Source of the DNA: Candidatus Spyradenecus sp.
Lineage (GTDB): Bacteria; Verrucomicrobiota; Verrucomicrobiia; Opitutales; UBA953
NCBI GenBank assembly: GCA_045535075.1
Contig: JAZSKX010000005.1
Coordinates: forward strand, 1 to 64,000
DNA length: 64,000 nucleotides
Reading direction: 5' to 3'
Under the pieces are notes generated by a model. It was not told the origin of the DNA, did not search any database, and worked only from the letters and a program-made list of their open reading frames with translations. The position numbers and the translations under genes were made by a program. Shown piece by piece: positions 1 to 64,000 of the stretch (its first letter is position 1; each line of letters opens with the position of its first letter).

Positions 1-450
1 GATCGAAAGCGTGCTCAAAAGGAACGTTACGATCGAGAACTGGAAAAACCAAAATGCCGCGTTCACGCGTTCCGGCGGGATAACCACCTTATTTTCCAAG
101 AACCAAAGCCCTATCGTTTCCGAAAGCAAAAGCAGGATAACCACCAACCCGAAGTAGATAAGTTGCGTAAGATTAAAGGTTTGTTTGAGCCGCTCGGTGT
201 TTTTTTGCCCGAGCTCAAAGTTGAAGAAACGGGAACACGATGCCGACATTGTTCCCGAAAGGAACGCGAACATCGTCACCACCCCGCCAATGACTGTCAC
301 CAAGCCGTAATCATCTGCGCCGAGAGCCTGAAGCAAAACACGCGTCGCGAAAATCCCCACAAAGGTCGTGAACGCCATCTTCACGTAGAGCATCAGCGTA
401 TTCTTGGCAATACGCTTGTTGTTCTCGGAAACTGTCGCTGCCTTCGGCAT
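1..450 (-). CDS. Wzx-like polysaccharide flippase (MATE/MOP superfamily), 5' part; runs off window start
   Basis: Manual translation from ATG at 450: MPKAATVSENNKRIAKNTLMLYVKMAFTTFVGIFATRVLLQALGADDYGL...RFFNFELG...ETIGLWFL...FQFSI, open to position 1; typical N-terminus of O-antigen/capsule flippases. Not in the ORF track. Confidence 0.85.
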   Translation of the reverse strand, partial: MPKAATVSENNKRIAKNTLMLYVKMAFTTFVGIFATRVLLQALGADDYGLVTVIGGVVTMFAFLSGTMSASCSRFFNFELGQKNTERLKQTFNLTQLIYFGLVVILLLLSETIGLWFLENKVVIPPERVNAAFWFFQFSIVTFLLSTLSI

Positions 451-460
451 GAAAGGAGAG

Positions 461-488
461 AGATTAGAGATTAAAGATTAGAAATTAG
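461..488. repeat. Degenerate heptamer tandem repeat (AGATTAG AGATTAA AGATTAG AAATTAG)
   Basis: Four 7-nt units read directly, between the regulator stop codon and the flippase start. Confidence 0.7.
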
Positions 489-1015
489 CGGACGACTCCA
501 TTGGTGTTTAAAAGCCCGTCGAGGAGCGGGAGGGCTTCGGCAAAGCGGGATTTCCAGAGTTGGAGTTCGGCGATGCGGGCGCGCGCAAACGCGGCATCGG
601 CGGCGGGAACGGCAGAACTTTTCCCGGCGGATTCTTCGGCTTGCGCGAGGCGGATGTCCGCTTTTTCCAGCGCGGGAACGAGGATTTCCTTCAAAAAGCC
701 TTGAACAAATTTCTTCAAATCCGTTTCCGCCGTGAAATAATCGCGGCGTTCCCCGATTTTGAGGCAAACCCGCGCCGCGCCCAACCGACGCAAAAACTGA
801 ATTGCTTCCACAACGGCCCCACGGGAAAGTTGCAATTTCGTTTGGAGTTCCGGCACGGAAAGCGGCTCGCGGGAACAATAAAGCGCACCATAAACCAAGG
901 CGACGGACTTACGAAAGCCGAACATCGCCGCCGCCCGCACAAACACATCGAGCACCGCCAATTCCCAAGCAGGAACGTTTTCGGCATCCGACAAAACTGC
1001 GCTTTCCGATTTCAT
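485..1015 (-). CDS. GbsR/MarR-family winged-helix transcriptional regulator
   Basis: FGFRKSVALVYGALYCSREPLSVPELQTKLQLSRGAV...GERRDYFTAETD matches the GbsR-type pattern. Confidence 0.8.
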   Translation of the reverse strand: MKSESAVLSDAENVPAWELAVLDVFVRAAAMFGFRKSVALVYGALYCSREPLSVPELQTKLQLSRGAVVEAIQFLRRLGAARVCLKIGERRDYFTAETDLKKFVQGFLKEILVPALEKADIRLAQAEESAGKSSAVPAADAAFARARIAELQLWKSRFAEALPLLDGLLNTNGVVR

Positions 1016-1254
1016 AAAGTTTTCGGAAGATTAAACTTTTATTTTCCAAATCTGTCAATTTTTAATGACACTTTTGAATGTTTGTAGTTTTTATTGCTTT
1101 TGAGAATTTGATTTAGGCGGCAGTTCAGGAAAGAAATCGACGTCTTTTTATTGAATAAAGCAAAGCGGAAATGCGGGCGGCGAAGATTTTAAAATTGCGT
1201 TCCCGTGAGGGAAAGCGTTGAATTGCCGAACATTTTTCAACGAAAGACAAAACT

Positions 1255-2250
1255 ATGGTATCCTATAAAGAACTCGGTTTGGTGAACACGAAGGAATTGT
1301 TCAAAAAGGCTCACGAAGGCCACTACGCGATTCCGGCGTTTAACTTCAACAACATGGAACAGATGCAGGCGATTATTCAGGCTTGCGTCGAAACCAAGTC
1401 TCCGGTGATCCTTCAGGTCTCCAGCGGCGCGCGTAAATACGCGAACCAGACGCTCCTCCGCTACATGGCGCAGGGCGCTTGCGAATACGCGAAGGAACTC
1501 GGCTTTGACGTTCCCGTCGTTCTCCACCTCGACCACGGCGACTCTTTCGAACTTTGCAAATCCTGCATCGAATACGGCTTCTCCTCCGTCATGATCGACG
1601 GTTCTTCGCTCCCGTTCGAAAAGAACGTGGAACTCGCCGCCAAGGTCGTTGAATACGCGCACAAATACGACGTTACCGTCGAAGGCGAACTCGGCGTTCT
1701 CGCGGGTATCGAAGACGAAGTTCAGCACGAACACTCCAACTACACGCAACCGGAAGAAGTCGAAGCCTTCGTGAAACAAACGGGCGTTGACTCCCTCGCG
1801 ATTTCCATCGGCACCTCGCACGGCGCTTACAAATTCACGCCGGAACAATGCACGGTTGACCCGGCAACGGGCCTTCTCGTTCCGCCGCCGCTGCGCTTTG
1901 ACATTCTCGAAGAAGTCGAAAAACGCATTCCGGGCTTCCCGATCGTTCTCCACGGTTCTTCCTCCGTTCCGCAGGAATATGTCAAGATCATCAACGAAAA
2001 CGGCGGCGCGCTCAAGGCGGCGGTCGGTATTCCGGAAGAACAGCTCCGCAAGGCGGCTTCTCTCGGCGTTGACAAGATCAACATCGACTCCGACGGACGT
2101 CTCGCGATGACGGCAGCTGTCCGCCAGGTCTTCACGAGCAAGCCGGCAGAATTTGACCCGCGCAAATACCTCGGGCCGGCTCGCGACGAGCTCAAGAAGC
2201 TCTACATGCACAAGATTAACAACGTTCTCGGCTCCGCCGGAAAAGCGTAA
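1255..2250 (+). CDS. fba: Class II fructose-1,6-bisphosphate aldolase
   Basis: AFNFNNME, LHLDHG, SVMIDGS, GTSHGAYK, VLHGSS, KINIDSD motifs. Confidence 0.97.
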   Translation: MVSYKELGLVNTKELFKKAHEGHYAIPAFNFNNMEQMQAIIQACVETKSPVILQVSSGARKYANQTLLRYMAQGACEYAKELGFDVPVVLHLDHGDSFELCKSCIEYGFSSVMIDGSSLPFEKNVELAAKVVEYAHKYDVTVEGELGVLAGIEDEVQHEHSNYTQPEEVEAFVKQTGVDSLAISIGTSHGAYKFTPEQCTVDPATGLLVPPPLRFDILEEVEKRIPGFPIVLHGSSSVPQEYVKIINENGGALKAAVGIPEEQLRKAASLGVDKINIDSDGRLAMTAAVRQVFTSKPAEFDPRKYLGPARDELKKLYMHKINNVLGSAGKA

Positions 2251-2257
2251 TCTTGAA

Positions 2258-2285
2258 AGCTTAGAGATTAAGGCTTAAAGCTTAA
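2258..2285. repeat. Heptamer tandem repeat (AGCTTAG AGATTAA GGCTTAA AGCTTAA)
   Basis: Four units right after the fba stop codon. Confidence 0.6.
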
Positions 2286-2323
2286 AAAGCGTTCCCGTGA
2301 GAAATTTGCGGGAACGCTTTTTT
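2284..2323 (+). terminator. Intrinsic terminator of fba formed by an inverted motif pair
   Basis: AAAAAGCGTTCCCGTGA-GAAAT-TTGCGGGAACGCTTTTTT; mismatches are G-U wobbles on the + strand. Confidence 0.9.
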
Positions 2324-2469
2324 ACTTGTGAAAATCTGTATTCCCGGAACCAAAAAAATCTCGCGCCGGGGAACGCTCCGTTTGTAGAATCAATTTCACT
2401 TGAGAAATATTTAATATCGGGAATTCCATCACCGCATTCCGCTTTGTCCTAATTATTTTTGATAGAATC

Positions 2470-3645
2470 ATGTCCGCATCCACCCGAACACGCTTGCCCT
2501 GCTCCCGTCCGGACGTTCCCGTGAGCATGCATCGGACACCGAGCGGACAAATCGGGCTGACGGTTTTCCTGTCGGGGAATTGGTCGATTGCAGACGGTCT
2601 TTCGGACGATCGAACACTTCGGGAAGCATTCGAGGCACTCGCACCCGGAACACGCGCGGAAACGCTGTGTTTTGATTGCTCGCAACTTTCCGATTACGAC
2701 TCAAGTTTGATTTGTTATATCATTCGTTGCGCGTCGTTTTGCTCCGAACACGGCATTCGGTTTGGGAAAGAAACGCTTCCGGGAAACGCGGAAAAGCTCT
2801 TTGAGCTTTCCGTCGCCAACCGCCGCGGGATCGAAATACCGTGGGAACACGATATGGCATTGCTCGCCGTTATCGGACGTTGGGGCGAACGCATGTTTGC
2901 CAATACGGATCGCGCCTTGAAATTTCTCGGGGAAACGGCACTTGCGCTCAAAAATCTCTTCTGCGGGAAAGCACGTTTCCGCCGGCGGGATTGCCTGTAT
3001 TTTATTCAGGATTGCGGCATCAACGCGCTCCCGATTATCACGCTGATTTCCTTCATCACGGGCATGATTCTCGCGTACATCGGCGCGATGCAACTCCGCC
3101 AATTCGGAGCGATTATTTACGTCGCAAGCCTGATTGCCATTGCGATGGTGCGGGAAATGGGCGTTATCATGACAAGTGTCATCATGTGCGGGCGCACGGG
3201 CTCCGCTTTCGCCGCACAAATCGGAAGTATGCAGGCAAGCGAAGAAATTTCGGCTCTGCGCGTGCTCGCCGTCAATCCCGTGGAATATTTGGTGCTCCCG
3301 CGAATTATTGCGCTTACGCTGATGATGCCGCTGCTCACGCTTTACTCAGATTTTGTCGGCATACTCGGCGGTTTTTTCGTCATGGGTTCCATGGATGTTA
3401 CGCTGGAACAATATTGGCGGCAAATCGCCCTCACGCTTGACATGAGCCACGTCCTTTCCGGAGTTATCAAAAGCGTTTTCTTCGGATTTATGGTTGCATG
3501 GGCCGGATGCTATCGCGGAATGGTCTCGGGGAAAAGCTCGCTGGCAGTCGGCGATGCCGCGACATCCGCCGCCGTGCTCGGCATGGTACTCATCGTTATC
3601 GGCGACGGCATTTTCGCCGTTCTTTTCAACGCAATCGGATTTTAA
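2470..3645 (+). CDS. MlaE-family ABC permease with N-terminal STAS-like domain
   Basis: REMGVIMTSVIMCGRTGSAFAAQIGSM...EEISAL, YLVLPR; N-terminal FDCSQLSDYDSS STAS-like segment. Confidence 0.9.
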   Translation: MSASTRTRLPCSRPDVPVSMHRTPSGQIGLTVFLSGNWSIADGLSDDRTLREAFEALAPGTRAETLCFDCSQLSDYDSSLICYIIRCASFCSEHGIRFGKETLPGNAEKLFELSVANRRGIEIPWEHDMALLAVIGRWGERMFANTDRALKFLGETALALKNLFCGKARFRRRDCLYFIQDCGINALPIITLISFITGMILAYIGAMQLRQFGAIIYVASLIAIAMVREMGVIMTSVIMCGRTGSAFAAQIGSMQASEEISALRVLAVNPVEYLVLPRIIALTLMMPLLTLYSDFVGILGGFFVMGSMDVTLEQYWRQIALTLDMSHVLSGVIKSVFFGFMVAWAGCYRGMVSGKSSLAVGDAATSAAVLGMVLIVIGDGIFAVLFNAIGF

Positions 3646-3649
3646 TCAC

Positions 3650-4405
3650 ATGGAAAAACTGCCTCCCATCGAAGTTTGCGACTTGAAAATGGCATACGGC
3701 GCGCATGTCGTCATGGAAGATTTAAACTTCCGGATTAACGCGGGAGAAATTTTCATCATCATGGGCGGTAGCGGTTGCGGGAAATCGACCTTGCTTCGTC
3801 ATCTTATCGGCCTACAAACGCCCGCCGCCGGAGAAATTCGCCTCTTCGGCGACGATCTCAATCGCAGTACTCCGCGGGAACGCGAAGCGTTGTTGCGTCG
3901 CTTCGGGGTCATGTATCAGGGCGGCGCGCTATGGTCTTCGATGACGCTCCTCGAAAACGTCATGCTTCCGCTCGAAGAATACACGCGTTTAAATTCGCGG
4001 GAACGCGCCGAGCTCGCGCGCTACAAACTTGCGCTCGTCGGGCTGCACGGCTTCGAAAATTATTACCCGGCGGAAATTTCTGGCGGCATGGCAAAGCGCG
4101 CATCGATTGCACGCGCCATTGCGCTCGACCCGGAAATTCTTTTTTTTGACGAACCGGGCGCCGGGCTGGATCCGCTCAGCTCCAAGCTTCTCGACGATCT
4201 GACACTAAACATCCGCGATTCCCTCGGCACAACCGTCGTCATCGTTACTCACGAGCTCAACAGTATTTTTGCAATCGGCGACCGCGCAATTTTTCTCGAC
4301 GCGTCCAAGAAAACCGTCGGAGCAATCGGCAATCCGCGGGAGCTCCGCGCCAATCCGCCCTCGCCTGCAATCCGTGAATTTCTCACCCGTGCGGGAACAC
4401 TGTAA
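3650..4405 (+). CDS. MlaF-like ABC transporter ATP-binding protein
   Basis: GGSGCGKST Walker A, ISGGM signature, FFDEP; start reassigned to ATG 3650 (MEKLPP). Confidence 0.92.
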   Translation: MEKLPPIEVCDLKMAYGAHVVMEDLNFRINAGEIFIIMGGSGCGKSTLLRHLIGLQTPAAGEIRLFGDDLNRSTPREREALLRRFGVMYQGGALWSSMTLLENVMLPLEEYTRLNSRERAELARYKLALVGLHGFENYYPAEISGGMAKRASIARAIALDPEILFFDEPGAGLDPLSSKLLDDLTLNIRDSLGTTVVIVTHELNSIFAIGDRAIFLDASKKTVGAIGNPRELRANPPSPAIREFLTRAGTL

Positions 4406-4424
4406 ATAAATTCAAACGACAAAT

Positions 4425-5417
4425 ATGAGTAAACCCGTTAATTATTCGCTCATCGGCATATTCGTTCTCGGCGCGATTGCGCTACTCATCGCGAGCATTA
4501 TCGCGTTCAGTTCGCTTACGTTTAATAAGAAATCCGTTCCGATGATTGTCTATCTGACGGATTCGCTCAACGGATTGAGCCTGAACTCCGACGTTAAATT
4601 TAAAGGCGTTAAGATCGGGAAAGTTCAGAAGATTCTTCTGAGCATCCAGGACAACGCACAATCCGTCCGCTCAATTCCGGTTGTCATCGAAATCGAAGAC
4701 CGATTCATGAACGGCGAAAACAACGCCGGAGAAATGCGCTTTCGCCTCGAAAAAAGTATTCAGCAGGGACTGCGAGCGCGCATTCAACAATCCAATCTGC
4801 TCACGGGAATACTCTACATCGAGTTGGATTATTTTCCCGGGACTCCTGCAATTTTGCGCGGGAACGGCGAAGGCGAATATCCGGAAATCCCGACTATTCC
4901 GTCGAACATGTCGCAAATGCTCAACTCGGTCGCCCAAATTCTTCAAAACCTCTCACAGGTTGATTTCAGGAATTTTTCCGAACGGCTCAAGGAAGCCGCC
5001 GACAGCCTGAACGCCAGCATTGATGCCATCGAATTTGAGAAAATAAACGACAACATCGTTCAAGCCAGCGAAGCGGCGAAAAAAATTCTCACCGATCCGC
5101 AACTCAGCCAAATCATCGACAATATCAACCGCATCACCCGGGACGTTTCGATGCTCTCCCAAAAAATCGAAACAAATTTCGATCCGATTCAAAAAGATTT
5201 TCACGCAACCACGGAAGAACTCCGCAGTTCGCTTGAACAAATAAATAAGACGATGCTTGCGTTCCGTTCCGCGATGACGGGAACGCACGGCTCCGTCGAG
5301 CAGGACTTCGCCGACGCGCTCGACCAAATCAACGAAGCGGCGCGCTCCGTCCGTGCCCTTTCCGATTATCTGCGCCGCCACCCGGACGCCGTCCTATTCG
5401 GCAACGACGAACAATAA
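4425..5417 (+). CDS. MlaD/PqiB-family MCE-domain protein
   Basis: N-terminal TM, GLSLNSDVKFKGVKIGKV, GLRARI...LLTGILYIELD, C-terminal helix ending YLRRHPDAVLFG. Confidence 0.9.
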   Translation: MSKPVNYSLIGIFVLGAIALLIASIIAFSSLTFNKKSVPMIVYLTDSLNGLSLNSDVKFKGVKIGKVQKILLSIQDNAQSVRSIPVVIEIEDRFMNGENNAGEMRFRLEKSIQQGLRARIQQSNLLTGILYIELDYFPGTPAILRGNGEGEYPEIPTIPSNMSQMLNSVAQILQNLSQVDFRNFSERLKEAADSLNASIDAIEFEKINDNIVQASEAAKKILTDPQLSQIIDNINRITRDVSMLSQKIETNFDPIQKDFHATTEELRSSLEQINKTMLAFRSAMTGTHGSVEQDFADALDQINEAARSVRALSDYLRRHPDAVLFGNDEQ

Positions 5418-5435
5418 TTTTACGCCCATCCGAAC

Positions 5436-5993
5436 ATGAAAAAAAATGCACTTCTTTTCGCACTGCTTCCCGCAGTCATTTTCTCCGCCTGCACGACACC
5501 AAGCGCACCGACAACCATGCGCTACACGCTCTCGCCGCTCGCCGCAGAAAACACCGCCGCCGCACCTGCCGTTCCCTTTGCCCGCATCGCCGTTCCCGCG
5601 TACATCGATACAGAGCAAATCGTAACCCGCAAAAGCGAAAACATCGTCATTCTCAACGAAACGCGCATTTGGGCAGAGCCGCTTGCACGCACAATTCAAC
5701 GCACGCTCCCGGTCCTGGTCTCCGGCAAGCTCCAAGGAAAAAAACTCCGAGACTTCGAAAAGATTTCCGTTTTCATCGACCGCCTCGACGGAACTCTCGG
5801 CGAAGCAATCACCGTCTCCGCCCAAATTATCGTGTCGCGACTGACGGAAACCGCGACCGAAAGCGAATCGATACGCTTCGCGCAACGCATTCCCGTTCCC
5901 GAAGCGGACGATGCTTACGCCGCCTACGCTCAAGCCATTTCAACCGCTGTCGCCGAGCTTGCCCAAGCCGTCGCCGACCAAGTTTCGGAATAA
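5436..5993 (+). CDS. PqiC-like ABC auxiliary lipoprotein
   Basis: Lipobox FSAC, VPAYID, WAEPL motif; follows the MCE gene. Confidence 0.85.
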   Translation: MKKNALLFALLPAVIFSACTTPSAPTTMRYTLSPLAAENTAAAPAVPFARIAVPAYIDTEQIVTRKSENIVILNETRIWAEPLARTIQRTLPVLVSGKLQGKKLRDFEKISVFIDRLDGTLGEAITVSAQIIVSRLTETATESESIRFAQRIPVPEADDAYAAYAQAISTAVAELAQAVADQVSE

Positions 5994-5999
5994 GCAATC

Positions 6000-6650
6000 G
6001 TGCCCCGAAAACACCGTTGCCTTCGATTTCTCGTTCCCGTGCTCGCAATTCTCATATTGCTTGCGGGAACGATTTTTGCCTGCAACAGCCTTGTTGCACA
6101 AAGTCGGGAATTCGTTTTTGAAAACCCGGAAGACATTCCCGTGATGCCGACGGCACTCGTCCTCGGAACCGCCCCGACGACACGCGACGGCGCAACCAAC
6201 ATTTATTTCGCCGCACGTATCGCCGCGACCAAAGCACTTTTTGACGCGGGAAAAATCGAGCGCATCCTCGTCTCCGGCGACAATCGTTCGCACGATTACA
6301 ACGAGCCGCAGGCAATGAAAGACGCCCTTGTCGCTCGCGGCGTTCCCGCAGAAAAAATCTACTGCGACTATGCAGGATTGCGCACGCTGGATTCCGTCGT
6401 CCGTGCAAAAGAAATTTTCGGACAGGAAAAAGTGGTTGTCGTTTCCCAAGCGTTTCACTGCGAACGTGCCGTATTTCTTGCGCGTTCCCGCGGCATCGAG
6501 GCTGTCGGATTCGTCGCCGCCAACAATCCGCCGCTTTTCTACAAAATCAAACTTTGGATGCGGGAACGCCTCGCACGCGTCGTCGCTGTTTCCGACATCA
6601 TTTTTATGCGTTCGCCCAAACATCTCGGCGATCCCGTATCCATAAACTAA
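6000..6650 (+). CDS. SanA/YdcF (DUF218) family protein
   Basis: ILVSGDN...YNEP, DYAGLRTLDSVVRAKEIFG, SQAFHCERA, RERLARV. Confidence 0.9.
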   Translation: MPRKHRCLRFLVPVLAILILLAGTIFACNSLVAQSREFVFENPEDIPVMPTALVLGTAPTTRDGATNIYFAARIAATKALFDAGKIERILVSGDNRSHDYNEPQAMKDALVARGVPAEKIYCDYAGLRTLDSVVRAKEIFGQEKVVVVSQAFHCERAVFLARSRGIEAVGFVAANNPPLFYKIKLWMRERLARVVAVSDIIFMRSPKHLGDPVSIN

Positions 6651-6692
6651 ATACACAAGTACCAACCCTCAACTTCAGAATTCCCGAACTTT

Positions 6693-7175
6693 ATGATTCA
6701 ACCTACACCGACAGACGATCCGAACATGCTCTACAGCACGGCAACCGGCGAAATTTGCCTCGATTTGCCCTCGCCCTACATCCCGCACAAGGAAACCGGG
6801 CTCCTGCATCTGCCGCGCTTTATCGCCAAAATCCGAAAGCATCTCGCCGGAAAACTCCCGAAATCTTACCAACGCAATTTCTGCAAAGGGTTCGACAGAT
6901 TTCTCTGCCTCCACCTCGGAATCGACCCGCAAAGCGTTGTCGAAGCCGTTCGTGAATGCGGCGACGATAATGCCGCGCTGGATGCCAAGTTGCTCGAAAT
7001 TTTCCCGAAAGATTTACGCGTTGCAAAATGGAATCGCGAATGCGTCCAAAAAGGAATGAGCGAAATGGGGAAAGAAGCCCTTGACGATGCCAAGCGGAAA
7101 ATGGATGCGCTCGATCGAACCGACATTATCTCCTTTGCGGACATGATTGACTTTGACGAACAACGCATCCCGTAA
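6693..7175 (+). CDS. Conserved hypothetical protein, DUF5069-like
   Basis: LPSPY...GLLHLPRFIAKIR...GFDRFLC.HLGI...IDFDE pattern, recognised from memory. Confidence 0.6.
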   Translation: MIQPTPTDDPNMLYSTATGEICLDLPSPYIPHKETGLLHLPRFIAKIRKHLAGKLPKSYQRNFCKGFDRFLCLHLGIDPQSVVEAVRECGDDNAALDAKLLEIFPKDLRVAKWNRECVQKGMSEMGKEALDDAKRKMDALDRTDIISFADMIDFDEQRIP

Positions 7176-7280
7176 AAAATTGAACAAGTTGACGACTTTC
7201 CTCGGGAAAGCGGCTTCCGTTTCATGCGAAAATTTAATCGCGGGAACGCTTTCCCAAGGAGAAATCGGCGCAACGTCACC

Positions 7281-8354
7281 TCAAGCCCCGGCACTTTCGC
7301 AATTCGGACGCGCGATAATCCCGGGGAAAGGCTCTTCGGGGAAGAGCAGATCCGAGCGATTGCCCGCAATCAAAAAACGCTCGGCAATTTTCAGAATTTC
7401 GAGCGGAGTTCCAGCCCGCCGCGCGGCGTAAAGAAATGCGCCTTCCGCGTCCACGCCCGTTCCGATAAAATTTAAAAATTTTTTCATTCGTGCGGCGACG
7501 CGTTCAGGTTTGTCTCCGGGAAGAGCGACACATTTTTCCAGCGCGCAAATATACTCAAACACGTCGCCGAGGCGCGGCTTGAAAATATCATTCCGCCCTT
7601 CCCGTGCTTCGCGCAAACTTCGGAAAATCCAGGGATTACGAATCGCGTGGCGCCCGATCATCCAACCGGCACACTGCGTTTTTTCTCGCACGCGAAATGC
7701 TTTTCCGACGGAAGAAATTTCTCCGTTCGCAATCACCGGACAAGCGGATTCCCTTACGGCAAAAGCGATTGCGTCATAATCAACCGGCGTGCGATAGAGC
7801 CCGCGCACCGTACGCCCGTGAACGGCAAGCAGATCGACGCGGTTTTCCCGAATCAGCTCCAACAAGCGCGGGAACGGAGTCGCATCCTCGAATCCGACGC
7901 GACATTTCACGGTAAACATTTTTCCGAACTCCGAGCAGAGCTCCCGCAGCGCAACGAGAATTTTTTCAATTTTCGGTAAATCTCGGAGTAATCCGCCGCC
8001 GACATTTTTTTTGAAAACTTTCGGAGCCGGGCAGCCAAGATTCAAATCAATTCCTGCAATCCCGAAACGACTCAATGCCTGCCGCGCGATACGCACGAGA
8101 GCCGGAACATCTTCGCCGATCAGCTGAAGAAACAACGGCGTTCCCGCAGGTGAATTTTCGAGGCAATCGACAATATCCTCATCAATGAGCGAAGTTGAAT
8201 GTACCCGCAAAAATTCCGTAACAAAATAATCGGGCGTGCTTCGAAGCGTTCCCGCAAGCAAGCGCATGAACGGAAGAGTTGTAACGTCCTGCATCGGAGC
8301 AAGCGAAGTCACGGGAACGCCGCTTGCGAAAGCCTCGTCAAGAGCCGCCATCAC
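7281..8354 (-). CDS. tRNA-dihydrouridine synthase (Dus family)
   Basis: LAPM, IDLNLGCP, GGGLL, VHGRT, VIANGEI, MIGR...NPWIF. Confidence 0.92.
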   Translation of the reverse strand: MMAALDEAFASGVPVTSLAPMQDVTTLPFMRLLAGTLRSTPDYFVTEFLRVHSTSLIDEDIVDCLENSPAGTPLFLQLIGEDVPALVRIARQALSRFGIAGIDLNLGCPAPKVFKKNVGGGLLRDLPKIEKILVALRELCSEFGKMFTVKCRVGFEDATPFPRLLELIRENRVDLLAVHGRTVRGLYRTPVDYDAIAFAVRESACPVIANGEISSVGKAFRVREKTQCAGWMIGRHAIRNPWIFRSLREAREGRNDIFKPRLGDVFEYICALEKCVALPGDKPERVAARMKKFLNFIGTGVDAEGAFLYAARRAGTPLEILKIAERFLIAGNRSDLLFPEEPFPGIIARPNCESAGA

Positions 8355-8824
8355 GCGGCAAAGCCTTTGTTTTTACTTTCCCGTTTTTGCGCACGTTTGA
8401 ACAACGGCGTTACATCTTCCGCCGCCTCGTAAACCTTACGGGAAATAAACACGTTCGCCCGCCACAAAAAGGACTGCACGATCGCATCCGAAGGGCGAGC
8501 ATCTACCTCAAGGCGTTTGGTACCGAGCTCATTTTGCATCACATAAACCAAGCGCGCGAAATACACTCCGTCACGATAATCCGTGATGAAAACAGCCTCC
8601 AAGCGAATCTCAAATCCAAGGCAAACGGCGTGAAGCAACTCGTAAGTTTGCGGACGCGGGAACGGTTTTCCCTGCATGGCGCGCGCCGAGATTTCCGCAA
8701 AGGCGGCATCCGTTTGCATAAGCAAAATTTTTCCTTCGCAAACAAGAAAGACCGCTGTCGAATCTTTCATCGGGCAAACGCTTACGTGCCTCAACTCGAC
8801 GAAATCCTTGTCCATGAAAATCAA
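8351..8824 (-). CDS. Bifunctional nuclease family protein (DUF151)
   Basis: RPQTYELL, GVYFARL, VDARPSDAI; 4-nt overlap with dus. Confidence 0.88.
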   Translation of the reverse strand: MIFMDKDFVELRHVSVCPMKDSTAVFLVCEGKILLMQTDAAFAEISARAMQGKPFPRPQTYELLHAVCLGFEIRLEAVFITDYRDGVYFARLVYVMQNELGTKRLEVDARPSDAIVQSFLWRANVFISRKVYEAAEDVTPLFKRAQKRESKNKGFAA

Positions 8825-8836
8825 AATTCAAAAAAC

Positions 8837-9724
8837 TCAAACGCGGCGGCGACCACTCGGCTTGCGTTCGTTCTTTTTGTCGTTTTTGTTCCCGCGCGTC
8901 TTCTTCCCGTCATCGTCTTTCGGCGGCGGCGGCTTCGGAACCACGTTTGCCTGACGGAAATCAAGGCGGATTGTTCCGTCTTCGCCGGCTTTTTGCGACG
9001 GCATGACAAAGAGCACGGATCGCGTCATCTCACGAAACGTTCCGGAATTTGCATAAATAACTTTCCATCCGTTCGCTTCCTTCGCAGAAGGCACGGCGGC
9101 GCGAATATTCATGACGGTTCGGGATTTTACCGGTTTCGTAATCCACTGGCCGCCGCTCGGCAATTCCACAACCTGCGGCGGCATTGTCGCCGTCTCGCCT
9201 TTTTTCGCTTTCGGGGCAAGCCCGAACTGAATCGGCGTCTTTGTCATATTCAAAACCATCATCGACCCGACGGGGAATTTTTTTTCGTCGAAATTAAAAA
9301 CAATCGGTTTTGCGCTCAAAAGATTTCCCGGAATCAACACGCCAACGTCCCGCAAACCTGCGGGAATACTGATTTTCGCGTAGGGAACATATTCCAAATC
9401 CGCGCCGCGAACACCCTGCTCTTTGCGCTGGAGCATTTCCTGCTCACTCGCCTTTCGGTAAAGCACGAAAGGAAGCGGACCGCGATATTCGTATGCACGG
9501 ACAAACGCCATCACCGTAATAAAAAACGGTTTATACTCGCGCCCGACTTTATAAAAAAGCGCTTCCGTATTTTTAGCGGAATCCGGGCTGGCGTACGAAC
9601 AACGCAAAACTACGGAAACGTTTTCGGATTCTTCGACGCTTGTGCGTTGCTGGGCATCGGCCTCAACGACCGTTCCCGTAAAAGCGAGTAAACAGGCGGC
9701 AAAAAGGGAAATGTGCTTTAACAT
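8837..9724 (-). CDS. Hypothetical secreted protein with Pro-rich and basic C-terminus
   Basis: Signal-peptide-like N-terminus; 295-aa ORF co-oriented with neighbours. Confidence 0.7.
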   Translation of the reverse strand: MLKHISLFAACLLAFTGTVVEADAQQRTSVEESENVSVVLRCSYASPDSAKNTEALFYKVGREYKPFFITVMAFVRAYEYRGPLPFVLYRKASEQEMLQRKEQGVRGADLEYVPYAKISIPAGLRDVGVLIPGNLLSAKPIVFNFDEKKFPVGSMMVLNMTKTPIQFGLAPKAKKGETATMPPQVVELPSGGQWITKPVKSRTVMNIRAAVPSAKEANGWKVIYANSGTFREMTRSVLFVMPSQKAGEDGTIRLDFRQANVVPKPPPPKDDDGKKTRGNKNDKKNERKPSGRRRV

Positions 9725-9802
9725 ATTGCTAGGGGATTCGATTTTCCAAGTCTACGCACCGTCCCGACAGCGGGCAAGGACGAAAACGGCAACGTTTCCG
9801 TG

Positions 9803-10786
9803 CTACCGTCCCGCTTCCTGCGGGAACAGAAAGTCGGCAAAAATCATTCGATGGTCGCTTGCATAAACAAGTTTGCCGCCCGGAAGCGTCTTTCTTGCAA
9901 ACGCCTCATCGGCAATGCGCTCGCTATTCGGAAGTTTAAATTTCTCCGCTTCCCGTGAAATAAAGAAGTGATCAAACACGCGTTTTCCGTTCATTTTCAG
10001 ATAGCGATAAGTCCATGTTTCTCCCGACGAATCGCGCAAATTCAAACGCCTCATTCCGCAGTTTTTCGTAATCCTACGAACCGGCTCACTCTCCGGAAAA
10101 TCATTAAAATCGCCAAGCAAAATGCAGTATTCGCCGCCCGAGCGATCCAGTTCTTTCCCGACATAATCCGCCTCGGCGAGGCGCTCGGCGGCGCATTCCG
10201 GATCTTCGGCGCTTCGCGAAAGCTTACTTTTCAGATGAACCGTAAAAATTCTCAACGGTTTCGTTCCCGCCGGAATCTGCACGCCGAGCAATCCGCGCGA
10301 CATTATTTCCTCTTCAGGAAAACGGAAAACCGTTTCGAACGGAAGTCGCGAAATAATTCCGATTCGACGGTGTGTATCGCGTCCGTTCAAGCAAACGCGA
10401 TGCGGGAACGCCAATCCGGTTTCCCGCGCCAAATCACCCGCAAGTTCATCCAAATGAGCTTCGTCACCGACTTCCTGAAGCGCTACGACATCGGGGCGAA
10501 TCACATCGAAAAGTTTCCACATTGCCGCGCGCTCGGCTCGCGGTTTCGCCCAACGCCGCTTAAATCTTCCGTCCGCAGTATAGCGATTTGTACTTAAATA
10601 ATTTTTACAATTCATTGAAGCAATGCGTAGCGTTCCCGTAGGTTTTTCGGGAATTTTTCCGATATCAACAATCTCGGGAAGCGGCGAAAAATCAGGCTCC
10701 GCGAAGCGGACGGAAAGTAAACAAAAAAATATTGCGCTCGCCGTGAAGGCAAACGCAATAAAAACGTTTTTTGACTGCAAGCGCAT
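9803..10786 (-). CDS. Endonuclease/exonuclease/phosphatase (EEP) family protein, N-terminal membrane anchor
   Basis: ASMN, DVVALQEV, VHLKS, LGDFND, FDHFF, ASDH. Confidence 0.9.
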   Translation of the reverse strand: MRLQSKNVFIAFAFTASAIFFCLLSVRFAEPDFSPLPEIVDIGKIPEKPTGTLRIASMNCKNYLSTNRYTADGRFKRRWAKPRAERAAMWKLFDVIRPDVVALQEVGDEAHLDELAGDLARETGLAFPHRVCLNGRDTHRRIGIISRLPFETVFRFPEEEIMSRGLLGVQIPAGTKPLRIFTVHLKSKLSRSAEDPECAAERLAEADYVGKELDRSGGEYCILLGDFNDFPESEPVRRITKNCGMRRLNLRDSSGETWTYRYLKMNGKRVFDHFFISREAEKFKLPNSERIADEAFARKTLPGGKLVYASDHRMIFADFLFPQEAGR

Positions 10787-10802
10787 TCGGGGCGAATAGC
10801 AA

Positions 10803-11585
10803 TCAGGAACTCAGCGCCGAGACCAGCGTTTCGCCGTCGGCAACGAAAAACCGACCGCAAGCCTGAAAGGAATTTTTCCCGGATTCGCGATCTTTCCCTT
10901 CGATCAAAAACGTATCGCCGTCGAGCGTTCCCGAGACAACAAGATCTTCGCCGAATTGCATCGCACGGTTGAAGTTGATTTGAAGCTCGGAAAAATGAAC
11001 AAGTTTCCCGATTTTCTTTGCCACCCAATCCAACGCGTACTGACAATAATAGGAATTATTCAGGTGATTGTTCAAATCGATGTGCGACGCACGAATATTA
11101 TGAATAACGGGATCCGAAGGATTTTCCGGAAGCGGTAGCTTATCGAGAACCGGGAAGAAATCCTCGCGGTTTTCATTGTCTTTGAGATTTAAGCCAAGCG
11201 CCACAGCCGGCGGGCGCGGGCGCATCACGGGAACTTCCACGCTAAGCCAAAAACTCGACGCATAGCCGAAACGCTCGCCTGTTTTCGCGGACGAAAGAAC
11301 AAACTGGCGCTTCGCGAAAAGGCGGTCGACCCCGTTATGGTACGTTTCGACGCGAACAACATCATCGTAGTGCGGCGAAGCATCCAGATGAATTTTCAAG
11401 CGCGAGAGCACCCAAATAAGCTTCTTTTCGCGAATAGCGCTCATTCCAAAGCCGAGGCTTTCCGCATGAACCGCTGCCAAATGCTGAAGGTAATCAAACC
11501 AGACGTGGCGGCGCAACGTACCGTCCGGTGCGCATTCGTTCATGCGCACCGGAATGTCACAAATCAAAGATTTTTTGTCCTCCAT
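10803..11585 (-). CDS. Acyl-ACP thioesterase
   Basis: WVLSR, IDLNNHLNNSYY; tandem hot-dog fold length. Confidence 0.88.
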   Translation of the reverse strand: MEDKKSLICDIPVRMNECAPDGTLRRHVWFDYLQHLAAVHAESLGFGMSAIREKKLIWVLSRLKIHLDASPHYDDVVRVETYHNGVDRLFAKRQFVLSSAKTGERFGYASSFWLSVEVPVMRPRPPAVALGLNLKDNENREDFFPVLDKLPLPENPSDPVIHNIRASHIDLNNHLNNSYYCQYALDWVAKKIGKLVHFSELQINFNRAMQFGEDLVVSGTLDGDTFLIEGKDRESGKNSFQACGRFFVADGETLVSALSS

Positions 11586-11588
11586 GAT

Positions 11589-13316
11589 TTACTTCAGATT
11601 TTTAATACCTTCAGCGAAAGCATCAAAATCGTATTCATACTCGCAGGTCCAATGCAATTCGAGCGCGGTTCCGTTGCGGCGCAAAGCAATTCCGGAAATC
11701 GATTTCTTCGTCAGCGCCAACGTCAGCTCATGAAAACTGATTGCCATGCGGATTCCGTCGCGTTCTTCCTCCGGAAGTTCCGGATTATTCTGCGCATATT
11801 CGAGAAGAGCAAGCTGAACTTCCGTTCCCGTACGGTCATTCATAAACCATTCAAGCGCATTTTCTCCGGCGAGTTTTTCCGCAAGCGAGTTGAACGTTCC
11901 CGTGTCTTCTGCGGATTTCCCCTTGCCTTTCGCGAGCGCGAGCGCTGCGGGAGCGTCGAAAAGATTGGAAACATACACACTGTTTTTCCCGAGCATCGCG
12001 TATTTAATGCCGAAGAAAAGAGAAGAAAATACTTCCGAACCGTCGATACTTTGTTTTTGCGCCATCGGGTTGTTCCCGTCAAAAAACGCCGCAACACCCG
12101 AATCTTCAAGCAACACATCGGTGTTCCCGCAATCAAGCTTCAAAAAGACATCGGGAAGATTCATGTAATCGCCGGATACCGCCGAAGCGATTTTCTTTGC
12201 GTTCCCGAGCGAGACGTAGAGACGTTGCGCATCCAAGCGGCGAAGCTTATCCAATCCTTCTTCCGGGATTTTCGCTTCTTTTGCCAGTTCATCGCTCAAT
12301 TTCGGAATGCCGAGCCCAGCCGCATAATCCGCGCCGGGAAGCGCGTTAGCCAAGGTCGCAAGTTTATTTTTCGCCATCGAAGCTACAAGGTCGTGGATAT
12401 AATTCGGCTTGTGGAATTCGGCTCGTACAAGCGCATTCGCCGTTTTTTCCGTAAGTGAAATATTCACAAATGCGGACAGACTTTCCGCAGTCTCACGGAG
12501 GATTTTTTCCGTCGGAGTCGCGTCTTTTTTGTTCGGACAGCACTTTTTAATTTCATCGAAATTAAGCAAAGCAACGAAATTATACGCCCCTACGCCATTA
12601 GCCGCTTTTTTGAAAATCGCAGAATCTTTCAGCGATTCCGCCGGAGGATTGGAAGCGGAGGCTTCAAAATCGGATAACTTATCCTCAGACGATGCCACGA
12701 TGACCTCGTTCCCGCAGAACGCAAAGACGACGGAAATTTTCTCTTCGGAATAAACGTAAAGCGTTTTTTCGCCCTTTACTTCCCGCGTCCACGTTCCCGC
12801 GCCATGCCCGCGCACTTCATTTTCTTTTTTACAGCAAATTAAAAAATGTTCGATTGCCTCGGCATAAGGCTTCGCCATCGTTGCCGCGAAAATAAAAGGC
12901 ACTTCTCCTTTCTCGCAGGCGTCCGCGTTCCCGTCGAAGTAAGAGACAAAGGCGAAGGAAGCCGGAGCCACCTTGCACGCTTTTTCAAGCATCTCACGAG
13001 GATCGACACCGCACAGCCAGCGCTCGAAAAAATATTTTACATCCGGAGACGCGCTCAGTGATTTTTCAAAACGTTCGGCAAGCGCCGTATTTCCGTTTAT
13101 CGCCTCGACGACTTTATTCCAGTTTCCTTCTTCGGCGGAATCAATCTGTTCTTCCAAGGGAATGAATCCGCCGGCAAAAAACGCTGCGCCTGCGGGAACG
13201 CGCTCCATCAGCGCATCAAAGGCTTCTTCCGAGGGATCTTTCTTTTGCCCGCAAGCGGAAAATAAAATCGAAGCTCCGGCAAATAATACAGTGATAATAA
13301 GGGATTTCAGTTTCAT
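11589..13316 (-). CDS. Hypothetical lipoprotein
   Basis: Lipobox LFSAC; 575-aa ORF. Confidence 0.75.
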   Translation of the reverse strand: MKLKSLIITVLFAGASILFSACGQKKDPSEEAFDALMERVPAGAAFFAGGFIPLEEQIDSAEEGNWNKVVEAINGNTALAERFEKSLSASPDVKYFFERWLCGVDPREMLEKACKVAPASFAFVSYFDGNADACEKGEVPFIFAATMAKPYAEAIEHFLICCKKENEVRGHGAGTWTREVKGEKTLYVYSEEKISVVFAFCGNEVIVASSEDKLSDFEASASNPPAESLKDSAIFKKAANGVGAYNFVALLNFDEIKKCCPNKKDATPTEKILRETAESLSAFVNISLTEKTANALVRAEFHKPNYIHDLVASMAKNKLATLANALPGADYAAGLGIPKLSDELAKEAKIPEEGLDKLRRLDAQRLYVSLGNAKKIASAVSGDYMNLPDVFLKLDCGNTDVLLEDSGVAAFFDGNNPMAQKQSIDGSEVFSSLFFGIKYAMLGKNSVYVSNLFDAPAALALAKGKGKSAEDTGTFNSLAEKLAGENALEWFMNDRTGTEVQLALLEYAQNNPELPEEERDGIRMAISFHELTLALTKKSISGIALRRNGTALELHWTCEYEYDFDAFAEGIKNLK

Positions 13317-13341
13317 AAAATTTTTAGTTTTTTCGATTGAT

Positions 13342-13387
13342 AAAAAAACGAGGCATTAAAGACAAATCAGTCTTTAAGCCTCGTTTC
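13342..13387 (-). terminator. Intrinsic terminator after nagA (stem not built from the motif)
   Basis: AAACGAGGC-A-TTAAAGAC / GTCTTTAA-GCCTCGTTT; A7 on + gives a U tract on -. Confidence 0.75.
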
Positions 13388-13403
13388 TCATTGTCGTTCC
13401 CGC

Positions 13404-14549
13404 TTAGCGCGTGAACTTGCAAACGCCGTCAACGAAGGTTTTCGTGACGAGGTAATCGTCGCCGAGCAGGACGAAGTCCGCCGCATAGCCCGGAGCGATT
13501 TTTCCGACATCGTAAAGCCCGAGCGATTGCGCCTGATTCCATGCCGTCGCCTTGACGATTTCGCTGAGCGGCAAGCCCGTGATTTCGCGAATATTGCGAA
13601 TACCGAGCGAGTAATTGAGCGTCGATCCCGCGAGATTTCCGGACATAAGACGCGCTTCGCCGTTTTTGACCATAATCGGCAAACCGCCGAGTTGCGAAGG
13701 TCCGTCCGGCAAACCGGAGCAAGCGAGCGAGTCCGTGATCATCATGATGCGTTCCGGCGTCATAACTTTGAACGCGGTTGCAAGCATGTCCGGGCAAAGG
13801 TGAACCTTGTCGCAAATCATTTCCGCCTTGATCGTGGAATCGAGGAAGCCGGAACCTACCAAGCCGATTTCGCGGTGGTGGAGCGGCGACATCTGATTGC
13901 AGAAGTGCGTAAGGTGCGCCAATCCGGCAGCCTTTGCCGCCTTAAACTGCGCGTAAGTCGCGGCACTGTGCCCGGCGGAGCAACGCACGCCGAGAGCGGT
14001 CGCCTTCGCGATAAAATCGAGCGCGCCGTCGAGTTCCGGAGCCATCGTGATGACGAGAACGGGAGCGATTTTGTTCAGTTTTTCGACGATTTCGTAGTCC
14101 GGATTCTTCAAAAAGTCCGGATTCTGAGCGCCGCACATTTTCGGGTTCACGAACGGACCTTCGAGGTGCACACCGGGAACTTTGACCGAACGCGGAGCCT
14201 TGCGGTATTCCGCAACGGCGTTCATGACTTTTTCAAGCGTATCGTAGCCGAGCGTGAGCGTTGTCGGAAGCCAGCTCGTTACACCTTCCTTTACTTTGCA
14301 GTCCACGATTTTGTGGAGTGCTTCGACCGTGCCGTCGCAAGTATCCGCGCCGCCGGCGCCGTGCGAGTGAATATCGATAAAGCCCGGCATGAGCATTTGC
14401 CCGCCGGCATCGATCACTTCGTCCGCAGCGGGAACGGGAACGCCCGCGCCGAGAACCTGCGTGAATTTTCCGTCTTCGACGAGAACGGAACCGCCGGCGA
14501 TATCGACGCCCGGCGAGATGATGTGTGCATTTTTGATTAACGTTTTCAT
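13404..14549 (-). CDS. nagA: N-acetylglucosamine-6-phosphate deacetylase
   Basis: PGFIDIHSHG, HLEGPF, APE, GHS, THFCNQM, LAGS. Confidence 0.95.
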   Translation of the reverse strand: MKTLIKNAHIISPGVDIAGGSVLVEDGKFTQVLGAGVPVPAADEVIDAGGQMLMPGFIDIHSHGAGGADTCDGTVEALHKIVDCKVKEGVTSWLPTTLTLGYDTLEKVMNAVAEYRKAPRSVKVPGVHLEGPFVNPKMCGAQNPDFLKNPDYEIVEKLNKIAPVLVITMAPELDGALDFIAKATALGVRCSAGHSAATYAQFKAAKAAGLAHLTHFCNQMSPLHHREIGLVGSGFLDSTIKAEMICDKVHLCPDMLATAFKVMTPERIMMITDSLACSGLPDGPSQLGGLPIMVKNGEARLMSGNLAGSTLNYSLGIRNIREITGLPLSEIVKATAWNQAQSLGLYDVGKIAPGYAADFVLLGDDYLVTKTFVDGVCKFTR

Positions 14550-14580
14550 ATTTTAAATCTCCGATAGGTTTGAAATATTT

Positions 14581-15654
14581 TTAAACAATCGCAGGACGAT
14601 AAATCGTCGTGCTCGAATAGGGACGCCCGGGAACAAGCAAATTCGGGCGCAAATGCCCCCGGTTGATTGCGTCAGGTGCGTGCTGCGTTTCCAGTGCAAT
14701 TCCCGCATTGTCTTTGTAAGCAACACCGCCCTTTCCGCGTGCGGCTTCGCAGGCATCTTCAAGCCAGTTGCCGGAATAAACCTGCATGCCGGGTTCCGTC
14801 GTTTCGACAGTCATCGCACGCCCGTTTTCTTCGCAAAGAAGCGTTCCCGCCGGGCGGAGCGTTCCCGCGGCGCCGTTGACAAGGTAGCAATGATCGTAGC
14901 CTTTTGCATACGCGAGTTGGCGCGCATTTTTCGCATGAATGCGCTCCCCGATTTTGTGGAAGACGCGAAAACTGAACGGACGTAAGCCGTTGACATGCCA
15001 AACCTCGCCGGTAGGAATCGCCGTTTCGTCCGTCGGCAGGAAAAGATCGGCTTCAAGTTTCAGCCATTGGTCGAGAATCGTTCCCGAAGCATGTCCGGCA
15101 AGATTGAAATAGGCGTGGTTCGTCAGATTGATCGGTGTTGCCTTGTCGGTTTCCGCCGCATAATCAATGCGTACGGCACCGTCTTCACAAAGGGTGTAAA
15201 GCACGGAAACTTTGACATTCCCCGGATAACCTTCTTCGCCGTCGGGAGAAACGCGCGAAAAGCGCACCGCCGGTTCACTTTCGTTCCCGCAGATTTCCGC
15301 CGTCCAAACATACGCATTAAATCCGCGTTTCCCGCCGTGAAGGTGATTCGGTCCGTTATTTACGGCAAGCGAATATTCCGCGCCGTCGAGCGTAAATTTC
15401 CCTCCGGCGATACGGTTGGCAACGCGCCCGCAAACGGCTCCTGCGTAGGCCTGTTGCTCAAGATAAGCCTCGGCGGAATCGAAGCCGAGGAGAACATCTT
15501 CAAATTTACCGTCGCGATCCGGCGTAAACCACGCGACCCAAGTTGCGCCGAGATCCGTGAACGAAGCGGAAAATCCTTTCGCATTCGTTAAGGAGAAAAG
15601 AGTTGCGGGAACGCCGTCGGCATTACCGAAAGGTTTGGTCGAAACGTTGTTCAT
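14581..15654 (-). CDS. galM: Aldose 1-epimerase (mutarotase)
   Basis: GRVANRI, NHLHGG, NLTNHAYFNL, GYDHCY, LETQ. Confidence 0.95.
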   Translation of the reverse strand: MNNVSTKPFGNADGVPATLFSLTNAKGFSASFTDLGATWVAWFTPDRDGKFEDVLLGFDSAEAYLEQQAYAGAVCGRVANRIAGGKFTLDGAEYSLAVNNGPNHLHGGKRGFNAYVWTAEICGNESEPAVRFSRVSPDGEEGYPGNVKVSVLYTLCEDGAVRIDYAAETDKATPINLTNHAYFNLAGHASGTILDQWLKLEADLFLPTDETAIPTGEVWHVNGLRPFSFRVFHKIGERIHAKNARQLAYAKGYDHCYLVNGAAGTLRPAGTLLCEENGRAMTVETTEPGMQVYSGNWLEDACEAARGKGGVAYKDNAGIALETQHAPDAINRGHLRPNLLVPGRPYSSTTIYRPAIV

Positions 15655-15687
15655 AAATAATTTTTAAATTGTCTAAAAAAAGTGAGG

Positions 15688-16098
15688 CTAACGCAATAAA
15701 AACGGAAGTAGAAGCCGGGCTGCGGCGATCAGCAAAACGCTGAGATAAAACGCCGAAATCATCGCCGAAAAGCCGAGAGAAAAAACGATACGCCCGCCGC
15801 CGCTCAGCGTTCCCGCGACATTGTTGCGTCCGGCAAGAGCGAAAGTCCGAAGAGATAACACAAGCGCGACGGCAAGAACCGTCCAAGCGATCACGCGATT
15901 CCATTCCAAAACTCCGCAAGCGAATCCTTCGTGAACGCCAAGTTCTTCCGCCCGCACTGCCAGCTCCACGAGGGTCGAATGCGAAGCGATTCCGACAGCA
16001 ATTGCCAGCGCGGGAACGGCAAAAGTGAAAAACGCGGCGAACGCACAAACGATGCGCGGGAGATTATCTTTTCGGGGCGATTTTTTCTGCGTCTCCAT
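15688..16098 (-). CDS. Hypothetical membrane protein
   Basis: Three hydrophobic segments; fills the gap between co-oriented genes. Confidence 0.55.
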   Translation of the reverse strand: METQKKSPRKDNLPRIVCAFAAFFTFAVPALAIAVGIASHSTLVELAVRAEELGVHEGFACGVLEWNRVIAWTVLAVALVLSLRTFALAGRNNVAGTLSGGGRIVFSLGFSAMISAFYLSVLLIAAARLLLPFLLR

Positions 16099-16138
16099 AG
16101 CAAAATAATCTATGCGGAAAACGCCGCTCCGCGCAATT

Positions 16139-17449
16139 TTATTTCACGGCATTGCAAGCGGAATCCGAAAGGCGACGTTCCCGTGAGAGCGAGCTCAAAT
16201 TTGCGCCGCTCGGTTTTTGGAACGGGCGCAAATTAAATTCAGGCATAATCGCAAGCAGGTGATCAAAAATATCGCTTTGAATATTTTCATAAACCGCCCA
16301 ACGCGTATCGTTCGTAAAAACGTAAATTTCAAGCGGCAAGCCCGTCGGACCGGGATTGAGCTGGCGCACGAGCATCGTCATGCCCTGAGCGATTTTTGAG
16401 GATGATTTTAAATACGCAACGCAATAAGCCCGAAACGTTCCGACATTGGTAAGGTGGCGCGCATTCGCATTGGAAACTTGTTCTTCTGCCGGAAGATTCG
16501 AACGTTCTTCAGAAATTTCTTTGAGTTTTTGGTCAAGATACGGGCGTAAAATACGAATTTTTTTCCAGTGTTCAATTTCCGCCTCCGTCGCAAAATGCAC
16601 GGTTTCCATATCAATGTTGATCGCCCGCTTAATCCGCCGCCCGCCGGATTCCTCCATCGCGCGCCAGTTTTTAAACGAAGTCGAAATCAGCGAATATGCG
16701 GGAATGCTCGAAACCGTATTGTCCCAATTGGAAACCTTGATTGTCGTTAACGAAACATCTTTAACCTCTCCGTCCACGTGCAAGTCCGGGATTTCGATCC
16801 AGTCTTTTTTTCTCACCAAATCGTTGGCGGAAATCATAATTCCCGCCGTAAATCCCAGCAGCGTATCGCGGAAAACCAACATGATAACCGCCATGATCGC
16901 GCCCAAGCCCGAGAGAAAATAAAGCGGAGATTTATCAAAAATAATTGAAACCGCCCAGATTCCGACGCCTAACCCGACCAAGAGCTTTAAGGCCTGAAAA
17001 ATACTCTTCACGGGAACGCCTTTAAGCGTCTCGGACTTGTCGCTGATTGCAATTGACGCGTTTAATATCGAAAAAAGCACTCCGGCAACGGCAAGCGCAA
17101 CGTAAAGATTCGCGCCAAGCGAAAAAATCTTTTCCGCCGTTTGCTCTCCGGAAAAAAACAGCGGCGTCATGCGCACGCACAAAATCGCAACAATCAAATG
17201 AGCCAAGCGAATCGGCAATTTCTTCTCACAAAGTTCGTCGTCCCAAGCTGTCCGAGTTCTGCGGGAAATCAACTCCAAGGCAACGGTAATCAGCCGGCGT
17301 ACACAAACCGAAATTCCCGAAATGCACAGAACGAAAAATGCGGCACATAGCACAATTGCCGTTCCCGTCCCCAAAACGCTTGCCGCTTCGCCCTCGACGC
17401 CAAACTCCGAAAACATTTTTCCGAAAAGCTCAATCAGATACGCAATCAT
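16139..17449 (-). CDS. MscS-family mechanosensitive channel (YbdG/MscM-like)
   Basis: LVFRDTLLGF, DGEV.DVSLTTIKVSNWDNT, SFKNWR.M.ESGGRRIKR, GLPLEIY, IQSDIFDHL. Confidence 0.93.
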   Translation of the reverse strand: MIAYLIELFGKMFSEFGVEGEAASVLGTGTAIVLCAAFFVLCISGISVCVRRLITVALELISRRTRTAWDDELCEKKLPIRLAHLIVAILCVRMTPLFFSGEQTAEKIFSLGANLYVALAVAGVLFSILNASIAISDKSETLKGVPVKSIFQALKLLVGLGVGIWAVSIIFDKSPLYFLSGLGAIMAVIMLVFRDTLLGFTAGIMISANDLVRKKDWIEIPDLHVDGEVKDVSLTTIKVSNWDNTVSSIPAYSLISTSFKNWRAMEESGGRRIKRAINIDMETVHFATEAEIEHWKKIRILRPYLDQKLKEISEERSNLPAEEQVSNANARHLTNVGTFRAYCVAYLKSSSKIAQGMTMLVRQLNPGPTGLPLEIYVFTNDTRWAVYENIQSDIFDHLLAIMPEFNLRPFQKPSGANLSSLSRERRLSDSACNAVK

Positions 17450-17465
17450 GTTGAAAATTTAAATT

Positions 17466-17502
17466 AAAAGCGTTCCCGCGAAAACAAAAATCACGGGAAC
17501 GC
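17466..17502 (-). terminator. Terminator after hom formed by an inverted motif pair
   Basis: Minus strand GCGTTCCCGTGA...TCGCGGGAACGC-TTTT; the mismatch is G-U only on the minus strand. Confidence 0.8.
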
Positions 17503-17525
17503 CCTTTGACGCATTTTTATTAAAA

Positions 17526-18857
17526 CTACTCGCGTGTCGGCTCGTAGATGCGGAGCAGAAGCGGCGCAGTGAGAATTTGCGGGAGCGTTTTAAGCTCGTC
17601 GACAACGCGTTCCATGACGGCTTCCGAGGTCGGATACGTCGCGAGCGTAATCGTGCCGCGGCGTTCGCCCGGATGTTCATAAGTAACGACGCGGGCGACG
17701 GAAACGCCGTGTTTGGCGAGCACGGAATAGAAGCCGACGAGCGTTCCCGGCTCGTCCAAAATCGAAATGCGCAGGTAAAACTTCGAGCGGATTTCGTCCA
17801 TCGTTGCCATGCGCGCGGTTTCGCCGAGGCGGTAGCAGGCGTCGATGTCGCTGGGCGTGAGGAATTTGTGCGCGTCGTCGCGAATGCCGATCATCGCGTC
17901 GACGATGTCGCTGATGACGGCGGAGGAAGTTGCGTCCTGCCCGGCGCCGCGCCCGATGAGAATCGTCGTTCCCGCGACGTCGCCGGAAAGCTTAATCGCG
18001 TTGTAAACGCCGTCGACGCGTGCGAGTGTTTTGTCGAGCGGAATGAGCGCGGGATAAACGCCGAGCGAGAGCGCGCCGGTTTTGAAATTGCGGCGAATCA
18101 TGCCGAGCAGCTTGATGCGATAGCCGAAGTCGCGCGCGCGGTGCATGTCTTCAAGCGTAACGTTGCGAATGCCTTCGACGAGGGCGTCGCGCTCGGAAAC
18201 CCATTTCCCGTGAGCGAGAAACGCGAGAATAACGGCTTTGTGAAACGCGTCCCAGCCGTCGAGGTCAAGACGGTCGTCCGCTTCGACGTAGCCGAGTTTT
18301 TTCGCGTCCTGCAAAATTTCCTCGTAGGATTTTCCCTCCGCTTCCATGCGGGAGAGAATGTAATTGCAGGTGCCGTTGATAATGCCCGCGATGGATTCAA
18401 AGCGGTTGGCGACCAAGCCTTCGCGCAGGGTTTTAATAATCGGAATCCCGCCGGCGACGGACGCTTCAAAGTAGTAATGCCCGCCGTGCGCCTTGACTGC
18501 GTCGAAAACTTCGCGCCCGAATTCGTAAATAAGCGCTTTGTTCGCGGAAACGACGACTTTGCCGAGCTTGAGCGCGGCGAGCGTGTAATCTTTCGCCTTC
18601 GTCGTGCCGCCCATGAGTTCGCAAACGATGTTCACGTCCGGGTGGTTGACGACTTCCGTCGGGTCGAGCGTCAAAACTTCCGCGGGAACGCTCACGCCGC
18701 GTTCGCGCTTGAGATCGCGCACGGCGATTTTCGGGAACGCGATCGAAACGCCAAGGCGTTCTTCGAGTTCTTCGCGTTGTGATTGCAGGTGCTTCCAAAC
18801 GCCCTGCCCGACCGTGCCGAAGCCGATAAATCCGATACCGATTTTTGTTTTATTCAT
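17526..18857 (-). CDS. hom: Homoserine dehydrogenase with C-terminal ACT domain
   Basis: GFGTVG, VVSANK, FEASVAGGIP, NGTCNYIL, GRGAG. Confidence 0.96.
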   Translation of the reverse strand: MNKTKIGIGFIGFGTVGQGVWKHLQSQREELEERLGVSIAFPKIAVRDLKRERGVSVPAEVLTLDPTEVVNHPDVNIVCELMGGTTKAKDYTLAALKLGKVVVSANKALIYEFGREVFDAVKAHGGHYYFEASVAGGIPIIKTLREGLVANRFESIAGIINGTCNYILSRMEAEGKSYEEILQDAKKLGYVEADDRLDLDGWDAFHKAVILAFLAHGKWVSERDALVEGIRNVTLEDMHRARDFGYRIKLLGMIRRNFKTGALSLGVYPALIPLDKTLARVDGVYNAIKLSGDVAGTTILIGRGAGQDATSSAVISDIVDAMIGIRDDAHKFLTPSDIDACYRLGETARMATMDEIRSKFYLRISILDEPGTLVGFYSVLAKHGVSVARVVTYEHPGERRGTITLATYPTSEAVMERVVDELKTLPQILTAPLLLRIYEPTRE

Positions 18858-18869
18858 TTTTTGTTTTTT

Positions 18870-18954
18870 GGCTTTTAGCTGTTAGCGATTGGCTCTTGGT
18901 TTTTAACCGGGTCCCGCCAAACGCCCTCTTTAATCTTTAAACTTTAATCTTTAA
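18870..18954. repeat. Two heptamer tandem arrays in the plsY-hom spacer
   Basis: GGCTTTT AGCTGTT AGCGATT GGCTCTT GGTTTTT (18870-18904) and TCTTTAA TCTTTAA ACTTTAA TCTTTAA (18927-18954). Confidence 0.7.
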
Positions 18955-18956
18955 TC

Positions 18957-19619
18957 CTATTTCTTAAACGAATTCTCTTCGCCGCGCATCAGGCGAACAA
19001 TATTTGAACGATGCATGATGATGATGAAAATCGCAATCACGAGGCAGAAGCCGACATGAATCGTCGTATAGCCGAGCGAGGGGAAAAATTTCGCCAAAAT
19101 CATCGATGTCAGCGGCAGAGAAAGCCCGAAAACCATCGAAGCGATGGCGACGATGCGCGTCGGGAAATAAACCGCGAGCCAAACGACAATGCCGACGAGC
19201 ACGGCAATCGGCATTGCGCCGAGAAGCCCGCCGATAGTCGTCGAAACGCCCTTCCCGCCTTTAAATTTCAGGAAAATCGAAAAGCAATGCCCGAGAAGCG
19301 CTCCCGCGAAACCGCAGAGCTGCGCGACGGCGATCGCGTGCGGCCAGTTTTGCGCGGCGGCGGGATCGGTCGGCTCCAGCGCGCCCATCAGCAACCACGG
19401 CCAAAACGCCGCGACAAAGCCTTTGAGCATATCGAGAATGAAAACGAGATTGCCGGCAAATTTCCCGCAAGTGCGCTTCACGTTGGTCGCGCCGGGATTA
19501 CCGCTTCCCGCCGTTAAAATATTTACGCCGTAACGTTTTGCGACGATGACCGCAAACGGGATCGCGCCGAGAAAATATCCGATAATCAGAGCTGCCGCCG
19601 AAAAGAAAACTTCTGTCAT
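18957..19619 (-). CDS. plsY: Glycerol-3-phosphate acyltransferase PlsY
   Basis: GSGNPGATN, DMLKG, GHCF...FKGGKGV, HRSNI.RL. Confidence 0.96.
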   Translation of the reverse strand: MTEVFFSAAALIIGYFLGAIPFAVIVAKRYGVNILTAGSGNPGATNVKRTCGKFAGNLVFILDMLKGFVAAFWPWLLMGALEPTDPAAAQNWPHAIAVAQLCGFAGALLGHCFSIFLKFKGGKGVSTTIGGLLGAMPIAVLVGIVVWLAVYFPTRIVAIASMVFGLSLPLTSMILAKFFPSLGYTTIHVGFCLVIAIFIIIMHRSNIVRLMRGEENSFKK

Positions 19620-19737
19620 ATTCGTTTTATTCTAGCTCATCTTGCTCTCTTCCCGCAAATCAGAATTTGCAGTTCTCCTATTTCTCTCATCCTTGCGCTT
19701 GCAAAGCGCCGACCGCCGTCAGAAAATCCGTCTTCAT

Positions 19738-20655
19738 ATGAAAAAAGAACTTCCGCTCGCATTGACTTGCGGCGACCCGTCCGGCATCGGACCCGAAATC
19801 ATCGCCCGGCATTTACAAAGCCACCCGCAGGACGCGTCGAAAATCGTTCCCGTCGGGCCGCAACGCTGGCTCGACACGCTCCCGTGCCCGGGAATTGCCA
19901 TCGGCGACAAAGATTTTTCGGCTGTTCCCGGAAAGCCGAATTCCGAAGGGCAACACATCGCGCTCGAAGCGATGGAGCGCGCGGCGGCGGGAACGCTTGC
20001 CGGAGAATTTTCGGGAGTCGTTACCGCACCGATCAACAAAGCCGGCTTGCAAAGTATCGGCTACCGCTTTCCCGGACAAACGGAGTTCTTTGCGGCTCGC
20101 TGGGGCGGCGATCCCGTCATGGCGTTCGTCGGAAAGAAAATGCGCGTCGTGCTTGCGACTTGGCACATTCCCTTTCGCGACGTTCCCGCAGCTCTTACAC
20201 AGAAAGCGATAGGAAATGCATTGTACGCGGCAGAGTTCCTCGGGAGAAAATTTACCGCAAACGCGTTCCCGCGCATCGGAGTCTGCGGACTTAATCCGCA
20301 CGCGGGGGAATCAGGAATTCTCGGCTCGGAGGAACGCGACCGGCTCAATCCAATGCTCAGCGAATTTCGCCGGATTTTTCCCGGACTCTCCGACTGCGTT
20401 CCCGCGGACACGATTTTCTGCCGGCATCTGCGCGGAGAATTCGACATCGTTGTCGGACTTTATCACGATCAGGCACTCGCGCCGCTGAAAACGGTAGAAT
20501 TCGACACGGCTGTCAACGTTTCCTTGGGCTTGAAATACATTCGCACCTCGCCGGACCACGGCACGGCTTACGACATTGCAGGCAAAGGCATTGCGAGCGC
20601 CGACTCCATCGGCAACGCGATTCGCGTCGCAATCGAACTTTGCGCAACACATTAA
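19738..20655 (+). CDS. pdxA: 4-hydroxythreonine-4-phosphate dehydrogenase
   Basis: GDPSGIGPE, TAPINK, LNPHAGE, YHDQ, RTSPDHGTA; start set at MKKELP. Confidence 0.93.
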   Translation: MKKELPLALTCGDPSGIGPEIIARHLQSHPQDASKIVPVGPQRWLDTLPCPGIAIGDKDFSAVPGKPNSEGQHIALEAMERAAAGTLAGEFSGVVTAPINKAGLQSIGYRFPGQTEFFAARWGGDPVMAFVGKKMRVVLATWHIPFRDVPAALTQKAIGNALYAAEFLGRKFTANAFPRIGVCGLNPHAGESGILGSEERDRLNPMLSEFRRIFPGLSDCVPADTIFCRHLRGEFDIVVGLYHDQALAPLKTVEFDTAVNVSLGLKYIRTSPDHGTAYDIAGKGIASADSIGNAIRVAIELCATH

Positions 20656-20688
20656 AATAGTTTTACAAACTCCGAGAAAAATGAGAAG

Positions 20689-21645
20689 ATGGCAGTTCGA
20701 TTTTTTCAAATGAGCTGCGAATCACCACGAAAGTTTTACGACCGGGCGTTTAAAATGACTCCGGAATATCGTGCGTCGTTGCCGGATATGCAAAACACGA
20801 ATGCGACCGGCATTGAAGGCGGTGCCGTGCCGATTCTCCAGGTCGGAATGTCGAATTTCCGCCTCCCGCTTAAATTTGCCCGCCCCGGGCTTACTCCGAT
20901 TGAGCTTGAGACGAACATCACGGGAACGGTTTCACTGGACGGTCGCCATAAAGGCATCAACATGTCGCGCATCGTCCGTATTTTCTACACATTTAAGGAC
21001 GAAATTTTTACGCCGGCGACACTCGAAAAAATCCTGCGCAAATACTTGGAGGAAATCGGTTCTTCCCGCGCCCAAATTCGCTTGGAATTTAACTATCCGA
21101 TTTTACAAAAGAGTCTGCGAAGTGAACTCGAAGGCTATCAATATTACGGAAGCGCGTTCGAGGGGATCCTTGAAAACGACCGTTTTCGCGCCTTTATAAA
21201 CTTTGACTTCGTTTATTCTTCGGCGTGCCCCTGCTCGGCGGAACTTTCGGAACACGCACGCGTCTCCCGCAATGTTCTCGGCATCCCGCACTCGCAACGC
21301 TCCAAGGCTCGTATTTTTGCGGAGCTCGCGGGAACGCCGGAAATCTACATCGAAGACTTTAAGGAGCACTGCCTGAACGCGCTTCACACGGAAACGCAAG
21401 TCATGGTCAAGCGAGAAGACGAACAGGCGTTTGCCGAACTTAACGGCGCTTATTACAAGTTTGTAGAAGATGCTGCGCGCCTGCTTTACGCGGAATTCAA
21501 CAAAGACTCCCGTATTTACGATTTTCAAATTGCCTGCGCCCACCTCGAATCGCTTCATTCGCACGACGCTGTCGCCGTGCTCAATAAAGGCGTTCCCGGC
21601 GGCATTGCACACGGTTTTACCGACTTTAAAAGTCTGGTTTGCTAA
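20689..21645 (+). CDS. folE2: GTP cyclohydrolase I type IB
   Basis: [47 protein letters not shown]; start may be 20710. Confidence 0.93.
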
Positions 21646-21652
21646 TTTCAGC

Positions 21653-21727
21653 GTCCCCGTAGTTCAACGGATAGAACACCTGCCTTCTAAGCAGGTTATC
21701 TGAGTTCGATTCTCAGCGGGGGCGCCA
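21653..21727 (+). tRNA. tRNA-Arg(TCT)
   Basis: Acceptor GTCCCCG/CGGGGGC, anticodon arm CCTGC-CTTCTAA-GCAGG, T-arm GTTCGATTC, encoded CCA. Confidence 0.95.
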
Positions 21728-21776
21728 TTTTGTTTTCCGCGATTTGGCATTTTTTATGCAGTAAATTTTACTTATT

Positions 21777-22589
21777 ATGACACAGAAGAACGAAAACGAC
21801 TCTAAAACTTCGACTTCCAAGAAAGTACGTTTCCCGACTCCGCCCTGGAAAAAGAACAAGGCAAAAGAATCCGCCCCGGAAAACGATACCGTTCCCGCAT
21901 CCCCGGAAGAAATTAATGAACAGGACAATCCGCAGGAATGCGACGAGCCGACGCTCGCGGACTCTCCGGAGGAAATTGAAACGGTAGAAGCAACTGAAGC
22001 GGAATCCGGCGTTCCCGCAGAGTCTGATGCGAAAGAAGAACCCAAGCAGGAAACGAAAAAAGATATCCGTTTTGACAATATCGCCGACGCCTTTCTCAAA
22101 GTTCAGGCAACGCTGAAAAAAACGGAAGAAGAACTTGAGAAAACAAAAGCGGATCTCGAAAAAGCCACGGACGGATACACGCGTGCGGTCGCTGATTTCG
22201 ACAATTACCGCCGCCGCACAAACGAAGAGCGCCCGAAAAATATGCTCTATGCCAAGGGCGACATCGCCAAGGATCTCTTTCCGGTTTTGGACAATTTCAA
22301 GCTCGGTCTCGAAGCCGCCGAAAAACAGCATCCCGAAGCCAAAGCAATTCTCGAAGGGTTCTCCATGATTGCCGCTCAATTGCGCAATGCGCTTTCTCAA
22401 CACGGCATCTCCGAAATCAATCCGCTCGGCGAGCCCTTCAATCCGCAGGAACACGAGTCTCTTTCGATGATGCCTTCAGCGGACGTTCCCGCAGATCACG
22501 TGCTCTTCGTCCAACGAACGGGCTACAAAATCGGCGAGCGTCTTTTGCGCCCGGCATCCGTAGTCATTTCGGCGGGAAAGCAGGACTGA
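21777..22589 (+). CDS. grpE: Nucleotide exchange factor GrpE with long N-terminal extension
   Basis: ADFDNYRRR, PVLDNF, FNPQEHE, GYKIGERLLRPASV. Confidence 0.93.
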   Translation: MTQKNENDSKTSTSKKVRFPTPPWKKNKAKESAPENDTVPASPEEINEQDNPQECDEPTLADSPEEIETVEATEAESGVPAESDAKEEPKQETKKDIRFDNIADAFLKVQATLKKTEEELEKTKADLEKATDGYTRAVADFDNYRRRTNEERPKNMLYAKGDIAKDLFPVLDNFKLGLEAAEKQHPEAKAILEGFSMIAAQLRNALSQHGISEINPLGEPFNPQEHESLSMMPSADVPADHVLFVQRTGYKIGERLLRPASVVISAGKQD

Positions 22590-22682
22590 GAAAATTTAGA
22601 GCTTACAGCCGGAAGAAAAGGTGTTCGTTGAATATCCGAATTCTTTTAAGCGTAAAGCATTAATATTTTAAACTTTCAAAAA

Positions 22683-23813
22683 ATGGCTGACGACTATTAC
22701 AAACTGCTCGGAGTCGAAAAATCCGCAAGCGCCGAAGAAATCAAAAAAGCTTACCGTAAACAGGCAATGAAATATCACCCCGACCGCAATCAGGGTGATA
22801 AGAAAGCCGAGGAAATGTTTAAAAAAGTTTCCAACGCTTACGAAGTTCTTTCCGATCCTCAGAAACGAGCCACCTACGACCAATACGGCGCTGCCGCGTT
22901 TGAAAACGGCGGCATGGGCGGAATGGGCGGCATGGGCGGATTCAGAGACCCGAGCGACCTATTCCGCGAATTCTTCGGCGGCGGAGGGGGAGGAATTTTC
23001 GAAAGCTTTTTCGGCGGCGGAAATCGTGCCGAAGAAGACACGCGCGGGAACGACTTGCGCTTCGACATCGAAATTTCGCTCGAAGAAGCCGCTGCGGGAA
23101 CGGAAAAAACCATCAAATACAAACGCCACACGCAATGCTCCGCCTGCCACGGAAGCGGCGCCGAACCCGGAAGCTCCCGAAAAACCTGCCCGACCTGCAA
23201 GGGACGCGGGCAAGTTGTCCGCCGTGCCGGATTCGTCCAAATGCAACAGCCCTGCCCGACTTGCCAAGGCTCCGGGAAGGTTATCGAAAAACCCTGCAAA
23301 AAATGTAGCGGCTCCGGCGTCGAAATTGAGACGCGCACCATCGTCAAACGAATTCCCGCAGGTGTCGCCACGGGAACGCGCCTACGCTCGTCCGGCGACG
23401 GCGAAGCCGGCTCCAACGGCGGCGCTTACGGCGATCTTTACATTATCATCCATGTTCGCGAGCACGAGCTGTTCGAACGCAACGGCGACGACCTCTACTG
23501 CACGATTCCGATTAAATTTACACTTGCTACGCTCGGCGGAACGCTCGCCGTTCCGACCCTGACCGGGCGTGCCGAACTCAAAGTTCCCGCGGGAACTCAA
23601 AACGGAACGATGTTCCGCCTGCGCGGAATGGGAATGCCGAATCTGCGTAGCGGCTCAAAAGGCGATCAATACGTCCGCCTCGAAATTGATGTTCCGAAAT
23701 CGCTCAATTCCGAGCAAAGGGAAAAACTTCAAGCCTTTGCGGAATCCTGCGGCGACAAGGAAAAACCGATTTCCGAGTCCTGGCTCGAAAAGTTCAAAAA
23801 CTTCTTTAAATAA
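22683..23813 (+). CDS. dnaJ: Chaperone DnaJ
   Basis: J domain with HPD, G/F region, four CxxCxGxG repeats. Confidence 0.98.
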
Positions 23814-23853
23814 AAAAAACGTTCCCGCGATTAATCTCACGGGAACGTTTTTT
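23814..23853. terminator. Bidirectional terminator between dnaJ and the kinase gene, inverted motif pair
   Basis: AAAAAACGTTCCCGCGA-TTAATC-TCACGGGAACGTTTTTT between convergent genes. Confidence 0.9.
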
Positions 23854-23940
23854 ATCTCAAAGAAACGAGAGATCGGGAACGCGGTGATTTCCGGGTCGTC
23901 GGTCTCTCGTCTCCGGTTCTCTTTAACCTTCAGTCCCTTT

Positions 23941-25056
23941 TTACAGCGAAGCGACGAGCGCGTTCATCGCGTCCATCTGTTCTTCAATGCATTCGACGAG
24001 GCGGAACTGCGTGCGGCAACGATCGAGGTTGTGATCCGGACGCGCCGTTTTGAAATACAAGTCGCCGTCGAGATAGTCCGTGAGGAAGCGCATTCCGCAT
24101 TCGAGCGTGAGAAGCTTGCCCGAGAACGGGAGCAATTCGCGTTCCTTGGCGTTGAGGAAATCGCCGGCGGAGCTGATGTAGCCTTTCGCGAGTGCTTCAA
24201 AATATTGGAACTGCATAGCGACTTTGGACAAATCAACTTCGTCTTCCTTGGCGGGCGAAGTCGAAGTACGCACCATGTCGCCGAAGTCGTAAAGCGCGGA
24301 ACCCGGCATCGACGTGTCGAGGTCAATAACGCAAATGCCTTCAAGCGTGTAGTCATCGATGAGCACGTTGTTCAACTTCGTGTCCTGGTGCGCAATGCGT
24401 TCGGGAATTTCGCCCTTCGCCATCGCGTCGAGCACAACGGAACAATCCGCTTCGCGCGCGAGGATAAAGTCGATTTCCTTTTTGACCCCGGCGGCGCGGT
24501 TTTTCACGTCGGCAGCGAGCGATTTTTGGAAAGTTTCAAAGCGTTTGCGCGTGTTGTGGAAATCCGGAATGGTTTCGACAAGGCGTCCGCCCGGAATATC
24601 GACGAGAAGTTTTTGGAAGTTTCCGAAAGCGCGAGCCGCCTGGAACGCTTGCTCCGTTGTTTCGATCACATCGTAGCCGCGGGCGCGTTCGATGAAAATG
24701 TAGCAACGCCAGACATTGCCTTCCGCGTCAACATACCAATCCTTGCCGGCTTTGGTCGGGATGAGCGTGAGCGTGCGGCGGGAGGCGTCGGGCGCGTTAT
24801 TGGCTTTAAGCTTATCAAACGAGTGGCGGCAAATACGCGCGACGTTTTCCATCAATCCTTCCGGATTTTTGAAAATGTAGGAATTAACGCGCTGAATGAT
24901 GTAGCGCACGCGGCAGGCGCCTTGGTCAAACACGGCGCAAAACGTGTCGTTAATGTGTCCGCTTCCGTACGGGAACGCGTCGACGAAGTCGCCGTAAATG
25001 GCGAATTGCGCCGCGATAGCGGGAACGTTGTATTTAGTGTCTTTTGCTGAGGACAT
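23941..25056 (-). CDS. APH-fold sugar kinase, N-acetylhexosamine 1-kinase (NahK)-like
   Basis: GSGHINDTF, ETIPDFHNT, HQDTKLNN, VIDLDT, YDFGD, RFLTDYL.GD.YFK; start set at MSSAKD. Confidence 0.8.
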   Translation of the reverse strand: MSSAKDTKYNVPAIAAQFAIYGDFVDAFPYGSGHINDTFCAVFDQGACRVRYIIQRVNSYIFKNPEGLMENVARICRHSFDKLKANNAPDASRRTLTLIPTKAGKDWYVDAEGNVWRCYIFIERARGYDVIETTEQAFQAARAFGNFQKLLVDIPGGRLVETIPDFHNTRKRFETFQKSLAADVKNRAAGVKKEIDFILAREADCSVVLDAMAKGEIPERIAHQDTKLNNVLIDDYTLEGICVIDLDTSMPGSALYDFGDMVRTSTSPAKEDEVDLSKVAMQFQYFEALAKGYISSAGDFLNAKERELLPFSGKLLTLECGMRFLTDYLDGDLYFKTARPDHNLDRCRTQFRLVECIEEQMDAMNALVASL

Positions 25057-25251
25057 AAGTTTGTGGGTAGGATTAGTTGTTAAAAAAATCGTGGGACAAA
25101 GTTCTTTCATTATCCTGCTCTGCGATGTTTTTCTCAAGATTTATTTCGTTCATTTGACGGGAACGAATTCGGAATCCGAGGTTGACTTGACAAATTAAAA
25201 ATTCTACGTTCTCGCTCAATTTTTTCGGATCTCACCCTCCCTCCCCCCTTT

Positions 25252-27582
25252 ATGCATACCGATATTATTAACCAGCCCATTTTCTGGGCAATTCCCGCAG
25301 CTTCGGTTGTGGCTCTCGCATTCGCGGCGCATTTTTACCGCCAGATGATGAAATGCGATGAAGGCACGCCGACTATGAAACAGATTGCGCAGCACGTGCG
25401 TTCCGGCGCGATGGCGTATCTGAAACAGCAATACAAAATTGTCGGAATCGTTTTTGTGATTCTCGCGGTTTTGTTTGCCGTCCTCGCGATGAAGGGATTG
25501 CAGAATCCCGTCGTTCCCGTGGCGTTCCTGACGGGAGGTTTCTTCTCCGGACTGGCGGGTTTCTTCGGTATGAAAACCGCAACTTACGCGAGCGCGCGCA
25601 CGGCAAATGCCGCGCAGGAATCGCTCAACGCCGGGCTTCGCGTCGCGTTCCGCTCGGGTGCGGTTATGGGCTTGGTCGTCGTCGGACTCGGGCTCCTCGA
25701 CATTTCCCTTTGGGCGATTATTCTCGACTGCTGCACGTATTGGATTGATGCGGAAGCGACGGGAACGCACAAAATGATCTTTATCACCACTACGATGCTG
25801 ACCTTCGGCATGGGTGCTTCGACGCAGGCGCTCTTCGCACGTGTCGGCGGCGGGATTTACACGAAGGCGGCGGACGTCGGTGCAGACCTTGTCGGTAAAG
25901 TCGAAGCCGGAATTCCGGAAGACGACCCGCGCAATCCCGCAACCATTGCGGACAACGTCGGCGACAACGTCGGCGACGTCGCCGGTATGGGCGCAGACCT
26001 TTATGAGTCTTACTGCGGTTCGATTCTCGCGACGGCGGCACTCGGTGCGGCGGCATTCGTCGGCTTTAACGTCTCCAACGAAGAGCTTTCCGTTGCCATG
26101 CAGATCAAGGCGATTATGGCTCCGATGCTCATCGCGGCGGTCGGTATTTTGCTCTCGATTTTCGGGATTTACCTCGTGCGCACGCAGGAAGGCGCGACGA
26201 TGAAAAACCTTCTCAGCGCTCTCGGACGCGGCGTGAACGTTTCGTCCGCGCTTATTGTGGCGGCGACATTCGGTATTCTTTGGTTGCTCGACATTCCGAA
26301 CTGGGTCGGCGTTTCGCTCTCGGTCGTCGTCGGTTTGCTCGCCGGGATTATTATCGGACAAGCGACGGAATATTACACGTCGCATACGTATAAACCGACG
26401 CAGGGCATCGCGGAATCCGCGAAAACCGGTCCCGCGACGGTTATTATTTCCGGAATCGGCGTCGGAATGCTTTCCACCTGCATTCCCGTCGTTACGATCG
26501 TCATTGCGATTGTGCTTTCGTTTATCTTTGCTGCGGGCGGCTTCGGTTTGGTCGAAGGCGTAACGCTTGCCAATGTTTTCTCCGCAAAAACGCTCGGTCT
26601 CGGGCTTTACGGAATCGGTATCGCGGCGGTCGGTATGCTCTCCACGCTCGGCATCACGCTTGCGACGGACGCTTACGGTCCCATCGCCGACAACGCCGGC
26701 GGGAACGCCGAAATGTCCGGTCTTGATCCGCAGGTGCGCAAGCGCACGGACGCGCTCGACGCGCTCGGGAACACGACGGCGGCAACGGGTAAAGGCTTTG
26801 CCATCGGTTCCGCCGCGCTCACCGCGCTCGCGCTCCTCGCTTCTTACATTGAAGAAATTCGTATCGCTCTTGTCCGCATCGTCAAAACCGACGGAATCGA
26901 AGGGCTTCCGTCCGGTTTGCAACGCCTGGTCGAAGCGGATAACGGCGTGAACGCGCAAAATCTTTTGGAAAAAATTCAGACGGCGAGCTTCGTTGATTTT
27001 ATGACGTGGTACGACGTTACGCTGATGAACCCGCGCGTGCTCGCCGGGATGTTCATCGGCTCGATGATGGCGTTCCTCTTCTGCGGTTTGACGATGAATG
27101 CGGTTGGTCGCGCTGCGCAGAGCATGGTCGTTGAAGTACGCCGCCAGTTTAAGGAAATTCCGGGTATTCTCGAAGGCACGGGAACGCCGGACTACGCGCG
27201 TTGCGTGGCGATTTCCACGAAGGGTGCCCAGCGCGAAATGCTCGTGCCGTCGCTCATCGCGATTGTCGTTCCGATTTTGACCGGCTTGGTTATCGGAATT
27301 TCCGGCGTTATGGGCTTGCTCGTCGGCGGTCTCGCGGCGGGCTTCGTGCTCGCGGTCTTTATGGCAAATTCCGGCGGTGCTTGGGACAATGCGAAGAAAT
27401 ACATCGAAGAAGGCAATTTCGGCGGCAAGCGATCCGAATGCCACAAGGCGACGGTTGTCGGCGACACGGTCGGCGACCCGTTCAAGGACACGTCCGGACC
27501 GAGCTTGAACATTCTCATCAAGCTCATGAGCATGGTTGCGATTGTCGTTGCCGGGCTCACTGCTGCTTGGTCGATTTTCTAA
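25252..27582 (+). CDS. hppA: Membrane-bound ion-translocating pyrophosphatase, K+-dependent, probably Na+,H+ type
   Basis: [60 protein letters not shown]. Confidence 0.96.
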
Positions 27583-27606
27583 TCAAAAAGATTAAAGCTT
27601 AAAGAA

Positions 27607-27645
27607 GGCGTTCCCGTAGCTAAAACTGCGGGAACGCTTTTTTTT
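27607..27645 (+). terminator. Terminator after hppA, inverted motif pair
   Basis: GGCGTTCCCGTAG-CTAAAA-CTGCGGGAACGC-TTTTTTTT. Confidence 0.9.
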
Positions 27646-27892
27646 GAGAATTTCGGTTCTTCGGGAACGTCCTCTTCCGTTTCTTTGAATCGTTACGTCT
27701 CTTACTTTTTAGAAAAAAACTTCTTCCGCGCAAACCGTTCAAAACAAAAGAGGAGAATGCGGAACAGGAAATCTGTTTCATATATCACGGAAAAAGAAGC
27801 TCAACGGCCTCCACCGGATTGTGTTCTCAGCGGGTGTCGTGTTTACCGCAACACCCGTTTTTCCTTGCGGGAACGCGGGAGCTTGGAAGAAA

Positions 27893-29332
27893 ATGGAATC
27901 CATTATGATTGATTTCATACCCGCGACACTCGCTGCCGCCGACACTGCCGGAGAAGCCGTCCGCCTTTGGATGGCGATCCCGTTTGCCCTTTTGCTTGTT
28001 CTCATCGCTGTTATGCCTTTGACGCCGCACCGTACAAAGGAACTTTGGGAAAAGTACTATCCGCATGTCTCGATTATTCTCGGCGTTCTTGTCGCAACGC
28101 TTTACGGCTTTTTCATGCCGGGCGGCGGGCACGCAGTTTGGCACTCGTTTAAGGAATATATTTCTTTTATTGCGTTGGTCGGATCTTTGTTCGTCATTTC
28201 GGGCGGAATCGTCATCCATCTTCGCGGAGAAGCCACTCCGAAGACGAACTTTATTTTCCTGCTCGTCGGCTCCATTCTTGCAAATCTGATCGGGACGACG
28301 GGAGCGTCGATGGTCTTAATCCGCCCATGGATGCGCATGAACAAATATCGGCTTTCGAGTTTTCACATTGTTTTCTTCATTTTTTTGGTTTCCAACGTGG
28401 GCGGCGCACTCACGCCCATCGGCGATCCGCCGCTTTACATCGGCTACCTGCGCGGAGTTCCGTTTTTCTGGATTTTAGAAAACGCAATTCTTCCGTGGAC
28501 ATTTGTTACGGCTCTTTTGCTCGGAATATTTTATCTCTTTGATTTGAGAAGCTTCCGCAAGTCCGGGCGCCGAGGACAAGTTGCCGAAAAAAGCTCGAAG
28601 GAAATGCTTTTATCCGTTCGCGGAATGAAAAACGTCGGCTTCCTGCTGATTATCGTCTGCGCGGTCTTCCTTCCGGGACAAGTTTCGCCGGAAACACGCG
28701 GTATTTTGGAAACTTATTTCGTCCGTGAAATTGTCATGCTCGCCGCCGCCGTTGCATCTTATTTCATGACGAAACCGGATGTTCACGCGGAAAACGAATT
28801 TAATTTCGCTCCGATTAAGGAAGTCGGGTTTCTTTTTATCGGGATTTTTCTCACGATGGTTCCCGCGCTTGCGTATCTGACGGCAAACGGGAAACTCATC
28901 GGTGAAGCGCTTTCGCAATCCGCGCATTACTTTTTCGCGTCGGGTATGCTTTCAGGCTTCTTGGACAATACGCCGACTTACGCCAATTTCTTTGATCTGA
29001 TTAAGAGCCAAATCGATGCGCCGACGGATGCCGCGAAAGTTGCCGTTATGATCAATCCGGCGAACCTGCGGGAACACGCCATGTTGCTCGCCGTCTCGCT
29101 CGGCTCCGTGTTTTTCGGTGCGCTGACTTACATCGGAAACGGTCCGAACTTCATGGTCAAATCCATCGCCGATTCGGCAGGCGTAAAAACGCCGAGCTTT
29201 TTCGGCTATTTCTTCCGCTACGGTATCTTGATTTTGCTTCCGGTGCTGATTCTCTGCGCCGTCGTTTTCTTCCCGAACGTAAATGCGGACTCTGCTGACG
29301 CCGTTCCCGCGACGCAAGTTCACCAACCCTAA
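27893..29332 (+). CDS. Putative Na+/H+ antiporter (IT superfamily)
   Basis: IGTTGASM, SNVGGALTPIGDPPLY.GYL, FLDNTPTY, TYIGNGPNFMVK; many TM segments; start uncertain (27893 or 27906). Confidence 0.8.
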   Translation: MESIMIDFIPATLAAADTAGEAVRLWMAIPFALLLVLIAVMPLTPHRTKELWEKYYPHVSIILGVLVATLYGFFMPGGGHAVWHSFKEYISFIALVGSLFVISGGIVIHLRGEATPKTNFIFLLVGSILANLIGTTGASMVLIRPWMRMNKYRLSSFHIVFFIFLVSNVGGALTPIGDPPLYIGYLRGVPFFWILENAILPWTFVTALLLGIFYLFDLRSFRKSGRRGQVAEKSSKEMLLSVRGMKNVGFLLIIVCAVFLPGQVSPETRGILETYFVREIVMLAAAVASYFMTKPDVHAENEFNFAPIKEVGFLFIGIFLTMVPALAYLTANGKLIGEALSQSAHYFFASGMLSGFLDNTPTYANFFDLIKSQIDAPTDAAKVAVMINPANLREHAMLLAVSLGSVFFGALTYIGNGPNFMVKSIADSAGVKTPSFFGYFFRYGILILLPVLILCAVVFFPNVNADSADAVPATQVHQP

Positions 29333-29363
29333 TTTCAAATAAAACCCTCAACTCTAATTCACT

Positions 29364-30359
29364 ATGCACGATATCTCGCAAGGAAAAATCCTCGTTACCG
29401 GCGGCTCCGGGCTTATCGGAAGCGCCATCATCGCCCGCCTAAACGCCCTCGGGCACACAAACATTCTCGTAACCGACAAGCTCGGCACGGATTTGCGCTA
29501 CAAAAACCTCGTTCCGCTCAAATTCGCCGAATACATGGAATACGAGGATTTCGACCGCGCGCTCGAAAGCGATCCCGCGCAGTTTGCCGACATTAAAACG
29601 ATTTTCCACCTCGGAGCCTGCTCCGCGACGACGGAAAAAGACTGCACTTACCTCATTCACAACAACTACGAATACACGAAAAAGCTCGCCGCGTTCGCGC
29701 TCGGAAACGGCGCGCGCTTCGTTTACGCCTCCTCCGCCGCGACTTACGGGAACGGCGAAAACGGCATGGACGACGAAGGCGATATCCTCCCGCTCAAGCC
29801 GCTCAACATGTATGGCTACTCGAAACACCTTTTCGACCTGCACGCGTTGCGCAACGGCTACTTAAACAAAATCACGGGCATCAAATATTTCAACGTTTTC
29901 GGTCCGAACGAAAACCACAAGGCGCACATGGTCAGCATGGTTTTCCGCGCGTTTAACCAAATTAGGGAAACCGGCGGCGTGAAGCTTTTCAAAAGCTACA
30001 AGCCGGAATACGCGGACGGCTGCCAGATGCGCGATTTTCTCGGTGCGAAGGAGGCGGCGGCGATTACCGTGCACCTTGCGCAAAACGAGGAAGCAACGGG
30101 CTTGGTCAATGTCGGCGCGGGCAAAGCACGCACTTGGCTCGAACTCGTGCGCCCGATTTTCGCGGCGATGGGCGTTCCCGAAAAAATCGAATTTATCGAC
30201 ATGCCGGAATCGCTTCGCGCGCAATATCAGTATTTTACGCAAGCGAAAATCGATAAACTGACGCGCTTGGGCGGCGCACAATATCTCGTCCCGCTCGAAG
30301 AATCCGTTACCGACTACGTCAAAAACTACCTCATTCCCGACAAACATCTCGGCGAATAA
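29364..30359 (+). CDS. hldD: ADP-L-glycero-D-manno-heptose 6-epimerase
   Basis: TGGSGLIGS, HLGACSATT, YASSAATYG, PLNMYGYSK, YFNVFGPNE.HK, YQYFTQA. Confidence 0.93.
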   Translation: MHDISQGKILVTGGSGLIGSAIIARLNALGHTNILVTDKLGTDLRYKNLVPLKFAEYMEYEDFDRALESDPAQFADIKTIFHLGACSATTEKDCTYLIHNNYEYTKKLAAFALGNGARFVYASSAATYGNGENGMDDEGDILPLKPLNMYGYSKHLFDLHALRNGYLNKITGIKYFNVFGPNENHKAHMVSMVFRAFNQIRETGGVKLFKSYKPEYADGCQMRDFLGAKEAAAITVHLAQNEEATGLVNVGAGKARTWLELVRPIFAAMGVPEKIEFIDMPESLRAQYQYFTQAKIDKLTRLGGAQYLVPLEESVTDYVKNYLIPDKHLGE

Positions 30360-30362
30360 GAG

Positions 30363-31391
30363 TTGCGTCCGGCAATCGCTTTTATCAATCAAAAGTCAGG
30401 AACGAGCTTGTTTTCAAAGCACGCCATTCTGTTTGCGTTTTTTACGCTTGCCCCGTTTTGCCCTGCGGGAACGACGGACATTTCTGTCGTTCCCGCGGCG
30501 GAAAACCGGACTGCAACTCCCGACGGATGGAGCGACGATTTTGAGCATGCCCGCAAGCAGGCAATCAGCGAAAGCAAAGATTTGCTCGTAGCGTTTTCCG
30601 GATCCGATTGGTGCAGTTGGTGCATGATTCTTGAAGAAAACGTTTTGTCTCAAAAAACTTTTTTTCAAAAAGCTCGGGAAAACTTCGTTCCCGTTTACGT
30701 CGACCTCCCGCAAAACAAAAATCGACTCTCTCCCGCCGCCAAACGCCAAAACGCAAATCTCGCCAAACACTACCGAATCAAACGCTTTCCCGCCGTGCTC
30801 CTGATTGACGCCGACGGTGATGTTATCGCGCAAACCGGCTACCTCGAAGGCGGTCCGGAAAAATTTCTCACATCCCTTCTAAAGCTCCGGGAAGAAGGGA
30901 AAAAATCCCCGGAATACCGGACTCGAAAAACGCTTCGGGCGCTCCCGCAAACTCCGGATCGTATTCAACAGCTGGATACGATTTTGAAAGCGCTCCCGCT
31001 CCGCCTCCAAATCGCAAACAGCGAATATGTTTATGAAATTCTCGCGTATGACAAAGACGGCTCCTGCGGTTTTCGCAAAAATTATCCTTATTTCACTGAT
31101 ATTTTTCCGCTTGAGCAGGCTTTGAATGCGGAACTCTCTCGCCTCGAAAGGCTCACGGAAGAAACACTCTCGGCGCACGGAAAACCCAAAGCAAAATCCG
31201 AATACGTGAAAATTATCGTCGAGCTCGTTCGTGCCAATTCGGAACCGCTCATCACTCTGCGGGAACAAGCAAAGAAAATGCAAAAGCGCTTTCCGAAAAA
31301 CACGCCCGAGGCAGATTATATCAACCGAATTCTCGCGGAATTCGACCGCGTTTTCTCGCTTTATTTCATAGAACAAGCGCAATCTCGATAA
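30363..31391 (+). CDS. Thioredoxin-like protein with C-terminal helical region
   Basis: FSGSDWCSWC CxxC motif, cis-Pro loop RFP; start uncertain. Confidence 0.75.
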   Translation: MRPAIAFINQKSGTSLFSKHAILFAFFTLAPFCPAGTTDISVVPAAENRTATPDGWSDDFEHARKQAISESKDLLVAFSGSDWCSWCMILEENVLSQKTFFQKARENFVPVYVDLPQNKNRLSPAAKRQNANLAKHYRIKRFPAVLLIDADGDVIAQTGYLEGGPEKFLTSLLKLREEGKKSPEYRTRKTLRALPQTPDRIQQLDTILKALPLRLQIANSEYVYEILAYDKDGSCGFRKNYPYFTDIFPLEQALNAELSRLERLTEETLSAHGKPKAKSEYVKIIVELVRANSEPLITLREQAKKMQKRFPKNTPEADYINRILAEFDRVFSLYFIEQAQSR

Positions 31392-31462
31392 ACAGCCTCT
31401 CAATGAGGCGCTTTGTTCTTTCCTCTCTCAAATTCCTTCGATAAAATCCGAAACCATATCTT

Positions 31463-33985
31463 ATGAAGACTCGTATTCTATCCCCTTTATTCGCGAGCCT
31501 CGCGCTTGCGGCATTCGTTCACGCCGCTCCGGCAAAACTCCCTGCCCCGGAAAATAATATTTGGTTTAACAAAGAAGCCCAGACGTTCGACTCCAATAAC
31601 GGCTCCTTGAAAATCATTCAAGATTCCGGGCGCATGCACAACGGGCGCGGTTGGGAGTTTGAAGGGCTTCCCGTCGGGAACGGACGTATCGGCGCCATGG
31701 TGCTCGACAGCGCTTCACGGGAACGTATCGCACTCAACGAAGCGACGTTTTGGTCGGGCGGAGAAAATGCCGGCGGGAACTGTTCCGGCTACACCTACGG
31801 ACCGCTTGCCGGACGCAATCAATTCGGAAGCTACCAGCCGTTCGGGGATTTTCTCGCTGAATTTTCCGGCATTGGAGACGAACCGAAAGACTTTGTCCGT
31901 AACCTTAATCTTGAAACCGGAATCGCCAAAACGGCCTTTACTTCCAAAGGCGTAAAATACACACGTTCCGTGTTTGCCAGCCAAGAGCACAACGTCATCA
32001 CAATCATTTATAAAGCAAGTAAAAAAGGCGCTCTCTCGGGAACGTTCGCCCTCGCACCGAACCATTCCGCGAAGTTTTTTGCCCAAAGCAATAAGCTCGG
32101 AATGACGGGAACGCTCGCCAACGACATGAAATTTGCGGCTCGCGCCCAAATTATCAACAAGGGCGGGAAACTTTCCCCCGTCGGCGGGAACGCCAACATT
32201 GATGTTACCTACACCGGGAAAGGCGACAATCAGCACGCTGTTTATAACGGAGTGTCGCTCCCGCGCATTAAAGTTCAGGGTGCAGATGAAATCATCGTCG
32301 TCATCGCGTTGGCAACGGATTACGTTATGGACGCCAAGAAAAACTGGAAAGGCGCCGATCCGGTTTCAACTGCGGAAAAAACGCTCAAGGCTGCAGTTGC
32401 AGCAGCCGAAGATCCGACTGCGATGACAGCAGCGCACGTGCGTATTCATCAGAAAATGTTTAAGCGCGTTAAAGTCGACTTCGGAAAAACCGATGCAGAA
32501 ACGGCAAAACTGCCGACGCCGGAACGCTTGAAAAAATACGCAACGACGCAAAAAGATCCGGACTTGGAAGAAACGCTTTTCCAATTCGGGCGCTATTGCC
32601 TGCTTTCGTCTTCCCGCGGGAGCGCACCCGCGACGCTTCAAGGTATCTGGAACCACAAAGTTCACGCACCGTGGGCTTGCGATTACCACACCAACATTAA
32701 CATTCAGGAAGCCTACTGGCCGGCGGAAGTCTGCAATCTTTCCGAATGTGCCATGCCGCTGATTAACTGGCTCGACGCAACGCGTGAAATTTCGGCAGGC
32801 ATCACACAACGCGCATTTACGAATCACGAAGGGAAAACCCCGCGCGGATGGACGGCACGCGTCTCGCAAAATATTTTCGGAGCCGGCGGATGGACGATGT
32901 GGAATACCGTTTCCAGCGCTTGGTACGCACTTCACATTTGGGAGCATTTCGCGTTCACACAGGATAAAAAATTCCTTAAGGAACAAGGCTATCCGATGAT
33001 GAAGGAAATCTGCCATTTCTGGGAAGATATGCTTAAACCGCTCGGAGAAAACGGAGCCGGATTCAATTCCAAAGATCCGGACGCCGATCTCACGCAACTT
33101 AAAGGCATCCCGGCGGGAACGCTCGTCGCTCCGGACGGTTGGTCTCACGAATGGGGACCGGTCGAAGACGGTGTCGCGCACGACCAGCAGGTCATTTACA
33201 ATTTGTTCACTAACACGATTGAGGCGGCAAAAGTCCTCGGTGTTGATAAAAAATGGGCAGACGAACTCACGAAGAAGCGTGATTTGCTTTACGGGAACAA
33301 AATTTCGAAAAACGGCTACCTGCAGGAATGGATGATTGACCGCCCGGACAAAGTCAGCGGACATCGCCACACCTCGCACCTTTTTGCCGTTTATCCGGGA
33401 AGCCAAATTTCTATGGCAAAGACACCGGAACTCGCGGAAGCAGCAAAGAAATCTTTGGAGTTGCGCGGAACAACCGGGGATTCCCGCCGCTCGTGGTCAT
33501 GGCCGTGGCGCACGGCTCTTTGGGCTCGCTTCAAAGAAGGCGATAAAGCCCACGAAATGATTCAAGGGTTGCTGACGTACAACACGTTGCCGAACCTGCT
33601 GACAACGCACGAGCCGTTCCAAATGGACGGGAATTTCGCCTTCCCGGCAGCCGTCGCGGAAATGCTTGTTCAGTCGCATGCCGGAGAAATTGAATTGCTC
33701 CCGGCTCCTTGTTCCGCATGGAAAAGCGGTAAGGTTTCCGGCTTAAAGGCTCGCGGGAACATCACGGTTTCGTTTGAATGGAAAGACGGTCGCGTCAATC
33801 CGAACAAGATTAAACTTGTCTCGCCGAAAGAGCAAAAAGTCACACTTGTTGTTAACGGTAAAAAATATCGTGTAAAAACTGTAGCCGAAAAGAAAACTAA
33901 AACAAAAGCCGCAACGCCGAAAAAAGGAAAATCCAAGGCCACTAAATCCAAGTCAACGACAAAGAAAAAGTCGCTTCAGGATTAG
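31463..33985 (+). CDS. Secreted GH95 alpha-L-fucosidase
   Basis: LPVGNGRIGAM, FQFGRY.L, LQGIWN, DYHTNINIQ..YW, HRHTSHL, FQMDGNF; signal peptide. Confidence 0.92.
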   Translation: MKTRILSPLFASLALAAFVHAAPAKLPAPENNIWFNKEAQTFDSNNGSLKIIQDSGRMHNGRGWEFEGLPVGNGRIGAMVLDSASRERIALNEATFWSGGENAGGNCSGYTYGPLAGRNQFGSYQPFGDFLAEFSGIGDEPKDFVRNLNLETGIAKTAFTSKGVKYTRSVFASQEHNVITIIYKASKKGALSGTFALAPNHSAKFFAQSNKLGMTGTLANDMKFAARAQIINKGGKLSPVGGNANIDVTYTGKGDNQHAVYNGVSLPRIKVQGADEIIVVIALATDYVMDAKKNWKGADPVSTAEKTLKAAVAAAEDPTAMTAAHVRIHQKMFKRVKVDFGKTDAETAKLPTPERLKKYATTQKDPDLEETLFQFGRYCLLSSSRGSAPATLQGIWNHKVHAPWACDYHTNINIQEAYWPAEVCNLSECAMPLINWLDATREISAGITQRAFTNHEGKTPRGWTARVSQNIFGAGGWTMWNTVSSAWYALHIWEHFAFTQDKKFLKEQGYPMMKEICHFWEDMLKPLGENGAGFNSKDPDADLTQLKGIPAGTLVAPDGWSHEWGPVEDGVAHDQQVIYNLFTNTIEAAKVLGVDKKWADELTKKRDLLYGNKISKNGYLQEWMIDRPDKVSGHRHTSHLFAVYPGSQISMAKTPELAEAAKKSLELRGTTGDSRRSWSWPWRTALWARFKEGDKAHEMIQGLLTYNTLPNLLTTHEPFQMDGNFAFPAAVAEMLVQSHAGEIELLPAPCSAWKSGKVSGLKARGNITVSFEWKDGRVNPNKIKLVSPKEQKVTLVVNGKKYRVKTVAEKKTKTKAATPKKGKSKATKSKSTTKKKSLQD

Positions 33986-33996
33986 CTTCAATGAGA

Positions 33997-34028
33997 GTTC
34001 CCGTGAGTTTTTTCACGGGAACATTTTT
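33997..34028 (+). terminator. Terminator after GH95, inverted motif pair
   Basis: GTTCCCGTGA-GTTTTT-TCACGGGAAC-ATTTTT. Confidence 0.8.
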
Positions 34029-34079
34029 ATAGGATTCGGCGTTGCTCCCGTGCTTCCGTTCTCTTAAAACATTGCAAAA

Positions 34080-34742
34080 ATGAGTCTGCATAAAAAAATT
34101 CTTTCCCCGTCCATTCTTGCCGCCGACCACGCGGCACTCGCCGAAGGCTTGAAAATTGTCGTCGAAAACAATCTCGAGTGGATTCACCTCGATATTATGG
34201 ACGGCAATTTTGTGCCGAATATTTCGTTCGGACCGCAAGTCGTCAAAGATTTACGCAAGCGCAACACGTCGCTTTTTTTCGACACGCACCTCATGCTCGC
34301 GCGTCCGGATAAGTACATTGAAAAATTCATCGATGCCGGCTCTCAGCTCGTAACAGTTCACGTTGAGCCGGAATACGATGTCGCGGGAACACTAAAACGC
34401 ATTCGCGAACTCGGAAGCCAATCCGGTATTTCGCTCAACCCGGATACTCCGGTAGAGCGCATCTTCCCGTATCTGGAAGCGGTCGATCTCGTACTCGTGA
34501 TGTCGGTTTTTCCGGGATTCGGCGGGCAATCCTTCATCGATAGCGTGCTTCCTAAAATTGAAGCCCTCGCACGGGAACGCGATGCCCGCGGATTATGCTT
34601 CCGCATTGAAGTCGACGGCGGTGTTGATTCGCGTACCGCTCCGCTTTGCCTTGAGGCGGGAGCAGACACGCTTGTCGCGGGAACGGCATTTTTCAAGGCA
34701 CCCGACAAGCCGGCATTTGTCCGTCTCTGCCAGGGCGAATAG
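34080..34742 (+). CDS. rpe: Ribulose-phosphate 3-epimerase
   Basis: PSIL, HLDIMDGNFVPN, MSVFPGFGGQ, EVDGG. Confidence 0.97.
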   Translation: MSLHKKILSPSILAADHAALAEGLKIVVENNLEWIHLDIMDGNFVPNISFGPQVVKDLRKRNTSLFFDTHLMLARPDKYIEKFIDAGSQLVTVHVEPEYDVAGTLKRIRELGSQSGISLNPDTPVERIFPYLEAVDLVLVMSVFPGFGGQSFIDSVLPKIEALARERDARGLCFRIEVDGGVDSRTAPLCLEAGADTLVAGTAFFKAPDKPAFVRLCQGE

Positions 34743-34751
34743 CACGCAACA

Positions 34752-35879
34752 ATGTTTCCGAAAGACCAACCCGCCAAATTCAAGTCCGGACGAAACGGAT
34801 TTTGGCGGGATGTTCCCGACTGCGAATGGAATTCGTGGCAATGGCAAATGCAAAACCGCATTACGTCGCGGGAACAGCTTGAAACATTTTTGTCGCTCAC
34901 GGAAGAAGAACGGCGCGGTCTCGCCGCCGCAGGAAATCGCTTGGCGTTTGCCGTTACACCGCATTTTTTTAATTTAATCGATTTCGACAATCCGGATGAT
35001 CCGTTGCGCCGCCAAGTCGTTCCCGTCGAAAAAGAAACTCATATTGCGCCCGGCGAACAAAGCGATCCGGTCGGAGAAGAAAAAAACTCTCCCGTTCCCG
35101 GCTTGGTCCATCGCTATCCGGATCGCGTACTTTTGCTCGCGACGGATCGCTGCGCGAGCTACTGCCGCTTTTGCACGCGTTCCCGCCTTGTCTCCGGAGC
35201 AAGCGGTTACTGTTTTCATCCGCAAATTGATGATGCAATTAAATATATTTCCGAGCACAAATCCGTCCGTGACGTCCTCATTTCCGGCGGCGACCCGCTT
35301 CTGCTTTCAAACGAAAAAATCGATGTTCTGCTAAGCCGCTTGCGGGCAATTCCGCATATTGAATTCATTCGCATCGGAACGCGTGTTCCCGTGTTTCTTC
35401 CGCAACGTATCACGCCGGAGCTTTGCAAAATTTTCGAAAAACACGGTGCCGTTTGGATGAGCATCCACGTTAATCATCCGAATGAAATCTCCCGAGAAAC
35501 TGCAAGCGCGCTTGAAAAACTTGCGTTTTCGGGAATCGTTCTCGGCAGTCAAAGCGTCTTACTTCAAGGCATAAATGACAATGCAGAAACAATGCGCTCG
35601 CTTGTCCATCGCCTTTTGCAGGTGCGTGTACGCCCCTATTATCTTTATGCCTGTGATCCGATTTGCGGTTCATCACATTGGCGCGTTCCCGTGAAAAAAG
35701 GCATCGAAATTATCCGTTCATTGCGCGGCTGGACCAGCGGTTATGCCGTCCCTCAATTCGTCATCGACGCGCCCGGCGGAGGGGGAAAAATTCCGATAAA
35801 TCCGAACTACATTGAGGAATTTACGCCCGACGGAAAAGTAACGCTTCGCAATTTCTGCGGAAAAACGTTTTTTTACTAA
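34752..35879 (+). CDS. KamA-family radical SAM aminomutase
   Basis: HRYPDRVL, CASYCRFCTR, SGGDP, HVNHP, QSVLL.GIND, PYY, DAPGGGGK. Confidence 0.92.
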   Translation: MFPKDQPAKFKSGRNGFWRDVPDCEWNSWQWQMQNRITSREQLETFLSLTEEERRGLAAAGNRLAFAVTPHFFNLIDFDNPDDPLRRQVVPVEKETHIAPGEQSDPVGEEKNSPVPGLVHRYPDRVLLLATDRCASYCRFCTRSRLVSGASGYCFHPQIDDAIKYISEHKSVRDVLISGGDPLLLSNEKIDVLLSRLRAIPHIEFIRIGTRVPVFLPQRITPELCKIFEKHGAVWMSIHVNHPNEISRETASALEKLAFSGIVLGSQSVLLQGINDNAETMRSLVHRLLQVRVRPYYLYACDPICGSSHWRVPVKKGIEIIRSLRGWTSGYAVPQFVIDAPGGGGKIPINPNYIEEFTPDGKVTLRNFCGKTFFY

Positions 35880-35887
35880 TAAACAAA

Positions 35888-35915
35888 ACCTTGGGATCTC
35901 GAACAATCCCAAGGT
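35888..35915. terminator. Hairpin between convergent kamA-like and autotransporter genes (not motif-based)
   Basis: Perfect 10-bp ACCTTGGGAT/ATCCCAAGGT. Confidence 0.7.
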
Positions 35916-35939
35916 ATATCGTTGCCCTAGCCTGATATA

Positions 35940-38060
35940 TTAAAATCGCCAGCCGACGCTCGTGTAAAAATCGTGTTCCTCGACGGCTCCGCCGCTTGTG
36001 TAGGCGTATCCGGCGGAAAGATTTAAGGAATTCGTCAATGCGATACTCCAATCCGCGCTCAGCTCCACAAAACTTTGGTCGCCGCTGTTTCCGTAAACAT
36101 TCGCAAAACTTCCTGCACGGCTCACGCTCAGATCTGCAGCATCGTCCGAAGAGCGGCATATCCAAGCCAAACCGATTGTTAGCCGATTTTCCATACCGAC
36201 GATATTAAAATTGCCGTATAAACGCACACCGGGCTTGATTTCCGCCTCGCTGAAATCCGCGCTTCCGTATACGTTGCCGCGATCGGAAAACCCGTCTGAC
36301 TCATAGTACATATATGCGAGTGAGACGTAGGGATTGATGCCGAATTGAGATAAAAGTTCAAAGTTTGTTCCCGCTTCACATTGTAAATACCAAATGGAGG
36401 AATCAAAACTTCCGGTATAATTCGTACCGGAGACGCGCCTCGTCAACTCATTATCGCCCAAATTCAGTCCGCCTTGAACAAGCGCGTACGTTCCCGCGTC
36501 CGTAATCGGAAAAAAGAAAAACGCATTTACTCCCCACGCCTCCGTCTCAATCTTCGAGCCGGCTCCTTGCGTCTCGCCCTCACCAAGTTCAAGCGCCACA
36601 CCAAGCGTACCCAGCGAAAGTACATTTTTCGCGCCGAGCCATGCGGCTCCGTAATCATAATCGTAGCCGTTATACCCGTCGTCTTCGGCCACATCTCCGC
36701 TCTGTCCGAAATATGCGAAAGAAATTTCCCACCCGAAATCTTCCGGATTTTCCGTTTGTGTTCCCGTCGACCCGCTCACCAACGCGTCGTCTGTCGCCGC
36801 CTGAAGAACACGTCTTTCTCTCGGCATATAAGATGCCGTTTGCGTTCCCGCCGGCCCGCCATTAGCGCTTCCCGTAATTTCATTCATTAAAAACCGCGTA
36901 GTTTGATTCGCTGTTGCCCGAATACGGGCAATCGTCGAATGCGCCGCAGACGCGACAAGTTCTCCGGTTGCGGCTCCGGCATTATTTCGCGCCGCGCCGT
37001 AAGTTGCTGTATTCAATGCTTCGCGATAGCCGAGCGTCAGAGCGGAATCAGAGTTCCCGCCGATGGAAGCCGTTGCCTCCGCATCCGTTTTGGGGCGCAT
37101 TTGTACCGCAAGCGCGCTGTAAGCATTCCCGGAAAGCGCTCCGTCAAGAATCAAAGTTTCAATTTTCCCGAACGGCGTGTCGCCGACAATAATTCCCGCA
37201 TTTACAATATTTCGGAAGACGCCCTTATCCGCAGCATTGACGACCAGCAGGTTGGTCGGATTCTGCAAATTTTTTGAGGCAATTACTCCCTCCAAAACGA
37301 TTTTCGTTCCCGCCTTAATCGTAAGATTTTTGACACCCGTCAAATCCACGCTTCCGAATGATTGAGTTCGCGCGCTGAATTCCAATCGAATTTCCCTGCC
37401 AAGCGTTACGTTGCCGCCAAGACGCTGATTCACTCCGGATTCGACAACAATTCCGCCCGAAAAAATATTTTGCGTATCGGTTCCGAATTGAACTTGCGAA
37501 CCTTCTCTAAAATATGCCTTTCCGCCGATGGTATTTTTTGCATTTCGAATGAAATCAATACCTGCCCCGTTTTCAAAAACGACGTTCCCGCCGCGTGATA
37601 AATCCAAGCCGCCGTCCAACTCGTAATTTCCCCGCCGAAAAACAACCCGATCATCATTATCCGCAAGGTAAATATCATTCGGCGCTCCCGCCGCCGTATT
37701 TCCGGAAAACCGTGTTGTTCCGTTGCCGCTTCCCGCGAAAACGACATCGTCATCCGCCCAAATCGCTCCGCCTTTGCCTTCTGCGCGGTTGTTTTTAAAA
37801 ATAATCGCTCCCGAAACACCCAATTCGTCTTGAGCATAGATAACGCCCCCGTTCCCGCTCACTGCGAAATTTTCGTAGGTTTTCCCGTCTCCTCTCAGAA
37901 AAAAATCATCGTTCACGGCAAACGCGCCTCCGTTGCCGAAACGACCTCCGGAGCCTGTCGGCAAAGCCAAAGAAGCCGAGAAGGCGTCAGCGTTCCCGCA
38001 GAACAAAGCCGACGCAGCAGCAATTAATACAAGAGAGATTTTTTTGGAATTTAATTTCAT
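35940..38060 (-). CDS. Autotransporter-domain outer membrane protein with Pmp-like GGA(I)/FxxN motifs
   Basis: Signal peptide MKLNSKK..., GGAF/GGVI/GGAI and FKNN/FSGN motifs, C-terminal beta-barrel ending GWRF. Confidence 0.8.
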   Translation of the reverse strand: MKLNSKKISLVLIAAASALFCGNADAFSASLALPTGSGGRFGNGGAFAVNDDFFLRGDGKTYENFAVSGNGGVIYAQDELGVSGAIIFKNNRAEGKGGAIWADDDVVFAGSGNGTTRFSGNTAAGAPNDIYLADNDDRVVFRRGNYELDGGLDLSRGGNVVFENGAGIDFIRNAKNTIGGKAYFREGSQVQFGTDTQNIFSGGIVVESGVNQRLGGNVTLGREIRLEFSARTQSFGSVDLTGVKNLTIKAGTKIVLEGVIASKNLQNPTNLLVVNAADKGVFRNIVNAGIIVGDTPFGKIETLILDGALSGNAYSALAVQMRPKTDAEATASIGGNSDSALTLGYREALNTATYGAARNNAGAATGELVASAAHSTIARIRATANQTTRFLMNEITGSANGGPAGTQTASYMPRERRVLQAATDDALVSGSTGTQTENPEDFGWEISFAYFGQSGDVAEDDGYNGYDYDYGAAWLGAKNVLSLGTLGVALELGEGETQGAGSKIETEAWGVNAFFFFPITDAGTYALVQGGLNLGDNELTRRVSGTNYTGSFDSSIWYLQCEAGTNFELLSQFGINPYVSLAYMYYESDGFSDRGNVYGSADFSEAEIKPGVRLYGNFNIVGMENRLTIGLAWICRSSDDAADLSVSRAGSFANVYGNSGDQSFVELSADWSIALTNSLNLSAGYAYTSGGAVEEHDFYTSVGWRF

Positions 38061-38201
38061 AGGACTTCTTATCTTGAAAGGAATCACACAAAACAACAAT
38101 AGTCGCAGACTAAAAATCGGATTTCACAAAAGCAAATATATTCTACCTTCACGGTAGTATTAATCACCCGTTCCCGCTCGCCGGGTAATACTTCTCAAAA
38201 C

Positions 38202-38241
38202 AAAAAAAGCGTTCCCGTGATTTACTTTTCACGGGAACGCT
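38202..38241 (-). terminator. Terminator after pnp, inverted motif pair
   Basis: AAAAAAAGCGTTCCCGTGA...TCACGGGAACGCT; U tract on minus strand. Confidence 0.9.
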
Positions 38242-38260
38242 CTTCTAAGTTCTCTCTCGT

Positions 38261-40486
38261 TTAGTCGCGGCGCGGACGGCGCGGGCCGCGGTCATGGCGA
38301 TCGCCGCGACGCGGACGATCTCCGCGCGGTTCTGCCGCTTTCGGTTCGTACGGACGACCTTCCTTTTCGGCGATCGCAGCACGGCGGGAAAGGCGAACGC
38401 GTCCTTTTTCGTCGATGCCGACGCACTTGACGATGATTTCATCGCCAAGTTTGCAAAGGTCTTCGACTTTTTCGAGGCGTTCTTCGGTAAGCTCGGAAAT
38501 GTGAACCAAGCCTTCCTGACCCGGCAGACATTCGACGAAACAACCGAATTCCTTAATCGAGCGGACAATTCCTTTATAGGTTTTTCCGGATTCAATCGTT
38601 GCGGCAACGAGGTTAACTTCGTTGATGGCAAGTTGCATGGATTCTTCGCTCGTCGCAAAAATGTCGACGCGACCGGAATTGTCTTCGTTGATGTCGATTT
38701 GCGCGCCGGAAAGTTCGCAGATGCGGCGAATATTTTTTCCGCCCGGACCGATGAGTGCGCCGATCTTGTCAGACGGAATCATCATCGTATGGATACGCGG
38801 AGCTGTCGGTTTGACGGTTTCGCTCGGAGCCGCCTTCGCTTCCGTAATCATGCCGAGAATCGCATCGCGTGCAACGCGGTTTTGCTTAATCGCTTCCTTC
38901 GCGATTTCAATCGGCAAGCCGTGAATTTTGAGGTCAAGCTGGAAGCCCGTGATACCGGCAGACGTTCCGCAAATTTTGAAGTCCATGTCGCCGAAGTGGT
39001 CTTCAGAACCGATAATATCCGTGAGGACGACGTGTTTGACGATTTTTCCGTTTTCGTCGGGAAGCGTTACCAAGCCGCAGGAAATCCCGGCGACGGGAGC
39101 GCTGATCGGAACACCGGCATCCATGAGCGCGAGCGTGCCGCCGCAAACGGAAGCCATCGACGTCGAACCGTTCGACTCCATGATTTCGGAGGAGAGGCGA
39201 ATTGAGTACGGGAAATCCTCTTCGCTCGGAAGCACGGGAACGAGCGAGCGTTCCGCAAGTGCGCCGTGGCCGATTTCGCGGCGACCGGGCGAGCCGAATT
39301 TGCCGCATTCACCGACGGAGAACGGCGGGAAGTTGTAGTGCAAAATAAAGGTTTTCGACTTCGGACCGCCGGCGAGACCGTCGAGTTCCTGAGCATCTTT
39401 CGAGGTGCCGAGCGTCGCGATGACGAGCGCCTGCGTTTCACCGCGTTGGAAAAGTCCCGTTCCGTGAACGCTCGGAAGCACGTCCGTCTTGCAGGAAATC
39501 GGGCGAAGCTGGTCGAGCGAGCGACCGTCGGCTCGAACGCCTTTGTTCAAAATGCCTTCGCGATAAACTTTTTCCTGAAGTTCTTCAAACGCGATGTTGA
39601 CGTGGCGCGGGTCGATATTTTCTTCTCCGAGAGCCGCGATGACGGCTTCCTTGGCTTCCGCTTTAACCGCGCTGACGGCGTTCCCGCGTTCCTGTTTTCC
39701 CGGAAGATAAACGGCTTTCGCGAGCTTGTCGTCCGTATTCGCGATTTTTTCGCAGATTTCAAAAACTTTCGGATCGCAGATAACGAGCGGAAATTCCTTC
39801 TTCGGCTTGGCGACCTTTGCCGCGAGTTCGCGCTGAGCGGCAATGATTTTCTGAATCGCGTTCTGCGCAAATTCAAGCGCTTCGACGAAACGATCATCCG
39901 GCATTTGGTCGGCAGAGCCTTCGATCATCATCATGTCTTCTTCGTTGCCGACATAAACGAGGTCGAGCGTCGATTCGTCCATTTGCGCGTGAGTCGGATT
40001 GACGACGAATTCACCGTTGACTTCGCCGATGCGCACGCCGGCAATCGGGCCGTTCCACGGAATGTCGGAGCAAAGGAGCGCGGCGGAAGCGCCGTTGATC
40101 ATAAGCACGTCCGGATCGGTTACTTTGTCCGTCGCGAGCAACAGACCGATGACCTGCACTTCGTTCATGAAGCCTTTCGGGAAAAGCGGGCGAAGCGGGC
40201 GGTCCACCTGGCGGGAAGTCAAAATTTCCTTTTCGGACGGGCGACCTTCGCGCTTGAAGTAACCGCCCGGGAAACGTCCTGCTGCGGCAAATTTTTCGCG
40301 ATAATCAACGGTAAGCGGGAAAAAATCCTGGTCCGGGGAGCGCAGTTCGTTTGCCGCAGTTGCGGTAACGAGCACTTCCGTTCCGCCGACCGAAACGGTA
40401 ACGGCGCCGTTGGCTTGGCGGGCAATCGAGCCCGTGCTGATTGTGAGACCGTATTCTTCGATCGTCACGCTGTATTCTTGTTGCAT
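38261..40486 (-). CDS. pnp: Polyribonucleotide nucleotidyltransferase
   Basis: [32 protein letters not shown] and S1 domains; start MQQEYS. Confidence 0.98.
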
Positions 40487-40604
40487 ATTGTTTTGTCTCT
40501 TTCTTGTGTTCCCGCGGGATTGCAGGAACGGGTTGTTTTTATTTTTGTACGAAAATCTTAGGGGAAAACGGAAAATCGCAGAAACGCGAGATACGAAAAA
40601 AAGC

Positions 40605-40644
40605 AAAAGAGCGTTCCCGTCAAAAAGTCGGGAACGCTCTTTTT
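40605..40644 (-). terminator. Terminator/attenuator between rpsO and pnp, inverted motif pair
   Basis: AAAAGAGCGTTCCCG-TCAAAAAGT-CGGGAACGCTCTTTT. Confidence 0.85.
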
Positions 40645-40651
40645 CGTCGCA

Positions 40652-40909
40652 CTATCGGCGAAGCCCGAGCTTCTGGATAATCGCTTCGTAAGCTTCGAGC
40701 TTATTCTTTTTGAGATAGTTGAGAAGCTTGCGGCGACGATTCGTCAGCGCGATCAGACCGTGGCGGCTGTGGAAGTCTTTCTTGTGCGTGCGGAGGTGCT
40801 CGGTAAGGTGAGCGATGCGCGCAGAAAGAAGAGCAATTTGAACTTCGGAAGAACCCGTGTCCTTATCGCTGAGTTTGTAGTTATTGATGATTTCGGATTT
40901 GTTGTACAT
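40652..40909 (-). CDS. rpsO: 30S ribosomal protein S15
   Basis: [35 protein letters not shown]; start MYNKSE. Confidence 0.98.
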
Positions 40910-40928
40910 AGCTTGTTGTTTTGTTTTC

Positions 40929-41016
40929 AGAGCTGAATGGCTTTCCCGAAGGGGAATTCCGCGTCCCGGACCCGAAAGTCTGAAGCGCCGTCTCACGGCA
41001 AAATTGCCGCAACTCC
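40929..41016 (-). promoter_or_regulatory. Candidate structured rpsO leader RNA
   Basis: Three short hairpins enclosed by a GGAGTTG/CAGCTCT closing stem, directly upstream of the S15 start; folded by hand. Confidence 0.4.
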
Positions 41017-41341
41017 GGCTTCCCGAGGCTCACACCCCGAAAAACTTGACGAATTAGGGGGGCAATGATGAACTTTCCTATGCGTTCCCGCAAGGAAAAA
41101 CAGCAGCTCGCAGCACGGTAATTTCAAGCCTAAGCAATATCAATTCTCGTAAAAAACTTTGTCGGATTCACGATTATTTCTTTGAGTTTTCCGCAGCTTC
41201 GTCCGGGATTTTAAACGCCGTTCGGCAAAACGATTTTCGAGTTTAAACTTTCTCTTTAAAAAAAAGGTTTTATAATGGAGCTGTTCCACGGAACAGAATT
41301 CCGAAGAAAATCACTCCATAAACAGAAAGGATTCCCCCACT

Positions 41342-42196
41342 ATGAAAAATATCTTAGTTTGCGTTGACGGATCGAATTACGGGCAAGTCTGCACGAGCTA
41401 CGCGGTTTGGCTGGCAAAAAAGACCGGTGCCAAAATTTCCGCGCTCTACGTTTCGGAGCTTTGGCAATACGAAACTCCGCTTATTGCGGATTTCGGCGGA
41501 GTCATCGGCACGCAACCTTACATGGGGCTAACGGCGCAGTTGCGGGAAGTCGAAGCCGGAAAAGCGAAAATAATCGAAACCTATGTTCGCGGAGAATTTG
41601 AAAAAGCGGGAATTCCCGACCAAGTGGAATTTTTCCACCGCTCCGGCTTGCTTGTCGATTGCATTGATGAGTTTGAAAATCAGCGCGGCGACATCAGCGC
41701 GATTATTCTCGGCAAGCGAGGCGAGCACGCAAATTTCGCCAAAGGGCATCTGGGCTCAAACATGGAGCGCGTCATTCGAGCCAGCAAGTTGCCCTGCTTT
41801 GTCGTTAACCGAAAGTTTATCGAACAGAAAAAGATTGTGCTCGCCTACGACGGAAGCCCGAGTGCAACGCGGGCGCTGGAATACCTTGCAACGCGCAAGG
41901 AGTTTATCGACCAGGAAGTCCATATCGTTACCGTCGCAAAACCGGGCGCCGAGGCCGACGCGACGCGCCTGCTTTTCGAAGCGGAAGCACGTCTGAAAGG
42001 CGGGCCGCTCGTTCCCGTCGCACAGTTGCTTTCGGGCACCCCGGGCGAAGCACTCGAAAAATATGTCCAGGAAAACGACATTACCTGTTTGATTATGGGC
42101 GCCTACGGGCACTCCCGCGTGCGCCAATTTATCATCGGAAGCACGACGACGGAATTCGTCCGCCGCTGCCTCATTCCGGTTATTATGTTCCGCTAA
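41342..42196 (+). CDS. Universal stress protein, tandem Usp domains
   Basis: ILVCVDGS, LGSNMERVIR, LAYDGS, MGAYGHSR...IGSTT. Confidence 0.92.
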   Translation: MKNILVCVDGSNYGQVCTSYAVWLAKKTGAKISALYVSELWQYETPLIADFGGVIGTQPYMGLTAQLREVEAGKAKIIETYVRGEFEKAGIPDQVEFFHRSGLLVDCIDEFENQRGDISAIILGKRGEHANFAKGHLGSNMERVIRASKLPCFVVNRKFIEQKKIVLAYDGSPSATRALEYLATRKEFIDQEVHIVTVAKPGAEADATRLLFEAEARLKGGPLVPVAQLLSGTPGEALEKYVQENDITCLIMGAYGHSRVRQFIIGSTTTEFVRRCLIPVIMFR

Positions 42197-42212
42197 TCCG
42201 GATTTCCCGCAC

Positions 42213-42260
42213 AAAAAAAGCGTTCCCGTCGTCAATTTCCGCGGGAACGCTTTTTATTTT
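42213..42260. terminator. Terminator after usp, inverted motif pair (convergent gene gap)
   Basis: AAAAAAAGCGTTCCCGT...GCGGGAACGCTTTTTATTTT. Confidence 0.85.
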
Positions 42261-42339
42261 GGAATCGGAGAAACTTAAAAACTAAGAAAGCTAAAACGTT
42301 TAGTAATGCTATTTTTGTGCATTCTACGCACCTAAGTTT

Positions 42340-44526
42340 TTAAGCCGCCGGGACAACTTCGACGGAAGCGGGCGGCGGCGTTGCGGGAACGGCTTCCGCC
42401 TCCTTGGGCTTCAAGTAGCAAAACGCGGCATATCCGGCAACGGCGAGCGTACACAGCACGAGGAGCATTTTCCAAACCCGCCCCTTATTTTCGGCGTAAG
42501 GATCTCTGCCGATACGGCGCGAACCCTTCGGTTTTTTCGGCATTTTTGTATAAGCTTTTCCGAGCGCGATATTAACTTTGGCACGAGCGTTGACCGCCCA
42601 TGAGTTCGCATCCAAAATCGGGCCCAATGTGCGGCGACGCAATTTCATCGCCGTAATAATGACCGAAGGCACCGAAATCAGAAGCAAGATGCCGAGAATG
42701 ACAAGCGGCATCTGCCACCACGCAAGGCTCATAAACGCTGAGCCGAGTGCCGCCAGCGCCGCGCCGAGTGCGCCGAGTGCGAGCCCGATTGCCGCGAAAA
42801 TACCAACAAATTTTCCGATGTCAAAAGCCGGCTTGGGAGGCGTTCCCGCCGCAGATGCGCTCGCCGAAGAAGCAACCGTGCCGACACCGCCGGAAAGATT
42901 TTCGTCGACTTTCTTTTCCCGTGCCGCCGCAAAATTATTCACCTGCGTTTCAATGAATCGCGCCAGCTTTTTATACGGGCTCCAAATCGCTTGGCGCAAC
43001 GAAATCGGCTGTTCAAGAATCTTGGCAACCGATGCGTCCCAATCGTCGCCGTTTTTATCGACGAAAACGCCGTTGCGCCCGACGCTAAGGAAATCGGCAT
43101 CTCCGTCGCCCAAGACGGTAGCAATCGTCATCGTCTTTCCGTCCGACTTGCGCGTGCAATTACAATACACGATATAGCAATTGGATTGAGCTGCGAGCGC
43201 GGCGTGTGCGGCGATATTTTTGACGCGTGTGCACAATGCGCATTCGCGACTGTCGATATAAAGCGTTCCCGCGAGGAAAATCGTTTCTCCGGCAACCGTA
43301 TAAAAATCGGCGAATGAAACGTAATTACGCAGTAATGACAAAAGATTTTCGGAATAAAGACAGAGCCGCTCGATATTGACGAGAGATTCGCGTTGCGGAG
43401 CTTCGTCTTTATCGCGCGCGAAAAGCGGGGCGAGTAGTTCCGGTGGATTTTTTTCGAGGATTTCGCGAAGACGTTCCCGGGAAATTTCGATGATTTTTCC
43501 TCCCGGTTTTTTCGCGATCCATGCGGCATAAGCCTCAAACTTCGCAAGCAACGCCTGCCACTGCGGTTGTGTTAAATTTTCCGTCGCGGCGGGAACGCCG
43601 AGCGCGGGAACGATTGCCTTGTCGAGCAAGGTTTTAAGCGCGGTTGCCCAAGCGGGGTTGACACCTTTTAAGAGCGGAAGCGCGTCCGTATCAGAGGTAA
43701 TTCGTGCAATCGGAAATGCCTTCGTCGCCTCGGAAGTAATGTCTCCCTGTGCGAGATCCGCAAGCACGTCGCGGCTCGGATTCAGTTTTTCGACGGAAGC
43801 GGGATCGTACGCAGCAAGACGGGAACGCGCAAAGAAATCGTCAACTTTAACCCGTACGGCTTCGATAGCGGCAAATGCGCTTTCGGTTTGGTCGCCAATC
43901 GGGAAAATTGCGTCGCGATTTGATTCGGATTCTGCATGCCATGCGACAGCTTTTTCAGCTTCCGCGACAAAGGCTTTTACCTGATCGGCGCTGATGCCGT
44001 CCGCGCCCGCTCCGCAACAGGCGGCAATTTCCGCAATGAGTTTTTCGGTTTCGGGAACGCCTTCTGCGGAAGCCGGCGTGATCAGCCCGTCGCCGTTAAA
44101 CGGGCGTGCCGCGAAACACTCGAATGCTTTTTGCGCAGCTTCGGCAGAAATTTCATTCTCGGAAAAAACGCCGGCGGCGATAAGTTTTTCGGCGCGCTCT
44201 GCGAGCGGGCTTTCAGGATTGATTGCCGAGAGCGGGAACGTATTTTTCCCGGCAAAGAAGCTTGAGAAATCAACAAAGTGTTCCCGTACAAAAGCAACGG
44301 CAGCTTTGACTTCCGCAACGCGAATGCGTCCGTCGCCGTCGGAATCGATGAGTTCAAGCGTTCGGGCGTCAAAATCGATGCCGTCCGTCGGCATGCTGAT
44401 TGCGAGCCAAAGCTTGGGATCGAGCGCTTCGACGGCGGCAAGATCTTCTGCCGTACGGACGGAAAGCTGTTCTACGCCTCCGGCGCAGAAAAAGTTAAAT
44501 TTTGTTCGTTGTGTTGTGTCAGACAT
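42340..44526 (-). CDS. Conserved hypothetical membrane protein with EF-hand-like loop
   Basis: 728-aa ORF; DSDGDGRIRVAE loop; three C-terminal hydrophobic segments. Confidence 0.75.
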   Translation of the reverse strand: MSDTTQRTKFNFFCAGGVEQLSVRTAEDLAAVEALDPKLWLAISMPTDGIDFDARTLELIDSDGDGRIRVAEVKAAVAFVREHFVDFSSFFAGKNTFPLSAINPESPLAERAEKLIAAGVFSENEISAEAAQKAFECFAARPFNGDGLITPASAEGVPETEKLIAEIAACCGAGADGISADQVKAFVAEAEKAVAWHAESESNRDAIFPIGDQTESAFAAIEAVRVKVDDFFARSRLAAYDPASVEKLNPSRDVLADLAQGDITSEATKAFPIARITSDTDALPLLKGVNPAWATALKTLLDKAIVPALGVPAATENLTQPQWQALLAKFEAYAAWIAKKPGGKIIEISRERLREILEKNPPELLAPLFARDKDEAPQRESLVNIERLCLYSENLLSLLRNYVSFADFYTVAGETIFLAGTLYIDSRECALCTRVKNIAAHAALAAQSNCYIVYCNCTRKSDGKTMTIATVLGDGDADFLSVGRNGVFVDKNGDDWDASVAKILEQPISLRQAIWSPYKKLARFIETQVNNFAAAREKKVDENLSGGVGTVASSASASAAGTPPKPAFDIGKFVGIFAAIGLALGALGAALAALGSAFMSLAWWQMPLVILGILLLISVPSVIITAMKLRRRTLGPILDANSWAVNARAKVNIALGKAYTKMPKKPKGSRRIGRDPYAENKGRVWKMLLVLCTLAVAGYAAFCYLKPKEAEAVPATPPPASVEVVPAA

Positions 44527-44560
44527 GTTAGCGGTGTTTTCGTGTTTGTTAAATTTTTGT

Positions 44561-45097
44561 TCACTCGCGAGCGAGTAGCCAAATCACATCGGAAAGCCGG
44601 TTCAGATAGCGCGCGGGAAGCGGACGAAGCACTTCGTCGTGTTCCCGCAGAGCAATGACATCGCGTTCGGCGCGGCGGCAAACGGCACGGGCGACATGAA
44701 GCGCAGCCTGATACGGCGACGTTCCCGCAAGAATCCAGCCGGTAAAGCGGCGTTCCTCAGTTTCAAGCTCATCCACCAAATCATCAAGACGCGCCAAATC
44801 CGTTTCCTCCAAATGCGGGATTTTGGACGCAAGATATTTTTCCTGATCTTCATTAACGACACCGACTTCGCCCATGAGAGAGATCAGGTCGAGTTGGATG
44901 CGTTGCAAAATTTCCCGAACGGCAGAATCTTCGCAAAAAGCTTTTGCCAAACCGAGATTGGAAGAAAGCTCATCGATACTGCCGTTTGCGACGACACGCG
45001 GATGGGTTTTCCGAAGTCGCTTTCCGTAAAGTTGCGTCGTCAACCCGTCGTCGCCGGTGCGTGTTGCGATAGAATTTTTGGCCTTAGATTTTCGCAT
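44561..45097 (-). CDS. ATP:cob(I)alamin adenosyltransferase (PduO-type)
   Basis: TRTGDDG.T, GSIDELSS, RAVCRRAER, YLNRLSD. Confidence 0.9.
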   Translation of the reverse strand: MRKSKAKNSIATRTGDDGLTTQLYGKRLRKTHPRVVANGSIDELSSNLGLAKAFCEDSAVREILQRIQLDLISLMGEVGVVNEDQEKYLASKIPHLEETDLARLDDLVDELETEERRFTGWILAGTSPYQAALHVARAVCRRAERDVIALREHDEVLRPLPARYLNRLSDVIWLLARE

Positions 45098-45105
45098 GAG
45101 AGTTT

Positions 45106-46422
45106 TTATTGAGCAATTCGGCACGCGAGTAAAACCGCGATTGCGAGATTTGCAAGCGCCGTGATACCGAGCCCCGTTGAAGCGAGCCTGCGGAAGGCTC
45201 CGCGACCGAATGCAAGCGTGAGCCCGAGTTTGACAAGCGTATTGGAAAACACGCCGATCATAATTCCGAGCGCGGCAACGGCAAAGCTCAGCGTTCCCGC
45301 GTCCGCAAACTCCGAAGCCTGATTCGCCATTGACATGACAAGCGCCGCCGTATCGGGAATCCCGGAGAAGAAGCTGACGGCAACGAATCCGGTGCCGAGA
45401 TCATTGCCGCTTTTTTCAATAAGGAAAACCACCAAAGCGTAAAGCAACGCAAATTTGACGGCATTGGGCAAATCGAGCGGATTTTTTACTGCGGGGACTT
45501 TTCCTTCCGCCAACTTTCCGTAGCGCAAAGCAATCAGCCCGCAGACCAAAACGCAAACACCCAGCAAAACGCCCCACATCCACAGCGTTGAAATTGCGAA
45601 TTTTAAATTAAGCAAGAAAGTCAAAACAACCAGACGAAGCGCCATTGAAAGTTGCGCGAGTAAAATCGCCATGGCAAAAGCGCCGCCGTTTTCGTGCTCG
45701 GTTTCGGATCGCCGGCTAAACGCAAGCGTAACCGCCGTGCTTGATGCCAAGCCGCCGATGAATCCCGTTACCGCCGCTCCCGCGCGGGCGCCAAGCCAGC
45801 GCATCGCGATGTAGCCGATAAAGTTGACTCCCGAAATCAGCACGACCATCAGCCACGTCGTATAAGGATTGAAAATACCCCAAAGCGTTTGATTCGGAAC
45901 AAGCGGAAGCAAGACGCCCGTTAGACAAGCAAACTGCAATCCGGCGCGAATATCCGTTCCCGTCAGCGACGAACTCCATTTGTCCGTCCACGCACGCAAT
46001 CCGAGCGTAACGGCAAGCACGATTGCGAGCATAACGGCATATTTTTCGAGTCCGATTCCCATGAGCGCTCCCGCACAAAAAACCATCAGTGCGGACGCCG
46101 CAGTCGTCAGCCCGAACGTTGCCTGCAACATTGTTTTTTCGCGTTGGCGTTCCTTGCCGCCGCGAATCAGGTAGGCGACCGTCGAAAGCCCGAGTACGGA
46201 AAGGCTCGCGAGTACGAAATGTTCGAATCCGAGACGTTCCATTTGCACGGAAATAAAACCGAGCACGGCCCAAAGCGCGAAAGTACGCATGCCGGCTGTC
46301 GTATTGTTCCCGCCGCGCCACTGGCGGACAAGACCGACGAGCCCGCCGATGCAAACCGTGACGAGCAACATCCAGCCGTTTTGCGGCGTCATCAAAGATT
46401 CCGGGGTAATGGGGGTTAACAT
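45106..46422 (-). CDS. MgtC/SapB and DUF4010 membrane protein
   Basis: AGMRTF, GLTTAA, LPLVPN, W.MVVLISGV.F.GY, GGLASSTAVT. Confidence 0.85.
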   Translation of the reverse strand: MLTPITPESLMTPQNGWMLLVTVCIGGLVGLVRQWRGGNNTTAGMRTFALWAVLGFISVQMERLGFEHFVLASLSVLGLSTVAYLIRGGKERQREKTMLQATFGLTTAASALMVFCAGALMGIGLEKYAVMLAIVLAVTLGLRAWTDKWSSSLTGTDIRAGLQFACLTGVLLPLVPNQTLWGIFNPYTTWLMVVLISGVNFIGYIAMRWLGARAGAAVTGFIGGLASSTAVTLAFSRRSETEHENGGAFAMAILLAQLSMALRLVVLTFLLNLKFAISTLWMWGVLLGVCVLVCGLIALRYGKLAEGKVPAVKNPLDLPNAVKFALLYALVVFLIEKSGNDLGTGFVAVSFFSGIPDTAALVMSMANQASEFADAGTLSFAVAALGIMIGVFSNTLVKLGLTLAFGRGAFRRLASTGLGITALANLAIAVLLACRIAQ

Positions 46423-46512
46423 ACCCGAAGATTCTAGGAAATACGCCCTGTTCTGCGAGATTTAAAATCGAAATTTAACGCGGATAAATTATTCGTTCCC
46501 GCTCTTTCCCCG

Positions 46513-46992
46513 TCAATTCATCAGCCAAATTGCGCAAGTCAAATATCCGGCAAAACAAACCCAAATGAAATAAGGAATTTGCAAATACGCCGCGACGGAA
46601 TTGATTTTCTTATATTCGACGATGGTTTTTAAAATCAGAATCAGCAAAAACAGCAACCACGCAAAGGCAAAGCCGAAACTGCGAAATCCGAAGAAAATAA
46701 AACACCACGAAAAATTCACAAAAAGACTCAACGCATAAATTCCGAGCGCGCACTTTCGGGTTGCCCGATTTTCCGGATTGCGTTCCCGCCAAATCATCGC
46801 CGCGCTAACACCCATCAGAGCATATAACAGCGTCCAAACAAGCGGGAACACTGCCGCCGGCGGTGCCAACGGCGGGACAAGAATCGTCGCATAAAGCGAA
46901 CGCATTCCGTCCGAAGTAAAATAAGCCGCCAGCGCTCCTACGCCCATGGCAATCAACACGGATACGAGATAAGTTTTTATTTGATCTTTCAT
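46513..46992 (-). CDS. TspO/MBR tryptophan-rich sensory protein
   Basis: PPLAPP..VFPLVWTLLY.LMG, NFSW..IFF, PY..W..FA.YL. Confidence 0.92.
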   Translation of the reverse strand: MKDQIKTYLVSVLIAMGVGALAAYFTSDGMRSLYATILVPPLAPPAAVFPLVWTLLYALMGVSAAMIWRERNPENRATRKCALGIYALSLFVNFSWCFIFFGFRSFGFAFAWLLFLLILILKTIVEYKKINSVAAYLQIPYFIWVCFAGYLTCAIWLMN

Positions 46993-47094
46993 CCGCTAAT
47001 AAGCGTCGCCGAAAACACTTTTCAATTCGTAAAAATCGTTCAAATTCCGCGCCAGTTCCTTGAACATGCAGGCTTTTGCTAAAAGAAAGGCACG

Positions 47095-47135
47095 AAAAAG
47101 CCCGCAATCCCTGTATTTAAGCGGAATTGCGGGCT
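47095..47135 (-). terminator. Terminator downstream of tRNA-Pro (not motif-based)
   Basis: AGCCCGCAAT...ATTGCGGGCT followed by TTTT on the minus strand. Confidence 0.75.
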
Positions 47136-47150
47136 AATCTAACACATGAA

Positions 47151-47228
<78 letters not shown>

Positions 47229-47289
47229 ACACCTAAGAAATGTAAACTCAAATAAATCGTTTTTTGAAAACAAGCGCAAGCTTTTTCTT

Positions 47290-47320
47290 AAAAAAAGTTC
47301 CCGCAAGGTTTCGCGGGAAC
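47290..47320. repeat. Inverted motif pair in the divergent tRNA-Pro/pyrC spacer
   Basis: AAAAAAAGTTCCCGC-AAGGTTTC-GCGGGAAC. Confidence 0.7.
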
Positions 47321-47458
47321 GGACAATCTTTGTAGGAAGCGCTATTTCGCGGAGGATGCCGAAATCGACACATCCACTTTGTCTTGCCCTAAAGAAAAGC
47401 CTCTCCCGCTAATTTGCGGGCTTGCGGGAACGGGCTCAAAAGAGTTTCATTAGCAATC

Positions 47459-48475
47459 ATGCGAATTGAGATTGAGCAACCGCTTGACATGCACCTGCAT
47501 TTGCGCGACGGCGCGATGTGCCGCCTGACAACGCCGCTTTCTGCCGAATATTTTTCCGGCGCGGTGATTATGCCGAATCTTGTTCCGCCGGTAACGGATG
47601 TCGGGTCGATGAAATCTTATCGCGGGCGCATCCTCGAAGCCGCCGGCGAACACGCGCAAACGTTTTCGCCGCTCATGACGCTGTTTTTCAAAAACCAAAC
47701 GCGCGAAGAACTTGAGGCGGCTCGACAACAGGAGTTTTTCTTCGGACTGAAACTCTACCCGGCGGGAGCGACAACGAATTCCGACGGCGGCGTCACGGAT
47801 TTCGGCGAAGCGGAAAAAACGTTTCGTGCGATGGAGGAACTCGGCATTCCCCTGCTCGTCCACGGCGAAAGCCACGGATTCGTGATGGATCGTGAAGCTG
47901 AATTTTTGCCGACATACCGCCGTTTGGCGCAGGCGTTCCCGCGCCTGAAAATTTGCATGGAACACATCACGACAGCGGCGGCGCTAACGCTTCTTGACGA
48001 ATTTGAAAATGTTTTTGCAACCGTCACGCTTCAGCATCTTTTGATTACGCTCGACGATGTCGCCGGCGGAATGTTGCGCCCGCACCTTTTCTGCAAACCG
48101 ATTGCCAAGCGTCCGGAAGACCGTTCGGCTCTTTTGGCGGCGGCGCTTTCGGGACATCCCAAGCTGATGTTCGGAAGCGATTCGGCGCCGCATCCGCGCC
48201 ACAAAAAAGAATGTTGCGGTTGCGCGGCAGGTGTTTTTACGGCTCCGATTGCCCTTCCCGCTTTAGCGGATTTGTTTGCAAAAAACAACGCACTCGACAA
48301 GTTGCAGAATTTCGTCGGCGGGAACGCACGGCGTATTTATCAATTAAATACAGCTCCGAAAAAAATCGTTTTAGAAGACACGCCCGGTTCCGTTCCCGCC
48401 GTTTATGAAGGACACGGAGAGCATGTCGTTCCGATGTTTGCGGGAGAAAATCTCGCCTGGAGCGTTGTTCGATAA
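47459..48475 (+). CDS. pyrC: Dihydroorotase (homodimeric type)
   Basis: [44 protein letters not shown]; start MRIEIE. Confidence 0.95.
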
Positions 48476-48492
48476 ATCTTTATTTTTCTGCC

Positions 48493-49257
48493 ATGAAACG
48501 GACAACTAAAACGCTTCGAGACGCCAAAGGGAAATCGCAAATCGTTTGCATTACCGCCTACGACGCGGTAACGGCACGGCTCGCCGACGCGGCGGATGTC
48601 GATGTTATTCTCATCGGCGACTCCGTCGGCAATGTTGTTCTCGGATTTGAAAATACCGTTCCCGTGACGCAAGACATGATGGCGCACCACACGGCGGCAG
48701 TCGCGCGCGCACGCCCGAATGCGTTGATTGCAGCGGACATTCCGTTCGGTATCGCGCACGGCGATTTTTCCGACTTATTAAAATTCTGTATGCGACTGAT
48801 GCAGGAATGTGGCGCCGAAGCGGTAAAAATCGAAGGCGGCGCGGAAATGGCGCCGACGATTGCTCGGTTGACGGCAGCGGGCGTTCCCGTCTGGGCGCAC
48901 ATCGGCTTGCAAGGGCAATGCGTTTTTCAGGAAGGCGGTTACCGTAAATACGGAAAAACGGAACGCGAATATGCGGAAATTCTTGCCGCGGCAAAAGCGC
49001 ACGAAGCCGCGGGAGCGTTTGCCCTGCTCGTCGAAATGATGGTGCCGGAATTAGCCGCAGAGATTACGCGTAGCGTTTCGATTCCCGCAATCGGTATCGG
49101 AGCCGGGAAGGACTGCGACGGACAAATCATCGTCATGCACGATATTCTCGGGCTTTCGCCGAAAAAACCGTCTTTTGCAAAAGTTTACGCCGATTTATTC
49201 TCGCAGGCGGTTTCAGCAATTTCCGCCTACGGGAACGCCGTTCGGGAAAAGCAATAA
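48493..49257 (+). CDS. panB: 3-methyl-2-oxobutanoate hydroxymethyltransferase
   Basis: TAYD, IGDS, AVKIEGG, IGIGAG..CDGQ. Confidence 0.96.
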   Translation: MKRTTKTLRDAKGKSQIVCITAYDAVTARLADAADVDVILIGDSVGNVVLGFENTVPVTQDMMAHHTAAVARARPNALIAADIPFGIAHGDFSDLLKFCMRLMQECGAEAVKIEGGAEMAPTIARLTAAGVPVWAHIGLQGQCVFQEGGYRKYGKTEREYAEILAAAKAHEAAGAFALLVEMMVPELAAEITRSVSIPAIGIGAGKDCDGQIIVMHDILGLSPKKPSFAKVYADLFSQAVSAISAYGNAVREKQ

Positions 49258-49372
49258 AAGAACCCTCAAATTGCACGGACAAGCACAATTGCATTCGTAT
49301 TTTTAAGACAAAGCTTCGTCTCTCCCGTTAAAATTCGTATGAATTTGTGTCCATTCGTGGTAAAAATAAGTT

Positions 49373-50380
49373 ATGAATATCGTAATTCTCGGTGCCGGAG
49401 CTTGGGGCTCCGCGATGGCAATTCACCTCAATCGTTGCGGACAGCGCGTAACGCTGATTCCGCGCCGACTTGAACAGGCGCTGGAAATTGCCGGTTCCCG
49501 CGAAAACAAAATTTATCTTCCCGAAATCGCGTTCCCGCAGGATATTCAAATTGCCTCAAATGCCGCACCCGCGCTTTTGGAATGCGACGTGCTTGTTTTC
49601 GCCTGTCCGTCAAAGGCGTTGCGCGCCACTGCCGAAAACGTAAAAACGATTTTGGAAAATAATCCGCGCAAACCGCTCGCGTTGCTGGTGCTCTGCAAAG
49701 GCTTGGAAGCTGACACTTTTCTCACGCCGGAAGCCGTACTGTCTCAAGTCCTTCCGGGCATTCCCACGGGAACGCTTTCCGGACCGACCAACGCAGCGGA
49801 AGTTGCCGCCGGGCTCCCTGTCGCCGTTGTTTTTGCCAGCAATTGCGACGATGCCACGGCGCAAAAAATCCAGCAGGAATTCAGCAATGCCACTTTCCGT
49901 GTTTATCGCTCCTCGGATGTCGTCGGCGTCGAACTCGGCGGTTCGCTCAAAAATATTTATGCGATTGCGGCGGGAATTTGCGACGGCATGAAACTCGGCT
50001 CCAACGCACGCGCGTCATTGCTGACGCGGGCGCTCACGGAAATGTCGCGCCTGATTGCTTCGTTCGGCGGGAACGCGGAAACCGTCCAGGGGCTTAGCGG
50101 CATGGGAGATTTAATTGCGACGGCGACGGCGGATTGGTCGCGCAACCGCCAATTCGGAATGAAAATCGGGCGGGAAAACATTCGCGCCGCCATGCAAAAA
50201 ATGTCTTCGGGAACGAGTATCGTCGAAGGTTATTACGCCACAAAAAACTTTTACGAATACGCTAAAAGCAAAAAGATTTCCGCGCCTATTTTGAAGTGCG
50301 TTTACGCCATCGTTTACCAAGACGTTGATCCGCGGGACGCAATCGACGCATTGATGACGCGCGACTTAAAATCCGAATAA
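49373..50380 (+). CDS. gpsA: NAD(P)H-dependent glycerol-3-phosphate dehydrogenase
   Basis: GAGAWG, CKG.E, SGPT.A, GVELGGSLKN, GMGDL, SRN. Confidence 0.96.
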   Translation: MNIVILGAGAWGSAMAIHLNRCGQRVTLIPRRLEQALEIAGSRENKIYLPEIAFPQDIQIASNAAPALLECDVLVFACPSKALRATAENVKTILENNPRKPLALLVLCKGLEADTFLTPEAVLSQVLPGIPTGTLSGPTNAAEVAAGLPVAVVFASNCDDATAQKIQQEFSNATFRVYRSSDVVGVELGGSLKNIYAIAAGICDGMKLGSNARASLLTRALTEMSRLIASFGGNAETVQGLSGMGDLIATATADWSRNRQFGMKIGRENIRAAMQKMSSGTSIVEGYYATKNFYEYAKSKKISAPILKCVYAIVYQDVDPRDAIDALMTRDLKSE

Positions 50381-50392
50381 TTTAAAAACTCT

Positions 50393-50947
50393 ATGGCACG
50401 CGACAACGCACACTACAACCGTGATATTGCGATTCTAAAACACGACGAATCCGAGATTCCCGCGCTCATCGAAGCAGCGGGAGCCAATCCGCTGATTCTC
50501 GTCCTCGACGGCATTCAGGATCCGCATAATCTCGGCGCAATTTTGCGCACGGCAGATTGCGCCGGCGTCAGCTTTGTAATTATAACGAAACGACGTTCGG
50601 CACCTGTCACCGAAACGGTTCGCCGTATCGCATGCGGCGGTGCAGAAAGCGTTCCGATTGTTCTCGCAAACAATCTGCGCAACGCGTTGGAAAAGCTGAA
50701 AGCCTGCGGCGTTTGGGTCGCGGGAACGTCCGATCACAAAGCCAGCCAATCCATTTACAACGCGAACCTGAAAGGCGCGCTCGCAATTGTCATGGGCGCG
50801 GAAGGCGACGGCATTCGCCATCTCACGGGAGAAACTTGTGATTTTCTCCTGCGTATTCCGATGCTCGGGAGCGTCCCCTGCCTGAACGTCTCCGTCGCGA
50901 CAGGCGTTTGCCTTTTCGAAGCGCTCCGCCAACGCGGCATTCGTTAA
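50393..50947 (+). CDS. TrmH/RlmB-like SPOUT rRNA methyltransferase (catalytic domain only)
   Basis: LDGIQDPHNLGAILR, MGAEG.G, IPM.G.V..LNVSVA. Confidence 0.88.
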   Translation: MARDNAHYNRDIAILKHDESEIPALIEAAGANPLILVLDGIQDPHNLGAILRTADCAGVSFVIITKRRSAPVTETVRRIACGGAESVPIVLANNLRNALEKLKACGVWVAGTSDHKASQSIYNANLKGALAIVMGAEGDGIRHLTGETCDFLLRIPMLGSVPCLNVSVATGVCLFEALRQRGIR

Positions 50948-50994
50948 AAAAACATGTAAATTTTTTCTAATAACACCATTAATCACTATCAATT

Positions 50995-51570
50995 ATGGCT
51001 ACACTTAAAGGCACAGAAACAGAGAAAAACCTCCTCAAGGCTTTTGCCGGTGAATCACAAGCGCGTATGCGCTATACGTACTTTGCGAGCAAAGCAAAGA
51101 AAGACGGTTTCGTCCAAATTGCCGACGTCTTTGAAGAAACCGCAAATCAGGAAAAGGAACACGCCAAACGCTTTTTCAAATTCCTCGAAGGCGGATGCCT
51201 CGAAATTACGGCATCGTTCCCGGCAGGCGTAATCGCTTCGACGGAAGCCAATCTCGAAGCTTCCGCAAACGGCGAAAACGAAGAATGGTCGGAAATGTAT
51301 CCGGAATTTGCCGACATCGCCGACAAGGAAGGCTTTGCGGAAATCGCCGAAGTCTTCCGCAATGTATCCGTTGCCGAAAAACAACACGAAAAACGCTTCC
51401 GCGCGCTTTTGGGAAATATTCGCAAAGGCGAAGTATTTAAAAAGAACGGCAAGGTTTGGTGGCGCTGCCGCAACTGCGGTTTTATTTACGAAGCCGCCGA
51501 AGCGCCGATTAAATGCCCGGCTTGCGACCACCCGCAGGCACACTTTGAAGTTCTTGCCGAGAACTGGTAA
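50995..51570 (+). CDS. rbr: Rubrerythrin
   Basis: AFAGESQA, EKEHA, C-terminal CRNCG...CPAC. Confidence 0.96.
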   Translation: MATLKGTETEKNLLKAFAGESQARMRYTYFASKAKKDGFVQIADVFEETANQEKEHAKRFFKFLEGGCLEITASFPAGVIASTEANLEASANGENEEWSEMYPEFADIADKEGFAEIAEVFRNVSVAEKQHEKRFRALLGNIRKGEVFKKNGKVWWRCRNCGFIYEAAEAPIKCPACDHPQAHFEVLAENW

Positions 51571-51586
51571 AGCGACCATCGGCGAC

Positions 51587-51625
51587 AAAACCGTTCCCGC
51601 GGATTTCTCTGCGGGAACGGTTTTT
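51587..51625 (+). terminator. Terminator after rbr, inverted motif pair
   Basis: AAAACCGTTCCCGCGGA-TTTC-TCTGCGGGAACGGTTTTT. Confidence 0.9.
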
Positions 51626-51690
51626 ATATACGCACATAACCGAAGAAAAAATGAACTTTGGTTTTTCTTCGGTTTTTAAAACCAACGTTT

Positions 51691-52152
51691 TCAAGCGACT
51701 TCGCCGTCTGCGTCGCAAGATTTCTTTCCGAAAAAGCGGCAAAGCGGGCACGGGATCGAAAAGCGTCCGCCGCCCGCAATCAGAATCACGACGGCAAAGA
51801 GCGTGTACAAAGCCTGAAGTTCGACGAGCCAACCGCCTTGCGGGGAAAGCGCCCAAAGATCGTCCGCATGGGTCAGCGCAACGGCGAAAACCATGTTGAC
51901 GAGCAGGATAAGCGCGGCAGGACGCACAGCAAATCCTACAATAAGCATCAGCGGCGCAATAATTTCTCCGACGTAAACGCCGTATGCGAGAAATGCCGGC
52001 ATTCCGTTAATTTCGAGCAGCTGTTCGAGCCAAGCGATTCCGCCCGTGAGTTTTGCAATCCCGTGGAGCAACATCATTCCGCCAACGCCCAAACGCGCCG
52101 CAAGCAAAGCCGCATCCGCAGACAAACTATTATTTTCTTCGTAGCACAACAT
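51691..52152 (-). CDS. DoxX family membrane protein
   Basis: RL.VG..MLLHG..K, AYGVYVGEIIAP, GGW..ELQ, G.GRFS. Confidence 0.88.
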   Translation of the reverse strand: MLCYEENNSLSADAALLAARLGVGGMMLLHGIAKLTGGIAWLEQLLEINGMPAFLAYGVYVGEIIAPLMLIVGFAVRPAALILLVNMVFAVALTHADDLWALSPQGGWLVELQALYTLFAVVILIAGGGRFSIPCPLCRFFGKKSCDADGEVA

Positions 52153-52176
52153 ATAACGTTAAAGCGTTCCCGCGGC

Positions 52177-53910
52177 TTAATTTTTGCCGTATTTTTTGTA
52201 CGGTTTGTAACCTTCGGGAATTTTGGTCGGACGTGCATTGATGCCCGCCGCCTTGTAACGTTTTTGCTGGACTTCAACACGTCGCTCGAAATCGCTCCAG
52301 TCGCGATCTTCTTTTTGACTCCAAGTCGCTTCACTCATCGCGCTCATGCGCGGGAAGAAATGGAATTCGACGATTTGTGCGTTTTGCGCTTTTTCGCCCC
52401 AAAAACAGGCTTGCGCTCCGAGAATATGTTTTTCGAGTTTGGGAGACAGCCCGCGCGGGATCGGCTCAAAATCGTAAGCTTGTTTCATCGGCATAATCCC
52501 GCCCTGCGAAAACAGGAATTTGCGATCTGCTTTGTCGTAGCCCCAATTGTAATAGCACGAAGGTCGCGTCGCGACGATAAGATCCTCGCCTTCATTCGGA
52601 GCAATTTTCGCATCCGTGTATTCCCGCCAGTGCATGACGGTGCAACCTTCCGGAATCCCGCCTTCGGTGATTTCGTCCCACGCGATAATTTTTCGTCCTT
52701 TTTTCTCCAAAAACTTTTGAATACGCGCGATGGTGTAGCTTTGAAGTTTGTCTTCCGCTGTGCGTTTGCCTTCGGCGACAAGCTTTTCGTCCTTAATTCT
52801 CTTTTGGCAATCCGGACAATTTTTCCACGCGCCTTTCGGGCATTCGTCCCCGCCGATATGAATGTATTCGCTCGGGAAAAGCTTGGTTACTTCATCGAGA
52901 ACTCCCGTCAGGAACTTGAATGTTTCTTCTTTGCCGGGACAATAAACTTTTCCGAAAACGCCGCCCTTAAGGGGAAGTCCGGCGGGCGGGCGTCCGTCGC
53001 AGGAGAATTCCGGATAAGCCAAAAGCGCAGCGGTCGAATGCCCGGGAATTTCGATTTCGGGAACAATCGTGATGAAACGCTCAGCGGCGTAGGCGACAAT
53101 CTCTTTAATGTCTTTTTGAGAATAATATCCGCCGTATTGTCCTTTGGAATTCCAGCATGCGGAGTCATTTTTTTCGAGCGGGAACTGCCCGCGCGGCTCG
53201 GAATCCGGGCATTCGTTAATCAGCATGTTAGAGCGCCAAGCACCGATTTTGGTCAGCTTCGGGTATTTTTTGATTTCGATGCGCCAGCCTTGGTCTTCCG
53301 TTAAATGCCAATGGAACCGATTAATCTTATGCCATGAAAGCGCATCGATAATTTTTTTGATTTCGTTTTTCGTAAAAAAATGGCGTCCGCAATCGAGGTG
53401 CACCCCGCGCCATTTGAATCGCGGAGCATCGGCAATTTTCGCGCACGGAAGGCTCCACTCGATTTTATCCTTCTTTGCTTTGCGTCTGTAAATTTCCGGC
53501 GGCATCATCTGGCGCACGGTTTGCAATCCGTAAAAAAGTCCTGCTGGTGTTTTCGCAAGAATTGTGATGCGCGTTCCCGTAACTTCCAGTTTGTAGGCTT
53601 CGTCCGGCATTTTTTCGGACGGTTTAAGCCGGAGAATGACGGCGTTATTAATTCCGCCTTTTTCGATCGGAAGCTTCATTCCGGTTGCCCGTTCAATTTC
53701 GCGCTGAAAATAGCGCGCTACGGGAACGGCATCGGGCGCGGAGGCGACAATCTGCGTTGTCGGCTTAAACACGAATTTTCCGGATTGCAAAGAACACGAA
53801 TTCGGGACCGGAACGATTGCAAGTTCCTCCCGCTTATTTTTCGGCGCGGCAAAAAGCGAAATCGCCGACAAAACAAACATAAAAAACAGAGTGGGGAGCA
53901 GGTTTTTCAT
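52177..53910 (-). CDS. Secreted GH20 beta-N-acetylhexosaminidase
   Basis: PRFKWRG.HLD..RHF, HWHLTEDQGWR, PEIEIPGH, HIGGDE, FPR. Confidence 0.95.
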   Translation of the reverse strand: MKNLLPTLFFMFVLSAISLFAAPKNKREELAIVPVPNSCSLQSGKFVFKPTTQIVASAPDAVPVARYFQREIERATGMKLPIEKGGINNAVILRLKPSEKMPDEAYKLEVTGTRITILAKTPAGLFYGLQTVRQMMPPEIYRRKAKKDKIEWSLPCAKIADAPRFKWRGVHLDCGRHFFTKNEIKKIIDALSWHKINRFHWHLTEDQGWRIEIKKYPKLTKIGAWRSNMLINECPDSEPRGQFPLEKNDSACWNSKGQYGGYYSQKDIKEIVAYAAERFITIVPEIEIPGHSTAALLAYPEFSCDGRPPAGLPLKGGVFGKVYCPGKEETFKFLTGVLDEVTKLFPSEYIHIGGDECPKGAWKNCPDCQKRIKDEKLVAEGKRTAEDKLQSYTIARIQKFLEKKGRKIIAWDEITEGGIPEGCTVMHWREYTDAKIAPNEGEDLIVATRPSCYYNWGYDKADRKFLFSQGGIMPMKQAYDFEPIPRGLSPKLEKHILGAQACFWGEKAQNAQIVEFHFFPRMSAMSEATWSQKEDRDWSDFERRVEVQQKRYKAAGINARPTKIPEGYKPYKKYGKN

Positions 53911-54054
53911 AAGTCAAAAACCTATAAAGTTTCGCCGGATTCGCGAGAATATTTTGATATTTTCTTAATTCTCCGGGGTCAAACATCCTCTTGCGGGAAG
54001 CGCCGGGAACCGCTACGCTTAACCGCTTACTTTCCAATCATTTTACTGCAACCG

Positions 54055-57000
54055 ATGTACCTGAAACAGCTCGTCATCAACGGATTCAAAAGCTTTGCCG
54101 ACCGCACGCGCGTCGATCTCCGCCCCGGCATCACGGCAATTGTCGGCCCGAACGGTTGCGGGAAGTCCAATATCGTGGACGCCATTCGTTGGGTACTCGG
54201 AGAACAAAGCGCGAAAGCCCTTCGCGGCGGTTCGATGCACGACGTCATTTTCTCCGGAACGGACAAACGCAAGCCGCTTCAATACTGCGAAGTCGAGCTG
54301 ATTTTCGCCGACTGTGAAAAAGAACTCGGCACAGCGTTTAACGAAGTTTCCATCGTCCGGCGCGTCGCCCGTGATGATTCGTCGGATTATTTTTTAAACG
54401 GGAAAGCCTGCCGTCTGCGCGATATTCAGCGACTTTTCATGGACACCGGTGTCGGGCGTGTTTCGTACTCTTTCATGGTTCAGGGGCAGATTGACCAGAT
54501 TCTTTCCGCAAATCCCTCGGAACGCCGCACACTTTTTGAAGAAGCTGCGGGAATCACGCGCTACAAGACGCAACGCAAAGAAGCGCTCGGGAAACTCGCA
54601 CTGGTCGATCAAAATCTTGCACGCGTAACCGATCGCCTCGACGAGCTTTCTCGCCAAATTGTTTCACTCAAACGTCAAGCCTCGAAAGCGCTCCGCTATA
54701 AACGCATCAAACACCGCCTAACGCACTTGGATTTGGCGTGCCAAGCGTTTTCATTTGCCAAACACCGCGCGGCGATTTGCGACTTGGAGGCGCGTGCGGG
54801 AACGCTTCGCGAAGCGGTTGCCGCACAACGCGAAAATCTTTCCGAGCGGGAACACGTGCTCGCGTCATCGAAAGTCCGGCGCAGTATTCTCCACGAGAAA
54901 ATCGAAAACGCCCAGCAGATGATTTTTGCATTGCGCTCGGAGAAAGATAACGCCGAAGCACAAATTCAGTTTTCACAAGTACGCACGCAGGATTTGCGGG
55001 AGCGCATCGCCGGCATCGAACAGGAAATCGCAGCGATTAACCTGCGCCGCGAAGAATTGGAAATGCGCATTCAGGGCGGAGGCGACACGAAACTGCAACA
55101 CGCCGGCGACGTCGCCAACGCCGATGAGACGTTTCGAATCCGCCAACGCGAGCTGGATGAAACACTCGCGCAACTCGCCGTGCTTGAGCGCGAAGTTGCG
55201 ATTGCACGCCAGGATTTATTGATGAGCGAAAACGAAATTACGCGTTCCCGCTCAACGGTAACAAACATCGAAGTTGATTTGCGAACTTCGGAAATCCGCC
55301 ACGCTGAAATCGGCAATACGCTCGCGCAACTTCGGGAAGAACATCACGCACTCGAATCGCGCTGGCTGGAAGCCCAATCGCTTGCGGAAGCCCGTCGCGC
55401 CGAGCACGCTCAAGCGCAACAAAATGTTGAAGCATCGCGGGAACGCTCAAAACTCCTCGCTGCACGATTCCGCGAGCAGCAACAAACGATTTCGCAACTC
55501 GACCGCCAAGTCGCTCGCCTTTCTGCCCAAGTTTCAATGCTTGAACAACTTCAGGCAAAGTTCGAAGGTTTTTCCGCCGGGGCCAAAGCCATCCTCAAAG
55601 GAGAATTCGGCGAACTTGCACCCGCGGGAACGGCAAAGCCGCTCAATTCGCTTATCGCCGTCAAAGAAAATGTTTTTTCTCCGGCAATCGAACTCCTGCT
55701 CGGCTCGGCTGCCGAGACGCTATTCCTCCCGAACAATTCACAACTCTCCGCGCTTTTAACCGAGCTCGGAGACCGCAATCTCGGACGCGCCGTTCTGGCT
55801 CTTCCCGACACGGGAACCCCTCACGTTCCCGCAGAAAACCTTCCGGAATTTTTGCGTCCCGCAGAGTCGCTCATCGAAACAAAAAATCCGGAGCTCTCCG
55901 AAGCGGTTCGCGGTCTTTTCGAGCGTTGCTTCGTCTGCGACGACGCGTTTCAGTTCCTGGAATTTTGGAAAAACAATCCTGCGTTCGATTTTCTCCTCAT
56001 CGCCACACTCAACGGAGAACTTATTGATTGCCGGGGCCTGCTCTACACGCCTGCCGGAGACGCAAAAGGCAATTCCGCTTTTCAGCGGGAAGCCGAAATT
56101 AAGCACCTGCGGGAACGCCTCCACGCCGAAAATGATTTGCTGACGGAAGCCAATCAGCGAACAATCGAAATTCAGGCGGAAATGGACGAGGTCGAAGCCG
56201 AAACCGAACAGCTGCGTGTTGCCGCCGCAACGCTCGCACAGGAAATTTCGGCAATCGCCGCCGACGAACGCGCCGCCGAGCGCGCCATGGAAAACAATCG
56301 CGTTGCCGTCGAACGCCAGGAAAAGCTGCTCGCCGAATTCGAATATTCCCGCAACATCGCCATCGAAAAAATGGAAGCGGCAAAACAAATCCTCGATTCC
56401 GGAGAATCGCGAATTGCCGAATCCAAAGCCGCCATCGCAGCCAAAGAAGCCGAAATTGCTTCGCTTCGCGCGGCTGCCGACGAACGCAAAGAAGCCGTCA
56501 ATGAAGTTCGTTTCGAGCTTGCGCAAAAAAAACAGCAACTCGAAATGATCGAACGCGAAGTTGCCGAAATTCGCGCTCAACTGGCAGATTTGCAAGGGCG
56601 CGTCGATACGCGGGAAGGCGAAAAGCGCAATGCGCTTGCTCAAATCGACACGTTTAATGAACAGGCGGAAAATGCGAAAGCACGCGTCGAACAGCTCACG
56701 GGAACGCTTGAAGCTTCCGGCGGCGAACTTGAAACGCTTCGCAGCGAGCTTCAGGGAGTCGAAGCAAGAATCGAAGAACTCGACAATGCGATGAACGGTG
56801 ATCGCAATGCATTGCGGGAAAACGAAACACAGCTTTCCGCCCTCGAAGTCAAACTCACAGAAGAAAGCTCAAAGTGCAGTTTTATCTCCGAAAAAATTTC
56901 CACCGAATATCAGCTCGACATTACAACGATTGACTGGAAACAACAACTTTGGCGGGCAGACGAAGAATTTGAAAGCAAAGTCCGCTTCGACGAACTCGAC

Positions 57001-57825
57001 GACGAAGACGGGAACGAAACCGAAATCCGACCGAAAGCGCGCCGGGAACGCGGCGAACCGACGGAAGAAGATTTGGCGGCAATGGACAATACGGACTGGC
57101 AGCCGCTTGTGCGCGAAGTCGCCGACCTGCGGGAACGCCTGCTCTCCATGGGAGCCGTCAACCACACCGCAATCGACGAATATTCCGACCTGCGGGAACG
57201 CTACACTTTCCTCAAAAATCAGGCAGACGATTTGTGGACTTCCAAAAACGAACTCGTCAAAGCCATTGATGAAATTAACGCGACTTCGCAGAAATTGTTC
57301 ACGGATACGTTCGAGCAAATCCGCAAGAACTTTAAATTTACGTTTGAACGCCTTTTCCACGGCGGAGAAAGCGATCTCCAACTTGTTCAAGCAGAAGACG
57401 TACTCGACAGCGGAATCGAAATTATCGCTCGCCCGCCGGGAACCAAACTGCGCAGTATTTCATTGCTTTCCGGCGGCCAGCGCACAATGACTGCCGTCGC
57501 CCTGCTCTTTGCAATTTACATGGTCAAGCCGTCGCCGTTTTGCGTCCTCGACGAACTCGATGCGCCGCTGGACGATGCCAACGTCGGGCGCTTCACCGAC
57601 ATCGTCAAAGAATTTACTCGCTACTCACAATTCCTCGTCGTCACGCACAATAAGCGTACGGTTTCGGCGGCAGAAACGATTTACGGGGTCACGATGCAGG
57701 AACGCGGTGTTACACAACTGCTTTCCATGCGCTTTAATCGGGAAAGCGGCGACACCGAAACCACGGGAACGGTCACGGAATCTCCGACACTCGGGAAAGG
57801 CGGAGCCTTTTCGATGGCGCGTTAA
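54055..57825 (+). CDS. smc: Chromosome segregation protein SMC
   Basis: MYLKQL.INGFKSF, GPNGCGKSN, long coiled coils, LLSGGQ, LDELDAPLD; start reassigned from the over-extended ORF call at 53380. Confidence 0.97.
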   Translation: MYLKQLVINGFKSFADRTRVDLRPGITAIVGPNGCGKSNIVDAIRWVLGEQSAKALRGGSMHDVIFSGTDKRKPLQYCEVELIFADCEKELGTAFNEVSIVRRVARDDSSDYFLNGKACRLRDIQRLFMDTGVGRVSYSFMVQGQIDQILSANPSERRTLFEEAAGITRYKTQRKEALGKLALVDQNLARVTDRLDELSRQIVSLKRQASKALRYKRIKHRLTHLDLACQAFSFAKHRAAICDLEARAGTLREAVAAQRENLSEREHVLASSKVRRSILHEKIENAQQMIFALRSEKDNAEAQIQFSQVRTQDLRERIAGIEQEIAAINLRREELEMRIQGGGDTKLQHAGDVANADETFRIRQRELDETLAQLAVLEREVAIARQDLLMSENEITRSRSTVTNIEVDLRTSEIRHAEIGNTLAQLREEHHALESRWLEAQSLAEARRAEHAQAQQNVEASRERSKLLAARFREQQQTISQLDRQVARLSAQVSMLEQLQAKFEGFSAGAKAILKGEFGELAPAGTAKPLNSLIAVKENVFSPAIELLLGSAAETLFLPNNSQLSALLTELGDRNLGRAVLALPDTGTPHVPAENLPEFLRPAESLIETKNPELSEAVRGLFERCFVCDDAFQFLEFWKNNPAFDFLLIATLNGELIDCRGLLYTPAGDAKGNSAFQREAEIKHLRERLHAENDLLTEANQRTIEIQAEMDEVEAETEQLRVAAATLAQEISAIAADERAAERAMENNRVAVERQEKLLAEFEYSRNIAIEKMEAAKQILDSGESRIAESKAAIAAKEAEIASLRAAADERKEAVNEVRFELAQKKQQLEMIEREVAEIRAQLADLQGRVDTREGEKRNALAQIDTFNEQAENAKARVEQLTGTLEASGGELETLRSELQGVEARIEELDNAMNGDRNALRENETQLSALEVKLTEESSKCSFISEKISTEYQLDITTIDWKQQLWRADEEFESKVRFDELDDEDGNETEIRPKARRERGEPTEEDLAAMDNTDWQPLVREVADLRERLLSMGAVNHTAIDEYSDLRERYTFLKNQADDLWTSKNELVKAIDEINATSQKLFTDTFEQIRKNFKFTFERLFHGGESDLQLVQAEDVLDSGIEIIARPPGTKLRSISLLSGGQRTMTAVALLFAIYMVKPSPFCVLDELDAPLDDANVGRFTDIVKEFTRYSQFLVVTHNKRTVSAAETIYGVTMQERGVTQLLSMRFNRESGDTETTGTVTESPTLGKGGAFSMAR

Positions 57826-57883
57826 AAGCGACGTTTCACCTCCGGAAATTGCTTTTTCGCGGGAAGATTCATAAATTCATGCT

Positions 57884-58675
57884 ATGAAATTTATATCTTC
57901 CCTGCTCGTCTCCCTTTTAATGTTTTGCTCTGCGGAATGCCTTGCGGCTCCGAAATGGCAACTCGTTTGGAAAGATGAATTTAACGGCCGAAGCATTAAC
58001 CCGCGCTATTGGACAAAGATTGAACGCGGGAAGCCGGATTGGAAAAACACAATGTCGGACGATCCGTCGCTCTTTGCCGTGAAAAACGGAAATTTAATTT
58101 TGCGCGGCAAAGTCAATAAAAACACCCGAAAAGATCCGTCGCCTTTTATCACAGGCGGAATTTCCACCCAAGGGAAATTCTCGTTTTGTTACGGGAAAAT
58201 CGAAATTCGAGCCAAACTCGACTGCGCGCAAGGCGCTTGGCCGGCGCTCTGGTTGCTTCCCGATTTTAAAGGTTCCAAATGGCCGGATGACGGCGAAATT
58301 GATATTATGGAGCATTTAAATTTCGACGATTTCGCCTACCAAACCGTACATTCGCGCTACACACAATCGCCCAAAGGGAACAATCCCCGCAAAGGCGCGA
58401 CAGGAGCAATCAAACGTAACGGCTACAATATTTACGGTCTGGAATGGCATCCGGACAAACTCGTTTTCTTCATCAACGGGAAAGAAACATTTACTTATCC
58501 CCGCGTTCCCGCAGAAAAGAAAAACGGCCAGTGGCCGTTTACAAAACCGTTTTATTTACTGGTTGATATGCAGCTCGGCGGAAGCTGGGTCGGAAAGGTC
58601 AACCCCGAACATCTTCCCGTGGAAATGCATGTTGACTGGATACGTGTTTACAAAAACACTTCGCTGAAAAAGTAA
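57884..58675 (+). CDS. Secreted GH16 glycoside hydrolase
   Basis: LVWKDEF, YGKIEIRAK, WPALW, catalytic GEIDIME, VDWIRVY. Confidence 0.93.
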   Translation: MKFISSLLVSLLMFCSAECLAAPKWQLVWKDEFNGRSINPRYWTKIERGKPDWKNTMSDDPSLFAVKNGNLILRGKVNKNTRKDPSPFITGGISTQGKFSFCYGKIEIRAKLDCAQGAWPALWLLPDFKGSKWPDDGEIDIMEHLNFDDFAYQTVHSRYTQSPKGNNPRKGATGAIKRNGYNIYGLEWHPDKLVFFINGKETFTYPRVPAEKKNGQWPFTKPFYLLVDMQLGGSWVGKVNPEHLPVEMHVDWIRVYKNTSLKK

Positions 58676-58680
58676 GCAAA

Positions 58681-59331
58681 TCAGGGATCGGAAAGCTTCT
58701 CGCGAAGCACTTTTTGTATTGAGTCAAACGGCGGCATAACGGCGGGATTATCGCTCACCCACGCATATTCAATTTTTCCGTCGATTCCGATAATAAACGC
58801 CGAACGCTTGGCGACTCCGCGATAGTCCAAAACGTCCGGACGAAAATGATTATCCTCAACGCCGTAAGCTTTTATCGCTTCGCGGTTAAAATCGGAAAGC
58901 AAAGTCAGCGAAAAGCCCGCCGACTCCTTCCATGCCTCCTGCGCAAACGGTCCGTCAACCGAAACAACAATGACGTCCGCGTCAAGGGAGTTGTAGACAT
59001 GAAGCGTGTCTGAAAGCGTGCAAACTTCCGTGCTGCACGTTCCCGAAAAAGCAAACGGGACAAAAAGCAGAACGGTGCGTTGCTTCCCGACCGAGCGAGT
59101 AATGTCAATTGATTCGATTCCCTTCTCCGTTTTCGCCTTCAGCGTTACGGCGGGCGCCTGCATTCCGATTTCAAGTTTCATCGCCTTGGGAGCGTTCCCG
59201 CAGGCATTTTTTGTTTCCCGTGAAACGGAATCCGAACAGGAATTGCAAACCTGCGTACAAGCGGAATTGGCTAAAATCAAAAGCGTTCCCGCAAATGCGG
59301 CACTTAATCCGAGTAATGGTTTTAATTTCAT
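58681..59331 (-). CDS. Peroxiredoxin (AhpC/TSA family), possible lipoprotein
   Basis: PFAFSGTCSTE peroxidatic motif, LSDF, RSAFII; N-terminal LANSAC. Confidence 0.85.
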   Translation of the reverse strand: MKLKPLLGLSAAFAGTLLILANSACTQVCNSCSDSVSRETKNACGNAPKAMKLEIGMQAPAVTLKAKTEKGIESIDITRSVGKQRTVLLFVPFAFSGTCSTEVCTLSDTLHVYNSLDADVIVVSVDGPFAQEAWKESAGFSLTLLSDFNREAIKAYGVEDNHFRPDVLDYRGVAKRSAFIIGIDGKIEYAWVSDNPAVMPPFDSIQKVLREKLSDP

Positions 59332-59402
59332 AATTTTAAAACCATTACATTTATGAATTTATGTCAATACATCAATTCGCGGGAACGAGAATGTGCGCAA
59401 AT

Positions 59403-60968
59403 TTATCGCTTTCGGCGACGAACTCCGACAAGCGCCAACGCCCCCAAGCCTGCGAGCAAAGCAAACGCCGACGGCTCCGGAATCAGAATCGGCTGATAAG
59501 CGACTCCCGTCTCGAAAGAAATACTTTCAATCAGAGCGTCGACGGCGTAGGCGGCTCCGATATCGCCGATTAACAGCGTATTTTTGTAAGAACCCGCAAT
59601 TGATTTATTCCCGCTCAGACAATCGCCGATGAGGTCTCCGTTAAGCCAAACATAAAATCCGCCTTCCGTTGTCGAATTTTCGTTAAGCATATAAGCGATT
59701 CGAATGTTCACGAAATCGTCCGTTGCGAAATAGGTTTTATTCTCCTCAGAAACTCCTCCGTAGAGAAGCGTTCCCGTATCTCCCCAGAAAACTCCGCTTT
59801 CTCCGAGATAAACCACACCGACTTCGTCGTGTCCGTTCCCGGCAAAGATACCGAGAAAATTGTTCGTGCGTCCCGTTTTTTCCATTTTCACGGAAAGTTC
59901 GAGAGTAAATTCCTGAAGCGCGCCGCCGGCCCAATTTAGGCGAATATCACTTCCAGACTGCGCAATTGTTGAAATATCCAAATTGCCGGACGCGTCAACA
60001 TTCCACACATGAGAATTCGCCTGGGTATAGGAGAATTCCTGCGTCGTCGTTCCCGTCGTCGCCGTTGCCGCCCACGAAGACTCGTTTTTAACGAAATTCG
60101 TTTGTGTTTTCAATTCACTTGCCCTTACCCGGGACGTTCCCAGGTCGATTATCGGCGCCAACCCCAATGCCGTCGCCATGTTTTTGGCAACGACTAAAGC
60201 GCCTCCCGCGTTCGGGTGGACATTGTCGGAAGTATGTCCGAAAGCGTCAAACCCCGAGGTAATATCATGGTAGCGCACCGTCGAATTTTCAGTATTCCAT
60301 TCTCCGGCAGAAATTTGCCGTTGAATTTCGGTGTTGTACTCTTTGATTCGCCCCTGCGCATCTGCGACATTATTCCATGATGCCTGTTTTGTCGGCAAAA
60401 CCGAAAAAACATGAACGGTAACATTCGGATTTTTTTCCTGATATTGCCGGATAATTTCCTTTGCGTTTGCTGCAGTTTCGGCGACGGATTTTGCATAAGA
60501 CAAATCATTCACGCCGAGCAAAAGCGTTACCGTATCCGGAGTGCCGTCCGGATAAGCACTTGTATTTGCAAGCCACTCGGACAACATTCCGCTTCCGGAA
60601 CCCGCCTGCCGCCCGTCCGGCCCGCTAAGAAAATCATAGGTGCGCCAACCGTAGTGCCCTTCGCTCGTGTTATCGTAAACGTTCCCGCGAAAACCGGGTG
60701 TTTGCGACTCACTTGCCGAAGTTCCGTCAAAAAATGTCGACATCGAACCGACAGGATTCCATGCAACACCGTTCGAAACAAAAATCTTCCAAAGCGGATA
60801 GCGATAAGAAAGCGATTTATCTACGGCAGAGTTTGCGAGACCGCCGCCTTGAGTAATCGAATCTCCGACAAAAGCAATATTACCGAAATCAATATCTGCA
60901 AATGCGGGAACAGCAGCCAAGGAAAGCGAGGTAGCGGAAATAAGAGAATAAAGAGAAAAGCGTTTCAT
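59403..60968 (-). CDS. SGNH/GDSL hydrolase with C-terminal PEP-CTERM sorting signal
   Basis: GDSIT, LGVND, DNVHPN catalytic blocks; ends IPEPSAFALLAGLGALALVGVRRRKR; start MKRFSLY. Confidence 0.9.
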   Translation of the reverse strand: MKRFSLYSLISATSLSLAAVPAFADIDFGNIAFVGDSITQGGGLANSAVDKSLSYRYPLWKIFVSNGVAWNPVGSMSTFFDGTSASESQTPGFRGNVYDNTSEGHYGWRTYDFLSGPDGRQAGSGSGMLSEWLANTSAYPDGTPDTVTLLLGVNDLSYAKSVAETAANAKEIIRQYQEKNPNVTVHVFSVLPTKQASWNNVADAQGRIKEYNTEIQRQISAGEWNTENSTVRYHDITSGFDAFGHTSDNVHPNAGGALVVAKNMATALGLAPIIDLGTSRVRASELKTQTNFVKNESSWAATATTGTTTQEFSYTQANSHVWNVDASGNLDISTIAQSGSDIRLNWAGGALQEFTLELSVKMEKTGRTNNFLGIFAGNGHDEVGVVYLGESGVFWGDTGTLLYGGVSEENKTYFATDDFVNIRIAYMLNENSTTEGGFYVWLNGDLIGDCLSGNKSIAGSYKNTLLIGDIGAAYAVDALIESISFETGVAYQPILIPEPSAFALLAGLGALALVGVRRRKR

Positions 60969-61034
60969 CTGATTTAGAGATAGGGTTAAACAATACGTCG
61001 AACGCACGGGAACGCGCGATTGGATTCAACGAAA

Positions 61035-61065
61035 CCCGGAATCACGCCCAAAGCATGATTCCGGG
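61035..61065 (-). terminator. Hairpin downstream of the mini-ORF
   Basis: Minus strand CCCGGAATCATGC-TTTGG-GCGTGATTCCGGG followed by TTTCGTT. Confidence 0.6.
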
Positions 61066-61077
61066 AAAAACCGCAAA

Positions 61078-61137
61078 TTAGCGGGAACGGCGGCGACGCG
61101 CGACGAGAAAAGCCGTGATTGAGATAATATTTTTCAT
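61078..61137 (-). pseudogene. 19-aa mini-ORF MKNIISITAFLVARRRRSR; possible collapsed PEP-CTERM gene or leader peptide
   Basis: Signal-peptide-like start fused directly to a PEP-CTERM-like poly-Arg tail; A-rich start context; followed by a hairpin. Confidence 0.45.
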
Positions 61138-61363
61138 ATTTTTTGATACACAGAGAGAATGAAGCCGAGGCGTAAAATTACGCATCCAACTCGACTTCGG
61201 AGGCGCACATTCTCACAATCCCGAGAAAAAAATCAAGCATAATTCGCACCTATTTTATAGGTATTATTTAAAACACAGATACAAAAAAACAAAAAAAACA
61301 CAACGAAATCCGGGCGAACTCTGCGCTTCACTTTTCGCGGGAACGGGTATTTAATCGGCTTTC

Positions 61364-62086
61364 ATGAAAGTCAGCCTCTTTATCCCCTGTTTCGTTGATC
61401 AATATTTTCCCGACGCCGGCATGGCATGCGTCAAAATTCTGGAAAAACTCGGACACGAAGTCCTTTTCCCCGAACGCCAAACCTGTTGCGGGCAACCGCC
61501 GCACAATACGGGATTTTGGAAGGAGGCCCGCGAATCCGCCTTGCGCGCGATTGAGATTTTTGAGAACGCGGAAGTCGTCGTCGGTCCTTCGGGCTCCTGC
61601 ATCGCGATGATGAAAGACGGCTACGGAGATTTGTTCAAAGGAACGGAACACGAAGCACGCGCGAAAGCACTTGCGGCAAAAACCTTTGAATTCACGCAAT
61701 TTCTTGTAAACAAACTCGGCGTAACCGACCTCGGTGCATCGTTCCCGCACAAAGTAACATTCCATGATGGCTGCCACGGCTTGCGCATGCTCAAAGCGAA
61801 AAGCGAGTCGCGCGCGTTGCTGGCAAAAGTCAAAGGGCTCGAACTTATTGAGATGAGCGAAGCGGAATCCTGCTGCGGTTTCGGCGGAACGTTTTCCGTA
61901 AAATTCCCGAAGATTTCGACGGCGATGGTTGAAAAGAAAGCCGCTTCGATTTTGGAAACGGGAGCGGAATACGTCACCTCGCTCGATGCGTCCTGCCTCA
62001 TGAATATCGGCGGGTACGCCGCGCGGGAACGCCTGCCGTTCAAAACCATTCACATCGCGGAAATTCTCGCGTCAAACGAAGCTTAA
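61364..62086 (+). CDS. lutA: Lactate utilization protein A (YkgE/LutA, CCG domains)
   Basis: QTCCGQP, SGSC, FHDGCH, CCGFGGTFSVK, SCLM. Confidence 0.88.
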   Translation: MKVSLFIPCFVDQYFPDAGMACVKILEKLGHEVLFPERQTCCGQPPHNTGFWKEARESALRAIEIFENAEVVVGPSGSCIAMMKDGYGDLFKGTEHEARAKALAAKTFEFTQFLVNKLGVTDLGASFPHKVTFHDGCHGLRMLKAKSESRALLAKVKGLELIEMSEAESCCGFGGTFSVKFPKISTAMVEKKAASILETGAEYVTSLDASCLMNIGGYAARERLPFKTIHIAEILASNEA

Positions 62087-62105
62087 GAACAACTCCCTTT
62101 CTGAC

Positions 62106-63521
62106 ATGAGCACTCCTTCGACACTTTTCAAAGCCGCCGTTGCCGACGCTACGTCCAACGAATCCCGCCGCAACTTCATTTATAAAGCGCTCGGCGGTTA
62201 TTACGTTTCCCGAGACAAGAACAAAGACAATTTCCGCGACTGGCAAAAAGCCCGCAACTGCGCCGCGCAAACCAAATACGAGGCGCTGAATAATCTTGCC
62301 GACAATCTGGAGATTTTTTCGAAAAAAATCGAAGCGCGCGGCGGCAAAGTTTTCTTCGCGGCCTCGCCGAGCGAAGCGCGGGAATACATTTTAAAAGTTG
62401 CCCGCGACAACAATGTCAAAAAAATCATCAAATCGAAGTGCATGACGTCGGAGGAAATTCACCTCAACGACGCGCTCGAATCCGCGGGAACGGAAGTTGT
62501 CGAAAGCGACTTGGGGGAATTCATTCAGCAACTGCGCAAAGAACCGCCGTTTCACTTCGTGTTCCCGTGCATGCACGTCAAACGCGACGAAATCAACCGA
62601 CTCTTTCAGGAAAACATCCAATCGCGCGACACGGATAATCCGGCGGAACTGACGATGATTGCGCGGGAATATCTGCGCCAAAAATACCTCGATGCGGACA
62701 TGGGCATCACGGGAGCAAATTTCATTGTCGCTCAAGACGGCATGATTTCGGTAACGGAAAACGAAGGCAACTCCCGTCTTTCCGCCGCAATGCCGAAAAT
62801 CCACCTTGTTCTTGTCGGCATTGAAAAAGTCGTCCCGCGCCTCGAAGATCTCGCGCTGTTCCTCCCGATGCTCGCAACCGCCGGCGCCGGGCAGCCGCTC
62901 ACCGGCTACAACACGCAATACGCGGGACCGCGCACGGCGGAAAATCCCGACGGACCGGAACAATTTCACGTCGTGCTTTTGGACAACAACCGCACGCAAC
63001 TGCTCGCCGACGCCGAACACCGCGACGCGCTTCACTGCATGCGCTGCGGCGCGTGCCTGAACGTTTGTCCCGTCTTCAAAAACATCGGCGGGCTCAGCTA
63101 CGGAACGACGTATCAGGGACCGATCGGCTCGCTCATCACACCGCATTTGCGCGGCACGAAAAACTGGCAACATCTTTCTTATTCGTCGTCGCTCTGCGGC
63201 GCCTGCACGCAAGCCTGCCCGGTCAAAATCGACATTCACGACCACCTGCTTGAAAACCGCCGCAACGCAACAACGCTCGCGCCGAGTCTGCTTTGGAAAA
63301 CGATTTTCTTCGGGTTTAACTTCATCTTCTCGCGCCCGAAGCTCTACGCGCTGACCTTCAAAATCGCGAAAAAAATCAATCCGCTCACCAAGCTCGCCGA
63401 CAAAGTCCCGGGAACGCTTCTCCACGGATGGACGGGAACGCGTAATCTCCCCGAACCACCGAAAAGCTCTTTCCGGGAACGCTTCGCCGAACACCAAAAA
63501 GAAGACCTGAGCATCCGCTAA
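62106..63521 (+). CDS. lutB: Lactate utilization protein B (YkgF/LutB, Fe-S)
   Basis: ESDLGEFI, GITGANF, NEGN, CMRCGACLNVCPV, SSLCGAC...CPVKI. Confidence 0.9.
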   Translation: MSTPSTLFKAAVADATSNESRRNFIYKALGGYYVSRDKNKDNFRDWQKARNCAAQTKYEALNNLADNLEIFSKKIEARGGKVFFAASPSEAREYILKVARDNNVKKIIKSKCMTSEEIHLNDALESAGTEVVESDLGEFIQQLRKEPPFHFVFPCMHVKRDEINRLFQENIQSRDTDNPAELTMIAREYLRQKYLDADMGITGANFIVAQDGMISVTENEGNSRLSAAMPKIHLVLVGIEKVVPRLEDLALFLPMLATAGAGQPLTGYNTQYAGPRTAENPDGPEQFHVVLLDNNRTQLLADAEHRDALHCMRCGACLNVCPVFKNIGGLSYGTTYQGPIGSLITPHLRGTKNWQHLSYSSSLCGACTQACPVKIDIHDHLLENRRNATTLAPSLLWKTIFFGFNFIFSRPKLYALTFKIAKKINPLTKLADKVPGTLLHGWTGTRNLPEPPKSSFRERFAEHQKEDLSIR

Positions 63522-63543
63522 CCTCCTTCGCAGACAACGCACT

Positions 63544-64000
63544 ATGAACAATCCTTCCAAAGAAAAAATTCTCGCCCGTATCCGCGAAGCCCTGCGCGTT
63601 CCTGCGCCCACGCCCGCGCAAATCCACGGTCGCCACGGTCAAACGCCCGCCGAAGAATACACGCGCGATTTCCGCGATGCAATGCCGCCTGCGGGAACGA
63701 GCGATGCCGAACGCCGTGCGATTTTCGAAGCCAATCTCGCCGCGCTCAAAGGGCAGTTCGTCGCCTGCAAAAACCTTGACGACGCTCGCGAAAAATTTGA
63801 AACGCTCTGCGCCGAACGCGCTTGGACGAAGTTCGCCACGCATCGCGCCCCGCTCTGCGACAACGTCGTTCCCGCAGAGAAATCGCCGATTCTCACCGAT
63901 GACGGCTACGACAAAAACGCGCTCGGTGCCGTCGATGTCGGCATTTCCGAATGCGAATGCCTTGTTGCACAAACCGGAAGCGTCATGTTTTCGACACGTG
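63544..64000 (+). CDS. lutC: Lactate utilization protein C (YkgG/LUD domain), partial at window end
   Basis: Manual translation MNNPSKEKILARIREAL...VGISECECLVAQTGSV, open to the end; follows lutB. Confidence 0.8.
   Translation, partial: MNNPSKEKILARIREALRVPAPTPAQIHGRHGQTPAEEYTRDFRDAMPPAGTSDAERRAIFEANLAALKGQFVACKNLDDAREKFETLCAERAWTKFATHRAPLCDNVVPAEKSPILTDDGYDKNALGAVDVGISECECLVAQTGSVMFSTR

What the first reader, a model, noticed from the sequence alone, without database searches (positions are those of the whole stretch)
1..64000. Candidate new DNA uptake sequence: RCGGGAACG saturates the window on both strands
Seen: the core CGGGAAC/GTTCCCG occurs about 31 times in 1-10,000, about 38 in 10,001-20,000 and about 33 in 20,001-30,000 (hand count, may be slightly off). 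Examples: 604, 673, 3875, 4392, 6033, 6064, 14429 and 14435, 21891, 22011. Chance expectation for a 7-mer on two strands is about 1.2 per 10 kb, so enrichment is roughly 25-30 fold. Most copies extend to (A/G)CGGGAACG. The motif is non-palindromic, shows no obvious strand bias, and occurs in genes and spacers. Established: this pattern characterises the Neisseriaceae DUS (GCCGTCTGAA, read by the ComP pilin) and the Pasteurellaceae USS (AAGTGCGGT), which build up through biased uptake in natural transformation. Inference: this is a sequence-unrelated self-DNA recognition system in a probable Verrucomicrobiota lineage, where I know of none described. Alternatives are a nucleoid-protein binding site or a repair/methylation-linked motif like cyanobacterial HIP1. 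No competence gene lies in this window, so the receptor is unidentified.
Basis: partly seen in the sequence, partly recalled or inferred. Interest (0 to 1): 0.95.

Follow-up and report, generated by a model that had tools for sequence, protein, structure and literature searches.

The report
Uptake-sequence-like word saturating gut Verrucomicrobia
One short DNA word, CGGGAACG, is written about every 380 bases through the genes and gene gaps of a genus of uncultured gut bacteria, much like the self-recognition DNA-uptake sequences of Neisseria and Haemophilus, and close relatives that have stopped maintaining it offer a way to find what reads it.

Summary
CGGGAAC occurs 228 times in the window against 14 expected. 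CGGGAACG occurs 5159 times in the 1.95 Mb genome, 19 times an order-2 Markov expectation.

The word is sharp, yRCGGGAACGc, with no conserved flanks. It lies in all six frames and in spacers, and it survives a synonymous-codon shuffle 8-9 fold. It has no replichore polarity in spacers. It forms the stems of bidirectional terminators and is depleted in two Mu-like prophages.

It is confined to one genus of Opitutales, near 'Candidatus Spyradosoma'. 18 of 18 congeners are enriched; 0 of 62 sister-genus genomes and 0 of 12 genomes of other families are. Two lineages inside the genus, including G000's closest relatives, no longer gain copies and keep only relics.

These features match DUS/USS uptake sequences. 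Type IV pilus genes, ComEC, DprA, ComM and a ComF-like gene are present. However, no ComEA was found, no dialects were seen, and the low-density species keep every competence gene tested. Uptake bias is my best guess at about 0.4, and it is unproven.

This scan has noted similar words in other genomes.

The parts
1..64000 (.). Field of 228 copies of CGGGAAC (115 on +, 113 on -). 160 extend to RCGGGAACG. Density is 3.6 per kb, spread over ordinary housekeeping genes (PNPase, SMC, DnaJ, pyrophosphatase and others) and the spacers between them.
2291..2315 (.). Inverted pair GTTCCCG-N11-CGGGAAC with an A-rich stretch before it and a T-run after it: an intrinsic-terminator-like hairpin.
6033..6070 (.). 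Inverted pair with a longer loop (24 nt), followed by a T-run.
17472..17500 (.). Inverted pair between two genes on the minus strand, with an A-rich stretch before it.
23583..23596 (.). Two abutting copies that form the 14-nt palindrome GTTCCCGCGGGAAC. This spacing occurs 21 times in the genome.
23821..23846 (.). Inverted pair just after the dnaJ-like gene, flanked by an A-run and a T-run. It is the second-longest terminator-like stem the tool found in 22001-42000.
27610..27635 (.). Inverted pair after the pyrophosphatase gene, followed by a T-run.
33997..34022 (.). Inverted pair after the 840-aa ORF. The tool lists it as terminator-like.
38211..38238 (.). Inverted pair just downstream of the PNPase gene (minus strand). 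It is the longest terminator-like stem found in 22001-42000 (18 pairs). The matching hairpin is kept in two related public records (L034, L036).
40613..40635 (.). Inverted pair upstream of the PNPase gene. It is also kept in L034 and L036.
42222..42248 (.). Inverted pair flanked by an A-run and a T-run.
47297..47320 (.). Inverted pair beside a tRNA gene (47154-47228, minus strand).
51593..51618 (.). Inverted pair followed by a T-run.
14429..14441 (+). Two overlapping direct copies (CGGGAACGGGAAC) inside a gene.

Best explanation
The word yRCGGGAACGc is kept at thousands of copies by a sequence-specific force acting on DNA. The force acts on the resident chromosome of one genus of gut Opitutales. 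It is not a by-product of base composition, codon usage, protein repeats or a mobile element. Most likely it is a DNA uptake sequence of the DUS/USS type. In that model a surface DNA receptor, probably one of the seven pilin-like proteins of the type IV pilus system, prefers DNA that carries the word. Fragments with the word are taken up more often through the secretin, ComEC and DprA and recombined in. Mutations that create the word therefore spread and mutations that destroy it are replaced, a molecular drive. Spacer hairpins can hold two inverted copies at no cost, so terminator stems become built from the word. Shown here: the abundance, the sharpness of the word, independence from frame and strand, terminator use, depletion in prophages, restriction to the genus, and the stop of accumulation in two lineages.
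For: The core is sharp and non-palindromic with no conserved flanks, so it is not a REP or MITE. One-mismatch variants mostly sit near expectation. Only position 8 A/T and position 6 G are tolerated: 5159 perfect copies against 6437 summed over all 24 one-mismatch variants. It lies in all six frames (418/1444/761 sense, 357/297/1158 antisense) and is denser in non-coding DNA, 3.9 against 2.5 per kb. It is evenly spread along gene bodies. It stays 8-9 fold above the synonymous shuffle. At sites where G000 has the word and G013 does not, the peptide differs in 826 of 1521 cases (54%), against 39-45% for other differing 8-mers. The force therefore also bends proteins. There is no replichore polarity in spacers (348 leading, 327 lagging); overall 54.7% lie on the leading strand. 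There are 180 close GTTCCCG-N3-18-CGGGAAC pairs. 122 of them are intergenic, and 118 of those 122 lie downstream of at least one gene, mostly with an A-run before and a T-run after. Convergent spacers hold 5.3 copies per kb and divergent ones 2.6. The three longest terminator-like stems the tool found in 22001-42000 are such pairs. Two Mu-like prophages hold 7-11 copies per 10 kb against a genome mean of 33. 18 of 18 congeners are enriched, 0 of 62 genomes of four sister genera, and 0 of 12 genomes of other families of the order. GC content ranges from 49% to 58% among two dense and four low-density congeners whose sampled stretches all carry the same word. Present in G000 are ComEC, DprA, a 984-aa secretin, PilM, two PilB-like and one PilT-like ATPase, PilC, seven pilin-like genes, ComM and a ComF-like gene. 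Frye et al. 2013 (PMC3630211, passages read) report about 1900 to nearly 6000 DUS per 2.2-2.4 Mb and inverted pairs at terminators. These densities overlap the 3060-5581 copies of the 9-mer per 1.6-2.2 Mb found in 15 of the 19 genomes of this genus (G000 and 14 congeners).
Against: No uptake or binding data exist, and the genus is uncultured as far as I could see. No ComEA was found: HHH_3 and TIGR00426 hit only an 805-aa ORF, which I take to be Tex-like without having tested it, plus two weak sites. The genome is 99.45% complete. The ComEC is short (570 aa) and Pfam sees only its Competence domain. The four low-density species keep intact ComEC (19 of 19 genomes), secretin (intact in 17 of 19 genomes, including all four low-density species; G003's match is in two frames and G005's is cut at its contig end), the pilus ATPase cluster (intact in 17 of 19, including all four; G012 and G017 have pieces on short contigs; 97-98% identity in G001/2/13), the 141-aa pilin (19 of 19, with a stop counted inside the match in 5 dense species) and a ComF-like gene (19 of 19). 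In the fetched part of G013, DprA, the four-gene minor-pilin cluster and two further pilin genes are also present. Loss of the word is therefore not tied to visible loss of competence genes. No dialects were found in sampled stretches of seven sister-genus genomes or four low-density congeners. Spacing is near exponential (CV 1.09) and not especially even. All these competence genes are widespread in bacteria that have no uptake sequences (control rows).
Confidence: 0.4

Rival explanations
1. A HIP1-like word. The copies are binding or action sites of an unknown chromosomal protein, such as a nucleoid-associated protein or a repair or recombination factor. They are kept by weak selection at each site, as codon bias is, and have nothing to do with DNA uptake. 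The protein was lost or changed in the two low-density lineages.
For: The density and fold-enrichment resemble HIP1, which is reported as 15- to 300-fold over-represented (PMC5861425, abstract seen). The word is dispensable: four species live with relics only. In one 5-kb locus, copies are kept more often than random 8-mers in 8 of 9 pairs of dense species, for example 0.58 against 0.35 and 0.48 against 0.16. The low-density species keep all competence genes tested.
Against: The word is not palindromic. I saw no periodic or even spacing. No conserved methyltransferase was found. The C5 methylase on C12 has no close ortholog in the genus: its best hit, 54% identity with a stop inside, is in low-density G014. 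The MmeI-like enzyme gave no hit in 8 of 18 congeners and only a 42-residue hit in a ninth. Six of those nine are among the densest genomes, whereas low-density G001 holds an 80%-identical copy with one stop inside. No PF01555 enzyme was found. The three HsdM genes and the Dam-type enzyme lie in islands or a prophage. Selection for some 5000 individual sites needs a per-site benefit that nobody has shown for any such word. Copies are neither enriched in promoter-side spacers nor biased in position along genes.
Confidence: 0.28
2. A Chi-like self mark. The word modulates a nuclease or helicase, such as AddAB or RecBCD or a defence nuclease, so that the cell's own DNA is spared or repaired while foreign DNA poor in the word is degraded.
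For: It is G-rich and 7-8 nt long, as the known Chi sites I recall are (E. coli GCTGGTGG; from memory). It is depleted in prophages. There is a slight excess on the leading strand, 54.7%, and a Spearman correlation of 0.63 with GC skew over 20-kb bins. An ORF of about 1100 aa with a PDDEXK_1 nuclease domain, possibly AddA/B-like, is present.
Against: Spacers show no polarity (348 against 327). The small overall bias is explained by a preference for the sense strand and the G-richness of the word. As I recall, Chi and KOPS words are strongly co-oriented with replication and only a few-fold enriched, not 19-40 fold. The nuclease-domain ORF is also present in the low-density species.
Confidence: 0.1
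3. A repair- or modification-linked mutational drive of the very-short-patch kind. A sequence-specific enzyme corrects mismatches in near-copies towards the word.
For: The core is sharp. The word has CpG at both ends. It contains GAAC, which I recall as a phosphorothioation site of Dnd systems (from memory, not tested).
Against: No Vsr was found. No conserved methylase was found. The CpG-deamination neighbours are not depleted: TGGGAACG is at 1.0, CAGGAACG at 1.5, CGGGAATG at 2.9 and CGGGAACA at 6.4 times expectation. That is the opposite of a VSP footprint. Dnd genes were not searched.
Confidence: 0.07
4. An artefact or by-product: codon usage, repeated protein domains, a REP or MITE element, or terminator hairpins alone.
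For: One frame dominates (xCG-GGA-ACG, Gly-Thr, 1444 copies). Two 20-kb bins are strongly one-stranded (9 against 66, and 11 against 55), as a giant repeat gene would give. In a sister-genus genome one giant repeat gene mimicked a motif.
Against: The word stays 8-9 fold above a shuffle that keeps every protein and its codon usage. All six frames and spacers carry it. There is no flank conservation. Loops of the hairpins differ, so the hairpins are not copies of one element. Only 180 pairs, 360 of 6528 copies, lie in close hairpins. 19 separate genome assemblies show it.
Confidence: 0.02

Closest known systems
DNA uptake sequences (DUS) of Neisseriaceae, read by the minor pilin ComP (Frye et al. 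2013, PMC3630211, passages read; Berry et al. 2013, PMC3868556, seen only in the listing)
   Same: Both are short non-palindromic words at thousands of copies per roughly 2 Mb. The paper gives about 1900 to nearly 6000; here 3060-5581 copies of the 9-mer in 15 of the 19 genomes of the genus. Both lie on both strands, in genes and spacers. Both form inverted pairs at terminators. Both are clade-specific, and type IV pilus, ComEC and DprA genes are present in both.
   Different: The sequence is unrelated and the phylum is different. The fixed core is shorter (7-8 nt against 10-12). No dialects were seen in sister genera. No ComEA was found. No ComP-like receptor has been identified. No uptake experiment exists. 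Two lineages within the genus have lost the pressure without visible loss of competence genes.
Uptake signal sequences (USS) of Pasteurellaceae, with the minor pilin PpdA/ComN predicted as receptor (Helsem et al. 2025, PMC12616744, abstract and outline read)
   Same: Both have a core of about 9 nt with weak flanking preferences. Both are used in terminator hairpins and show clade specificity (the USS details are from memory and from the introduction of PMC3630211). In both, the receptor has not been shown experimentally.
   Different: USS has AT-rich flanking segments and two known subtypes; here no flank signal reaches beyond 2 nt. The USS receptor candidate came from protein-DNA modelling and co-evolution across dialects.
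HIP1 (GCGATCGC) of cyanobacteria (PMC4390886 and PMC5861425, abstract openings seen)
   Same: Both are octamers at about one per gene or more, far above expectation, lineage-wide, with an unsettled function.
   Different: HIP1 is a palindrome tied to two orphan methyltransferases and is reported as quasi-periodic. This word is asymmetric. I found no conserved methyltransferase and no periodicity.
Polar chromosome words: Chi (RecBCD/AddAB) and KOPS (FtsK)
   Same: All are G-rich words of 7-8 nt recognised on DNA. An FtsK gene with a gamma domain is present.
   Different: As I recall, those words are strongly skewed to the leading strand and only modestly enriched. This word is 51.6% on the leading strand in spacers and 54.7% overall, and is 19-40 fold enriched.

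Membership tests
DUS/USS-type DNA uptake sequence | A short word far above any compositional or coding null | tested here: met
   228 against 14.2 in the window. 5159 against 268 under order-2 Markov. 2627 against 315 and 1814 against 192 under the synonymous shuffle.
DUS/USS-type DNA uptake sequence | Both orientations, with no replichore polarity | tested here: met
   Spacers 348 against 327; overall 54.7% leading.
DUS/USS-type DNA uptake sequence | Present in genes in any frame and in spacers | tested here: met
   All six frames hold 297-1444 copies each. Spacers hold 3.9 per kb and coding DNA 2.5 per kb.
DUS/USS-type DNA uptake sequence | Inverted pairs recruited as transcription terminators | tested here: met
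   180 pairs, 122 of them intergenic, and 118 of those downstream of a gene. 169 pairs in the -+ order against 31 in the +- order at 13-22 nt. They are the three longest terminator-like stems.
DUS/USS-type DNA uptake sequence | Scarce in recently acquired DNA | tested here: met
   Two Mu-like prophages hold 7-11 per 10 kb against a mean of 33.
DUS/USS-type DNA uptake sequence | Shared by a clade, with related dialects in sister clades | tested here: inconclusive
   Clade restriction is met: 18 of 18 congeners, 0 of 62 and 0 of 12 outside. No dialect appeared in 26-60 kb samples of 7 sister-genus genomes or in 30-80 kb samples of 4 low-density congeners.
DUS/USS-type DNA uptake sequence | Complete natural-transformation machinery | tested here: inconclusive
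   ComEC, DprA, secretin, PilM/B/T/C, 7 pilin-like genes and ComM are present, and a ComF-like gene scores below its cut-off. ComEA was not found.
DUS/USS-type DNA uptake sequence | Word density follows the state of the competence genes across species | tested here: not met
   ComEC, secretin, pilus ATPases, the 141-aa pilin and the ComF-like gene are intact in the 4 low-density species.
DUS/USS-type DNA uptake sequence | Word-dependent DNA uptake or transformation, and a cognate receptor | not testable with these tools
HIP1-type iterated palindrome | A palindromic word containing sites of conserved orphan methyltransferases | tested here: not met
   The word is asymmetric. The C5 methylase and the MmeI-like enzyme are sporadic in the genus. 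No PF01555 enzyme. No Vsr.
HIP1-type iterated palindrome | Quasi-periodic spacing | tested here: not met
   The spacing quantiles follow an exponential distribution closely at the median and 90% point but run longer in the tail (99.9% point 3353 nt against 2040 expected). CV is 1.09, or 0.95 without close pairs.
Chi/KOPS-type polar word | Strong co-orientation with replication | tested here: not met
REP/MITE-type mobile repeat | Whole-element copies with conserved flanks or loops | tested here: not met
   Information content falls to zero beyond 2-3 nt either side of the core. Hairpin loops differ.

The most novel reading that the evidence does not exclude
The word is not an uptake signal at all. 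It is the footprint of an undescribed, dispensable system that reads an asymmetric 8-mer genome-wide. The system is strong enough to rewrite synonymous codons and even amino acids. It needs no conserved methyltransferase and has no replication polarity. It has been switched off twice within one genus while pilus and competence genes stayed intact.
Probability: 0.25. Interest if true: 0.9.

Novelty: new member of a known kind. Interest (0 to 1): 0.72.

Why it matters
Sequence-specific DNA uptake has been shown experimentally in only two proteobacterial families, and why such words exist is still debated. A sequence-unrelated word with the same genomic hallmarks in uncultured gut Verrucomicrobiota would show that the phenomenon is not a proteobacterial oddity.

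This genus adds a natural on/off contrast. G000 (1.7 copies of the 9-mer per kb) and its sister clade G001/G002/G013 (0.36 per kb) are close relatives. The sister clade gains no new copies beyond chance. G014 shows a second, independent loss. Comparing complete genomes across these two losses is a direct route to the gene that reads the word, whether it is a pilin or something new.

In practice, the word could serve to flag foreign DNA and mis-binned contigs in these genomes. If the uptake reading holds, it could also help make these organisms genetically tractable.

Tried and rejected
1. Dialects. K-mer screens covered 30-80 kb from each of 4 low-density congeners and 26-60 kb from each of 7 genomes of four sister genera. 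No alternative word appeared. The apparent CGGGTAC word in G031 lies almost wholly in one frame of one stretch, a giant repeat gene.

2. Methylation and restriction link. There is no Vsr and no PF01555 enzyme. The C5 methylase on C12 and the MmeI-family enzyme at C2:15779-18763 were each searched across the genus. Neither follows the density of the word. Dnd and Ssp genes were not searched.

3. Loss of competence genes in the low-density species. None was seen for ComEC, secretin, pilus ATPases, the 141-aa pilin or the ComF-like gene. In the fetched part of G013, DprA, the four-gene minor-pilin cluster and two further pilin genes are also present.

4. Unbiased search for the lost gene. I fetched 1.21 Mb (about 58%) of G013 and compared all 1505 G000 ORFs with it. 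Of the 49 gaps flanked by conserved neighbours, many held plainly essential genes (FtsK, UvrC, PdxJ, proline synthesis, PBP1a). These are rearrangements into the unfetched part, not losses. The clean deletions held prophage, restriction, Hachimoji-type (HamA) and unannotated small ORFs. No candidate emerged.

5. A first PNPase tree was spoiled because my script picked wrong-strand ORFs. It was redone from tblastn segments.

6. Contigs C18 and C3, which hold 0 and 3 copies, are not rRNA.

7. Literature. Full-text searches for the word itself returned 2766 papers; the 20 listed looked like unrelated oligonucleotide matches and the rest were not examined. 'Spyradosoma' gave 5 papers whose titles are taxonomic or survey work. 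'DNA uptake sequence' with 'Verrucomicrobia' gave 3 papers, none on this by title. Two further searches turned up no description of this word or of uptake sequences in the phylum, and a search on natural transformation in Verrucomicrobia listed none by title. I judged these from listings only.

8. My gene calls come from a crude ORF picker (ORFs of 100 aa or more, 1505 ORFs, 90.4% coding). It made some wrong-strand calls at two pilin loci. Counts by frame and spacer carry that error.

Full report
**Observation**

CGGGAAC or its complement occurs 228 times in the 64 kb window, 115 on + and 113 on -. The first three 10-kb stretches hold 31, 38 and 33 copies, and every quoted position holds a copy. 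One hundred dinucleotide-preserving shuffles give 14.2 +/- 3.8 and never more than 21. 160 of the 228 copies extend to RCGGGAACG.

The window is G000:C15:1-64000 of a 1.95 Mb, 18-contig, 52% GC assembly rated 99.45% complete. It holds ordinary housekeeping genes: PNPase, SMC, DnaJ, a membrane pyrophosphatase, nagA, pdxA and others.

**Anatomy of the word**

Genome-wide, CGGGAAC (6528), CGGGAACG (5159) and GCGGGAACG (3244) are the most frequent 7-, 8- and 9-mers. Against an order-2 Markov model they are 11-, 19- and 40-fold over-represented.

A logo of 6527 copies gives y-R-CGGGAACG-c: G 62% and A 24% at -1, G 79% at +8. Information content is zero beyond two or three bases on either side. So this is a bare word, not a REP, MITE or longer repeat.

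The word is sharp. The 24 one-mismatch variants together number 6437 against 5159 perfect copies, and most sit near expectation. Only CGGGAACA and CGGGAACT (6.4 and 4.5 fold) and CGGGAGCG (4.1 fold) stand out. The deamination products of its two CpGs are not depleted, which argues against a very-short-patch type of repair drive.

**Not a coding or compositional by-product**

I used a crude ORF picker of my own: 1505 ORFs of 100 aa or more, 90.4% coding, with some wrong-strand calls seen later. By its calls, 4435 copies lie in genes, in all six frames (sense 418/1444/761, antisense 357/297/1158), and 724 lie in spacers or at gene edges. The density is 2.5 per kb in genes and 3.9 per kb outside.

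Shuffling synonymous codons within each gene keeps every protein and each gene's codon usage. It leaves only 315 +/- 15 sense and 192 +/- 13 antisense copies, against 2627 and 1814 observed (30 shuffles). Copies are spread evenly along gene bodies.

**Strand and spacing**

The G-rich form is on the leading strand, defined by local GC skew, in 54.7% of cases overall (2601 against 2150). In spacers the figures are 348 against 327. The small overall bias follows a preference for the sense strand: 63% sense in leading-strand genes and 55% in lagging-strand genes. This is not the polarity of Chi or KOPS.

Gaps between copies follow an exponential distribution closely at the median and 90% point but run longer in the tail (99.9% point 3353 nt against 2040 expected). 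The mean is 295 nt and the CV 1.09, or 0.95 without close pairs. There is no periodicity.

**Terminators**

Close inverted pairs are common and one-sided. At 13-22 nt there are 169 pairs of the form GTTCCCG...CGGGAAC against 31 of the opposite order, with a mode at 19 nt.

Of 180 pairs with 3-18 nt between the arms, 122 are intergenic. 118 of those 122 lie downstream of at least one gene. Most have an A-run before and a T-run after, and their loops differ. They are bidirectional intrinsic-terminator-like hairpins built from the word.

Convergent spacers hold 5.3 copies per kb, co-directional ones about 4, and divergent ones 2.6. In window 22001-42000 the three longest terminator-like stems the tool found are such pairs. 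The window holds twelve pairs of this kind.

**Foreign DNA**

The genome mean is 33 +/- 8 copies per 10 kb. C16:185-220 kb and C8:20-35 kb hold 7-11. Both are Mu-like prophages, with Mu Gam, a MuB-like ATPase, Mu gp27, terminase and Mu portal.

**Who has it**

PNPase places the genome in Verrucomicrobiota, Opitutales. The nearest named public record is a 'Candidatus Spyradosoma sp.' MAG at 92% identity.

All 18 other species of the genus are enriched for GCGGGAACG. Fourteen hold 3060-5581 copies. G001, G002 and G013 hold 732-760, and G014 holds 340. The reversed-word controls give 37-87.

None of 62 genomes from four sister genera of the same family is enriched, and none of 12 genomes from other families of the order. 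GC content ranges from 49% to 58% among two dense and four low-density congeners whose sampled stretches all carry the same word. No alternative word appeared in samples of the low-density species or of seven sister-genus genomes. One apparent hit was a giant repeat gene.

**On and off within the genus**

A PNPase tree (705 aa, FastTree, four outgroups) places G001/G002/G013 as sister to G000 with support 0.998. That group is nested among dense species (G004, G018, G008, G009). G014 sits on a separate branch. The identity ranks of PNPase and of the secretin agree. On one gene tree, then, the low density is derived and arose twice.

I fetched 1.21 Mb (about 58%) of G013 and aligned 640 ortholog pairs: 747 kb, 79.7% nucleotide identity, median 84% protein identity.
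- 346 copies of CGGGAACG are shared, 1521 are in G000 only and 91 in G013 only.
- 79% of G013's copies are shared with G000.
- G013's private copies (91) do not exceed its own synonymous-shuffle expectation of 114.5 +/- 9.5. Its whole excess (437 observed) equals the shared relics.
- Where G000 alone has the word, the peptide differs in 826 of 1521 sites (54%), against 39-45% for other differing 8-mers. The force therefore reaches into protein sequence.
- G000's copies are kept in G013 no more often than random 8-mers (0.185 against 0.206).
- In the one 5-kb PNPase locus, 8 of 9 pairs of dense species keep copies more often than random 8-mers. This is a small sample and the pairs are not independent.
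- Hairpin pairs fell less (92 to 40 per Mb) than copies overall, as expected if terminator stems are held by their own function.

**Machinery**

G000 has the following:
- a 570-aa ComEC, in which Pfam sees only the Competence domain;
- DprA with its winged-helix domain;
- a PilM to 984-aa secretin cluster;
- two PilB-like and one PilT-like ATPase plus PilC;
- a cluster of four genes of which three have the pilin N-terminal motif by Pfam (the fourth matches weakly), three further pilin-like genes, ComM, and a ComF-like gene that scores below its cut-off.

ComEA was not found. All these families are common in bacteria without uptake sequences, as the control rows of those calls show.

The low-density species keep ComEC, the secretin, the ATPase cluster (97-98% identity in G001/2/13), the 141-aa pilin and the ComF-like gene intact. 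The fetched part of G013 also holds DprA and six pilin genes. ComEC is 63% identical between G000 and G013 against a median of 84%. I would not lean on that.

**Methylation and restriction**

There is no Vsr and no PF01555 enzyme. A C5 methylase on C12 and an MmeI-family enzyme on C2 are sporadic in the genus and do not follow the word's density. The MmeI-family enzyme is of a class that reads asymmetric words. The three HsdM genes and a Dam-type enzyme sit in islands or a prophage. Dnd and Ssp genes were not searched.

The comparison of G000 with the partial G013 gave 49 gaps flanked by conserved neighbours. Many held essential genes and must be rearrangements into the unfetched part. The clean deletions held prophage, restriction, Hachimoji-type (HamA) and unannotated small ORFs.

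**Reading**

A sequence-specific force acting on DNA creates and keeps this word across the resident chromosome. It is strong enough to override codon choice and some amino acids. It is lineage-specific and dispensable, and it was switched off twice.

Every genomic hallmark of DUS/USS that I could test is met, including the terminator recruitment reported for all DUS dialects and the copy numbers (about 1900 to nearly 6000 per 2.2-2.4 Mb; PMC3630211, passages read). That makes biased uptake with recombination the best single explanation. I put it at about 0.4.

Against it stand four points: the missing ComEA, the absence of dialects, the intact competence genes of the species that lost the word, and the lack of any experiment. 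A HIP1-like word read by an unknown chromosomal protein is the main rival (about 0.28). Chi-like and repair-drive readings are weaker. By-product readings are excluded.

**Novelty**

Full-text searches turned up no description of this word, or of uptake sequences or natural transformation in Verrucomicrobiota. I judged these from listings only, except for PMC3630211 (passages) and PMC12616744 (abstract and outline).

This scan's own earlier notes report similar uptake-like words in other uncultured lineages, including a Verrucomicrobiales genome. These notes are unchecked, and one such claim was later partly withdrawn. I file this as a new member of the known kind 'genome-saturating iterated word of the DUS/USS type'. 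Its particular value is the sister-species on/off contrast.

Noticed in passing
G000:C16:~183000-221500 and G000:C8:~20000-35000 (outside the window): Two Mu-like prophages, with Mu Gam, a MuB-like AAA ATPase, Mu gp27, terminase and Mu portal. One carries a Dam-type methylase and a protein with an ADP-ribosyltransferase domain. The other carries a C5 methylase. Both are poor in the word. The C16 prophage is absent from the syntenic site in G013.
   Followed up: partly
G000:C2:15779-18763 (outside the window): A complete MmeI-family type IIG restriction-modification enzyme of 995 aa with all five MmeI domains. It is sporadic in the genus. Its recognition site is unknown. Its distribution does not follow the word.
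   Followed up: partly
G000:C9:~57000-68000 (outside the window): A defence island holding a HamA protein with a DEAD-box helicase (Hachimoji-type) next to a type I restriction system (HsdR, HsdM). It lies within a 27-kb block that is missing from the syntenic site in G013.
   Followed up: no
G013 partial genome; also beside terminators in G000, for example C1:128700 and C1:192880: A second, AT-rich family of over-represented words. AGATTAAAG occurs 249 times in 1.2 Mb of G013, 41 fold, and TAAGCTCTA-type words are also enriched. Strings such as ttagagcttaaag often sit just before the terminator hairpins in G000. This may be a gene-end or promoter signal.
   Followed up: no
G000:C5:120000-140000 and G000:C8:180000-200000 (outside the window): Two 20-kb bins carry the word almost only on one strand (9 against 66 and 11 against 55). 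They probably hold giant repeat-protein genes that encode Gly-Thr as GGA-ACG. A PATR-repeat protein was seen elsewhere. These two bins were not inspected.
   Followed up: no
G000:C18 (3741 nt) and G000:C3 (3143 nt): Small contigs with 0 and 3 copies of the word and no Rfam match. They may be foreign, mobile or mis-binned DNA.
   Followed up: partly
window 9803-10786 (-): A 327-aa ORF with a weak partial match to the ExeM/NucH extracellular endonuclease family (46 bits, far below the cut-off). It caught my eye only because extracellular nucleases accompany competence in some bacteria.
   Followed up: no
G000:C1:259100-262400 (outside the window): A cluster of four genes, three with the pilin N-terminal motif by Pfam (the fourth matches weakly), sits between ruvX and a pseudouridine synthase gene, with recJ about 2 kb further on. 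The cluster is kept at 80-89% identity in low-density G013.
   Followed up: partly

Follow-up and report, generated by a model that had tools for sequence, protein, structure and literature searches.

Ten hairpins in a 64,000-nt stretch of DNA (the window) from a genome of the Opitutales, here termed G000, are built from a single seven-nucleotide word. Why should the ends of so many genes share one stem, GTTCCCG…CGGGAAC, and why should its two arms come in a single order? According to a 3'-end atlas, terminator stems of fixed sequence occur in only five of 32 species, and in four of these the stems are uptake sequences, known from two families of Proteobacteria (PMC13714241). Here, we describe a computational analysis of the word in G000, in its motif-poor sister species G214 and in their relatives, and we weigh the forces that may have placed it at gene ends.

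Results

Motif hairpins in the window

All ten hairpins are present at the positions given in Table 1, the GTTCCCG arm coming first in each, and every one folds on both strands (-13.9 to -24.2 kcal/mol; z -4.5 to -9.1). A first-pass annotation had assigned them to genes, and nine of the ten do come after a gene end; the hairpin at 47290-47320 follows none. It had also described the inner mismatches at fba, hom, hppA and rbr as G-U pairs on the strand of the upstream gene, which is correct, and that strand folds better by 3.1-4.4 kcal/mol. Folding is about equal on the two strands at pnp and rpsO. Contigs from RNA runs of a single study end at two hairpins (pnp and usp) and span the one at rbr, contigs of this kind being unable to show transcript ends.

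Table 1. Motif hairpins and dispersed copies of the word in the window
Feature	Position	Strand	Observation
Predicted intrinsic terminator, fba	2284..2323	+	Arms at 2291 and 2309; + strand has two G-U pairs; fold -18.6 (+) vs -14.8 (-)
Predicted terminator, hom	17466..17502	-	U-tract and G-U pair on -; fold -21.4 vs -17.0
Predicted bidirectional terminator, dnaJ (+) / APH-family phosphotransferase (-)	23814..23853	.	Folds on both strands
Predicted terminator, hppA	27607..27645	+	G-U pair on +; fold -21.6 vs -18.3
Predicted terminator, 3' of GH95 gene	33997..34028	+	U-tract shorter
Predicted terminator, pnp	38202..38241	-	One RNA-run contig stops inside, at 38237
Predicted terminator, rpsO	40605..40644	-	Folding about equal on the two strands
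Predicted bidirectional terminator, usp (+) / 728-aa ORF (-)	42213..42260	.	RNA-run contig ends at 42209 and 42254
Motif hairpin in the divergent spacer of tRNA-Pro (-) and pyrC (+), between their 5' ends	47290..47320	-	U-tract on -; follows no gene end
Predicted bidirectional terminator, rbr (+) / DoxX gene (-)	51587..51625	.	Spanned by one RNA-run contig
Dispersed 7-mer copies, n=227 (113 GTTCCCG, 114 CGGGAAC)	230..63874	.	Most inside genes

Genome-wide terminators and the polarity of their stems

The first-pass annotation had held that most intrinsic terminators carry the motif, always in one polarity. For the window the first statement stands (12 of the 14 gene ends at which a terminator is predicted). 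Genome-wide terminator prediction with a count of orientations, run as a check, reduced "most" to about half and "always" to 98%: among 381 predicted intrinsic terminators, 160 have the exact GTTCCCG…CGGGAAC stem and 201 have it when partial matches are included (42-53%), and a gene-blind scan found a motif stem in 126 of 295 distinct hairpins. The exceptions to polarity are few, at 160:3 among predicted terminators and 126:2 in the gene-blind scan. The share of terminators resembles that given for Neisseria gonorrhoeae, in which the DNA uptake sequence (DUS) motif is reported at 416 of 983 3' UTRs (PMC13714241).

Intergenic pairs of this polarity with a gap of 5-14 nt number 144, against about 4 by chance, and the inner gap is sharply peaked at 12 nt (57 pairs). 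Both the peak and the 98% polarity are confined to intergenic pairs, and since close motif pairs inside genes show no polarity, the polarity would be imposed at the RNA level. Folding energy is ruled out as its cause, the energies being identical for both polarities, and a generic preference for a C-rich 5' arm (61:40 in G000, 86:30 in G214 and 17:10 in 250 kb of Escherichia coli) is too weak to account for 98%. Placing GTTCCCG first would set the G-C and C-G pairs of the consensus at the foot of the stem, next to the U-tract, with the A/G-rich end toward the loop, and may add to this weak generic lean.

The first-pass annotation had further proposed that the hairpins act at the RNA level, a proposal borne out by their location 3' of stop codons, by their U-tracts and by their wobble pairs. 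Non-coding motif pairs begin within 60 bp of a stop codon in 142 of 168 cases, and among spacers of at least 40 bp a pair is present in 58 of the 145 between convergent genes, 95 of the 652 between tandem genes and 4 of the 199 between divergent genes. A U-rich tail follows 84 of the 93 tandem hairpins, in whose stems G-U outnumbers A-C on the sense strand by 47:7. These features predict that the motif hairpins are intrinsic terminators whose structure is selected on the transcribed strand.

The word across the genome

Roughly 95% of the copies of the word lie outside terminator hairpins. It occurs 6,528 times in the genome, about once per 300 bases, with copies on either strand and in every reading frame, within the soft consensus (G)C-GTTCCCG-(Y)(R)(R); it is asymmetric rather than palindromic and lacks AT-rich flanks. 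Coding sequences hold 5,510 copies, compared with 858-975 after synonymous shuffling, divided 3,313 to 2,197 between the strands and found in all frames. These copies alter amino acids, and the tripeptides VPA and AGT are 5-fold enriched and more than 90% motif-encoded. Density is 3.35 per kb in the genome, 2.2 in the most conserved genes and 0.7-0.8 in prophages. Variants with one mismatch are for the most part enriched rather than depleted, and the intervals between copies are close to random (variance/mean 0.90-1.08 up to 2 kb). The leading strand carries 2,863 copies (47%) and the lagging strand 3,236, within the 43-57% range of control words, so there is no replichore skew. Motif positions 4 and 7 were considered as a critical binding core and set aside, because in the two main frames both fall on the third base of a codon. 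Viral contigs gave 120 hairpin matches, and four loci longer than 3 kb have more than one extra site per kb, the densest of which (L278) has host-like genes; the viral set was uninformative.

Distribution in relatives and decay in the sister species

The word is enriched in all 19 genomes of one Opitutales genus of gut Verrucomicrobia and in none of 98 other genomes of the family, and 357 kb from four genomes of sister genera contained no comparable word. Fifteen of the 19 are motif-rich and four, in two lineages, are motif-poor. At motif-rich loci the word is retained at 30-72% of sites and controls at 11-41%; at motif-poor loci the respective values are 22-29% and 25-29%. G214 has 0.98 sites per kb (3.35 in G000) and 66 motif hairpins in the gene-blind scan (126 in G000). 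For 133 motif-terminated gene ends, the G214 ortholog carries a motif pair 33 times, a single arm 13 times and a terminator free of the motif 54 times; the remaining 33 have none of these. There is no switch of dialect in G214, in which the top word is unchanged and variants at synonymous positions are rising. Thus, in the motif-poor sister, loss of the word proceeds at the neutral rate, whereas a terminator is usually kept. Hairpins lose the word when its genome-wide enrichment decays, and they therefore result from the force, whatever it is, behind the word.

This dependence bears on the earlier claim that the hairpins independently support an uptake model. The pattern does fit DUS and the uptake signal sequence (USS) better than Chi or HIP1; the independence is lost, in that hairpin use follows the genome-wide drive and any strand-neutral force acting on DNA could fill the stems. 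Hairpin use is thus weak as independent evidence for uptake.

Uptake genes and the search for a driver

G000 encodes two PilB proteins, PilT, seven pilins, a secretin, ComEC, DprA, a ComF-like protein and ComM; six of the seven pilins, compared with G214 only, are net acidic. ComP (PF16732) was found in none of five genomes, and ComEA was not found. Pilus ATPases and pilins are kept in all four motif-poor genomes, in which ComEC and the ComF-like protein are open frames; the latter two are also present in nearly all motif-free relatives. No competence gene tracks motif density, and loss of competence genes was rejected as the cause of the motif-poor state, no such loss being seen.

A search for drivers listed 260 of 1,542 G000 genes without a match in 2.04 Mb of G214, which is an overcount (G214 comF, for example, lies on contig C69, outside the compared sequence). 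Three candidates were rejected. An MmeI-type enzyme is patchy, occurring in 10 of 19 genomes that include the motif-poor G263 and G264. A gene that we take, by its resemblance, to be TfoX-like has no Pfam match; it is present in 10 of 15 motif-rich and none of four motif-poor genomes, but alignment did not find it in the other five motif-rich genomes, and so it is not the sole driver. RecBCD was discarded because RecC is open in all four motif-poor genomes and replichore skew is absent.

Gene exchange between species

With a silent-site distance below 0.25 to a distant motif-rich species as the threshold, five core genes of G000 are near-identical at silent sites to such species (6 of 168 comparisons), compared with 0 of 168 for G214. 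The signal comes from the first comparison set (G000 6 of 112, G214 0 of 112), and 56 further comparisons with metagenome loci gave none for either genome. The signal was seen in one of 49 comparisons among motif-rich pairs and in none of 35 for poor-rich pairs; pflB is likewise shared by two other motif-rich genomes (silent-site distance 0.18 vs 0.50). This near-identity lends modest additional support to a reading in terms of uptake. Shared habitat or transduction could lie behind so small a signal, as might assembly chimerism in G000 behind transferred alleles such as tex; against chimerism stand only the fact that each gene has a different partner species and the sharing of pflB by two other genomes.

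Discussion

Our preferred explanation, held with modest confidence, is that a genome-wide force acting on DNA has filled the stems of predicted terminators with a genus-specific word, and that this force is most likely the preferential uptake and recombination of word-bearing DNA. Its two parts differ in strength: terminators have very probably been co-opted by a DNA-level drive, and this drive is probably uptake bias, as in Neisseria and Haemophilus. Stems need pairing rather than particular letters and would take in the word at little cost, a pair of copies each time. The force would be sequence-biased natural transformation by way of the type IV pilus, secretin, ComEC, ComF, DprA and ComM, with the word read by a putative receptor other than ComP.

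The traits of the word match those described for USS and DUS (PMC7811141, PMC13714241, PMC2346458). USS are described as depleted in new DNA and in constrained genes, which molecular drive can explain, and as having a density of about 1.0 per kb (PMC7811141); one orientation is given as commoner in reading frames, with no genome-wide orientation bias (PMC2346458). The word likewise is depleted in prophages and constrained genes and shows the orientation pattern of those accounts, and its polar terminator pairs have a counterpart in the 10:2 ratio at the Pasteurellaceae loci examined. Unlike USS, whose predicted receptor in the Pasteurellaceae is PpdA/ComN (PMC12616744), the word is shorter (7-8 nt), is about 3-4 times denser (2.6-4.5 per kb, against the USS density in PMC7811141), has no AT-rich flanking segments, supplies no U-tract of its own and occurs where ComEA was not found. 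With the DUS of the Neisseriaceae it shares abundance as a non-palindromic word in genes and spacers and inverted pairs followed by U-tracts, but its sequence is unrelated, its core is 7-8 nt, its phylum is another, and ComP, the DUS receptor, was not found in the five genomes searched.

A rather unlikely alternative is that a protein inside the cell binds or modifies DNA at the word, in chromosome organisation, repair or methylation-linked recombination, and that the word spread by selection or biased repair, terminators absorbing it as a by-product. The cyanobacterial HIP1 would be the model; it is described as 15-300-fold over-represented, conserved in all three frames and lost from, or altered in, certain lineages (PMC5861425), and as aiding transformation when methylated (10.1101/2024.09.10.611283). 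Density comparable to that of HIP1, use of all three frames, loss in some lineages and conservation beyond controls in motif-rich relatives agree with this alternative, as do competence genes that do not track the word and the failure to find a known receptor. However, the HIP1 sequence is palindromic and linked to two methylases, whereas the word is non-palindromic, near-randomly spaced and builds terminators, and the MmeI-type methylase, the only type surveyed across the genus, does not track it. The enrichment of most one-mismatch variants and the recent replacement of genes between species also argue against such a site.

It is improbable that the word is a Chi-like site at which the RecBCD of the genus protects and recombines incoming or broken DNA. 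The word is a non-palindromic 8-mer, RecC is present in 19 of 19 genomes of the genus and in 9 of 98 others of the family, and RecC of G000 is only 61% identical to that of the motif-poor sister, within the lowest 5% of genes. The leading-strand skew of a Chi site is absent, however (47:53), the terminator use is unlike Chi, and RecC is kept as an open frame where the word decays, its N-terminal part being 69-77% identical between G000 and G214. Relatives with strong RecC matches lack the word, and known Chi sites are far less dense.

Still less probable is a primary role in termination, by which an RNA-binding or processing factor would recognise the stem and coding copies would be secondary. 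Such a factor could explain why polarity and the 12-nt gap are restricted to intergenic pairs, and why motif terminators decay more slowly in G214 than single sites. It leaves unexplained the great majority of copies, which lie in codons of both strands and all frames at the cost of amino acid changes, and the terminators that persist in G214 without the word.

Spread of the hairpins as REP or MITE copies by a RAYT or IS200-type transposase is scarcely credible: like REP/RAYT and NTS-Ssn repeats (PMC11893778) they are numerous, intergenic and near gene ends, with one polarity and a preferred spacing, and G000 has two Y1 transposases, but the palindromes that flank these two are different ones, an exact motif pair is absent from about 500 bp on each side, thousands of copies are single and embedded in codons, and the lack of a shared inner sequence (152 of 159 are distinct) refutes such copying, as the first-pass annotation had argued from the variable loops. 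Because of these differing inner sequences and the sense-strand wobbles, the motif hairpins behave as terminators rather than as REPs or MITEs.

Returning to uptake bias, we tentatively suggest, from its likeness to DUS and USS, that the word may mark a third, independently evolved sequence-specific uptake system, the first outside the Proteobacteria, read by a putative receptor. Such a system would have rewritten the commonest tripeptides as well as half of the terminators and would let species at 72-80% amino-acid identity swap core genes, and the word would be decaying in two lineages that lost specificity. A third, unrelated word behaving alike in the Verrucomicrobiota would show that this pattern evolves repeatedly. 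In a genus with 15 motif-rich and four motif-poor genomes decay can be traced site by site, and comparative work within the genus can directly test molecular drive against function, a long-standing question, and seek a new DNA receptor.

Results

The word and its distribution

The window corresponds to contig C15 in G000, a genome of 1.95 Mb (99.45% complete) that a comparison of DnaJ places among gut Opitutales, adjoining records named Ca. Spyradosoma. By DnaJ, six loci titled Spyradenecus, Sphaerochaetaceae, Enterobacteriaceae or Bacteroidaceae (L001, L003, L009, L014, L018 and L019) also lie inside this group, and their taxon labels are probably wrong. Genes of G000 were called with a custom codon model; 1,542 were kept, with approximate boundaries.

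The word GTTCCCG occurs 6,528 times in G000 (3.35 per kb) versus 542 copies expected from the masked genome. Aligned copies give (G)C-GTTCCCG-(Y)(R)(R) as a soft consensus, and no AT-rich flanks were found around them. Coding DNA holds 5,510 copies versus 858-975 under synonymous shuffling, on either gene strand and in every frame, and the word encodes 827 of 905 VPA and 1,138 of 1,227 AGT, the most enriched tripeptides. The leading strand carries 47% of the copies, within the range of control words (43-57%), and few copies lie in two prophage regions or in the most conserved genes. Its 8-mer density is 2.6-4.5 per kb in 15 genomes of the genus (motif-rich), 0.29-0.67 in four (motif-poor) and 0.02-0.12 in 98 other genomes of the family. 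All 11 genus genomes scanned for the hairpin GTTCCCG...CGGGAAC have between 71 and 181 copies; of 240 other genomes in the order, 13 have one or two. Fifteen pairs with no gap lie in coding DNA of G000 and likely arise where two extended consensus words overlap.

Features of the window and of related sequences
Feature	Location	Remarks
Motif hairpin away from a gene end	window 47290-47320	U-tract on - strand; between 5' ends of tRNA-Pro and pyrC
Zero-gap palindrome GTTCCCGCGGGAAC	window 23583-23596	inside dnaJ
AT-rich 7-base-periodic repeat	window 2264-2283 and 27587-27606	also genome-wide
Mu-like prophage regions (read from proteins)	G000 C16:183000-221000 and C8:21000-35200	0.7-0.8 motif copies per kb
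Y1 transposases with own flanking palindromes	G000 C10:1-1100 and C14:6200-7500	arranged as a tandem array at C10
132-aa gene without Pfam match	L247:1498-1896, equal to G000 C1:100340-100738	in 10/15 motif-rich, 0/4 motif-poor genomes
RecC and RecB/RecD genes	G000 C2:9601-13044 and C9:34406-39327	

Motif hairpins at gene ends

All ten hairpins that the first-pass annotation had reported in the window were found in place with GTTCCCG leading, and all fold far beyond shuffles on either strand; the hairpins are a genuine feature. As had been claimed, the fba, hom, hppA and rbr stems have inner mismatches that are G-U on the strand of the upstream gene, which is 3.1-4.4 kcal/mol more stable; at pnp and rpsO both strands fold about alike. 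In one study, RNA contigs stop at the hairpins of pnp and usp, where a DNA-like run goes on, but a single RNA contig spans the rbr hairpin; this is a weak hint of termination. A gene end precedes nine of the ten. The remaining hairpin, upstream of tRNA-Pro, could halt antisense pyrC transcripts.

The claim that most terminators are built from the motif holds in the window, where a pair is used at 12 of 14 gene ends having a predicted terminator; genome-wide the share is about half. A motif-blind scan of 1,018 G000 gene ends, in which bidirectional terminators are entered twice, predicted 381 terminators. Both arms are exact with GTTCCCG first in 160, and 41 more match partially in this polarity (201 together); 3 exact and 8 partial cases have the opposite order. 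The word is missing from 169 terminators and present in 107 of the 133 strongest. The polarity said to be invariable is thus 98% (160:3 exact), and a gene-blind scan gave 126 forward versus 2 reversed among 295 distinct hairpins. Intergenic pairs with gaps of 5-14 nt number 144 forward and 7 reversed (about 4 of each expected); pairs within genes are without polarity (53 vs 58 at gaps of 5-29). Among spacers of at least 40 bp, a pair lies in 58 of the 145 convergent ones, in 95 of the 652 tandem ones and in 4 of the 199 divergent ones. Across 93 tandem hairpins, internal mismatches comprise 47 G-U, 7 A-C and 6 others, and 84 hairpins have a U-rich tail.

Just ahead of some terminators lies an AT-rich repeat of AAAGATT/AAAGCTT runs, which stands reversed ahead of start codons. 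G000 contains 29 copies of AAGATTAAAG, and the motif-poor sister genome G214 contains 427 of AGATTAAA versus 64 expected. Other words are repeated locally in Verrucomicrobiota loci (L020, L021, L023, L082-L086), and genome G029 has a GTAG-type repeat; these are probably local or REP-type.

Origin of the polarity and of the hairpins

Folding energy is equal for the two arrangements. Motif-free terminators lean toward a C-rich 5' arm (G000 61:40, G214 86:30, E. coli 17:10 in 250 kb), a lean too weak to be the source of the 98% polarity. The inner arms carry on with the YRR preference, and GTTCCCG first may be the only order compatible with the extended word as well as with a G-C pair at the stem base beside the U-tract. 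The reading of the hairpins as mobile REP or MITE elements, against which variable loops had been cited, is ruled out by inner sequences that are distinct in 152 of 159 motif hairpins and by the flanks of the two Y1 transposases of G000, which hold unrelated palindromes but, in about 500 bp to either side, not a single exact motif pair; these elements are REPtron-like and unrelated to the word.

Loss of the word in motif-poor relatives

Across 1,217 orthologs G214 retains 971 of 4,358 G000 sites (22%; controls 31%), and 1,334 of 1,685 one-base changes are synonymous. Gene order is heavily scrambled between the two although median protein identity is 88%, and part of the spacers compared at gene ends are therefore not homologous. 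At 133 motif-pair gene ends of G000, G214 has a pair at 33, one arm at 13, a motif-free terminator at 54 and none at 33; at 132 motif-free G000 gene ends it has a pair at 10. Terminator function outlives the word in G214. Motif-poor loci L001-L003 cluster with G000 (support 85/94), surrounded by motif-rich relatives; they retain 22-29% of G000 sites versus 25-29% for controls, and G000 shares 40 of the 43 sites that they carry. Twelve motif-rich loci retain 30-72% versus 11-41%.

Uptake machinery and gene exchange

G000 encodes two PilB, PilT, seven pilins, secretin, ComEC and DprA, together with a ComF-like gene scoring under the family cut-off and a gene that we take, by its signature, to be ComM; ComEA and ComP were searched for and not found, ComP in any of five genomes. 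Motif-poor genomes retain every competence gene tested. Each of the four (G214, on C19 and C39, G263, G264 and G265) carries one additional secretion ATPase and a set of 11 pilin-like genes; a similar number of pilin-like genes, 10-11, is seen in three motif-rich genomes. MmeI, RecBCD and the TfoX-like 132-aa gene each failed as driver of the word. RecC is present in 19 of 19 genus genomes versus 9 of 98 others of the family, and the DNA of the 132-aa gene is 91% identical to that of its counterparts from two distant motif-rich genomes, where neighbouring proteins are 63-74% identical.

Silent-site distances to distant motif-rich species fall below 0.25 in 6 of 112 gene comparisons for G000 versus 0 of 112 for G214. 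The six involve four partners (lysS 0.12, uvrA 0.12, tex 0.07, pflB 0.05 and 0.22, one gene 0.23), and the closeness of tex and uvrA runs the whole gene length. For pflB common to loci L013 and L016 the distance is 0.18 versus 0.50 for dnaJ. Such low distances count in favour of gene exchange. Against it count 56 further comparisons with motif-rich metagenome loci, from which loci with fewer than 1.5 sites per kb or fewer than two genes were dropped: they gave no close gene for G000 or G214. Among other genomes, 1 of 49 motif-rich pairs was close versus 0 of 35 pairs of a motif-poor with a motif-rich genome. Part of the loci in the exchange comparisons came from targeted searches.

Discussion

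Uptake sequences build terminators in Neisseria and Pasteurellaceae (PMC13714241; PMC12616744); in N. gonorrhoeae the motif lies at 416 of the 983 3' UTRs (PMC13714241). H. influenzae has some 1,000 of them per Mb; they are sparse in DNA that is new or constrained, and molecular drive can give rise to them (PMC7811141). Within reading frames one orientation is preferred, with genome-wide skew absent (PMC2346458). The Spyradenecus word behaves alike in every sequence trait tested, but we do not class it with DUS/USS because ComP, the known receptor, is absent and uptake itself is here a prediction from sequence. In abundance it resembles the cyanobacterial repeat HIP1, and in asymmetry it differs (PMC5861425). 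Outside subscription papers and supplements, searches turned up no publication that describes this word or lineage in a terminator or uptake role.

The hairpins had been offered as independent support for an uptake model. They match it, but they follow the genome-wide word; because terminator function outlasts the word, they are a consequence of a force acting across the genome and do not prove uptake independently. We lean modestly toward the view that they are intrinsic terminators which a genus-specific DNA word has co-opted, and that biased DNA uptake would most likely be what drives this word.
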